Of a stretch of 32,000 nucleotides of DNA, positions 1 to 32,000 are shown in pieces. The notes under the pieces were generated by a model. The model had not been told where the DNA came from. It did no database searches and saw nothing but the letters and a program-made list of their open reading frames with translations. Origin of the DNA: Thermodesulfobacteriota bacterium (lineage in GTDB: Bacteria > Desulfobacterota > UBA8473); contig JAXHVA010000003.1 of the NCBI GenBank assembly GCA_034189035.1, positions 1 through 32,000 on the forward strand. Reading direction: 5' to 3'. How positions within the stretch are numbered: the stretch's first letter is position 1; every line of letters begins with the position of its first letter. Position numbers and translations under genes: made by a program.

Positions 1-299
1 AGGGGGGAACAGTACTATCGGTTCACCGACATAGATGATTTTACCATATGGTGCTTTGCAGATATATATCCAGAAAAGAGTTCGTTAACAGACTCATCAA
101 AGAATTTCCTTTTCCTATACGCCGTATCCAAACGAATGGAGGTAAGGAATTTACCAATATATATGTCTCAGACCCTAAATGCATCCTCAAAAAACCCAGA
201 GTATACATGCCGGATCAAATATGCGCTTTTTACACTATACGGGTTGAAAGAATCCGCAGGAGAGATGAGAAAGAAGATAACTTCTCCGACTTGATATAA
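1..299 (+). pseudogene. Remnant of an IS481-like DDE (rve/integrase-core) transposase, cut by the window edge and frame-broken
   Basis: Frame 1 (nt 1 to about 75) reads GEQYYRFTDIDDFT. The signal then continues in frame 3 (ORF 48-299) as EFVNRLIKEFPFPIRRIQTNGGKEFTN...VERIRRRDEKE. This is the integrase-core pattern (AIDDxTR / FPxPIxxIQTDxGxEF / GKVER) spread over two frames and shortened. The Asp of the TDxG motif is Asn here. Confidence 0.5.
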
Positions 300-526
300 C
301 TAGATACAATTGGAAAAGACCTCATGGAGGTATCAATATGTAAACTCCGATACTAAAACTCTATAAAAGGCTCAAAAACTATAATAACTCTCTCCTTGTG
401 GTTATAGAAAAACTAGCCGCTTAATTTTTTTGCCAGAACCTTTGTGTTTGACATGTGTTTGGTTAATACAATTTTCTTGAAGCGGTGTTAACCTAAATCA
501 TGAGAATGGATATTGAACAAATGGAA

Positions 527-905
527 ACTTCTTCTCTTTTAAAAAGTGTCGCTAAAGCAGCTCTCAAATTGTAATTACATGTAGAACTTATTCATACAGT
601 ACTCGCATTCCAAGTTGATCACCATTGACACTTGCAGATAGCCTTCATTTTTATGGCGCTGGAGTGATATAAAAAATGAAAAATGACTATTGAGTTACCT
701 TCGAATAAAAGAAATTTCGTGTTATTTAGTTAAACGGATATAATTATTAGAATTTATTGAACGATCTGTTCTCTTATTTATTAAAATCAAGACGTTACAC
801 GTAATGTTTTCGGAGCGAACTCAATAGCCGATAAATGAAATTCCCGAAAAGTATGTAAATGATGTTTCTCAAAATAGAAGTAGACAAAAAAAAAGCTTTT
901 TAGTA
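527..905 (+). repeat. Degenerate, expanded copy (H) of the nested-hairpin repeat family, subfamily 1
   Basis: tcttttaaaaagtgtcgctaaagcagctctcaaattgtaat (about 533-573) matches gcttttaaaaagagtcgcatcaacgacagtcaaattttaat of copy A. actcgcattccaagt (601-615) matches aaactcgcatccaagtgag of copy C. atcaccatt (618-626) matches the central loop. ctgttctcttatt...caagacgttacacgtaatgtttt (766-809) matches ctgttctttctt...cagacaacacacgcattaaaattt. The left inner arm is missing and the boundaries are approximate. Confidence 0.4.
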
Positions 906-1531
906 GGATAGTTAGTTGTTAATTATTCAGTATTTTTATTTTTTATAATGTCGCGAAGATATAAAGATTTCTATAATAGTAGACGATATGTCTTAAGAGA
1001 AAATACTCCGTATTCAAATATATAACCAGTATTTATAATCTGAATAAAGGAGTTTTTCTTATGAAAAGGTTGGACGTATTTATACTGCCTGCCGTATGTT
1101 TTTCGAGAAAAATAATCCTGTTTTATGCGAAAGTGTTGGAAAGATATTTTCCTGATAAGTATCTTCTCTTTTTTATGAATACACTGGATAGTAATATTCC
1201 TTCTAAAGCAGTTGGTTTTGTTATCGATACAGCAGATCAATACATTCATTATAAAGTACGTTCTTTTTTTATTATCTATAATAGATAAATGTGTCCCTGA
1301 TACTGTAGGTGATTCCAGAAAGGTTTCTTCAGTCATCGCTGGGTTTTGTAAGTATGTTCCTGATAGTGTAATCCCTGATAAGTCTATTGATGATTAGGTT
1401 AAATATTAAATTGAAATTTCATATTCCCACATTGCTATCCAATAAGCGAGTAAAGACACGCGGATAATTGAGATAATCATTTCTTAATTTGAATAACATT
1501 ACCTTTATTTAACCGCTGATTTTAATTTTAA

Positions 1532-1558
1532 TTGATTTTTTTAATGAAAGTGTATACT
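1532..1558 (+). promoter_or_regulatory. Candidate sigma70-type promoter for the lipid cluster
   Basis: TTGATT (1532-1537), a 15-nt spacer, then TATACT (1553-1558), about 55 nt upstream of the KAS III start codon. The short spacer and the AT-rich background make chance matches likely. Confidence 0.2.
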
Positions 1559-1613
1559 ATTCCATTTTTTCTTGTATTTTAACTAGGGAAAAAGGTCATT
1601 TGAGGGAAATTAG

Positions 1614-2663
1614 ATGCGATACAAAGATGTCTGCATTGAGTCTTTTGGATATGTAATACCGGAAGACATCATTACATCATTAAGCCTGGAAGAAAGACTG
1701 TCTCCAGTGTACGACAGGCTAAATCTTGCATACGGCCGCCTTGAAATGATGACCGGGATCCGTGAGCGGAGATTCTGGTTGAATGGAGACCCCCCGAGTC
1801 AAACCGGTGCAATGGCAGCAAAGAAGGCTATAGCTAACTCTGGTATAGAGAAGGATGACATCGAATGTATCCTTCATACTTCCTTGAGCCGTGACTTTCT
1901 GGAGCCAGCGACGGCCTTCTTGGTTCATGATTCCTTAGGCCTGCCTTCAACAGCGACCATATTTGACATATCAAATGCCTGTTTGGGCTTTGTAAACGGT
2001 ATGGTGTCCTTAGCAAATATGATTGAATTGGGTCAGGTAAAAGCGGGTATTGTGGTTGCAAGTGAAAGCAGTAGGCATATCACTGACACAACAATTGATG
2101 AAATCTTACAGGACCCAGAGATGACCAGGGCAAAACTCAAGCTTTCTTTTGCCTCTTTGACACTCGGTTCTGGGTCAGTGGCAGTGATTATGACCCATTC
2201 TTCATTGTCGAGCTCGAATCACAGGCTTTTAGGTGGAGTGATCCGTACCGCTTCCCAATATAACGGACTTTGCCGTATTGAAGATAATACATATTTTTAT
2301 AAGCCAAACAGCCGTCCAACTATGCATACTGACTATCAAGGTATTTTGGATAACGGGTTGCAATTAGCTGAAAAGACATGGAAGGCATTAAATAATGAGC
2401 TAGAATGGCAAAATTCTGATGTAGACAAAGTATTTTGTCACCAGGTGAGTGTTGTTCATCAAAGTCAATTGTTCGACAGATTGGATTTTTGCAGTGCGAA
2501 GGGGTTCTCCAGTGTAGAGTATTTAGGGAACATCGGTCCGGTTTCACTTCCTATTACTTTGGCCATATCAGAGGATAAGGGCCATCTCAATACTGAGGAT
2601 CGGGTTGCATTGTTGGGGATTGGCAGTGGGTTGTCTTCTATTATGCTTGGTGTAAAATGGTAA
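1614..2663 (+). CDS. 3-oxoacyl-ACP synthase III family (FabH-like KAS III)
   Basis: 349-aa ORF with GAGGG 8 nt upstream of the ATG. It carries the Cys-His-Asn triad motifs of KAS III: DISNACLGFVNG, VFCHQVS and YLGNIGPVSLP. The C-terminal GIGSGLS is typical of the family. Confidence 0.85.
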   Translation: MRYKDVCIESFGYVIPEDIITSLSLEERLSPVYDRLNLAYGRLEMMTGIRERRFWLNGDPPSQTGAMAAKKAIANSGIEKDDIECILHTSLSRDFLEPATAFLVHDSLGLPSTATIFDISNACLGFVNGMVSLANMIELGQVKAGIVVASESSRHITDTTIDEILQDPEMTRAKLKLSFASLTLGSGSVAVIMTHSSLSSSNHRLLGGVIRTASQYNGLCRIEDNTYFYKPNSRPTMHTDYQGILDNGLQLAEKTWKALNNELEWQNSDVDKVFCHQVSVVHQSQLFDRLDFCSAKGFSSVEYLGNIGPVSLPITLAISEDKGHLNTEDRVALLGIGSGLSSIMLGVKW

Positions 2664-2685
2664 TTTTACAAGAGGTGATTGCCAT

Positions 2686-3924
2686 ATGAATAACGAAGCA
2701 CGAATTGTAATAACTGGAGTCGGGTTAACTTCACCGAATGGGGATAATCTTACGGAATTCAGGCAGAATTTGCTTTCAGGAATATCCGGAGTAGGAAAGA
2801 TAAATACTCACTATATGGGGGAAGTCATTGCTGGCGTATGTGATTTTGACCCTCTTAAATATCAGAAGAAAAAGGCCCTGCGTCGTGGAACACGCGCAGG
2901 ATCTATAGCGATTTACTGTGCAAATGAGTCAATTGTCGATTCGAATATCAATCTTTCTTCTTTTGATAAATCCAGAATTGGGATATATCTTGGGATCACT
3001 GAGCACGGTAATGTGGAAACCGAAAATGAGATTTACAATTTAAAACAGTACGATTACAATGTGGATTTCTGGTCTCATCACCATAACCCAAGAACCGTGG
3101 CCAACAGCCCAGCAGGTGAGGTCACTCTAAATCTGACTATTACAGGACCGCATTACACTTTGGGCGCTGCATGTGCTGCCGGTAATATTGGGCTTATTAA
3201 CGGTTTGCAAATGCTGCGACTCAAAGAAGTGGATTTAGCCTTGGCTGGTGGGATTTCGGAGACTCCTCATACATTTGGTGTTTTTGCTGCATTTAAAAAT
3301 GAAGGTGCACTGGCAAGCCATACAGACCCGACTAAGGCATCCCGGCCTTTTGATAAGGATAGAAACGGTATCGTCGTTTCAGAGGGAGGTTGTATTTGTG
3401 CACTGGAAAGATTAGATGACGCCCTTAAAAGAGGTGCGAAAATCTATGGAGAAATAACCGGTTATGCGATCAACTCTGACGCATCTGACTTCATCCTTCC
3501 AAATCCTCTAAGGCAGGTTGAGTGCATGAATAGCGCCCTTAAAAGAGCTGGCATAGCGGCTAGTGATATCGATATTATCAATACACATGCTACTGCAACA
3601 CTAGAAGGTGACAAGGCGGAATGTAAGGCAATAAAAGAGGTCTTTGGGGCTCATTCAAATGTGAATATAAACAACACGAAGAGTTTCATTGGCCATACAA
3701 TGGGAGCTGCTGGCGCTTTAGAATTGGTAGGGAATTTACCATCATTTGAAGACCATATCATTCACCCGACGATCAATATAGACAATGTAGACTCTGAGTG
3801 TGTGTTTAAGAACCTTATAATCAACGAACCGAGAAAGATAGATAGAGTTGATTACATATTAAACAACTCATTTGGAATGCTGGGTATCAATTCTGTTGTT
3901 ATTGTAAAAAGATATAAAGGATAA
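2686..3924 (+). CDS. Beta-ketoacyl-ACP synthase I/II family (FabF-like)
   Basis: 412 aa. The N-terminus is RIVITGVGLTSPNG. The Cys-His-His triad is present in GAACAAGNIG, NTHATAT and GHTMGAAG. It lies 22 nt after the KAS III stop. Confidence 0.85.
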   Translation: MNNEARIVITGVGLTSPNGDNLTEFRQNLLSGISGVGKINTHYMGEVIAGVCDFDPLKYQKKKALRRGTRAGSIAIYCANESIVDSNINLSSFDKSRIGIYLGITEHGNVETENEIYNLKQYDYNVDFWSHHHNPRTVANSPAGEVTLNLTITGPHYTLGAACAAGNIGLINGLQMLRLKEVDLALAGGISETPHTFGVFAAFKNEGALASHTDPTKASRPFDKDRNGIVVSEGGCICALERLDDALKRGAKIYGEITGYAINSDASDFILPNPLRQVECMNSALKRAGIAASDIDIINTHATATLEGDKAECKAIKEVFGAHSNVNINNTKSFIGHTMGAAGALELVGNLPSFEDHIIHPTINIDNVDSECVFKNLIINEPRKIDRVDYILNNSFGMLGINSVVIVKRYKG

Positions 3925-3959
3925 CGTTTTTTAGCTTTTTTTAGGAAAGGAATATTTAT

Positions 3960-4211
3960 ATGACTGCAGTTGAAATTAGATCTACGATTTTAGAGGTCAT
4001 CCAGGAAATTCTTCCGGATGAAGATGTGAACAGCCTCAAGGCTGATGTCCGCATACGGGATCAGATTGAAATGGACTCAATGGATTTTTTAGATATGATT
4101 ATGGAGTTACGCAAACGTTACAGTATCATTGTGCCGGAAGATGACTATATGAAATTATTTACACTTGATAGTGCTGTGGCATATCTCGAACCGCTTATGA
4201 AAGATATTTGA
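3960..4211 (+). CDS. Acyl carrier protein (divergent, dedicated)
   Basis: 83 aa and acidic. The phosphopantetheine-site pattern is EMDSMDFLDMIMEL (DSM rather than the canonical DSL). AGGAAAGGA lies upstream of the ATG. Confidence 0.8.
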   Translation: MTAVEIRSTILEVIQEILPDEDVNSLKADVRIRDQIEMDSMDFLDMIMELRKRYSIIVPEDDYMKLFTLDSAVAYLEPLMKDI

Positions 4212-4578
4212 CCAATCTGCTTCGTGCACATTAAGGGATATTTTCCTCATTTTTCAAATAAACGAGTTTTTATCAAATAAGAGAAAATTGCCCTTTTCTT
4301 TTCATCCATCCAATTGGTTTTTAATACGATACTCCTTACATAATAGCTGATTAAAACTTAGAGGGCTGTTACCTAAATCACAGGTTCGTTTTTCGAAAAC
4401 GTATTTTATACACCCAAGACTCATAAAAAACATTTTAAAACTGACTCTTTGAGTATAAAGGGCTTGAAATTCCAAATATCAGTACGAATTCATCCAGAAA
4501 AGAAGATGCAAGGCAACGGCTAAGGTCTTTACAACTGTATCCTTTTTTGGAGGAATCACTTATCGCGAGAGTCTGGTT

Positions 4579-5964
4579 ATGGACTATGATGTTATCATTA
4601 TTGGTGGAGGAATGTCTGGTCTTGCAGCCGGTATCAGACTGGCCTATTATGACAAAAAGGTCTGTATTCTCGAAAAACATTATCGTATTGGAGGGCTGAA
4701 TTCATATTATGTCAAAGATGGACATAAATTTGATGTGGGTCTCCATGCAATAACAAATTACGTTCCTCGGGGTGTTAAATCAACTCCACTTCCAAAGTTA
4801 TTGCGTCAACTCAGATTAAAGCATGAAGATTTTGACCTTTGTGAACAGGGGATGTCGATGATCAAATTCCCTGATAGGACCCTCAGGTTTACTAATAACC
4901 TCGATTTTTTTGTTGAGGAAGTGGTTGATAATTTTCCAGGGCAGGCCGATAATTTCCAAAAGCTGATCAAAACCATCTTTGATTACAATGCATTATCTTT
5001 GGATACAAGGCCCATCTCTGCCTTTGAAGTTGTGGGATCGATTCTATCAGATCCTCTCTTAATTGATATGATCTTTTGCCCTCTCATGTTTTATGGTAAT
5101 GCAATGGAAGATGATATGGACTTCGGGCAGTTTGTTATCATGTTCCAGAGTATCTTCAACGAAGGTTTTGCAAGACCCTGGGCAGGTGTGAGGCAGATAC
5201 TCGATGTTCTCATCAATAAGTATAAGGAAAATGGGGGTGAGTTAAGGTTAAGTAGTGGTATAAAACGTATTACAGTTAAAGATGAAAAGGCCGAGTCGAT
5301 ATTACTCGAAAGCGATGACAAACTGACAGCGGACAATATCATATCATCTGCAGGTTATCTTGAAACCATGCGCCTTTTGTCAGATTACGATCCAAGAAAA
5401 TTCAAGTATGAATCAGGCCGGCTTTCATTTATAGAGTATATTATGATATTGGATAGAGAACCTGCTGAAATCGGTTATGAACAGACAATCACCTTTTTTA
5501 ATCATTCAGATCGGTTCAAATATGCAAAAGCAAAAGATCTGGTCGATGTTTCAAGTGGTGTTATATGCTGTCCTAATAATTTTCAATACAAAAAACCATT
5601 GCCTGAGCCTATAATCAGGGCAACAAATATTGCGAATTTCAATCTCTGGAATGAATTGGAACAAAAGGAATATGAAGCACAAAAGGTCAGATGGCTTGAT
5701 ACGACTCTGAAGGAAATCGTAAAGTTCATTCCCGATTTTCGAAGTTCAATACGTTATACGGACATATTTACACCGAAAACAATACATAGATTTACAGGTC
5801 ATATAAACGGCGCAGTATATGGAGGGCCGAATAAGATCAAGACAGGGAGGACACATTTAAAAAACCTGTTTATCTGTGGTACAGACCAAGGATTTTTGGG
5901 GATAGTCGGGGCAATGCTCAGTGGTATCTCCATGGCAAATCTTCATATACTTATGAGGGAGTAG
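4579..5964 (+). CDS. FAD-dependent oxidoreductase, phytoene desaturase (CrtI/CrtD, COG1233) family
   Basis: 461 aa. The N-terminal dinucleotide-binding fold is YDVIIIGGGMSGLAAGIRLA...ILEKHYRIGGL. The C-terminal GTDQGFLGIVGAMLSG segment is typical of this family. Confidence 0.8.
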   Translation: MDYDVIIIGGGMSGLAAGIRLAYYDKKVCILEKHYRIGGLNSYYVKDGHKFDVGLHAITNYVPRGVKSTPLPKLLRQLRLKHEDFDLCEQGMSMIKFPDRTLRFTNNLDFFVEEVVDNFPGQADNFQKLIKTIFDYNALSLDTRPISAFEVVGSILSDPLLIDMIFCPLMFYGNAMEDDMDFGQFVIMFQSIFNEGFARPWAGVRQILDVLINKYKENGGELRLSSGIKRITVKDEKAESILLESDDKLTADNIISSAGYLETMRLLSDYDPRKFKYESGRLSFIEYIMILDREPAEIGYEQTITFFNHSDRFKYAKAKDLVDVSSGVICCPNNFQYKKPLPEPIIRATNIANFNLWNELEQKEYEAQKVRWLDTTLKEIVKFIPDFRSSIRYTDIFTPKTIHRFTGHINGAVYGGPNKIKTGRTHLKNLFICGTDQGFLGIVGAMLSGISMANLHILMRE

Positions 5965-6033
5965 AATCCGATAACCATTCGAAGTGATTTTTATCTACAA
6001 AAAAGAGTTAAAAGATTTACCTAAGAAAAAACA

Positions 6034-7400
6034 GTGGCTAAGAAACTATTACTCATTAACCCGGTTCAGGAACCTAAGCATAATCTGGCTTGCGTCCCTA
6101 TCTTAAGGGTTCCACAAGTAGGTTTAGCGTATATAGCTGCATTAACCCCCTTTCATTGGGATATAAATATAATCGATGAGAGTGTTGAGCCTCTGACTTA
6201 TGAGGATGCCGACCTCGTTGGCATAACAGCATATACTTGCAATATTCAAAGAGCATATAAAATAGCTGAGCAGTACAGAAGAAAAGGCATTAAAACTGTG
6301 ATTGGCGGTGTGCATGCCTCTATATTGTATGAAGAAGCCATAAATTTTGTTGATTCTGTTGTAATCGGTGAGGCTGAATCTGTTTGGTCAGACCTGATCC
6401 ATGACTTCGAAAGTAATCAGTTGAAGAGGTATTACAAAGGTGAGCGTATTTCTTTAAATAACCTTGTTCAACCCAGAATGTATCTTTATAAAAGCAGAAA
6501 ATATCGAGTGAAAGATGTTGTACAAACAGCGAGAGGCTGTCCTAATGATTGTGAGTTTTGCTTAGTAACGACCCTTTATGGTCGTACCTATAGACAAAGA
6601 CCCGTAGATGAGTTACTCGATGAATTAGAAGCAATAAAACAAAAGAACGTCTTTTCCCCGGATGATAATATCTTAGGTCGCGGAAAAGAAGCAGAACAGA
6701 GGGCGATTCGATTGTTTAAAGGGATGATCGAGCGAGGATTAAAAAAACGATGGGGATCTCAAGTAGGCATTGATTTTGCGAAGAACGAGGACGTATTGAA
6801 GTATGCAAAAAAAGCCGGTTGTATGGCAGTATTCATTGGCTTTGAATCACTCAATGAAGAAGCACTTCAAAGTATGAATAAAACGAGAAACTTGGAGGTA
6901 GGTATAAGAAATTATAAAGAGATAATCCAGAGCATGACTATAACATTGGGGTAATCGGGGCGTTTGTTTTTGGCAGTGATGGTGACAAGAAAGATGTCTT
7001 TGAAAGGACAACTGAATTTGTCGAGGACGCAAAGATAGATGCAATACAACTGTCGATTCTCACCCCTCTTCCAGGGACGAGATTGTATAATAGATTAAAA
7101 CAGGAAGGGAGGCTATTGTGTACTGATTACCCTGATGATTGGCAGTATTATGATTTTCTGGAGGTTGTATTTGAGCCGAAGTACATGAGTCTTGATCAAT
7201 TGAAAGAGGGAGTTACCCAAGTTTATAAAGATACGACATCAAGGGCAAGATCACTGAAAATGGCTTTCAATTCGATGATCCAGACAAGGAGCTTTTATGG
7301 AGCTATTTGTGGGTATTTATGGAATCGTGGATACGGTTCAGTTTGGATGAGGAAATACGACTACATGAAGAGAATGAACCCTGATTTTAATTTAAAGTGA
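6034..7400 (+). pseudogene. B12-binding radical-SAM enzyme, interrupted by a -1 frame change (ORFs 6034-6954 and 6918-7400)
   Basis: The N-terminal part has the B12-binding-domain architecture (LLLINP...DLVGITAYT...GGVHAS) followed by the CxxxCxxC motif RGCPNDCEFC. Frame 1 stops at 6952-6954. Frame 3 is open from 6918 and reads HDYNIGVIGAFVFGSDGDKKDVFERTTEFVEDAKIDAIQLSILTPLPGTRLYNRL, the expected continuation of the TIM-barrel and C-terminal domain. Confidence 0.8.
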
Positions 7401-7411
7401 AGGGAAGAGTA

Positions 7412-8824
7412 ATGGTCGATAATGATTGCTTGAGGGATACAAGGTCACGATACGATGTTATTGTCATAGGTAGCGGGCTGGGGGGGCTTACCTGTGCAAA
7501 TATGCTGGCTAGAAATGGCTATTCGGTTTTACTCCTCGAACAGCACAATAAACTGGGTGGATTGGCTACCTGGTTCAGGAGAAAGGGAGGGCATATCTTT
7601 GATATATCATTGCACGGATTTCCAATCGGTATGGTTAAGACCTGTCGAAAATACTGGAGCAGAGAGATTGCCGACATGATTGTTCAACTTAAGGGAATCC
7701 GGTTTGATAACCCTCAGTTTTCATTAACCACAACCTTTGATAGAGAAGATTTTACCCGGATCCTAGAAGAGCGATTCAAGGTGCAACGCAAGGATATCAA
7801 TGATTTTTTTAATACAGCCAGGGAGATGAATTTCTATGATGATCAGAGTATGACAACCAGAGAGCTTTTTGAGAAGTTCTTTCCGGGGCGTGACGATGTG
7901 GTTCGTTTTTTGATGGAACCGATTACCTATGCCAATGGTTCAACCCTGGATGACCCAGCGATCACTTATGGGATCGTATTCTCCAATTTTATGAGCAAAG
8001 GCGTCTATACTGTTCGAGGCGGAACAGACCGGTTTATCGGAAAGATGGAAGCCGAGCTTGTAAAAAACGGTGTTGATATTGAGAAAAATTGCCTGGCACA
8101 GAGAATAACTGTCAAAGACCAAAGGGTTACAGGGGTAATCGCTAATGGGAGGATGATAGAGTGTAAGGCGGTTGTATCGAATGGCAATTTGAAATCAACC
8201 GTCCATAAATTTGTTGGACAGCAACATTTTTCGAAGGAATTCGCTTTAGAATCGAGGAATGTTCGTCTTAATAACAGTAGCTGCCAGGTATATCTGGGTA
8301 TAAAAGGAGGTGAGAGGATTGACTATGTAGGGGATTTGCTCTTTACTTCAACAGCAGAGAAATTCGATTCTGCAAAGCTCTTAAGCAAGGATATCACCAG
8401 CCGGACTTTTTCGATCTATTACCCGGAAACCCGACCAGGCTCTGATATGTATGCGATCGTTTCTTCCACCAATGCAAACTATGAAGACTGGGTAAGCCTC
8501 ACAGATGAACAGTATCAAAGCTCTAAAGAGGAACTTGTCGAGTCGACCATCGATGCTTTAGAGAAATATATCCCAGGGGTAAGAGCGAAGATTGACTGTG
8601 CACAAGCGGCTACCCCAAAGACATTTCAAAGGTACACGCTTCATGAATGTGGAGCTTCTTTTGGTACAAAATTTGAGGGATTAAAGATCAGTATGGGACT
8701 TCCGAAAGAGGTCCGGGGGCTTTTCCATACCGGGTCTGTTGGGATTATAATGTCCGGTTGGCTGGGGGCTGCAAACTACGGGGTCATTGTCTCGAACCAT
8801 GTTGATGAATACCTGAGATCCTGA
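7412..8824 (+). CDS. Second FAD-dependent oxidoreductase of the phytoene desaturase (COG1233) family
   Basis: [39 protein letters not shown] forms the Rossmann fold, and the length and C-terminal pattern fit the family. The ORF track starts at GTG 7397, overlapping the upstream stop. ATG 7412 is preferred because GAAGGGA lies 6-7 nt upstream of it. Confidence 0.8.
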
Positions 8825-8845
8825 TTTTTTTACAGGAGGTTGCAA

Positions 8846-9586
8846 ATGTACGATTTTAATGGGCAGACTGCGATTATTACAGGTGGTACAAGAGGCATAG
8901 GCAGAAGTATTGCACAGGGCTTCTTAAAAGCAGGTGCGCGCGTTATCGTTATTTACGCATCAAATGAGACTGCTGTGGCAGGCTTTAAGGAAGATAACGT
9001 TGAATTTGCTGATAAGATCGATGTACAAAGGTGTAATGTGGTCAACTATGAGGCAGTTGAGAGGCTTTTCGAATATATTGGTAAGGAATATGAAGGCTTC
9101 GATATACTCATAAACAATGCAGGTATCAGGAAAGATTCTATCCTTGCCATGATGAAAGAGTCTGACTGGCATGATGTACTCAATGTCAATCTCAGCGGGG
9201 TATTTTATATGTGCAAGTTTGCAGTAATGAGCCTGATGCGAAGACGATACGGGCGGATTATCAATATCACCTCTCCTTCAGGGAAGTACGGTTTTGAAGG
9301 TCAGGCGAATTATGGGGCATCAAAGGCAGGTATTGTTGCCCTTACAAAGACGCTTTCAAAAGAAGTTGCAAAGAGGGGGATTACGGTAAATTGCGTATCA
9401 CCGGGGTTTATTGCTACGGAATTGATTGCGGATATTCCTGAAGAATTGCGCAATTCGTATAAGGCTCAGGTTCCATTAAAGAGATTCGGGAAGCCTGAAG
9501 AGGTTGCTGCCTGTGTTCTTTTCCTCGCTTCTAAAGAGGCGTCATACGTTAACGGTACTACCCTCGAGGTCACAGGAGGATTATAA
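8846..9586 (+). CDS. fabG: 3-oxoacyl-ACP reductase (SDR family)
   Basis: The SDR motifs are TGGTRGIGRSIA, NNAG and S...YGASKAG (catalytic Ser-Tyr-Lys). AGGAGG lies 7 nt upstream of ATG 8846. The track's TTG 8840 start is less likely. Confidence 0.85.
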   Translation: MYDFNGQTAIITGGTRGIGRSIAQGFLKAGARVIVIYASNETAVAGFKEDNVEFADKIDVQRCNVVNYEAVERLFEYIGKEYEGFDILINNAGIRKDSILAMMKESDWHDVLNVNLSGVFYMCKFAVMSLMRRRYGRIINITSPSGKYGFEGQANYGASKAGIVALTKTLSKEVAKRGITVNCVSPGFIATELIADIPEELRNSYKAQVPLKRFGKPEEVAACVLFLASKEASYVNGTTLEVTGGL

Positions 9587-9587
9587 G

Positions 9588-10007
9588 ATGGAACAGGTCT
9601 TAAATGCAATACCTCATCGTCCGCCTTTTTTATTTGTTGACAGGGTCATAGAGTTGAAAGAGGATAAGATAAGGACAGTGAAAGAGGTGAGCCCGGATGA
9701 GCCTTTTTTTAAAGGGCATTACCCGGGAAATCCGATTATGCCCGGCGTATTGATCTGTGAGTCTGTCTTTCAAACCGGGGCGATATTGCTCTCAAGCATG
9801 ATGAGTGATGCAAAAGAGGGGGTTCCGGTTCTGACACGAATTCAGAATGCCAAATTCAAGAATATGGTAAAACCGGGCGATATCCTGGAGATAGATGTGC
9901 ACTTAGTAGAGAAGGTGAGCAATGCTTTTTTTCTCAAAGGCAGTGCCTCAGTCGCAGGAAAGAAGGCAGTCATAGTTGAGTTTACCTGTGCTTTGGCAAA
10001 GCCTTAA
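9588..10007 (+). CDS. fabZ: 3-hydroxyacyl-ACP dehydratase (hot-dog fold)
   Basis: IPHRPPFLFVDRV...FFKGHYPGNPIMPGVLICE is the FabZ signature, including the catalytic His and Glu contexts. ATG 9588 is preceded by AGGAGGA (9574-9580). The track's 9504 start is a spurious extension overlapping fabG. Confidence 0.9.
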   Translation: MEQVLNAIPHRPPFLFVDRVIELKEDKIRTVKEVSPDEPFFKGHYPGNPIMPGVLICESVFQTGAILLSSMMSDAKEGVPVLTRIQNAKFKNMVKPGDILEIDVHLVEKVSNAFFLKGSASVAGKKAVIVEFTCALAKP

Positions 10008-10043
10008 AGAATGGGGATTGGTTAGTCAAAGATTATCTAAAAC

Positions 10044-10313
10044 AAAACAATTTAGCTTTTAAAAAGAGTCGCATCAACGACAGTCAAATTTTAATCCGAG
10101 TAAAACTCGTATCCAAGTGAGTGTAAAAGAAGAACAGTATATCGCCATTCAATTCAGTAGCGCTATTATTATACTATTTACTGATATAAAATGTGAGGTT
10201 ATCCCCTGTTCTTTCTTAACGCTCACTAAGAAACTCAGACAGCACACGCATTAAAATTTGACTGTCGTTGATCCTTGATAACAGTTTTCTATTTCATGGC
10301 TCAAAAATGATAC
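10044..10313 (+). repeat. Nested-hairpin repeat, subfamily 1, copy A (full length)
   Basis: The outer stem is a perfect 23 bp: atcaacgacagtcaaattttaat (10073-10095) pairs with attaaaatttgactgtcgttgat (10250-10272). The inner stem is agtgagtgtaaaagaagaacag (10116-10137) against ctgttctttcttaacgctcact (10206-10227). The element fills the fabZ-fabI gap. Confidence 0.85.
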
Positions 10314-10323
10314 AGGGAATCAT

Positions 10324-11124
10324 ATGGATTTTTTAGGCATTGGAGGAAAGACATTTCTTATTTTTGGAGTGGCCAATAAAAAGAGCGTTGCCTTCTTTGT
10401 TGGCCAGGTTCTTGAGGAGTCAGATGCAAACGTTGTATATGTGGTTCGGTCAAATGAGAGAAAAGAGAGTGTAAGCAGGATTCTCCCTGGTAAAGATATC
10501 TTCATATGCGATGTGGAAAGGCAAGAAGAGATCGAGAAACTCGGGCACGACATATCCCAAAAGTATAAAAAGCTTCATGGCATGGTTCACTCTATCGCTT
10601 TTGCCAATTATGAAGAAGGGATGAAACCATTTCACGAAACAAAAAAGAGGGACTTCCTCCAATCTGTTGATATATCCTGCTATTCACTGATAAATATCTC
10701 TAATCGTTTTAAAGACCTTCTCGATGAAAAGGCATCTGTAGTCACCATATCGATATCGACCACAAAGATGGCAGCAGAAGCCTATGGATATATGGCGCCT
10801 GTAAAGGCTGCTTTGGATTCGACCATATGTTTTCTGGCCAAGTCTTTCAGCTCGTTTTCACAGGTACGATTCAATTCTGTCAATGCAGGCTTATTAAAGA
10901 CCTCTGCATCTGCAGGGATTCCTGGGTATGTGGACTATTACCTCTTTGCAGAGCAGATGGTGCTGAGAAAGAAACCCCTGGCCACAAAGGAAGTGGCAAA
11001 CACCGTAGCATTTCTTTTGAGTGAGCGATCCAGCGGCATAAATGCCCAGGGTATCATCGTTGATTGCGGGATGGCAACAAACAGCTTTGACAGGGATATT
11101 ATTAACAGGGCGATGAGAGTCTGA
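10324..11124 (+). CDS. fabI: Enoyl-ACP reductase, FabI type
   Basis: 266 aa and collinear with FabI. The motifs are [20 protein letters not shown] and the Tyr...Lys pair in [11 protein letters not shown], and the C-terminus is GIIVDCGM. Confidence 0.8.
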
Positions 11125-11157
11125 TTGGTGAATCAGATAGAGACAATGGAGAAATGA

Positions 11158-11580
11158 ATGCGGTTTCAAAGCAGCGTCGAGATCAATGCTCCTGTAGAAA
11201 AGGTCTGGGCATTGATAGATGACCTTGAACAGTGGCATCAGTGGATGCCTTCTATTCAAAAGATAGAAAGAGTATCTGAAGGTCCTCTGGATGTAGGCTC
11301 CAGACTCTCTGTTACTGCAAGGGTAAGCAGGCTCAAGGTAAGATTGCCTATGGAAATTACCGAGTTTGTCCCAAGACATTCCGTGGTAATGGAAGGAAAG
11401 GCACTGGGCACCCGTTTGGTTCGTTTCTATCGTTTTCATCCTTTAAATGGCAGGACAAGGGTTACCATAGGCGGTGAGGTCTTTGGGCTTCTGGCATGGC
11501 TGGCACATCGGGGTGGACAGAATGTATCGGATGAGATTGCAAAGGCAGCAAAAGAAAGGATCGAGTCATTAGAAAAGTGA
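11158..11580 (+). CDS. SRPBCC (polyketide cyclase/dehydrase-like, START/Bet v1 fold) protein
   Basis: 140 aa. The N-terminal SVEINAPVEKVWALIDDLEQWHQWMP is the typical opening of SRPBCC/PF10604-type proteins. Confidence 0.65.
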   Translation: MRFQSSVEINAPVEKVWALIDDLEQWHQWMPSIQKIERVSEGPLDVGSRLSVTARVSRLKVRLPMEITEFVPRHSVVMEGKALGTRLVRFYRFHPLNGRTRVTIGGEVFGLLAWLAHRGGQNVSDEIAKAAKERIESLEK

Positions 11581-12941
11581 AAAGGCAGAGCAGGTCAATC
11601 CCTTTGAATTGTGTGGATAAGTGTTTACTCGCCCTTGATGGGATAAAAGAGACTATGCTTATCCATGTGATCTTGAATCTGGAGGGGAAGATCAACCCGC
11701 CAAGGTTAAATCAGGCAGTACAGTCCGCACAAAGAGCCTTTCCCATTATGAGAACGATCCTGAAAGGGAGGTATTTCAGGATCTCTCGAGAGGTGCAGGA
11801 GGATGTGAAAGAAGAAGTCCTGACTGTTCAGGACTTTTCTGAAACCGGATATGCCAACTATGAAAGATGCCTCTTTGATTGGATGAACCAACCTCTGGAT
11901 ATATGGGAAAGGTTTCCGGTGAGAGTCCTGCTCGCAGCAAAAAACGACCTCGATTCTTCTTTGATCTTCACCTTTCATCATAGTGCAACGGACGGACTTC
12001 GTTCCCTGATATTCGTAAGGAGAGTAATCGAATCCTATAACGACGATGTTGCTTGCGATTCTCAAATCCAACAGGATATCCGTATCTCCCGAAAAGGGGA
12101 TGAATTGCTGGAATTTGCACACAGCCAGAGAAAGCGGGTAGATCGCTATTATCGAAAGATGATATCCAGCCTTTTTCGCCGATTTTTTATTGACGCTTTT
12201 CCTTTTCCAACAAGGGTATTCCATGACAGATCGGAGCGTTCCAAGGAACTCAACATCTGTTTTAATACAATAAGTTCAGAACAAAGAGAAGAGATCGAAT
12301 CCAGATCTATAGAAAGCGGTGTTGAGCTTAACGATATCCTTTTGGCAGCGTGTTATCGGGTTGTAGAAGAGTGGAATACAATGCATGGAAAGAACAGTAA
12401 TAAGATACGCATAATGGCGCCCGTGAATATCTGCCCGAAAGGATTCAGGAATGTTGTTTCGAATTTCGTGTCCTGGGTTTCCCCTTTCACCACGAAAGAA
12501 GATCGGACGGATCCGGTACGGTTGTTGAAAAAGGTGAGAAGCGACACGATTTGTGCTGCCAGAGATAGGATTGCTTTTTCCTTGATCTATTTTTTTTACG
12601 TTTGTTCCTTTTTTCCCCTGGTAGTTATGCGGGGGATGTGCAGGTATCTTATGATCTCCAGGACACATGTAGATAGCATTCTGGTTACAAATCCGGGTGT
12701 AATTTGGCCTCAAATCGGTGCTGAAGAACCGGCAGTGAGAAATATAGGCAGTTCAAAGATTATCAATGTTACCGGCTCAGCACCTGTAGTGACACCAATG
12801 GGACTCAGTATATGTGCAGGTGTATACAATAAAAACCTGAATTTCTCTCTTACGTATAGACCCGCGCTATTTTCTAAAGACAAGGCGCAGATGTTTTTGG
12901 ATATGTATGTACAAGAGATAAAAGACTATCCGGTCCGTTAG
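11577..12941 (+). CDS. Condensation-fold acyltransferase (HHxxxDG; NRPS C-domain / PapA5 / WS-DGAT-like superfamily)
   Basis: 454 aa. The catalytic motif sits in FTFHHSATDGLRSLIF at about residue 135, the usual position. The GTG start overlaps the upstream stop (GTGA). Confidence 0.65.
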   Translation: MKRQSRSIPLNCVDKCLLALDGIKETMLIHVILNLEGKINPPRLNQAVQSAQRAFPIMRTILKGRYFRISREVQEDVKEEVLTVQDFSETGYANYERCLFDWMNQPLDIWERFPVRVLLAAKNDLDSSLIFTFHHSATDGLRSLIFVRRVIESYNDDVACDSQIQQDIRISRKGDELLEFAHSQRKRVDRYYRKMISSLFRRFFIDAFPFPTRVFHDRSERSKELNICFNTISSEQREEIESRSIESGVELNDILLAACYRVVEEWNTMHGKNSNKIRIMAPVNICPKGFRNVVSNFVSWVSPFTTKEDRTDPVRLLKKVRSDTICAARDRIAFSLIYFFYVCSFFPLVVMRGMCRYLMISRTHVDSILVTNPGVIWPQIGAEEPAVRNIGSSKIINVTGSAPVVTPMGLSICAGVYNKNLNFSLTYRPALFSKDKAQMFLDMYVQEIKDYPVR

Positions 12942-12949
12942 GAGGGAGC

Positions 12950-14266
12950 ATGACAGTATCGCTTTTGAAGTTCGATGGTTTCCTCGATTCACTCCGTAAG
13001 GCTATCGAGATGTGTGGTGGTTTTGATCGACTCAAAAGTGATGACAGGGTACTTATAAAACCGAATAATTGCTTCCGGCACAGGATAACACCTCCGTTTG
13101 GAATGGTAACCACCTCAAAGATCATAGATGGAATTATACGGTTATTGCTCGAATATGGCTGTAAGGATATCTCGATTGGCGAAGGGGCAATAATCGATCT
13201 GTTTGACGATCTGAAACCGTATACAAAAAAAGGGTTCAAGGGGACAGGTATTGACAAGGTAGCAAAAAAGCACAATATAAAATTGATTGATTTTAATGAA
13301 GGTCCTTTTGTAGATATGGACTTGGAAGGTGAAAAGGTTCAGGTGTCCAAAGCTGCCTTGGATGCAGGATTTCTCATTAATGTCCCGGTACTGAAGACTC
13401 ACTTCCAGACCCGGATCTCTATGGGATTTAAGAACCTTAAAGGGTGCCTGAGTAAGACCTCAAAAAAAAAGTTTCATAATACGAACAAGCTGGATCTTCT
13501 TATCTGCCTTTTAAATGAATCCATAAAGAGCGATTTGGTTATAATCGATGGGATATATATGTTGGAAAAAGGGCCGGAAACCCTTGTTGGCAAAGCGCAC
13601 CGTAAAGATATAGTCATAGCAGGCACAGATGTGTTCAGCTGTGATACTGTTGGGGCAAGAGTCCTTGGAATCGATCCATCCCAGGTCGGTTATCTGAGAG
13701 AATTCGCAAAGCGGAACAACCGCTCTTTTGACATGAGTAGTATTGCAATCAAGGGAGAAGATATAGGGACCTGTGAGGAGAGTCTTAAGTGGCAGTTTGA
13801 ACCGGACAAGGAACTATTGGGGCCGGCGAATATCAGTGGGCTGAAATCTCCTGCTCCGGGGCAAACACTTTGCTGCGGTTGTGCGGCAACACTCGCCTTG
13901 GCACTGTCCATATTCGGCAAAGATAATCCCAATATGGATTTTGGTGATGCAAGGCTCTACTATGGCAAGGAATTGAAGGCACAAAACGATGCGAAAAACG
14001 TGTTTCTCTATGGTAATTGCGGAATCAAAACCAACAAGAGCTTAGAAAATGCCGTAAGAATAGAGGGATGCCCACCCACATTGACAGCTACGCTTATTGT
14101 CTTGATGAGAGAACTCCTCAGTAAGCCAAGAGCACTGAAGATGTTGTTGATCCGGGCTGTAAAGTTAGTGGGAATACGACTCGGCATATACAGTGAGACC
14201 TTTCCCGGCTGGGATAGATACAAAGTAAAGGAGTTCGATAAGGCGCACTTCTGGCTTAAAAATTAG
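12950..14266 (+). CDS. DUF362-domain protein with a Cys-rich C-terminal half
   Basis: 438 aa with GGAGGG upstream. The DUF362-type opening is LRKAIEMCGGFDRLKSDDRVLIKPN...TTSKIIDGIIRLLLEYGCKDISIGEG. The C-terminal cysteines are in LCCGCAAT, YGNCGIK and EGCPPT. Confidence 0.55.
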   Translation: MTVSLLKFDGFLDSLRKAIEMCGGFDRLKSDDRVLIKPNNCFRHRITPPFGMVTTSKIIDGIIRLLLEYGCKDISIGEGAIIDLFDDLKPYTKKGFKGTGIDKVAKKHNIKLIDFNEGPFVDMDLEGEKVQVSKAALDAGFLINVPVLKTHFQTRISMGFKNLKGCLSKTSKKKFHNTNKLDLLICLLNESIKSDLVIIDGIYMLEKGPETLVGKAHRKDIVIAGTDVFSCDTVGARVLGIDPSQVGYLREFAKRNNRSFDMSSIAIKGEDIGTCEESLKWQFEPDKELLGPANISGLKSPAPGQTLCCGCAATLALALSIFGKDNPNMDFGDARLYYGKELKAQNDAKNVFLYGNCGIKTNKSLENAVRIEGCPPTLTATLIVLMRELLSKPRALKMLLIRAVKLVGIRLGIYSETFPGWDRYKVKEFDKAHFWLKN

Positions 14267-14290
14267 CAGAAAAGTGACAACAGGTTCATC

Positions 14291-14310
14291 AGGGGTGTCC
14301 CCTATGTTTA
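14291..14310 (+). terminator. Weak candidate terminator hairpin after the lipid cluster
   Basis: aggggtgtcccct forms a 5-bp GC stem with a 3-nt loop and is followed by atgtttat. The stem is short and the T tract is interrupted. Confidence 0.2.
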
Positions 14311-14333
14311 TCTAAAACAAAAGACCAAGGGGT

Positions 14334-14723
14334 ATGTACATGTCACCAAAGAATACGCGGGAAGATACCAACAGGTATGATCGGATGTTTGCTGAGATTC
14401 AGCGCGACCGAGAGCAGAGAGAGAAGACATATAGGGAGCAAGCGCTTAAGATTTTTCCGTGGATCTGTGCGCGATGCGGGCGCGAATTTAAAGGAAAGAG
14501 ACTCCGGGAGCTTACTGTCCATCATAAGGATCATGACCACAATAACAATCCATCTGACGGGAGTAACTGGGAGTTGTTATGCCTGTATTGTCACGACGAA
14601 GAACATGGGTTTTATGAAGACGGAGAACCCTATGATGCACCGGAACCAGAAAGCGACCAGCAACCGTCTTCTACATACCGGCCGTTTGCCGGTCTCGATG
14701 CCTTGCTCAAAAAAAAGAAGTAG
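14334..14723 (+). CDS. yajD: HNH endonuclease YajD
   Basis: REQALKIFPWICARCGREF...LRELTVHHKDHDHNNNPSDGSNWELLCLYCHDEEH and the C-terminal YRPFAGLDALLKKKK are near-collinear with E. coli YajD as recalled from memory. The start may be ATG 14340, which has better spacing to AAGGGG. Confidence 0.9.
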   Translation: MYMSPKNTREDTNRYDRMFAEIQRDREQREKTYREQALKIFPWICARCGREFKGKRLRELTVHHKDHDHNNNPSDGSNWELLCLYCHDEEHGFYEDGEPYDAPEPESDQQPSSTYRPFAGLDALLKKKK

Positions 14724-14754
14724 TTGATCAATTTTTAACAGGTTGTTTTTCAAG

Positions 14755-15026
14755 GTAAGAGTGTAGCTTTACGAAAAAAAAGGATGACAGCAAGCAATAA
14801 GTGGTGGTCAAATTTTAATGCGTGTAGTTGTTTGAGTATCTTGGTGAGCGTTAAGAAAGGACAGGGGATAACCTTAGCTTTAATATCTGAAATAGTTAAT
14901 AATGGAATTATTGAATTGAATAGTCATATACTGTTCTTTCTTTACACTCATTTGGATACGAGTTTTACACGGATCAAAATTTGATCACCACTCATTGCAG
15001 CTCTTTTCAAAAAGCTAAACTTTTTC
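14755..15026 (-). repeat. Nested-hairpin repeat, subfamily 1, copy B (full length, inverted orientation)
   Basis: The reverse complement aligns end to end with copies A and C. The ends are gtaagagtgtagc (14755-14767) and gctaaactttttc (15014-15026). The outer stem is agtggtggtcaaattttaat paired with atcaaaatttgatcaccact. The inner stem is ggtgagcgttaagaaaggacag paired with ctgttctttctttacactcatt. Confidence 0.85.
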
Positions 15027-15104
15027 TTTGGAAAACGGCCTGTTAAGATGGGGTAAAACGAAGAGCAACTAAAAAAACTTACACACATACAAAAGGATAA
15101 TGAA

Positions 15105-16082
15105 ATGTTCAATGCAATAACAGATGTAAAGGGTATCAAGGTAGGACACGCGAGTAACTTCAAAGGCTATACAGGGTGTACGGTCATCCTCTGTGAAGAT
15201 GGGGCAACAGGCGGGATCGATGTGAGAGGTTCGGCAGCAGGAACACGCCAGACAGATTCCCTCCAGTCGCAGCATCTGGTTGAAGAGGTTCATGCTGTAG
15301 TCATTTCAGGGGGAAGCGCATTTGGCCTCAATGCCGCAGGCGGTGTGCTCGATTATTTAGAGGAGAGAGGAAAGGGGTTTCAAACTTCTGCTACAAGAGT
15401 TCCAATAGTCCCTACTGCGATAATCTATGATCTCTCATTTGGAGATTATAGAGTACGACCTACCCCTGATATGGCCTATAATGCATGTAAGGATGCATCT
15501 GCCGGGAAAGTCGAGGAAGGGAGTGTCGGAGTCGGAACAGGGGCTACTATCGGCAAGATGTATGGTATGGAGCAGGCAATGAAAGGCGGGTTTGGAACAG
15601 CATCCAGGAAGCTTTCTAATGGTCTAATTGTCGGGGCTGCTGTTGCAGTAAATGCCTTTGGTGATGTTGTAAACAATGAGGATGGTACTATCATTGCCGG
15701 AGCCAGGGATTCTGAAAAGGGATATGGGTTTGTAAATTCTTTTGAACATATAAAGAAGGGGATAGAAAGCAAAGAGGAATTCTTTCAGGATACAACCCTT
15801 GGAGTTGTGGCGACAAATGCAAAGTTAACAAAGAGACAGGCAATCAAGATTGCGCAAATGGCACATACCGGATTTGCAAAGGCAATATCTCCCATACATC
15901 TGACATCTGATGGGGATCTGGTCATTGCGCTTTCTACGCGTAAAATCGATGCGGATTTAAATATAGTGGGTCTTCTGGCTGAGGAGGCTATCATAGAAGC
16001 TGTGAAAAGTGCGATTACGGCTGCGGATGGTTTTGGAATCATACCGGCGTATAAGGATATACCGAAAAAACAGAGTATATAA
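15105..16082 (+). CDS. Peptidase family S58 / DmpA-type (P1 aminopeptidase) protein
   Basis: 325 aa. ITDVKGIKVGHASN...TGCTVILCEDGATGGIDVRGSAAGTRQTD and GVVATNAKLTK...GDLVIALST are characteristic of this family. Confidence 0.8.
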   Translation: MFNAITDVKGIKVGHASNFKGYTGCTVILCEDGATGGIDVRGSAAGTRQTDSLQSQHLVEEVHAVVISGGSAFGLNAAGGVLDYLEERGKGFQTSATRVPIVPTAIIYDLSFGDYRVRPTPDMAYNACKDASAGKVEEGSVGVGTGATIGKMYGMEQAMKGGFGTASRKLSNGLIVGAAVAVNAFGDVVNNEDGTIIAGARDSEKGYGFVNSFEHIKKGIESKEEFFQDTTLGVVATNAKLTKRQAIKIAQMAHTGFAKAISPIHLTSDGDLVIALSTRKIDADLNIVGLLAEEAIIEAVKSAITAADGFGIIPAYKDIPKKQSI

Positions 16083-16088
16083 AAGAAG

Positions 16089-17075
16089 ATGGAACCAGTA
16101 AATCGAGGCGAAGAGGTTCTTATACTCCTCAAAGATACAGACGGATTCATCTCAGGAGAAAAGATCGCTTCTGAATTAAAGATCTCAAGGACAGCAGTCT
16201 GGAAACAGATATCGAGGTTGAGAAAGGAGGGATTTCAGATCGAGGCGCATCCCAGGTTGGGTTATTCTCTGGTATTCTCTCCTGACCGTCTTTTGCCTTC
16301 AGAGATCAGAAACGGGATCAAGGCATCCCTGATCGGTAGCGAGATATCCTATTACGAGAAGATTGAATCAACAAACGCAATCGCCAAGAACCTGGCAATG
16401 AATGGAGCAGAAGAGGGCACCCTTGTTATTGCTGAAGAGCAGACAAAGGGACGGGGCAGGCTCAACAGGGATTGGTTATCCCCTGCCTATAGCAATATCT
16501 TGATGTCGCTTATCTTTCGTCCGAACCTTCAGGCTGCAAAGGCATTCTCCATGATAATGCTTACCTCTGTTGCAATTGTAAGGGCAATACAGGGTACGAC
16601 CTCATTAGTCGCCCAGATCAAGTGGCCCAATGATATATACTTACATAACAAGAAACTCGGGGGAATCCTCACAGAGTTCAATGCAGAGCAAGACCGGGTC
16701 AATTTTATTGTAGTAGGAGTGGGTTTGAACGTCAATTTCGATCCATGCCTTTACCCGGAGATCAAAGATACTGCCACGAGCCTAAAGAAAGTCCTTGGAA
16801 AAGAGGTGAAAAGGGCGGTCTTACTCCGGTCGATCCTAGAAGAGATCGAAAGAGGTTACAGTGCCTTTAACAAAGGCTGTATCTCTCAGATCCGCTGTGA
16901 ATGGGACAACCACTCCTTGGTAACAGGAAAGCATGTAAGGATCCATTCCCTTGACAACGTAGAAGAGGGGGTTGCCGAGTCAATAGACGATGATGGCTAC
17001 CTGATTCTCCGGGATATCAATGGAAATACAAAGAGGATTCTCAGTGGTGATGTGTCCTTACGGGTGAGGGAGTAA
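16089..17075 (+). CDS. birA: Bifunctional biotin-[acetyl-CoA-carboxylase] ligase / biotin operon repressor
   Basis: 328 aa. An N-terminal winged-HTH (ISGEKIASELKISRTAVWKQISRLRKEG) is followed by the ligase core with QTKGRGRLNRDW (GRGRxxRxW) and KWPNDI. Confidence 0.9.
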   Translation: MEPVNRGEEVLILLKDTDGFISGEKIASELKISRTAVWKQISRLRKEGFQIEAHPRLGYSLVFSPDRLLPSEIRNGIKASLIGSEISYYEKIESTNAIAKNLAMNGAEEGTLVIAEEQTKGRGRLNRDWLSPAYSNILMSLIFRPNLQAAKAFSMIMLTSVAIVRAIQGTTSLVAQIKWPNDIYLHNKKLGGILTEFNAEQDRVNFIVVGVGLNVNFDPCLYPEIKDTATSLKKVLGKEVKRAVLLRSILEEIERGYSAFNKGCISQIRCEWDNHSLVTGKHVRIHSLDNVEEGVAESIDDDGYLILRDINGNTKRILSGDVSLRVRE

Positions 17076-17089
17076 TTTTTTTTGCGCAA

Positions 17090-17123
17090 ATTGTCAACCA
17101 TTAATTTGATAATGGTTGACAAT
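17090..17123. promoter_or_regulatory. BirA operator (bioO)
   Basis: A perfect 14-bp inverted repeat: attgtcaaccatta (17090-17103), spacer atttga, then taatggttgacaat (17110-17123). The half-sites TTGTCAACC / GGTTGACAA resemble the known TGTnAACC-N-GGTTnACA BirA box. It lies between birA and bioB. Confidence 0.8.
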
Positions 17124-17144
17124 TATTGCTAAAAGTCCTATATT
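17116..17144 (+). promoter_or_regulatory. bio operon promoter overlapping the operator
   Basis: -35 TTGACA (17116-17121, inside the right operator half-site), a 17-nt spacer, then -10 TATATT (17139-17144). It lies 55 nt upstream of the bioB ATG. Confidence 0.55.
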
Positions 17145-17199
17145 AAAAAGCTATTGATCTGAATATGTCGTTTTCCAAGGTCTTTATACAAAGGAGCAT

Positions 17200-18186
17200 A
17201 TGAAGGTGTTTGATTTTCTTAGAGGATTGACGGATAAGGTGCTAAAAGACAAGGATATCACCTATGGTGAGGCATATCGGCTTTTCGATATTACAAAACA
17301 GGAAGACATTGTAACCCTGATCGGGTTTGCGAATAGTATTCGACAGGAATTCAAAGGCTCCGTTATCAACCTCTGTGCAATCATAAACGCAAAATCGGGT
17401 AAATGCAGCGAGGACTGCTCTTTTTGCTCCCAATCCGCACATTACAAAACGCAGATCGAAACATACCCCTTACTGAACAGGGAAGATATCATAAAGGGCG
17501 CAAAAGAGGCATTATCTATGGGGGCAAAGAGGTTCAGTATCGTAATCAGCGGAGAGAGTATAAAAAATCATGATGAGTTACAGTCTGTTTGTGAAGCGAT
17601 TACATACATGTCGTTGAATACACAGATAGGCAGATGTGCCTCATTGGGAATCTTAACAAAAGATATGGCAGGGGAATTAAAGAAAGCCGGGTTACAGCGC
17701 TACCATCACAACCTGGAGACCGCAAGGAGTTTCTTTTCGAATATATGTACCACCCATTCTTACAATGACAGGGTAGATACTGTCCGGATTGCAAAGCAGG
17801 AGGGGTTTCAGGTATGCAGTGGTGGCATATTTGGCCTTGGGGAGACGTCAAAGCAGCGTCTGGAGTTGGCCTTTGAGTTAAGGGAACTCGCAGTGGATTC
17901 CATCCCACTCAATTTCCTCAACCCAATACCTAACACCCCTTTGGAGAATGCCGCGCCGATTCCCCCAATGGAGATATTAAAGACCATAGCCATGTTTCGC
18001 TTTGTTCATCCAAAGAGAGATATACGGATTTGCGGGGGCAGGGAGAGGAATCTGAGAGATGTCCAGTCCCTTGTCTATTTTGCCGGAGCCAATGGTGTGA
18101 TGATAGGCAATTATCTTACGACAACAGGCAGTGATGCGAAAAGGGATCTCCAATTGATAGAAGACCTGATGTTAAACTGGAGATGA
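17200..18186 (+). CDS. bioB: Biotin synthase (radical SAM)
   Basis: 328 aa with AAGGAG upstream. The radical-SAM motif is CSEDCSFCSQS (CxxxCxxC), and the region is collinear with BioB (YHHNLET, GGIFGLGE). Confidence 0.9.
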   Translation: MKVFDFLRGLTDKVLKDKDITYGEAYRLFDITKQEDIVTLIGFANSIRQEFKGSVINLCAIINAKSGKCSEDCSFCSQSAHYKTQIETYPLLNREDIIKGAKEALSMGAKRFSIVISGESIKNHDELQSVCEAITYMSLNTQIGRCASLGILTKDMAGELKKAGLQRYHHNLETARSFFSNICTTHSYNDRVDTVRIAKQEGFQVCSGGIFGLGETSKQRLELAFELRELAVDSIPLNFLNPIPNTPLENAAPIPPMEILKTIAMFRFVHPKRDIRICGGRERNLRDVQSLVYFAGANGVMIGNYLTTTGSDAKRDLQLIEDLMLNWR

Positions 18187-18224
18187 ATTGATAGAACCCA
18201 TTTTTGAATAAGCGGAGGCAATCA

Positions 18225-19592
18225 GTGGATATAAAGATGAAAGAATTACAACTCGAATCGGATGATAAAAGGTTTATATGGCATCCATTCACACAGATGA
18301 GGCATTACATCGAGGAGATACCCCTTATCATAGAAAGGGGGAGCGGATCGTTTCTATGGGATATCTATGGGAACAGATACCTCGATGGGATATCATCTCT
18401 TTGGGTTACAGTACATGGACATTGTAAAGAAGAGATAGACCGGGCAATGATCGAACAGATCAAGAGGGTCTCTCATTCTACCCTTCTCGGTCTCACACAT
18501 CCTCCAGCCATCGAGCTTGCTAAAAGGCTGGTTACAATTACACCTGAAGGCCTCAACAGGGTATTCTATTCTGACAGTGGATCCACGGCTGTAGAGATTG
18601 CATTGAAGATGGCATTTCAATACTGGCAACAAAAGACAAAAGAGGTGTCTTTGCGAAGAAAATTCATATCACTCAAGAATGCGTACCACGGTGATACAAT
18701 CGGCGCAGTAAGTGTCGGCGGGATTGACCTCTTTCATGGGGTATATCAACCTCTGCTTTTCGATTCATTACAGGTGGAATCTCCTTACTGCTATCGCTGT
18801 AACCTTGAAAAGACCTATCCATCGTGCGGGGTTGAATGCCTCTTGCATGCGCAGAAAGTGATCAAAAAACACCACCATGAAACCGCTGCCTTGATTATAG
18901 AGCCTCTGGTTCAGGGGGCTGCAGGAATGCTAGTGTCTCCGCCCGGCTACCTCAAAGGGATTCGAGAGCTTTGTACTCAATACGAAATACCCATGATTGC
19001 AGATGAGGTTGCCGTGGGATTCGGGAGGACAGGCAGGATGTTCGCATGTGAGCACGAGGATGTTGCCCCGGATATCATTGCCCTGGGCAAAGGAATTACA
19101 GGGGGCTATCTGCCCCTGGCAGCAACGATCACAACGGATGAGATATACAATGAATTTTTAGGTGAATACAGTGAGTTTAAGACCTTCTTCCACGGCCATA
19201 CGTATACAGGAAACCCTGTTGCCTGCGCTGCAGCGCTGGCAAACCTCGACATCTTTGATGAGGAAGAGACCCTCTCAAAGCTTACTGAGAAGGTCGACTT
19301 CATGGAAAGGGGTCTTCAGAGGTTTTGGGAACTTGAGCATGTAGGAGATATTCGCCACAAGGGGTTTATGGTCGGGATAGAGCTGGTCTCAAACAGGGAA
19401 ACAAAAGAGTCTTTTCCTCCAGAAAACAGAACAGGCATGATGGTCATCATGGAGGCGAGGAAGAGGGGTGTTATCATCAGACCGCTGGGAGATGTAATTA
19501 TCCTTATGCCGCCTCTGAGTATTTCCCTAAAAGAGCTGGAAGAGCTACTTTGCGTTACATTTGATTCGATTCAATCTGTCACTGAAATTTGA
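18225..19592 (+). CDS. bioA: Adenosylmethionine-8-amino-7-oxononanoate aminotransferase
   Basis: Class-III aminotransferase pattern: IWHPFTQM, SDSGSTAVEIALKMA, ADEVAVGFGRTGRMFA and the PLP lysine in ALGKGITGGYLP. GTG 18225 lies 6 nt after GGAGG (18214-18218). TTG 18204 (track) and ATG 18237 are alternative starts. Confidence 0.9.
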   Translation: MDIKMKELQLESDDKRFIWHPFTQMRHYIEEIPLIIERGSGSFLWDIYGNRYLDGISSLWVTVHGHCKEEIDRAMIEQIKRVSHSTLLGLTHPPAIELAKRLVTITPEGLNRVFYSDSGSTAVEIALKMAFQYWQQKTKEVSLRRKFISLKNAYHGDTIGAVSVGGIDLFHGVYQPLLFDSLQVESPYCYRCNLEKTYPSCGVECLLHAQKVIKKHHHETAALIIEPLVQGAAGMLVSPPGYLKGIRELCTQYEIPMIADEVAVGFGRTGRMFACEHEDVAPDIIALGKGITGGYLPLAATITTDEIYNEFLGEYSEFKTFFHGHTYTGNPVACAAALANLDIFDEEETLSKLTEKVDFMERGLQRFWELEHVGDIRHKGFMVGIELVSNRETKESFPPENRTGMMVIMEARKRGVIIRPLGDVIILMPPLSISLKELEELLCVTFDSIQSVTEI

Positions 19593-19678
19593 GGATCATC
19601 TCCAATTTGACCCCTTGAATCCTTTTCACCAATTAAATGGGATAAGAAACGTAAATAAGACTACGTTATTGAGCTAAC

Positions 19679-19880
19679 ACAGCAATGGTGATCACATTTT
19701 AGCGTGTGTAACTGTTTGAGCGGTGTAGTGAGCGTTAAGAAAGAACAGAAGTGTTGCTTTATAGTTGAGTGTATGAACGGGTATTCGTAACTGTTCAATT
19801 ATAAAGATCAATACTGTTCTTTCTTTACGCTCACTCACTAGCGATTTTTGCACGGGTTAGAATGTGATCACCATTGCTGT
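19679..19880 (-). repeat. Nested-hairpin repeat, subfamily 2, copy D (full length, inverted orientation)
   Basis: The outer stem is a perfect 20 bp: acagcaatggtgatcacatt (19679-19698) pairs with aatgtgatcaccattgctgt (19861-19880). The inner stem is agtgagcgttaagaaagaacag paired with ctgttctttctttacgctcact. Similarity to copies E and F continues about 15-35 nt into both flanks, roughly 19664-19914. Confidence 0.85.
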
Positions 19881-19920
19881 AAACGACTTTTTTATAAAGG
19901 AAGTTAAATAACCGATTGAA

Positions 19921-21848
<1,928 letters not shown>

Positions 21849-21873
21849 ATACATTGAGATAGGCATTGAAATT

Positions 21874-22081
21874 GATACAGCAATGGTAGTCATATTATAA
21901 CCCGTGCAAAACTCGCGCTTTAGTGAGCGTAAAGAAAGAACAGTATTGATCTTTATAAATTAGACAACGAATGTAAATGATCTTACGAATATCCATCCAG
22001 CAACACTTCTGTTCTTTCTTAACGCTCACTACACTACTCAAACAGTTGTACGCATTATAATATGACCACCATTGCTGTATC
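21874..22081 (+). repeat. Nested-hairpin repeat, subfamily 2, copy E (full length)
   Basis: The outer stem is gatacagcaatggtagtcatattataa (21874-21900) paired with ttataatatgaccaccattgctgtatc (22055-22081), with 26 of 27 positions paired. The inner stem is agtgagcgtaaagaaagaacag paired with ctgttctttcttaacgctcact. It is the reverse complement of copy D along its whole length. Confidence 0.85.
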
Positions 22082-22179
22082 TACTCAATATCTACCAAAC
22101 TCAATATATGTTCGTCAAGAGGTCTCTTAAAGAGATTGGTAAAACTGTAGTTGGAGTTATTAATAACACTAATGTTTTT

Positions 22180-22446
22180 GTAACAGTTTAGCTTTTTGAA
22201 AAGAGACGCTTCAACGACGGTTAAATTTTAATCCGTGTAAACTCGCATCCAAGTGAGCGTAAAGAAAGAACAGTATATCACCATTCAATTCAGTAGATCC
22301 ATTAATAACTATTTCAGACATTAAATGTGAGCTTATTCCCTGTTCTTTCTTAACTCACTTTGACGCTCAGACAACACACGCATTAAAATTTGACCGTCGC
22401 TTCTTGCTTGATGAAAGCTTTCTATTTCATAGCGCTAAACTGTTAC
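22180..22446 (+). repeat. Nested-hairpin repeat, subfamily 1, copy C (full length, with intact TIRs and TSD)
   Basis: The 13-bp perfect terminal inverted repeats are gtaacagtttagc (22180-22192) and gctaaactgttac (22434-22446). They are flanked by identical 8-mers atgttttt (22172-22179 and 22447-22454). Internal modules are collinear with copies A and B. Confidence 0.9.
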
Positions 22447-22483
22447 ATGTTTTTTTTAAGCGATAGGCAACAGATCGATTTTT

Positions 22484-23413
22484 ATGTGTAATGCAATCGT
22501 GGATTCCCTTTATCAGATACTCGATGACTGTACCCTATGCCCAAGGCAATGCCATGTGAACAGGAGAGCCGGCGAATTGGGGTATTGCGGCGCAGGGATT
22601 CATTTAAAAGTGGCAAAGGCAATTCCCCATTTTGGGGAAGAACCGCCTATTTCAGGTATCAAGGGCTCAGGTACGATTTTTTTCAGCCATTGCAACCTGA
22701 GATGCAGATTCTGTCAGAACTACCAGATCAGTCAACTCGGTATGGGCCAAGAGATGACCTCTGATGAGCTCTGTGAAAAGATGCTTTTGCTTCAGGATTC
22801 TGGCTGTCATAATATCAACCTCGTAACACCGACACCGTTTTTACCCCAGATTGTAAAGAGCATTTTGCAGGCAAAGGAAGGTGGACTGAAGATACCGATC
22901 GTTTACAATACGAACGGTTATGAGAGGACTCGAATTCTGAGGGTATTGGAAGGGATAGTAGATATATATCTCCCTGATGCGAAATACGGGAGCAACGAAG
23001 CTGCTATACGCCACTCAAATGCAGCGGATTATTTACAATTCAATGAGTCTGCCTTGAAAGAGATGAAAAGGCAGGTTGGAGATCTTATAATCAATGAAGC
23101 GGGAATCGCAAAAAGGGGGATCATTGTGAGGCATCTCATCCTTCCGGATGACCTGGCGGAATCAGTTGCTGTTATTGAGAGGCTTTCGTATATGCTTGGC
23201 ACAGATACCTATATTAGCCTTATGGGGCAGTACTTCCCCATGTATAGGGCATTTGAGAGTAAGCAATTAAGCAGAAGAATCACATGTGATGAATTCGATA
23301 AATATTGCCTTGTAATTGAATCTAAAGGATTTGAAAATGGGTGGATTCAATACCCTGACGAGATTGACGGCGGATTTCTGCCTGATTTTGAGGTGAAAGA
23401 CCAGTGGAACTGA
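22484..23413 (+). CDS. Radical-SAM protein, PflX-type (pyruvate formate-lyase activase-like)
   Basis: 309 aa. An N-terminal CPRQCHVNRRAGELGYCG cluster is followed by the radical-SAM motif CNLRCRFCQNYQIS. Confidence 0.8.
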   Translation: MCNAIVDSLYQILDDCTLCPRQCHVNRRAGELGYCGAGIHLKVAKAIPHFGEEPPISGIKGSGTIFFSHCNLRCRFCQNYQISQLGMGQEMTSDELCEKMLLLQDSGCHNINLVTPTPFLPQIVKSILQAKEGGLKIPIVYNTNGYERTRILRVLEGIVDIYLPDAKYGSNEAAIRHSNAADYLQFNESALKEMKRQVGDLIINEAGIAKRGIIVRHLILPDDLAESVAVIERLSYMLGTDTYISLMGQYFPMYRAFESKQLSRRITCDEFDKYCLVIESKGFENGWIQYPDEIDGGFLPDFEVKDQWN

Positions 23414-23418
23414 ATTGA

Positions 23419-23442
23419 AAAAATGAATGAATGTTCATTTTT
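23419..23442 (+). terminator. Weak candidate terminator after the PflX-type gene
   Basis: aaaaatgaa (23419-23427), loop tgaatg, then ttcattttt (23434-23442). This is a 9-bp, almost all-AT stem ending in a T run, so predicted stability is low. Confidence 0.25.
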
Positions 23443-23583
23443 CCCTTGACGGTTCCCTTAGGAATATGCTAATTAAAATAAGGAGCTTTGAAGAACCATC
23501 CTCATTTCTTTCTATAGGTATTTTTGGGCCTATCTTAGCTCGCGTAATGAAAATTTACGAACAATATAAAAGAGAGACTTGCA

Positions 23584-24150
23584 ATGCAATATCAGTTAGA
23601 TGCTAATGTCCGTAGTTTTGGAGAAACTATATCGGAGCTGAGTGGTGAAGATATATATTCATGTTATCAGTGTGGTAAATGTACTGCCGGATGTCCCGTT
23701 GCACTAGAGATGAGCCATACGCCGAATCAAATCATTCGATTAATACAATTGGGTCTAAAAGAAGAGGTGCTTACTTCTTCGACGATTTGGTTATGTGCAT
23801 CGTGTGAAACCTGTACGACCCGTTGCCCAAAAGAGGTGGACATCGCCAAGATTATGGATACAATGAGGATCCTGTCTGTCAAAGAGGGATACGCCTGCAA
23901 AGAGCCCGCAGTACTTACATTAAATGAGACTTTCTTGGATTCGGTGAGGAATAACGGAAGGCTACAGGAGACACGGTTGGCCATGGCATATAATTTAAAG
24001 ACTAAACAGTTTTTCAAGGATATGGGGCTTGGGCAGAAGTTATTTCTGAAGGGGAAGATGTCTTTTTTAGGAAATAAGATTCAAGGAAAAGAGGCAATAC
24101 AAGCCATCTTTGAGAGATCGAAGGGTTTTTTGGATAAAGGGGAAAGATAA
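23584..24150 (+). CDS. hdrC: Heterodisulfide reductase subunit C-like
   Basis: 188 aa with two ferredoxin-type motifs, CYQCGKCTAGCP and CASCETCTTRCP, spaced as in HdrC. Confidence 0.85.
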   Translation: MQYQLDANVRSFGETISELSGEDIYSCYQCGKCTAGCPVALEMSHTPNQIIRLIQLGLKEEVLTSSTIWLCASCETCTTRCPKEVDIAKIMDTMRILSVKEGYACKEPAVLTLNETFLDSVRNNGRLQETRLAMAYNLKTKQFFKDMGLGQKLFLKGKMSFLGNKIQGKEAIQAIFERSKGFLDKGER

Positions 24151-25025
24151 TGGCATACGGATATTATCCGGGCTGCTCTTCGCATGGTACAGCCAGGGAA
24201 TACGATATTTCAACGAAGAAGGTATGTAAAAAGTTAGGCTTAGAATTGAAAGAGGTCAAAGACTGGAACTGTTGTGGCGCTTCGCCTGCTCATGCTACAA
24301 GTGAAGAGCTTTCTTTGGCGTTGCCGTTTCGGAATCTAGCCCTGGCAGAGAAACAGGGATTAACTAGTATAATGTCTACGTGTTCAGCCTGTTACAATCG
24401 GTTGAAAGTTGCGGACGAGACATTGAAGAACACCCCGCAGATATCGGAAAGAGTCAGCGAAATCGTTGGAGAATCCTATAACAGTAACCTCAAGGTCATT
24501 CACTTTTTGGACCTTATATCGAAAGAATTGGGGATTGAAAGCCTGAAGGAGAAGGTACTAAAGCCTCTAACCGATATAAAGATCGTTTCATACTATGGGT
24601 GTCTCTTAACCAGACCCCCTGAATTCGTATCTGTGGATTCGGATCCGGAAAATCCTACAGTAATGGAGGAGATTATTTATGCACTGGGGGCAGAGGCTCC
24701 CGATTGGTCTCATAAGACGGAGTGTTGTGGGGCAAGCCTTGCCTTAAGCAGGACCGATATTGTCCTGAGGTTGAGTGGCGAAATCTTAAAATCTGCGAGG
24801 TTTGCAGATGCGGATTGCATTGCTGTGGCGTGTCCTTTGTGCTATGCAAATCTCGATATGAGACAGGCGCAGATATCTTCAATACATGGTGTAGACTATT
24901 CCTTGCCGATCTTATTTATATCCGAGCTGATCGGTATCGCTTTAGGAATCGGGTATAGAGGCCTTGGCATGAACAAGCATATGGTCGGTGCCAAGACGCT
25001 GTTAACTGAAAAAGGCTTAATATAA
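24150..25025 (+). CDS. hdrB: Heterodisulfide reductase subunit B-like (two CCG domains)
   Basis: 291 aa. YYPGCS...WNCCGA and YYGCLLTRP...TECCGA are the duplicated CCG-domain signatures. The start overlaps the hdrC stop (TAATG). Confidence 0.85.
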   Translation: MAYGYYPGCSSHGTAREYDISTKKVCKKLGLELKEVKDWNCCGASPAHATSEELSLALPFRNLALAEKQGLTSIMSTCSACYNRLKVADETLKNTPQISERVSEIVGESYNSNLKVIHFLDLISKELGIESLKEKVLKPLTDIKIVSYYGCLLTRPPEFVSVDSDPENPTVMEEIIYALGAEAPDWSHKTECCGASLALSRTDIVLRLSGEILKSARFADADCIAVACPLCYANLDMRQAQISSIHGVDYSLPILFISELIGIALGIGYRGLGMNKHMVGAKTLLTEKGLI

Positions 25026-25095
25026 ATCAATTGAGTTCTCGGATTTCCAGTATAATAAATTCGGTGATTGAGTTCTCTTTGAAAAAAAAACGGTC

Positions 25096-25185
25096 ACAGC
25101 AAAGGCAATCACATTATAACCAGTGCAAAACTCACTGCACTGCTCAGATAAGTTGCACGCGTTATAATGTGACTGCCTTTACTGT
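25096..25185 (+). repeat. Nested-hairpin repeat, subfamily 2, copy F (internally deleted mini-element)
   Basis: acagcaaaggcaatcacattataac (25096-25120) pairs with gttataatgtgactgcctttactgt (25161-25185), 23 of 25 positions. The interior, ccagtgcaaaactcac|tgcactgctcagataagttgcacgc, joins the left and right internal-loop modules of copy E directly. The inner stem and central loop are absent. Confidence 0.75.
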
Positions 25186-25283
25186 GTTAGTGCAATAATC
25201 ATTTTATTTTGCAAATGTTCGTCAAATAGAGTCCAAATCGTAATCCGGTGAAACAGTAAAAAATTACTTAAAGGAGTACTATA

Positions 25284-27254
25284 GTGTCAAGAGTCGGAGT
25301 ATTTATCTGTCACTGCGGTGTGAATATCTCGAGTACCGTAGATGTAGAGAAGCTTTGTGAAGAGCTTGCCCAAGAGGATGGAGTCGCCATCGCAACTGAG
25401 TACAAGTATATGTGTTCGGATCCAGGGCAGAGGATAATAAAAGAAGCCATTGAAGAACACAACCTCGACAGTATCGTTGTTGCCTCTTGTTCTCCGAGAC
25501 TCCATGAGAGAACATTCCAGTTGTGCATCGAAGGGGCAGGGCTCAACCGATACAAACTCGAGATGGCCAATATTCGAGAGCAGTGTTCATGGGTACATAA
25601 AGACAAACAGTATGCCACCTTAAAGGCCAAGGATTTGATCAAGATGGCGGTCGCCAAGGTCAGAAAGAATAAGCCTTTTGACCAGCTTTCCATCCCAGTC
25701 TTGAAAAAGGCGCTGGTAATCGGTGGAGGAATTGCCGGAATGCAGGCTGCCATAGACATTGCCAAGGCAGGCCATAAGGTTACTCTAGTAGAGAGGACAC
25801 CTACAATAGGCGGGAGGATGGCGCAGCTTGACAAGACCTTTCCCACACTCGATTGCTCTGCCTGAATACTCACTCCTCGGATGGTGGAATCATCCCAAAA
25901 TGAAAACATAGAGATATTCACCTACTCAGAGATTGAGGAAGTCGGCGGCTATATAGGCAACTTCGATGTAAAGATTCGGAAAAAGGCCCGATTCGTTGAT
26001 CTGGAGAAGTGTACAGGATGCGGCACGTGTTACCAGAAATGCCCTGTTAAGGTTCCAAGCGAATTTGATATGGAGATGGGCATGAGAAAGGCCATTTATG
26101 TCCCCTTTCCCCAAGCTGTACCGAACGTGCCTGTGATCGACAAAGAGCATTGCAGGATGTTTACAAAGGGCAAATGCCAGATATGTCAGAAACTCTGCCA
26201 GGCAGAAGCTGTGGATTACGAGCAAGAAGACGAGATCATTGAAGATAAGTTTGGGGCCATTGTAGTGGCAACAGGGTATGACCTCTTTGATGCCAGTGCC
26301 TATGGTGAGTATGGCGGCGGCAGGTTTAAGGATGTTATAACCGGTCTCCAACTCGAGAGATTGATAAGCCCTGCAGGCCCCACAGGGGGGCACATAAAAC
26401 GTCCGTCTGACGGAAAAGAGCCGAAGAATGTGGTCTTTATCCAGTGTGTTGGGTCACGGGATGTTGAGAAAGGCGTCCCATATTGTTCGAATGTCTGTTG
26501 TATGTACACTGCGAAACAGGCTGTATTGCTCAAAGAGCATCTGCCTGAGGTTCAAACGAATATATTCTACATGGACATCCGGTCTGCGGGTAAAAACTAT
26601 GAACAGTTTGTACAGCGGACAATGGAAAAGTATGGTGCTTTATATATGAGAGGGAGGGTTTCAAAGATTTACCAGCGGGGAGACAAATTGATAGTGAAAG
26701 GGGCTGATACCCTTGCAGGGAGCCAGGTTGAGGTGGAAGCCGATATGGTTGTACTCGCTACAGGGATAACTCCACGGCACGATTCAAAAGACCTGGCAGG
26801 GATATTGAGCATCCCCTACGACCAGTTTGGCTTCTTTACAGAACTCCATCCAAAACTTGCACCAATAGAAACCGTCACATCCGGAATATTCCTGGCAGGC
26901 GCCTGCCAGGCACCCAAGGATATCCCTGACACTGTCTCTTCTGCCAGCGGTGCTGCAGCCAAGGTTGCAGCCCTTTTCAGCAGCGATCAGATGTCAATGG
27001 AGCCGCTGGTTTCAACTATAGATACCGCTGTTTGTTCAATGTGCAAGGCGTGTATGGAAGTCTGTCCGTATAGTGCGATCCAGGAAGAAGAGATTACATT
27101 ACGGGACGGGACAAAGAAGAAACAACTCAAAGTTTTAGAGAGTGTGTGCCATGGTTGCGGGGCCTGCGTCTCTACGTGCAGGTCATCCTGTGTCATGCTG
27201 AGAGGGATGACCGATGAACAGATATTTGACGAATTAATGGCTGTAGCACAGTAG
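25284..27254 (+). CDS. hdrA: Heterodisulfide reductase subunit A-like flavoprotein, selenocysteine-containing (TGA 25863-25865 read as Sec)
   Basis: ORFs 25284-25865 and 25881-27254 are in the same frame. Read through, the junction gives LDKTFPTLDCSA-U-ILTPRMVESS, matching the conserved HdrA motif FPTxDCSxCILxPKM with Sec in place of Cys. The N-terminal VFICHCG cluster, FAD fold (VIGGGIAGMQAA) and two ferredoxin motifs (CTGCGTCYQKCP, CHGCGACVSTC) are present. The GTG start has AAAGGAG upstream. Confidence 0.85.
25879..25895 (+). promoter_or_regulatory. Putative bacterial SECIS hairpin for the hdrA UGA
   Basis: ggatg (25879-25883) pairs with catcc (25891-25895) around the loop gtggaat. The stem starts 13 nt after the UGA and the G-rich apical loop starts 18 nt after it, within the range usual for bacterial SECIS elements. 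Confidence 0.55.
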
Positions 27255-27274
27255 GTTACAAAGAGGATATTATT

Positions 27275-27712
27275 ATGGAAGAGACGAAATGGGAGCCAAA
27301 GGTAGTCGGATTTTTATGTCACTGGTGTAGCTATGCTGGCGCGGATCTGAGCGGTTCCGCCCGTTTGGAGTATCCGCATAATATAAGGATTATACGGATC
27401 CCCTGCTCAGGCAGGGTAGATCCTATGTTTATTCTTCGGGCTTTGCAAAATGGGATTGACGGAGTAATCGTTTCGGGCTGCCATCCGGGTGATTGCCATT
27501 ATCAATCCGGCAATTTTCATGCAAGGAGGAAATTTGCCGTTATACGAAGGCTCATCGACTATGTTGGAATTGAACCGGAGAGGGTTCAGTTTAGCTGGGT
27601 AGCCGCCTCAGAGGGCCCCAAGATGGCTCAGGTAATCGATGAATTTATCGAAGGAGTGCGCAAGGTAGGACCTAACAGACTTTTTAAGGATGAAAATAGA
27701 GATGGAAAGTAA
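27275..27712 (+). CDS. mvhD: MvhD/FlxD-type [2Fe-2S] electron-transfer protein
   Basis: 145 aa. VVGFLCHWCSYAGADLSG...IRIPCSGRVDP...GIDGVIVSGCHPGDCHY is the MvhD (methyl-viologen-reducing hydrogenase delta subunit) signature. Confidence 0.85.
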   Translation: MEETKWEPKVVGFLCHWCSYAGADLSGSARLEYPHNIRIIRIPCSGRVDPMFILRALQNGIDGVIVSGCHPGDCHYQSGNFHARRKFAVIRRLIDYVGIEPERVQFSWVAASEGPKMAQVIDEFIEGVRKVGPNRLFKDENRDGK

Positions 27713-28652
27713 GCTGAAACAAGAGGCGGGGAACCTTTTAAGAGAAGGCAAGGTAGACTATATTGTGGGTTATGGTAAAGGAAGCGTCAAGTTTCGAACC
27801 TCCCCCCTAATAACAAACACAGAAGAGAAACTGGAAGATCTCGTAATCAATCCTTTTATTGCGAATAATCTCAGTAGATACCCGATAGAGCTAAAGGCAA
27901 GGGTAGGTATCGTAGTAAAGGGCTGTGATTCTCGCTCCCTTGTCAGTCTGATACAGGACAAGAAGATCCTTCGGGAAGACGTCGTGATACTTGGCGTTCC
28001 CTGTGAAGGAGTCGTTGACATCAAAAAGATAGAGAAGCACACAGGCAGGGATATCGATCAGATAGAAGAGATAAAAAAAGAAGGAGAGAACCTGACTGTC
28101 CAAGTGAATGGCTCAAACCAGACGATTTCATTCAAGGATATGCTATTTAATAAGTGCCTCGGATGTGAGTATCCTACGCCCTTGGAATACGACGTACTTT
28201 TAGGAACAGAGGTATTCCCGAACCCGGATATGGAAAAGAGCCTGGTGCAGATTAAAGCGCTTGAGGAAATGGATGCCTCTAAGAGATGGGCCTATTGGAG
28301 AGAAGAGTTCAGCAAGTGTATTCGGTGTTATGGCTGCAAAAACGTTTGTCCTGCTTGTTTTTGCGAAAGATGTTTTATCGATGTGAATATCCCCCAATGG
28401 GTCAGTACTTATGCAACCTGGCAGGATAATCTTGTCTTTCAATTGATACGAACCCTCCATGTAGCGGGCAGATGCTCAGACTGCGGAGAGTGTGAGCGGT
28501 CGTGTCCTGTGGGCATCCCCTTGAGGAGTTTACAAAGGAAAATGCAAGAAGAGGTCAAGGCGCTTTTTGGTCATGAGGTTGGGGTAGACAAGGATGCGCT
28601 TCCGGTCTTTACGCATTATGAGGATACTGATCCTGAAGAGTTTATTAAATAG
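27690..28652 (+). CDS. Iron-sulfur protein, FlxC-like (two 4Fe-4S motifs)
   Basis: 320 aa. The cluster motifs are CIRCYGCKNVCPACFC and CSDCGECERSCPVGIP. The N-terminal part (VVKGCDSRSLVSL...LGVPCEGVVD) resembles partners of Hdr/Mvh-type complexes. The start is ATG 27690 or 27702 and overlaps the end of mvhD. Confidence 0.7.
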   Translation: MKIEMESKLKQEAGNLLREGKVDYIVGYGKGSVKFRTSPLITNTEEKLEDLVINPFIANNLSRYPIELKARVGIVVKGCDSRSLVSLIQDKKILREDVVILGVPCEGVVDIKKIEKHTGRDIDQIEEIKKEGENLTVQVNGSNQTISFKDMLFNKCLGCEYPTPLEYDVLLGTEVFPNPDMEKSLVQIKALEEMDASKRWAYWREEFSKCIRCYGCKNVCPACFCERCFIDVNIPQWVSTYATWQDNLVFQLIRTLHVAGRCSDCGECERSCPVGIPLRSLQRKMQEEVKALFGHEVGVDKDALPVFTHYEDTDPEEFIK

Positions 28653-28654
28653 AG

Positions 28655-28841
28655 GGAACGGTTTAGCTTTATGTAAATAAAAAGATATCAGCAAGCAAGA
28701 AGCGGCAATCGAATTTAATCCGTGTAAAACCCGTATCTTTCCCCTATCTCTTTATTAACGCTCACTAAGAAGCTCAGAAACTACACGCATTACAATTTGA
28801 CTTCCGATTCTTGCAATTCTTTTTAAAAGCTAAAATTTTAC
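28655..28841 (+). repeat. Nested-hairpin repeat, subfamily 1, copy G (internally deleted)
   Basis: The ends are ggaacggtttagc (28655-28667) and gctaaaattttac (28829-28841). Left modules run up to ttaatccgtgtaaaacccgtatc and are then joined directly to tttcccctatctctttattaacgctcactaagaagctcagaaactacacgcattacaatttgac. The flanking 8-mers are aaatagag (28647-28654) and aaataaag (28842-28849), identical at 7 of 8 positions. Confidence 0.8.
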
Positions 28842-28861
28842 AAATAAAGAAAGAGTCTATT

Positions 28862-29884
28862 ATGGACAGCAAAAAGATCAAGAAAGACCAGTTAAATACG
28901 CTTTTTAATGAGTTGAGTAAGGAGTACTCGGTTCTTGTGCCAACCCGATCAAAAGGCTACGCAGGTTATGATTTATGGGATGAAAACAGCGGGGATTGTA
29001 TTGGGTGGTATAAGAATACAACTATTCCTTTAAAGGCCAATTTCTTTCCAAAAGTGGAAGGTATGTTTCGTTTCAATAAGGGGGAAGGGGGATATGAGAT
29101 AAAGGAGATACTCCCTGAAGAAGAATCGCAGATCATTTTTGGTGTACGCTCCTGCGATGCCAGGGCATTGAAGATAATCGGTACCCTCTTTGCCGATACA
29201 TACGAAGACCCGTACTTTCAAAAAAGAAGAGAAAATGCCGTCCTGATCGGGCTCGGCTGTAACGAGCCCTGTGATACCTGTTTTTGTACCTCTATGGAAA
29301 TCTCTCCGGGTGAATCTCAGGATGTGGATCTATTCTGTACGGAAATTGGTGATGAGCTCCTGATAGAGACCGTTTCAAAAGAGGGAGAGGAACTTCTTTC
29401 AAAGATGAAAGGGCTTTCCGATAGCAGCGACGCGGATTCCTCAAAGGCAAAAGAATTGAGGGAAGTCGCAAATGATAAGATACAAAGACAGATAGATACT
29501 TCTAATCTAAAAGAAAAGATGCGGGCGAACTTCGAAAACAGAGAGTACTGGGAAAACGTCTCATTGAAGTGTATGTCATGCGGTATCTGTACCTATCTGT
29601 GTCCGACTTGCCATTGTTTCGATATCCATGATGAGAACAATAAGAAAGACGGATTGCGGGTGAGAAACTGGGATAGCTGTAAATTCCCACTCTTTACCAG
29701 GATGCCTATGGAAAATCCCCGCCATGAAAAATGGAGAAGGATAAGGCAGCGGTATCACCATAAATTTGAGTATTATGATATGAATTTTGGGGTGATTGCC
29801 TGTACCGGTTGTGGCAGATGCATCAGGGAATGCCCTGTGAATGTTGACGTAACACAGATTATAACGGGAATTCAGAATCTTTAA
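28862..29884 (+). CDS. Iron-sulfur subunit, AsrA / sulfhydrogenase-beta-like (FlxB-like)
   Basis: The cluster motifs are CMSCGICTYLCPTCHCFD and CTGCGRCIRECPVNVD. The GVRSCDARAL segment is typical of the AsrA/HydB family. ATG 28862 is preferred because the track's TTG 28811 extension runs into repeat G. Confidence 0.75.
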   Translation: MDSKKIKKDQLNTLFNELSKEYSVLVPTRSKGYAGYDLWDENSGDCIGWYKNTTIPLKANFFPKVEGMFRFNKGEGGYEIKEILPEEESQIIFGVRSCDARALKIIGTLFADTYEDPYFQKRRENAVLIGLGCNEPCDTCFCTSMEISPGESQDVDLFCTEIGDELLIETVSKEGEELLSKMKGLSDSSDADSSKAKELREVANDKIQRQIDTSNLKEKMRANFENREYWENVSLKCMSCGICTYLCPTCHCFDIHDENNKKDGLRVRNWDSCKFPLFTRMPMENPRHEKWRRIRQRYHHKFEYYDMNFGVIACTGCGRCIRECPVNVDVTQIITGIQNL

Positions 29885-29913
29885 GTGTAGAAAAAATAAA
29901 GGATGGTTCATCG

Positions 29914-30750
29914 ATGGAAGGTGATAATGTTTATATACCTCATGTAATGAAGATTGAAAAGGTGATTCAGGAGACCGGGAATATCAAGACCTTTCACTTT
30001 AATTTCAAGGACCAAAGCGAGAAGGGTAAATTTGCTTTCAAATCAGGGCAATTCGCAGAATACTCCATATTCGGGGAAGGTGAGGCCACCTTCTGCATAT
30101 CTTCAAGCCCTACACGGATGGATCACCTTGAGTTCAGTGTGATGAAGGCAGGAAAGGTAACCGCTGCGATCCATGAACTCCAGGAAGGGGATGAGATCGG
30201 TTTTCGAGGGCCGTATGGGAACTGGTTTCCTTTGGATTTGCTCAAGGAGAAGAATCTCGTGTTTGTAGGCGGAGGAATAGGACTCGCGCCTTTGCGGTCT
30301 CTGATCTGGAACGTCATTGATAACCGTGACTCTTATGGGGATGTGATCGTCCTTTACGGAGCGAGGAGTCCGGTGGATCTTTCTTTTAAATACGATCTGG
30401 AGGCATGGGATAAAGGTGATGCGATAGACATGTACACCACTGTAGACAGAGGGGATGATGCCTGGACAGGCAGGGTAGGTCTTATTCCACCGGTTTTGGA
30501 AGAGATAGGCCCCAGTGCGCAAAATACAGTGGCAATTACATGCGGCCCGCCGATCATGATAAAATTTACACTCCAATCATTAGCCAAACTGGGTTTTACC
30601 CCTGAGCAGATAGTGACGACCCTGGAGATGAAGATGAAATGCGGTATAGGAAAGTGTGGAAGATGCAATATCGGTAATATATATGTATGTAAAGATGGCC
30701 CTGTATTTACATATGCTCAGATACAAAACTTCCTTTCAGATGAGTTTTAG
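29914..30750 (+). CDS. FAD/NAD(P)-binding oxidoreductase with C-terminal [2Fe-2S] (AsrB / sulfhydrogenase-gamma / PyrK-like; FlxA-like)
   Basis: 278 aa with an FNR-like architecture (GQFAEYSI, then VFVGGGIGLAPLRSL) and the C-terminal cluster motif CGIGKCGRCNIG...VCKDGPVF. Confidence 0.8.
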   Translation: MEGDNVYIPHVMKIEKVIQETGNIKTFHFNFKDQSEKGKFAFKSGQFAEYSIFGEGEATFCISSSPTRMDHLEFSVMKAGKVTAAIHELQEGDEIGFRGPYGNWFPLDLLKEKNLVFVGGGIGLAPLRSLIWNVIDNRDSYGDVIVLYGARSPVDLSFKYDLEAWDKGDAIDMYTTVDRGDDAWTGRVGLIPPVLEEIGPSAQNTVAITCGPPIMIKFTLQSLAKLGFTPEQIVTTLEMKMKCGIGKCGRCNIGNIYVCKDGPVFTYAQIQNFLSDEF

Positions 30751-30931
30751 TTTTTCTTCATTATTACGGCCCGCCTTTAAATCCTCTCCTTTCGTATTTC
30801 TAAAAAAGGCATGAGTAATACGACCTTTTCGATATGATAGTTTCCTGTATTTGCTGCCATTACCCGTTAGATAAGGAAGGTTTAAAATAAATCCTTGTCT
30901 TTATCGTTCTATTTTGGATGGAGGTATACAA

Positions 30932-32000
30932 ATGACCGAAGTATTGTACCGAAGTTCTTTTGATCCCCCCCTTCACAACGCTGTGGAAGGACTCGATTTT
31001 CTGTTTCACCCGGAGTCAATCGCCCTTGTCGGGGTTTCAAGCAACAATGACAGTCCCATAAACGGGATGTTTTTAACGCCTCTTCTTGAATTCGGTTTCA
31101 AAGGCCGGCTTTACCTTGTAAATCCGAGGGGGGGAGAGATAATGAGTATGAAAGTATATCCCTCCATTAAGGATATACCAGGCAAAGTGGACTATGTAAT
31201 CTCTACTGTACCTGCAAAGTACAGCATCCGGTTGATAGAGGATTGCATCGTTAAAGGGGTAAAGGCAATCGCCTTTTATACTGCAGGTTTCAGTGAGACC
31301 TCAAAGATGGAGGGGATTGTTTTAGAGGAAAGGATAACGAAGCTTGCCCGAGAGGGAGAAATCAGAGTTGTTGGGCCGAACTGTATGGGGATCTATTGTC
31401 CCAGCGCAGGACTGTCATATTGGCCGGAATTCCCCAAAGAGAGCGGGAAAGTGGCCTGCCTCTGTCAGAGCGGAGGGAATAGTATCCATCTGGTATGGAT
31501 GGGGGTTCCTCGTGGAATCAGGTTTAGCAAGGTGATCAGCTTCGGGAATGCTGTTGATATTGACGAATCGGAGCTCATAGATTACTTTGCCCACGACCCG
31601 GATACTGAGATCATTGCCGCCTACATTGAAGGCATTAAAGATGGGAAGCGCTTTTTAAAGGCACTTGGCGATGCGGCAAAGATGAAGCCGGTTATCATGC
31701 TAAAGGCAGGATGCAGTGAATCTGGCACTAGGGCTGCTGCCGGTCATACAGGGTCTATGGCTGGAGATGACTCTATCTGGGATGCCCTTTGTAAACAAAT
31801 GGGTATAGTCCGAGTCTTAAGCATGGAAGAGCTAACAGATATGATCGTGACCTTCTTATTCATGCCTCCTATACAGGGACGTAATGCGGGTATTGTGACT
31901 GTTGGGGGCGGAGTAAGTGTACTTGCTGCGGATGAGTGCGAAAGGTATGGATTGCATGTGCCACCACTCGATAGAGAGATAAAAGACCGGTTATGCGAGT
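30932..32000 (+). CDS. ADP-forming acyl-CoA synthetase family protein (CoA-binding plus ligase-CoA domains), 3'-truncated by the window
   Basis: Not in the ORF track because it has no stop. I translated it by hand from ATG 30932 (GGAGG at 30920-30924) to the window end and found no stop codon. SIALVGVS...YLVNPRG, VGPNCMGIY, CQSGG, FGNAVDIDESELIDYF..DPDTEIIAAYIEGIKDG and AGHTGSMAG are typical of NDP-forming acetyl-CoA synthetase family proteins. Confidence 0.8.
   Translation, partial: MTEVLYRSSFDPPLHNAVEGLDFLFHPESIALVGVSSNNDSPINGMFLTPLLEFGFKGRLYLVNPRGGEIMSMKVYPSIKDIPGKVDYVISTVPAKYSIRLIEDCIVKGVKAIAFYTAGFSETSKMEGIVLEERITKLAREGEIRVVGPNCMGIYCPSAGLSYWPEFPKESGKVACLCQSGGNSIHLVWMGVPRGIRFSKVISFGNAVDIDESELIDYFAHDPDTEIIAAYIEGIKDGKRFLKALGDAAKMKPVIMLKAGCSESGTRAAAGHTGSMAGDDSIWDALCKQMGIVRVLSMEELTDMIVTFLFMPPIQGRNAGIVTVGGGVSVLAADECERYGLHVPPLDREIKDRLCE

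Follow-up and report, generated by a model that had tools for sequence, protein, structure and literature searches.

Intergenic nested-hairpin repeats of a Thermodesulfobacteriota bacterium as a probable MITE family, one type of which has IS66-family ends

The window analyzed here, a stretch of 32,000 nucleotides from a Thermodesulfobacteriota bacterium, contains repeats that very probably form a MITE family, in which type 1 has the ends of an IS66-family insertion sequence and type 2 carries the hairpin core on other ends. The elements combine the properties by which MITEs are recognized, since they are short, non-coding and dispersed, have terminal inverted repeats, a target site duplication (TSD) of fixed length, filled and empty sites, and an autonomous element that shares their termini. 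Because the type-1 ends match an insertion sequence end, the repeats belong to a known kind of element and are not unclassifiable; they make up a new family of this kind and represent neither a new RNA nor a new regulatory system. The first-pass annotation had described an unnamed repeat and had itself listed a match to an insertion sequence end as speaking against this description. The type-1 termini equal those of an IS66-family insertion sequence, and the description is therefore abandoned.

Copies in the window and in other genomes

The copies of the window were recovered by repeat finding, alignment and profile search. Alignment bore out the proposal of a single repeat family, built as nested hairpins and divided into two outer-stem subfamilies, and the module order initially described was observed, including the 22-bp inner stem and a loop of about 68 nt. 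The inner-stem 21-mer occurs nine times with at most three mismatches, versus 0.00 expected. Seven of the eight copies reported in the first pass were found at or near their initial positions; the eighth, H, placed at 527-905, is only a decayed remnant spanning about 525-671.

Copies A, B, C and G are of type 1. Copy A (10044-10313, plus strand; profile search E 5e-74) is old, with a decayed left terminus (AAAAC in place of GTAAC), and folds as a long hairpin. Copy B (14755-15026, minus strand; E 4e-74) is also old, with partly decayed termini, a type-1 terminus being located at 15005-15026. Copy C (22180-22446, plus strand; E 2e-75) is young, with intact termini (GTAACAGTTTAGC...GCTAAACTGTTAC) and the duplication ATGTTTTT on the left (22172-22179) and on the right (22447-22454). 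Copy G (28655-28841, plus strand) belongs to a deletion class of about 185 bp and has lost both the loop and the left arm of the inner stem. The H remnant (525-671, plus strand) is a decayed, internally deleted type-1 element: positions 534-574 correspond to consensus 13-54 (71% identity) and positions 592-634 to consensus 197-240 (77% identity, E 3e-5), with an E of only 1e-4 in nhmmer. The span initially assigned to H includes a small separate element (685-829) whose inverted ends, GACTATTGAG...CTCAATAGCC, resemble those of type 2 and which has no hairpin core.

Copies D, E and F are of type 2. The core of D lies at 19679-19880 (19665-19913 with the termini GTTATTGAG.../...AAATAACC; minus strand; E 3e-59). 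Copy E (21862-22092, plus strand; E 2e-58) is rearranged, with a short-type terminus at both sides, and is followed by the remnant arm of a 'type-3' element (22093-22175, minus strand; TTGACGAACATATATTGAGTT...), with an exact arm match at 22098-22118. Copy F (25063-25200, plus strand), identified by alignment and profile search, was reduced to its outer stem by a deep internal deletion; a type-3-like arm fragment follows. No recognizable TSD was found for A, D, E and F and no clean one for B; all five copies are old.

As originally reported, all copies of the window lie between genes, in several cases co-directional ones, and none interrupts a coding sequence; the TTG open reading frame overlapping copy G most likely begins at ATG 28862. 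Pfam domains agreed with the gene assignments of the first pass. Copy A lies between genes for a FabA-like protein and an enoyl-ACP reductase (fabZ/fabI), and copy B between an HNH gene and a peptidase S58 gene (yajD/peptidase). The remaining gaps are flanked by class-III and class-I/II aminotransferases of the bio cluster (bioA/bioF), AAA_26 (BioD-like) and radical SAM proteins (bioD/rSAM), CCG-domain and HdrA-like proteins (hdrB/hdrA), and two Fe-S proteins (flxC/flxB). The fab, bio and hdr/flx core clusters thus tolerate 270-bp palindromes between genes. Co-transcription of copies within operons, as predicted, is plausible, and any effect that they might have on the operon mRNAs is likewise a prediction.

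The family is not peculiar to the window, having been found in more than 107 stretches of other genomes. The window and at least 107 loci (730 kb) contain at least 146 elements, distributed among at least 13 species-level genome bins of Desulfobacterales type; the source samples are mostly cold-seep and other marine sediments, and one further copy lies in an archaeal bin that is probably misbinned. The high density noted in the first pass, eight copies per 32 kb, holds locally, but judging from the bystander copies in related loci (698 kb), the wider average would be about one per 22 kb. Mean overlap of the elements with open reading frames of at least 100 aa was 3.6%, versus a background of about 79%. 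Among the matches listed, 30 of the 146 elements lie where a contig ends, and copy A contains the end of one Logan contig; the break-up of cold-seep Desulfobacterales genome bins is explained by these elements.

Termini, target duplications and insertion sites

Type-1 elements of 268-277 bp have ends of the form GTAAC...GWTAC, with terminal repeats GTAACATTTTAGCYTTTTGAAAA / TTTTCAAAAGGCTAAAWTGWTAC and sharp similarity boundaries. Their TSD is 8 bp, variable in sequence between copies, perfect in 30 of 60 full copies and matching at 7 or more of the 8 positions in 45 of 60, among the matches listed. Shifted registers and other lengths, used as controls, gave 0-1 perfect matches among the 60 copies, with 0 of 60 for the shifted registers. 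In an independent sample ascertained by termini, 54 short elements could be scored; 26 of them have a perfect 8-bp TSD, and 38 match at 7 or more positions. The elements range from 59 to 312 bp, and no conserved open reading frame was found in them.

Deletion derivatives stayed mobile. A 79-bp mini element devoid of both inner-stem arms is flanked by perfect TSDs (GAATCT.., CTATAA..), and copy G has a TSD identical at 7 of 8 positions (AAATAGAG at 28647-28654; AAATAAAG at 28842-28849) though its inner stem is incomplete. Ten copies of the 185-bp deletion subfamily were seen, with a consensus that keeps intact type-1 termini; the TSD was checked for G alone.

Filled and empty sites were observed among related loci. 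Locus L022 reads TTCCTTTC[element]TTCCTTTC, and the orthologous site of L061 is a single TTCCTTTC with no element. Copy C is absent from the orthologous site of L006, which carries insertions between birA and bioB and between bioB and bioA, where the window has none. The L006 ortholog of copy D has lost 87 bp (loop and one inner-stem arm), and in that of copy E the core is inverted relative to the window. The type-3 element whose remnant arm lies at 22093-22175 has type-1 termini in L006, with a type-2 element nested inside. In one relative, bioB ends in element-derived sequence, which provides its last two codons and its stop codon. Such insertion polymorphisms provide markers separating strains or species of uncultured sulfate reducers.

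Type-2 elements contain the same hairpin core of about 190 bp as type 1, between the ends GGTTATTGA.... Since these ends differ and the TSD is longer (about 14 bp, from three copies only), type 2 is presumably moved by a different enzyme.

A scan for termini led to the identification of six units of 2338-2373 bp bounded by type-1 termini at both ends; all six are from metagenome contigs and not from MITE-bearing genomes. The first 24 nt or so of the terminal repeat are common to the type-1 MITE and the six units. They encode an IS66-family transposase (NF033517, 256 bits for a cutoff of 180; PF03050 and PF13005) and, in an upstream open reading frame, a DruA-like protein (PF14236). One of them (L118:5235-7572) has the perfect 8-bp TSD AAAGGATT on both sides. 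The other five have no matching TSDs and may be metagenome assembly chimeras.

Origin of the elements and alternative explanations

The type-1 elements (A, B, C, G and the H remnant) would owe their mobility to terminal inverted repeats of about 24 nt (GTAACATTTTAGCYYTTTGAAAA), which are those of the IS66-family group. A DDE transposase of this group, acting in trans, would recognize both type-1 ends (GTAACATTTTAGC) and insert the element at a staggered cut of 8 bp, preferably in AT-rich targets, generating the 8-bp duplication. Such a transposase would have moved the type-1 copies of the window in their source genome. The nested hairpin would be the extended palindrome of the element itself, and recombination between the inverted arms could occasionally flip the core and probably keeps the arms complementary. 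Copies would pile up between genes because selection eliminates genic insertions and the targets are AT-rich.

One core is found on three terminal sets, those of types 1 and 2 and that of type 4, which has the ends GGCATCCTTCATA and an 8-bp TSD, so that simple descent from one insertion sequence does not explain it. Across at least 13 species, and also across types, the 22-bp inner stem hardly varies (about 46% of the arms are exact, with about 96% conservation per site), and the outer stems co-vary. The inner stem seems conserved beyond the apparent need of transposition, a conservation partly inflated since the first sample of loci was collected with the inner-stem motif. Most other MITEs with IS66-type ends have unrelated interiors, and several copies of the core lie within the fab, bio and hdr/flx clusters. 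These observations would fit a functional module, either a site bound by a host protein or a transposon-accessory protein, or an RNA-processing or stability element of operon transcripts, selected and carried by different, unrelated transposon ends; the core would then act as a portable functional cassette that MITEs distribute among seep sulfate reducers. We consider this unlikely. Where the flanking genes are co-directional, copies are oriented at random relative to them (34 in the same direction, 30 in the opposite one), and the core flips within its chassis. There is no excess of G:U over A:C on the mRNA strand (129 versus 109), and one-sided G:U states are rare relative to double changes. 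Promoter-like and terminator-like sites are at background, with no conserved signal. Orthologous old copies have lost the loop and one arm or have been rearranged, and the TSDs of copy G and of the 79-bp mini element flank derivatives without an intact inner stem. Orientation, G:U content and copy decay therefore do not support an RNA function, and the transcribed hairpins that the first pass had singled out as the point of interest lose that status.

If not by an IS66-family enzyme, type 1 could have been moved by another family generating 8-bp duplications (IS256, ISL3, IS1595, IS6 or hAT-like), the IS66 match being coincidental or an old relic. Consistent with this, when three transposases and three DruA-like proteins served as tblastn queries, neither the window nor the 107 loci sampled from MITE-bearing genomes (698 kb, a small and biased part of fragmented MAGs) yielded an IS66 or DruA-like coding sequence, and the TSD is intact in one of the six IS-sized units. 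That unit nevertheless has a perfect 8-bp TSD, the approximately 24 terminal nucleotides common to the MITE and to both ends of six independent IS66-family units are consecutive, and GTAA termini with 8-bp direct repeats are a hallmark of IS66 (PMC11946415). An enzyme of another family is thus very improbable. A host origin of the repeats, as REP/BIME-, ERIC- or Correia-like palindromes or as structured RNA genes not derived from transposons, has a probability close to nil, even though the elements form long, imperfect palindromes whose folding z-scores are strongly negative (-6.4 for copy A, and -5.7), lie in intergenic positions inside operons, and give weak sub-threshold Rfam matches to hairpin miRNA precursors (the best, MIR821, with 40.7 bits for a threshold of 249). 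No Rfam family matches: none reached the gathering score in the whole window. Orientation is random, and the element is 270 bp long versus 20-40 bp for REP. REP/RAYT is not known to leave a TSD, and Correia elements duplicate TA. Exact 8-bp TSDs and empty orthologous sites are therefore incompatible with REP/RAYT biology and with Correia elements. RAYT-associated REP/BIME was rejected on the basis of the 270-bp length with an exact 8-bp TSD, and Correia/NEMIS on that of an 8-bp TSD of variable sequence that is not TA. The MITE reading, with IS66-family ends for type 1, is thus retained.

Comparison with known systems

Correia/NEMIS elements of Neisseria are also abundant, short, non-coding and mostly intergenic, with inverted ends and size variants due to internal deletions. 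They are about 100-155 bp long, and their processing by RNase III and promoter activity are documented. They are often co-transcribed with neighboring genes, as is predicted here for the present family, whose elements differ by their length of 268-277 bp, their 8-bp TSD, their sequence and their host; the Correia terminal inverted repeat (about 26 bp) is unrelated to the type-1 termini. ERIC/IRU and REP/BIME of Enterobacteria resemble the present family as intergenic imperfect palindromes that can sit inside operons and fold in mRNA. Their size and sequence are unrelated, and the present family, in contrast, has insertion footprints and empty sites. REP is linked to RAYT transposases and is not known to have a TSD or a matching insertion sequence.

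Bacterial MITEs are non-autonomous elements with terminal repeats and TSDs, present in many copies, with a bias for intergenic regions and insertion into mobile elements (PMC9769881). RUP, BOX, MITEAba12 and MITECca01 share this general biology with the present family and differ from it in sequence, host, parent insertion sequence family and TSD length; as far as could be checked, the reuse of one hairpin core on three terminal sets has not been described for them.

In the classical IS66 layout, TnpA and TnpB are found at the position occupied, in the matching insertion sequence, by the upstream DruA-like open reading frame (PF14236), which constitutes one difference. The IS66 family has inverted repeats of 20-30 bp starting with GTAAGCG and 8-bp direct repeats (PMC11946415). 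Type-1 termini start with GTAAC or GTATC, with a shared inverted repeat of about 24-30 nt, and thus agree with GTAA but not with the following GCG. The GTAA start, the length of the terminal repeat, the 8-bp target duplication and the zf-IS66 DDE transposase are the points of likeness (PMC11946415). In the searchable literature, neither IS66-derived MITEs nor the present architecture were found described. Environmental MITEs, in large number and variety, are now tied to an IS66-family group with a DruA-like gene, and one hairpin core is documented on several transposon chassis; the basic picture of MITEs is unchanged.

Repeat copies in the window

The first-pass annotation had described eight copies of a nested-hairpin repeat family, and this family proved to be real. 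Seven copies were recovered by repeat finding, multiple alignment and a search with a profile HMM trained on the window's five full-length copies, with E-values down to 1e-75: A (10044-10313, + strand), B (14755-15026, - strand), C (22180-22446, + strand), D (19665-19913, - strand, termini included), E (21862-22092, + strand), F (25063-25200, + strand, internally deleted) and G (28655-28841, + strand, belonging to a deletion class). The inner-stem 21-mer occurred 9 times at ≤3 mismatches versus 0.00 expected. Module order, inner stem (22 bp), loop (~68 nt) and the two outer-stem subfamilies agreed with the earlier description, and both strands of copy A folded far better than shuffled sequences (z = -6.4 and -5.7). 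The eighth copy, H, was retained only as a decayed remnant at ~525-671, since positions 685-829 correspond to a different small element. Pfam assigned the flanking genes as they had been named, and no gene was interrupted by any window copy; for the ORF apparently overlapping G, the most likely start codon is the ATG at 28862.

The window also contains an HdrA-like gene (25284-27254) consisting of one 657-codon frame with an in-frame TGA at 25863-25865, within the motif FPTLDCSA-TGA-ILTP. This TGA is probably a selenocysteine codon, not the boundary of two genes.

Type 1 elements and IS66-family units

Type 1, to which copies A, B, C and G belong, was represented by 60 full copies of 268-277 bp with sharp similarity boundaries. 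The elements are bounded by GTAAC...GWTAC and flanked by an exact 8-bp target-site duplication (TSD), which matched at 8/8 positions in 30 of the 60 copies and at 7/8 or better in 45; shifted registers all gave 0/60 and other tested lengths at most one copy each. Insertion targets were AT-rich. A 6-bp duplication with a variable terminal base was dropped, as placing the boundary 1 nt further in gives the exact 8-bp TSD. Filled and empty sites were read directly from the sequence. Locus L022 reads ...TTCCTTTC[276 bp]TTCCTTTC..., whereas the orthologous site in L061, from another species, has one TTCCTTTC and no element. The 15.8-23.4 kb part of the window has an ortholog, 85-90% identical, in locus L006 (bin CSMAG_2901); this locus lacks copy C and harbors elements in the birA|bioB and bioB|bioA gaps, where the window has none. 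Copies D and E are common to both, indicating that both are old. Deletion derivatives included a ~185-bp class of 10 copies (window copy G among them; TSD read for G only, 7/8), a 79-bp mini element with type-1 ends and perfect TSDs, and a 59-bp element with type-1 ends. Thus, sharp ends, an 8-bp TSD, empty sites and mobile derivatives, the defining properties of a MITE (a short non-coding mobile element), were all found.

At L006:5333-5341, element-derived sequence replaces the last two bioB codons and supplies the stop (...LMLN-SV* versus ...LMLN-WR*). The best sigma-70-like site of the scanned region of the window (17116-17144, TTGACA-17-TATATT, 11/12) sits in the gap separating bioB from the gene for the HTH-containing BirA-like protein. 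The promoter and operator of the bio genes probably lie here, and L006 has a MITE in the corresponding gap. Type-1 elements at L009:2330-2600 and L011:1888-2200 have themselves received insertions of short palindromes rich in GC (e.g. ...CCCCTCACCCTGCCCTCTCCCCCCAGGGGGAGAGGGTTTGGGTGAGGGG...), a sign that these genomes harbor additional small mobile palindromes.

No transposase gene was found in the window or in 698 kb of MITE-bearing loci, which cover the fragmented bins only sparsely and with bias. Nor did a transposase emerge among the first loci from orphan termini, half-elements beside long ORFs, the orphan end at L090:7538 or multi-copy ORFs. PMC11946415, citing TnCentral, gives GTAA termini together with an 8-bp duplication as the hallmark of the IS66 family. 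Because the type-1 ends and TSD correspond to this hallmark, metagenome contigs were scanned for the terminus (type-1 sequence GTAACATTTTAGC) rather than for the core. The scan returned 63 inverted terminus pairs in 120 loci. Fifty-six were short elements (65-419 bp, many size classes), with a perfect 8-bp TSD in 26 of 54 scorable cases and at least 7/8 in 38, and one pair spanned 1.8 kb. Six were units of 2338-2373 bp (L118:5235-7572, L138:311-2664, L144:1236-3600, L161:115-2487, L172:74-2423 and L221:163-2528), which encode a 295-residue DruA-like protein (PF14236, E 2e-37) and an IS66-family transposase (NCBIfam NF033517, 256 bits versus a cutoff of 180) that also matches Pfam DDE_Tnp_IS66 and zf-IS66. 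The transposases are 62-68% identical to one another. The terminal repeats of the units, ~27-30 nt in length, are those of the MITEs over the first ~24 nt, and one unit of the six, L118:5235-7572 (GC 0.47), is flanked by a perfect 8-bp TSD. On the evidence of these shared termini and of the 8-bp TSD, type 1 is, as judged from sequence, an IS66-type MITE.

In the IS66-family units, the DruA-like ORF is located upstream of the transposase gene and overlaps it. PF14236 takes its name from the Druantia anti-phage system. No link between DUF4338/DruA and IS66 was found in the searchable literature.

The hairpin core and its chassis

The ~190-bp hairpin core is carried by terminal parts (chassis) of different kinds. 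Type 2 (window copies D, E and F) has the termini GGTTATTGA...TCAATAACC and a TSD of ~14 bp, read in three young copies (13/14, 12/14 and 12/14). Type 4 (309-312 bp) has GGCATCCTTCATA... termini and a perfect 8-bp TSD, and its termini also bound an element whose interior is unrelated to the core. Type-2 elements were found nested within a type-3 element, which has type-1 ends and has left an arm remnant at window 22093-22175. A second abundant MITE family, Y, bounded by GGCATCCTTCATA...GTTTACAC and flanked by perfect 8-bp TSDs (e.g. GCTATTTA), occurs at L096:4401-4712 and L043:1516-1816, with at least 69 terminus matches across L001-L107, the genome loci found with the inner-stem motif; between its termini, family Y shows no relation to the hairpin core. 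In other MITE families that share the IS66-type ends, the interiors are unrelated and often rich in GC, and they too fold as long hairpins, indicating that the hairpin shape is generic. By sequence comparison, the AGTGAGCG... core is specific to the low-GC marine lineage studied here.

Flips of the core were called by gapped scoring of the asymmetric core against the asymmetric chassis, followed by a check by eye. A core flipped relative to its chassis was seen in 7 of the 60 copies of type 1, in a comparison of the type-2 elements of L001 and L053, and between window copy E and its ortholog, indicating that inverted arms recombine. The consensus fold had 20 of 49 pairs changed on both sides, nearly all of them in the outer and intermediate stems, with few G:U intermediates and an invariant inner stem. 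These both-side changes and the invariant inner stem are accounted for equally well by recombination between the arms, by a symmetric binding site or by an RNA helix.

The first-pass annotation had seen the interest of the family in a transcribed hairpin, an emphasis that was not borne out. Co-transcription of elements within operons is plausible. Orientation relative to co-directional neighbour genes was random (34 same, 30 opposite), mismatches on the mRNA-sense strand displayed no G:U excess (129 G:U versus 109 A:C, p = 0.22), and old copies had decayed, the L006 ortholog of D having lost 87 bp and that of E being rearranged. On the + strand of the core in the 60 type-1 copies, A:C mismatches in stems outnumbered G:T (260 versus 166), with the same trend in the consensus fold; this excess probably represents inherited mismatches counted many times, not RNA evidence. 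Promoter-like and terminator-like sites in the elements were at background level and not conserved. Rfam yielded nothing at gathering score; the weaker matches were to plant miRNA hairpins. An RNA or host function of the elements thus received no support. The core might still be a functional module, as suggested by strong conservation of the inner stem (~46% of arms exact, roughly 96% per site, values partly inflated by the collection of the first sample) and by its presence on three different chassis; we consider this unlikely, and the same two features are the residual puzzle when the elements are read as MITEs.

Distribution and relation to known elements

When species-representative genomes were scanned for exact matches to the inner-stem motif, more than 107 stretches were obtained, with carriers in at least 13 Desulfobacterales-type MAGs, indicating that the family is not a local anomaly of the window. 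MITE-bearing bins include CSMAG_2901 and CSMAG_2677, and many MITE-bearing MAGs belong to a global cold-seep catalogue (PMC10491686). The profile search found at least 146 elements in the window and loci; 30 of the 146, among the matches listed, lay where a contig or locus ends, in keeping with the tendency of repeats to break assemblies. The only other assembly found with an identical enoyl-ACP reductase gene (Logan SRR24907505) broke at the MITE, its contig starting at window ~10202, within the right arm of copy A. A type-4 element at L087:1535-1844 (CABGHG010000014.1, 'Candidatus Methanolliviera sp. GoM_oil' archaeal bin) is nearly identical to those in the Desulfobacterales bin CSMAG_2994; this contig is probably misbinned, the alternative being transfer. 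A locus from an alphaproteobacterial bin (L098) was rejected as a carrier, since it has the 21-mer alone, a chance match, and no element. The family had no blastn match in the plasmid collection and no match among viral contigs.

Searchable literature offered nothing relevant on MITEs in Desulfobacterales and no description of the present family, of MITEs derived from IS66 or of a layout combining DruA-like and IS66 genes, ISfinder being outside this comparison. Correia, ERIC and RUP have a similar lifestyle. Those elements have a TA duplication or none, in contrast to the 8-bp TSD of the present family, and they also differ in size and sequence. The closest known elements are IS66-family insertion sequences and, more generally, IS-derived bacterial MITEs. 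The family consists of MITEs, a kind already known, with a modular history that is modestly unusual.

Follow-up and report, generated by a model that had tools for sequence, protein, structure and literature searches.

The cluster described here lies in a 32-kb stretch of DNA (the window) from a Thermodesulfobacteriota MAG, which is not an anammox organism. Twelve contiguous ORFs, all on the + strand, occupy positions 1614-14266 as the original prediction had them, and Pfam searches recovered the domains assigned to them: thiolase/KAS III-like, KAS I/II, PP-binding with a DSM site, two Amino_oxidase/NAD_binding_8 flavoproteins, B12-binding plus Radical_SAM, FabG, FabA/FabZ, a FabI-like SDR, SRPBCC, Condensation with an HHSATDG motif, and DUF362. 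Most junctions are indeed shorter than 40 nt or overlapping, except for two long gaps between the ACP gene and the first flavoprotein gene (367 nt) and between the FabZ and FabI-like genes (316 nt). Independent gene calls in L001, a Logan assembly from run SRR24907505, place the likely starts of the second flavoprotein and FabG at 7412 and 8846, respectively, and make 9588 the most likely start of FabZ (versus 9504). Apart from a disrupted radical-SAM gene, the remaining eleven ORFs are full length. No tblastn match to fabD or to a phosphopantetheinyl transferase (PPTase) was found anywhere in the window, and plsX and acc genes are missing among the window ORFs scanned, in agreement with the predicted lack of fabD, plsX and acc.

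The first gene (1614-2663, + strand) had been taken for a KAS III. By sequence criteria, its 349-residue product belongs instead to the OleA thiolase family. The protein scored 424.9 bits on NF006720 (cut-off 285), a model that gives 476 for the experimentally characterised X. campestris OleA, and 104.6 on the FabH model TIGR00747 (cut-off 292). Its best PDB matches are OleA structures (3ROW/4KTI, 209 bits), against 71 bits or less for FabH structures. Glu-117, Cys-143, His-285 and Asn-315 are kept in the window protein and in all nine relatives checked; the role of Glu-117 in OleA is cited in PMC7064751 (ref. 17). OleA of Halobacteriovorax marinus, which is related to the Bacteriovoracia hosts mentioned below, is experimentally active (PMC7064751).

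The genes for an elongation cycle follow. The 412-residue KAS II-type elongating ketosynthase (2686-3924, +) has both the N- and C-terminal ketoacyl-synt domains and an intact Cys-His-His triad; its best PDB match is B. subtilis FabF (238 bits), and its score of 312.6 on the FabF model TIGR03150 lies under the cut-off of 493.75. The divergent 83-residue acyl carrier protein (3960-4211, +; PP-binding 32.8 bits), with a DSM phosphopantetheine site, falls under every curated ACP cut-off, and the best PDB ACP reaches just 36.6 bits. Behind it lies an AT-rich non-coding spacer (4212-4578), 80% identical by blastn over 361 nt to the orthologous spacer of the related locus L003; no OleA or KAS II coding remnants were found in it. 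The FabG-type 3-oxoacyl reductase (8846-9586, +; adh_short_C2 212 bits) scores 288.3 on TIGR01830 (cut-off 297.75), and the 139-residue FabZ-type 3-hydroxyacyl dehydratase (9588-10007, +; FabA domain) passes NF000582 (137.6 versus a cut-off of 113). The 266-residue FabI-like enoyl reductase (10324-11124, +), a divergent SDR (adh_short_C2 177.5 bits), reaches 170 on the best FabI equivalog, whose cut-off is 362. The thiolase, KAS II, ACP and FabI-like protein all miss the curated FabH, FabF, AcpP and FabI cut-offs, respectively, and this, together with the absence of fabD, plsX and acc, bears out the original view of a dedicated lipid system rather than a housekeeping fab operon.

Two flavoproteins with a CrtI/CrtD-type fold are encoded among these genes. 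The first, FLV1 (4579-5964, +; 461 residues; Pfam Amino_oxidase and NAD_binding_8), gave an AF2 model with a pLDDT of 90.5, whose closest folds are the gamma-carotenoid desaturase 4REP (TM 0.76), 3KA7 and the CrtI structure 4DGK; the protein is under all carotenoid-enzyme cut-offs. The second, FLV2 (7412-8824, +; ~470 residues; Amino_oxidase 62.6 bits), scores 98.6 on crtI_fam, under the cut-off of 238.1, and is 59-79% identical to its counterparts at other loci; identity between FLV1 and FLV2 is just 23-25%. UfaD, a phytoene-dehydrogenase-like protein, desaturates fatty acyl chains (PMC7380195), and by analogy FLV1 and FLV2 would most plausibly add or move double bonds in an acyl chain.

Comparison with other loci defined the conserved unit as eight genes, those for the OleA-like thiolase, KAS II, ACP, the two flavoproteins, FabG, FabZ and the FabI-like protein. 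Their order is the same on over 20 contigs that bear the labels Dehalococcoidia, Planctomycetota, Deltaproteobacteria and Nitrospirae (kept at 50-90% identity in L003-L014, L016, L019, L024 and L026-L032), and Bacteriovoracia-labelled contigs are also among the carriers. Among metagenome contigs of Dehalococcoidia, members of the cassette family are very abundant. At Dehalococcoidia-type loci the cassette comes with a PPTase and FabD as well, and often with two OleA-like/KAS II pairs. In the cultured Peredibacter sp. HCB2-198 (CP174607.1; L035), the order is KAS II-ACP-FLV1-OleA-OleB-OleC, with OleD further along and FLV2-FabG-FabZ-FabI convergent; the eight cassette proteins are 38-64% identical to their window counterparts. 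A Nitrospirae MAG (L019) shows OleA-OleBC fusion-OleD-KAS II-ACP-FLV1-FLV2-FabG-FabI, in which OleC and OleD are the best models for the Ole proteins, and a Bacteriovoracia locus (L025) shows KAS II-ACP-FLV-OleA-OleB. Since oleB, oleC and oleD alternate with the cassette genes in Peredibacter and the Nitrospirae MAG, the cassette presumably feeds long-chain olefin synthesis there. As a source of substrates for the Ole pathway, such a module would be widespread and so far undescribed. A search for oleB, oleC and oleD homologues found none in the window and none within reach of a Dehalococcoidia-type locus.

The other cluster genes, for the radical-SAM, SRPBCC, HHxxxDG acyltransferase and DUF362 proteins, are optional companions of the cassette and recur beside it in L012, L030, L031 and L032. 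The SRPBCC protein (11158-11580, +; Polyketide_cyc2, 70.5 bits), of a lipid-binding or cyclase fold, is 74% identical to the one adjoining the cassette of L031. The Condensation-fold, WS/DGAT-like acyltransferase with the HHSATDG motif (11577-12941, +; Pfam Condensation 53.7 bits) scores 41.5 on the WS/DGAT model TIGR02946, under its cut-off, and is 61-65% identical to cassette-adjoining homologues in L012 and L031. The 438-residue DUF362 protein (12950-14266, +; 128.2 bits) has cassette-adjoining homologues in L012, L024 and L031, at 53-69% identity; between the L030 and L031 copies, identity is 81%.

For the B12-binding radical-SAM gene (6034-7400, +), the predicted B12-binding and Radical_SAM domains are present and the gene is not intact. 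Three-frame translation revealed a frameshift at ~6932, which leaves a 306-residue N-terminal part (6034-6954) and a C-terminal part (6933-7400) encoded only in another frame. DNA alignment with the L003 orthologue identified the lesion as a 4-nt deletion; with the intact 456-residue L003 protein as the tblastn query, the match falls into two frames. The same lesion is present in L001. The dN/dS ratio is 0.15 for the N-terminal part and 0.26 for the C-terminal part. On TIGR04072 (rSAM_ladder_B12), a curated B12-radical-SAM family, the protein scored 81.7 bits versus a cut-off of 360. The gene is missing from most cassette copies and is found elsewhere without the cassette. It is an optional add-on that has been inactivated in the window genome.

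A second broken gene lies upstream of the thiolase gene, in the AT-rich flank that had been read as accessory context. Positions 986-1461 (+) hold the decayed remnant of a small conserved gene in DNA of ~30% GC. Three-frame translation and tblastn (matches at 992-1276, 1284-1394 and 1402-1458) showed it to be split over three frames. Where intact, this gene encodes 139-158 residues that match no Pfam family, and nearly all related loci have it directly ahead of the OleA-like gene; it is truncated in L003 too. The proposed flanking IS remnant was not substantiated, the ORF at 48-299 having no Pfam match. Between the FabZ and FabI-like genes, positions 10046-10314 belong to a palindromic, MITE/REP-like repeat that is dispersed over intergenic regions (families D1-D10 and I3-I17; six copies aligned), with a predicted hairpin of -68.6 kcal/mol (z = -8.9). 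This repeat is no part of the pathway.

The conserved core combines an OleA-type head-to-head condensing enzyme with a private elongation set and two carotenoid-desaturase-like flavoenzymes, and it is found in many non-anammox bacteria. The cluster is therefore best read as related to the bacterial olefin (Ole) pathway, though uncharacterised, and not as a ladderane pathway. We consider it somewhat probable that this is an accessory, horizontally shared lipid cluster combining elongation on a private ACP, flavoprotein modification and OleA-type joining of two chains. Its proteins are 63-90% identical to those of clusters from other phyla, which points to horizontal spread, and a lower GC content of the cluster than of its flanks in 8 of the 10 loci measured (differences of 0.3-9 points) is a hint of horizontal exchange. 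An acyl chain on the private ACP would be elongated by KAS II, FabG, FabZ and the FabI-like reductase. As the window has neither fabD nor a PPTase, the host would have to provide both malonyl-ACP loading and the priming of the ACP. The two flavoproteins, by analogy with CrtI/CrtISO enzymes and UfaD, would then modify the chain, and the acyl chains so built would be modified and probably unsaturated. The OleA-type enzyme would join two of them head-to-head by a non-decarboxylative Claisen condensation into a 2-alkyl-3-oxo acid. With oleBCD absent and the SRPBCC, HHxxxDG acyltransferase and DUF362 genes present, the pathway in the window may, speculatively, end not in an olefin but in a ketone or in a 2-alkyl-3-hydroxy acid that is esterified. 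The fallback of the original prediction, an analogous pathway to another polyunsaturated or cyclised lipid, comes close to this explanation but missed the OleA identity and the oleBCD link. Several points count against the Ole-type explanation. Neither the window nor the Dehalococcoidia-type loci yielded oleB, oleC or oleD; characterised OleA enzymes use acyl-CoA and are not known to use acyl-ACP, whereas the chains here would sit on a private ACP; two genes of the set are pseudogenes here; and the Dehalococcoidia-type loci combine the cassette with a PPTase, FabD and often two OleA-like/KAS II pairs.

That combination would complete a FAS-II, and the cassette, which has no separate FabH, could be an alternative FAS-II that is complete in itself, makes membrane fatty acids and desaturates them without oxygen; the OleA-like enzyme would be its initiating KAS III. 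The flavoproteins would make unsaturated acyl-ACPs destined for phospholipids, possibly as the main FAS in Dehalococcoidia and as a second, acquired copy here. The abundance of the family in Dehalococcoidia contigs fits such a role, as do the neighbours of the Dehalococcoidia-type loci: a CDP-alcohol phosphatidyltransferase, nucleotidyltransferases and a 1415-residue BcrAD_BadFG+DUF2229 protein, which we take to be PlsA/Ger-like ether-lipid machinery. We nevertheless regard this alternative as rather unlikely. The thiolase fits the OleA model, does not fit those for FabH and retains Glu-117, which is specific to OleA; the cassette is embedded among ole genes in three lineages; the housekeeping cut-offs are not reached by KAS II, ACP or the FabI-like protein; and the GC difference hints at horizontal exchange.

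An acquisition that is decaying and no longer functional, with repeats flanking and interrupting the cluster and pseudogenes accumulating, would account for the frameshifted radical-SAM gene, the shattered small gene in its low-GC surroundings, the repeat inserted between the FabZ and FabI-like genes and the absence of PPTase and FabD. With two pseudogenes in the gene set, the cluster may be partly decaying. Loss of function altogether is improbable, since the other eleven ORFs are full length and both lost genes are dispensable elsewhere: many cassette copies lack the radical-SAM gene, and L003 has a truncated version of the small gene. Moreover, OleA, KAS II, ACP and FLV1 gave dN/dS values of 0.13-0.21 when compared with their L003 orthologues, indicating purifying selection. 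A type II polyketide or aryl-polyene-like pigment cluster is very improbable: weak ApeI-like/ApeP-like Pfam matches on FabZ homologues of related loci and a FabG score of 246.7 on the flexirubin FlxB model (cut-off 340) point that way, against which stand the Cys-His-His triad in all KAS II copies with no chain-length-factor partner, an enoyl reductase that argues for saturated chains, and the lack in the window of an adenylating starter enzyme, a LolA-like protein or an MMPL exporter.

We give next to no credence to the ladderane-type pathway originally proposed, in which a dedicated FAS-II chain is polyunsaturated by phytoene-desaturase homologues and cyclised to fused cyclobutanes by the B12-radical-SAM enzyme. 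The window does have a protein-family list similar to that of the anammox ladderane candidate cluster (Kuste3603-3608: amxACP, amxFabZ, FabF2/FabFmut, PDH-like, B12-rSAM), with ACP, FabZ, a FabF-type ketosynthase, a CrtI-superfamily flavoprotein and B12-radical-SAM in common. However, the host is not anammox, and the gene set proved common in non-anammox contigs (Dehalococcoidia, Planctomycetota, Nitrospirae, Deltaproteobacteria and Bacteriovoracia), an outcome that, on synteny, the original prediction had itself named as refuting. The radical-SAM protein, on which the ladderane idea depends, is broken, optional and outside the curated TIGR04072 family. The window FabZ has Ala at the position of amxFabZ Ile-69 (PMC10139942) and is no nearer amxFabZ (87.6 bits) than canonical FabZ structures (94.6 bits), and amxACP is not within the best 60 PDB ACP matches of the window ACP. 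The sole KAS II has its triad intact and is not accompanied by a mutated FabF, unlike the KS/CLF-like pair of the anammox cluster (cf. bioRxiv 10.64898/2026.05.19.726425). Compared with the six-gene anammox cluster described in PMC10139942, the window additionally has the OleA-family gene, FabG, the FabI-like gene and a second flavoprotein.

Housekeeping FAS-II (fabH-fabD-fabG-acpP-fabF, fabZ, fabI) shares with the window the enzyme families of the elongation cycle, including a FabZ that passes its cut-off, and differs in the missed FabH, FabF, AcpP and FabI cut-offs, in the absence of fabD, plsX and acc from the window and in the spread of the window cluster over several phyla at 63-90% identity. 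UfaD of furan fatty acid synthesis sets a precedent for the desaturation of fatty acyl chains by a CrtI-related NAD/FAD-binding protein (PMC7380195), but its substrate is methylated 18:1 bound in phospholipid, it works under oxic conditions and its genomic context is another; no sequence-level relationship was found between it and the window flavoproteins. D. psychrophila makes the polyunsaturated hydrocarbons C31:8 and C31:9 and no ladderanes, and has no PUFA polyketide synthase (PMC2649909). Two adjacent phytoene-dehydrogenase-like genes, DP2405 and DP2406, lie in a FAS-II cluster of this organism (Rattray et al. 2009, PMC2649909); the possible parallel with the window lies in a Desulfobacterota host, a FAS-II-type cluster and two such genes, candidate counterparts of FLV1 and FLV2. 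In Shewanella, Pfa and OleABCD together yield C31:9 hentriacontanonaene (PMC6463001, PMC3098273), again a dedicated chain factory linked to ole genes. Pfa supplies special polyunsaturated substrates to OleA, and the window cassette may play a parallel part, although the Pfa synthase belongs to the multidomain type I PKS/FAS enzymes and includes FabA-like dehydratase/isomerase domains, while the window encodes a dissociated type II system with CrtI-fold flavoproteins. OleABCD itself (Xanthomonas, Shewanella, Micrococcus) has in common with the window an OleA-family enzyme with all four catalytic residues, and ole genes are interleaved with the cassette in Peredibacter, the Nitrospirae MAG and the Bacteriovoracia locus. 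It differs from the window and the Dehalococcoidia-type loci in having oleB, oleC and oleD. OleABCD is supplied with housekeeping acyl-CoAs or, in the case of Shewanella, by the Pfa synthase, whereas the window OleA travels with its own KAS II, ACP, FabG, FabZ, FabI-like protein and two flavoproteins.

The lipid cluster of the window comprises twelve open reading frames, all on the + strand, within 1614-14266. Pfam assigned a thiolase/KAS III-like protein to 1614-2663, a KAS I/II (KAS II below) to 2686-3924 and an 83-residue PP-binding protein with a DSM site (ACP) to 3960-4211. These are followed by the Amino_oxidase/NAD_binding_8 flavoprotein FLV1 (4579-5964), a gene starting at 6034 with B12-binding and Radical_SAM domains (rSAM) and a second flavoprotein, FLV2, that ends at 8824. 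FabG, a FabA/FabZ-domain protein and a FabI-like SDR come after FLV2, and the cluster ends with an SRPBCC protein, a Condensation-domain protein bearing HHSATDG (COND) and a DUF362 protein. The domains agree with those of the original prediction, apart from the identity of its 'KAS III' and the intactness of its B12-radical-SAM gene. Promoter and terminator scans of positions 1-15200 reached chance level only and thus provided no operon evidence; no Rfam family matched across the whole window, and a PDB sequence search with the Condensation protein was uninformative. ACP and FLV1 are separated by 367 nt of AT-rich DNA (4212-4578) that has no detectable protein-coding content. It is 80% identical to positions 9118-9488 of the closest relative (contig L003), a level similar to that of the coding DNA on either side, and may serve as a promoter within the cluster or in regulation; comparison with OleA and KAS II sequences showed that it does not derive from an additional OleA/KAS II pair.

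The thiolase at 1614-2663, previously called a KAS III, belongs instead to the OleA family. It scored 424.9 bits on NCBIfam NF006720 (cut-off 285), on which the experimentally characterised Xanthomonas campestris OleA scores 476 bits, and just 104.6 bits on the FabH model TIGR00747 (cut-off 292.1). Among solved structures its closest matches are OleA (3ROW, 3S1Z and 4KTI, all near 209 bits), and no FabH scores above 71 bits. Cys143, His285 and Asn315, together with the OleA-specific base Glu117, are all kept in the window protein and in all nine relatives compared. The enzyme is predicted to perform a non-decarboxylative head-to-head condensation of two acyl thioesters.

Most of the elongation proteins likewise fall short of the housekeeping FAS-II models. 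Besides the thiolase on the FabH model, equivalog cut-offs were missed by KAS II (FabF, 312.6 bits; cut-off 493.75), ACP (AcpP, 29 bits; 70.45), the FabI-like protein (FabI, 170 bits; 362) and, narrowly, FabG (288.3 bits; 297.75); FabZ alone passed (137.6 bits; 113). The scores of the thiolase, KAS II, ACP and the FabI-like protein support the claim that this is not the housekeeping fab set. The Pfam-scanned window ORFs included no fabD, plsX or acc gene, as had been stated for the window, and neither FabD nor PPTase homologues were found within it.

FLV1 and FLV2 share 23-25% identity with each other, and each is well kept across hosts. Both fall below all curated carotenoid-enzyme cut-offs, including that of the CrtI/phytoene desaturase family TIGR02734 (62.1 bits for FLV1 and 98.6 for FLV2; cut-off 238.1). 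An AF2 model of FLV1 built from a deeper alignment with Bacteriovoracia homologues reached a pLDDT of 90.5 and replaced a discarded shallow-alignment model (pLDDT 45); its nearest folds are the gamma-carotenoid desaturase 4REP (TM 0.76), two archaeal oxidoreductases and CrtI 4DGK. The 'CrtI-type' label thus stands as a fold superfamily but not as family membership. UfaD provides a precedent for a phytoene-dehydrogenase-like protein desaturating a fatty acyl chain (PMC7380195). FLV1 homologues number in the thousands, with 71-100% identity among the best 120 matches, and the few with a named source are labelled Dehalococcoidia, Anaerolineales or Planctomycetota. FLV1 homologues of 45-54% identity were also present in planctomycete genomes (L017, L018, L020-L023 and L015), including cultured Planctomicrobium strains. 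No FLV2 or FAS genes lie near these copies, indicating that FLV1-type enzymes work outside such clusters too; being stand-alone, the planctomycete homologues were uninformative as a context clue.

A scan of one genome per species yielded 23 loci, to which further contigs were added. Across them a core of eight genes, hereafter the cassette, keeps a constant order (OleA-like, KAS II, ACP, FLV1, FLV2, FabG, FabZ, FabI-like), with 50-90% identity to the window proteins. Most loci are labelled Dehalococcoidia/Chloroflexi, and others Planctomycetota (a closed MAG), Deltaproteobacteria and Nitrospirae; MAG and sample names suggest that the uncultured hosts are mostly subsurface and sediment bacteria. 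Relatives of Halobacteriovorax also bear the cassette, and the OleA of Halobacteriovorax marinus is active in vivo (PMC7064751). Many Dehalococcoidia-type loci contain a second OleA-like/KAS II pair, with PPTase and FabD added; where relatives have KAS II in duplicate, the two copies share 81-86% identity, and every KAS II copy has Cys-His-His. The window proteins are 63-83% identical to Dehalococcoidia versions across the phylum difference. Cluster GC is 41.8%, compared with 44.3% for the rest of the window, and was lower than flank GC in eight of the ten loci measured.

Several neighbours of the cassette may relate to membrane lipids. A 1415-residue BcrAD_BadFG + DUF2229 protein, composed of two acyl-CoA-dehydratase-activase modules, is encoded closely upstream in four Dehalococcoidia-type loci (L024:2273-6520, L026:2268-6515, L028:2280-6527 and L029:563-4810). 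We take it to resemble the plasmalogen/ether-lipid enzymes PlsA and Ger, a resemblance that would make the surroundings of the cassette a membrane-lipid region. In two other loci (L030:2960-8928 and L005:634-2690), the genes that separate the COND/DUF362 pair from the rSAM/cassette genes encode a CDP-alcohol phosphatidyltransferase, two nucleotidyltransferases, a protein resembling cytidylyltransferases, an MFS transporter and an LCM-type methyltransferase; this set suggests polar head group synthesis.

The cluster does include a B12-radical-SAM gene, as originally predicted, but the gene is not intact. Its frame-1 ORF ends at 6954 after 306 residues and the other ~150 residues run to 7400 in a different frame. 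The Deltaproteobacteria MAG contig L003 has an intact 456-residue orthologue that matches the window in two frames, and DNA alignment to it revealed a 4-nt deletion in the window at ~6932, causing the frameshift. The same lesion is seen in L001, a Logan assembly of run SRR24907505. dN/dS against L003 is 0.15 for the N-terminal part and 0.26 for the C-terminal part, close to the 0.13-0.21 of neighbouring genes, so the inactivation looks recent. The rSAM gene lies between FLV1 and FLV2 only in the window and L003; in most copies FLV2 directly follows FLV1. We considered a lineage-specific insertion and dropped it because L030-L032 and L012 likewise have rSAM, COND, SRPBCC and DUF362 next to the cassette: the order in L031 and L032 is SRPBCC-COND-rSAM-DUF4389-DUF362-small gene-cassette, of which L030 and L012 are variants. 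Homologues of 63-66% identity also occur without the cassette, and rSAM is therefore an optional companion rather than a dedicated component. One 65%-identical homologue (L033:8918-14898) adjoins a UbiA prenyltransferase, an FMN-dependent dehydrogenase, a second B12-rSAM and a protein with a merely faint Trp_halogenase-type Pfam match. This may be an isoprenoid-lipid context devoid of FAS genes, in which case the substrates of this rSAM family may include lipids of different kinds.

The small gene encodes a protein of 139-158 residues that belongs to no Pfam or NCBIfam family. Nearly every Dehalococcoidia-type locus has this gene directly before the OleA-like one (intact, for example, at L031:13984-14457, L030:12029-12505 and L028:6693-7112). 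In the window (986-1461) it is broken over three frames in DNA of ~30% GC, and in L003 just its C-terminal third is detectable.

A repeat-family search identified dispersed copies at 10046-10314, 14755-14998, 19667-19881, 21863-22090 and 22194-22447, and partial copies at 537-671, 25082-25186 and 28675-28839. The repeat measures ~215-260 nt, has ~30-nt terminal inverted repeats and two subfamilies, and occurs in at least seven copies in 32 kb, always intergenic, also among the biotin genes and once between FabZ and the FabI-like gene. The stretch 10057-10285 folds into a long hairpin (-68.6 kcal/mol, z = -8.9). The family matches no Rfam entry and looks MITE/REP-like; it is probably the reason why L001 ends at ~10223 of the window. 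A 129-residue HNH endonuclease gene (14334-14723) directly follows the cluster and is itself followed by a repeat copy; it may mark the border between mobile or acquired DNA and core genes. Further downstream are an S58 peptidase, birA-bioB-bioA-bioF-bioD and Hdr/Mvh-like redox genes. The biotin set is complete for these five genes (16089-21848) and lies 2 kb beyond the end of the lipid cluster; bioC, bioH and bioW were not seen in the window, and we found no evidence for a functional tie to the lipid genes. At 25284-27254, two same-frame ORFs encoding FAD-binding and 4Fe-4S domains are parted by a single TGA (25863-25865, context FPTLDCSA-TGA-ILTPRM), with an MvhD/FlpD-like gene next; the TGA looks like a putative selenocysteine codon of an HdrA-like protein.

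In some relatives the cassette is linked to olefin genes. In the Nitrospirae contig L019, oleA, an alpha/beta-hydrolase + AMP-binding fusion and a 3-beta-HSD-family reductase precede the cassette; the top NCBIfam hits of the fusion and the reductase are olefin beta-lactone synthetase (OleC) and 2-alkyl-3-oxoalkanoate reductase (OleD), respectively. A search with the flavoprotein of the Bacteriovoracia contig L025 reached the cultured Peredibacter sp. HCB2-198 (L035), whose complete genome reads KAS II-ACP-FLV1-OleA-OleB-OleC, two unrelated genes and OleD, then convergent FLV2-FabG-FabZ-FabI; all eight cassette proteins are 38-64% identical to those of the window. oleB, oleC and oleD are all present in L019 and Peredibacter, and the L025 contig ends within oleB. 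The cassette is thus physically embedded in oleBCD in three lineages. tblastn with the Peredibacter and L019 queries detected no OleB, OleC or OleD in the window or in any Dehalococcoidia-type locus examined.

The most likely role, proposed with moderate confidence, is as follows. The private ACP would bear a chain elongated by KAS II, FabG, FabZ and the FabI-like reductase; FLV1 and FLV2 would change its unsaturation, and the OleA-type enzyme would join two such chains head-to-head into a 2-alkyl-3-oxo acid. By analogy with the Pfa synthase and OleA of Shewanella, this product would feed olefin synthesis where the ole genes are complete. A bolder and less probable reading makes the cassette the type II equivalent of the Pfa synthase, with its functions dissociated into separate proteins: FLV1 and FLV2 would place or move double bonds on chains growing on the private ACP, with neither O2-dependent desaturases nor FabA-type domains, and OleA would then receive these chains. 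In the Dehalococcoidia-type version, to which the window belongs, SRPBCC, the HHxxxDG acyltransferase and DUF362, with or without a B12-rSAM, stand in place of oleBCD, and the outcome might be a new class of head-to-head lipids. Speculatively, spontaneous decarboxylation could turn the condensation product into a ketone; alternatively, reduction followed by esterification through the HHxxxDG acyltransferase could give a mycolate-like 2-alkyl-3-hydroxy ester. This bolder reading, if true, would account for C31 polyunsaturated hydrocarbons in bacteria that have no Pfa synthase, such as Desulfotalea psychrophila. The source of polyunsaturated Ole substrates in such bacteria, a puzzle raised for D. 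psychrophila in 2009, is now testable, as are the lipids of uncultured Dehalococcoidia; the cassette has thousands of metagenome homologues, and the cultured Peredibacter strain, with the cassette inside oleABCD, is a possible experimental entry point.

The main rival treats the cassette as a self-sufficient FAS-II that desaturates with flavin enzymes and has the OleA-like enzyme as its initiator. Such a role suits Dehalococcoidia-type loci, where PPTase, FabD and phospholipid genes are neighbours, but is at odds with the OleA-specific Glu117 and with the embedding in oleBCD.

The ladderane pathway, for which the original prediction had named the cluster a candidate, is not supported: host, synteny, rSAM, FabZ, ACP and KAS II all count against it. 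The source is a Thermodesulfobacteriota MAG, not an anammox bacterium (an NCBI protein with the same sequence as FLV1 comes from a MAG named 'Thermodesulfobacteriota bacterium'). The anammox candidate cluster has been described as restricted to ladderane producers, and homologous clusters were found here on contigs whose labels read Dehalococcoidia, Planctomycetota, Nitrospirae, Deltaproteobacteria or Bacteriovoracia; as regards synteny alone, the arrangement proved common elsewhere, an outcome the prediction itself had named as contrary to its claim. The intact L003 rSAM scored 81.7 bits on TIGR04072 (rSAM_ladder_B12; cut-off 360), and even its partial hits on BchE, HpnJ and HpnR scored higher. 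Anammox FabZ has a bulky Ile69 where canonical FabZ has Gly and the Bacillus subtilis enzyme Ala (PMC10139942). The window FabZ has Ala at this site (placed by eye, 21 residues past the catalytic His, not by structural alignment) and scores 94.6 bits to canonical FabZ versus 87.6 and 86.9 bits to 7QV0 and 8AYB, both confirmed as amxFabZ entries. The best PDB match of the window ACP is an ordinary ACP (2L4B, 36.6 bits), and the amxACP chain of 7QV0 is not among its best 60. Two anammox FabF homologues form a KS/CLF-like heterodimer with one triad mutated (bioRxiv 10.64898/2026.05.19.726425). The window encodes one KAS II with a Cys-His-His triad and no mutated FabF partner. This KAS II matches PDB 9S5H and 9S5I, which may be the anammox FabF pair, at 188 and 167 bits. 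The anammox cluster also has a phytoene-dehydrogenase-like flavoprotein, Kuste3607; for FLV1 the analysis established a CrtI/CrtD fold. A make-up of FAS-II, phytoene-dehydrogenase-like and B12-rSAM genes is common outside anammox bacteria and hence not diagnostic of ladderanes, which removes a tempting but wrong lead. A type II PKS or aryl polyene pathway, expected to pair a KS with a Cys-less chain-length factor and to lack an enoyl reductase, is unlikely, as all KS copies retain the active-site Cys and the FabI-like reductase is conserved in the cassette.

In the searchable literature we found no account of a cassette that is built around OleA and brings its own elongation enzymes together with two CrtI-fold flavoproteins, or of its embedding in oleABCD. 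The Ole pathway was already known, and FAS-II clusters with phytoene-desaturase (PD)-like genes had been observed in 2009. In the OleABCD pathway to olefins, oleA is accompanied by genes for an alpha/beta hydrolase (oleB), a beta-lactone synthetase (oleC) and a reductase (oleD), and the window differs in having no oleBCD. In Shewanella the Pfa synthase feeds OleA (PMC6463001, PMC3098273). D. psychrophila makes C31:8 and C31:9 hydrocarbons, with PUFA-type polyketide synthase and ladderanes both absent, and Rattray et al. noted that its FAS-II cluster carries two adjacent PD-like genes (PMC2649909), a case that would be compatible with the elongation and head-to-head condensation model proposed here.
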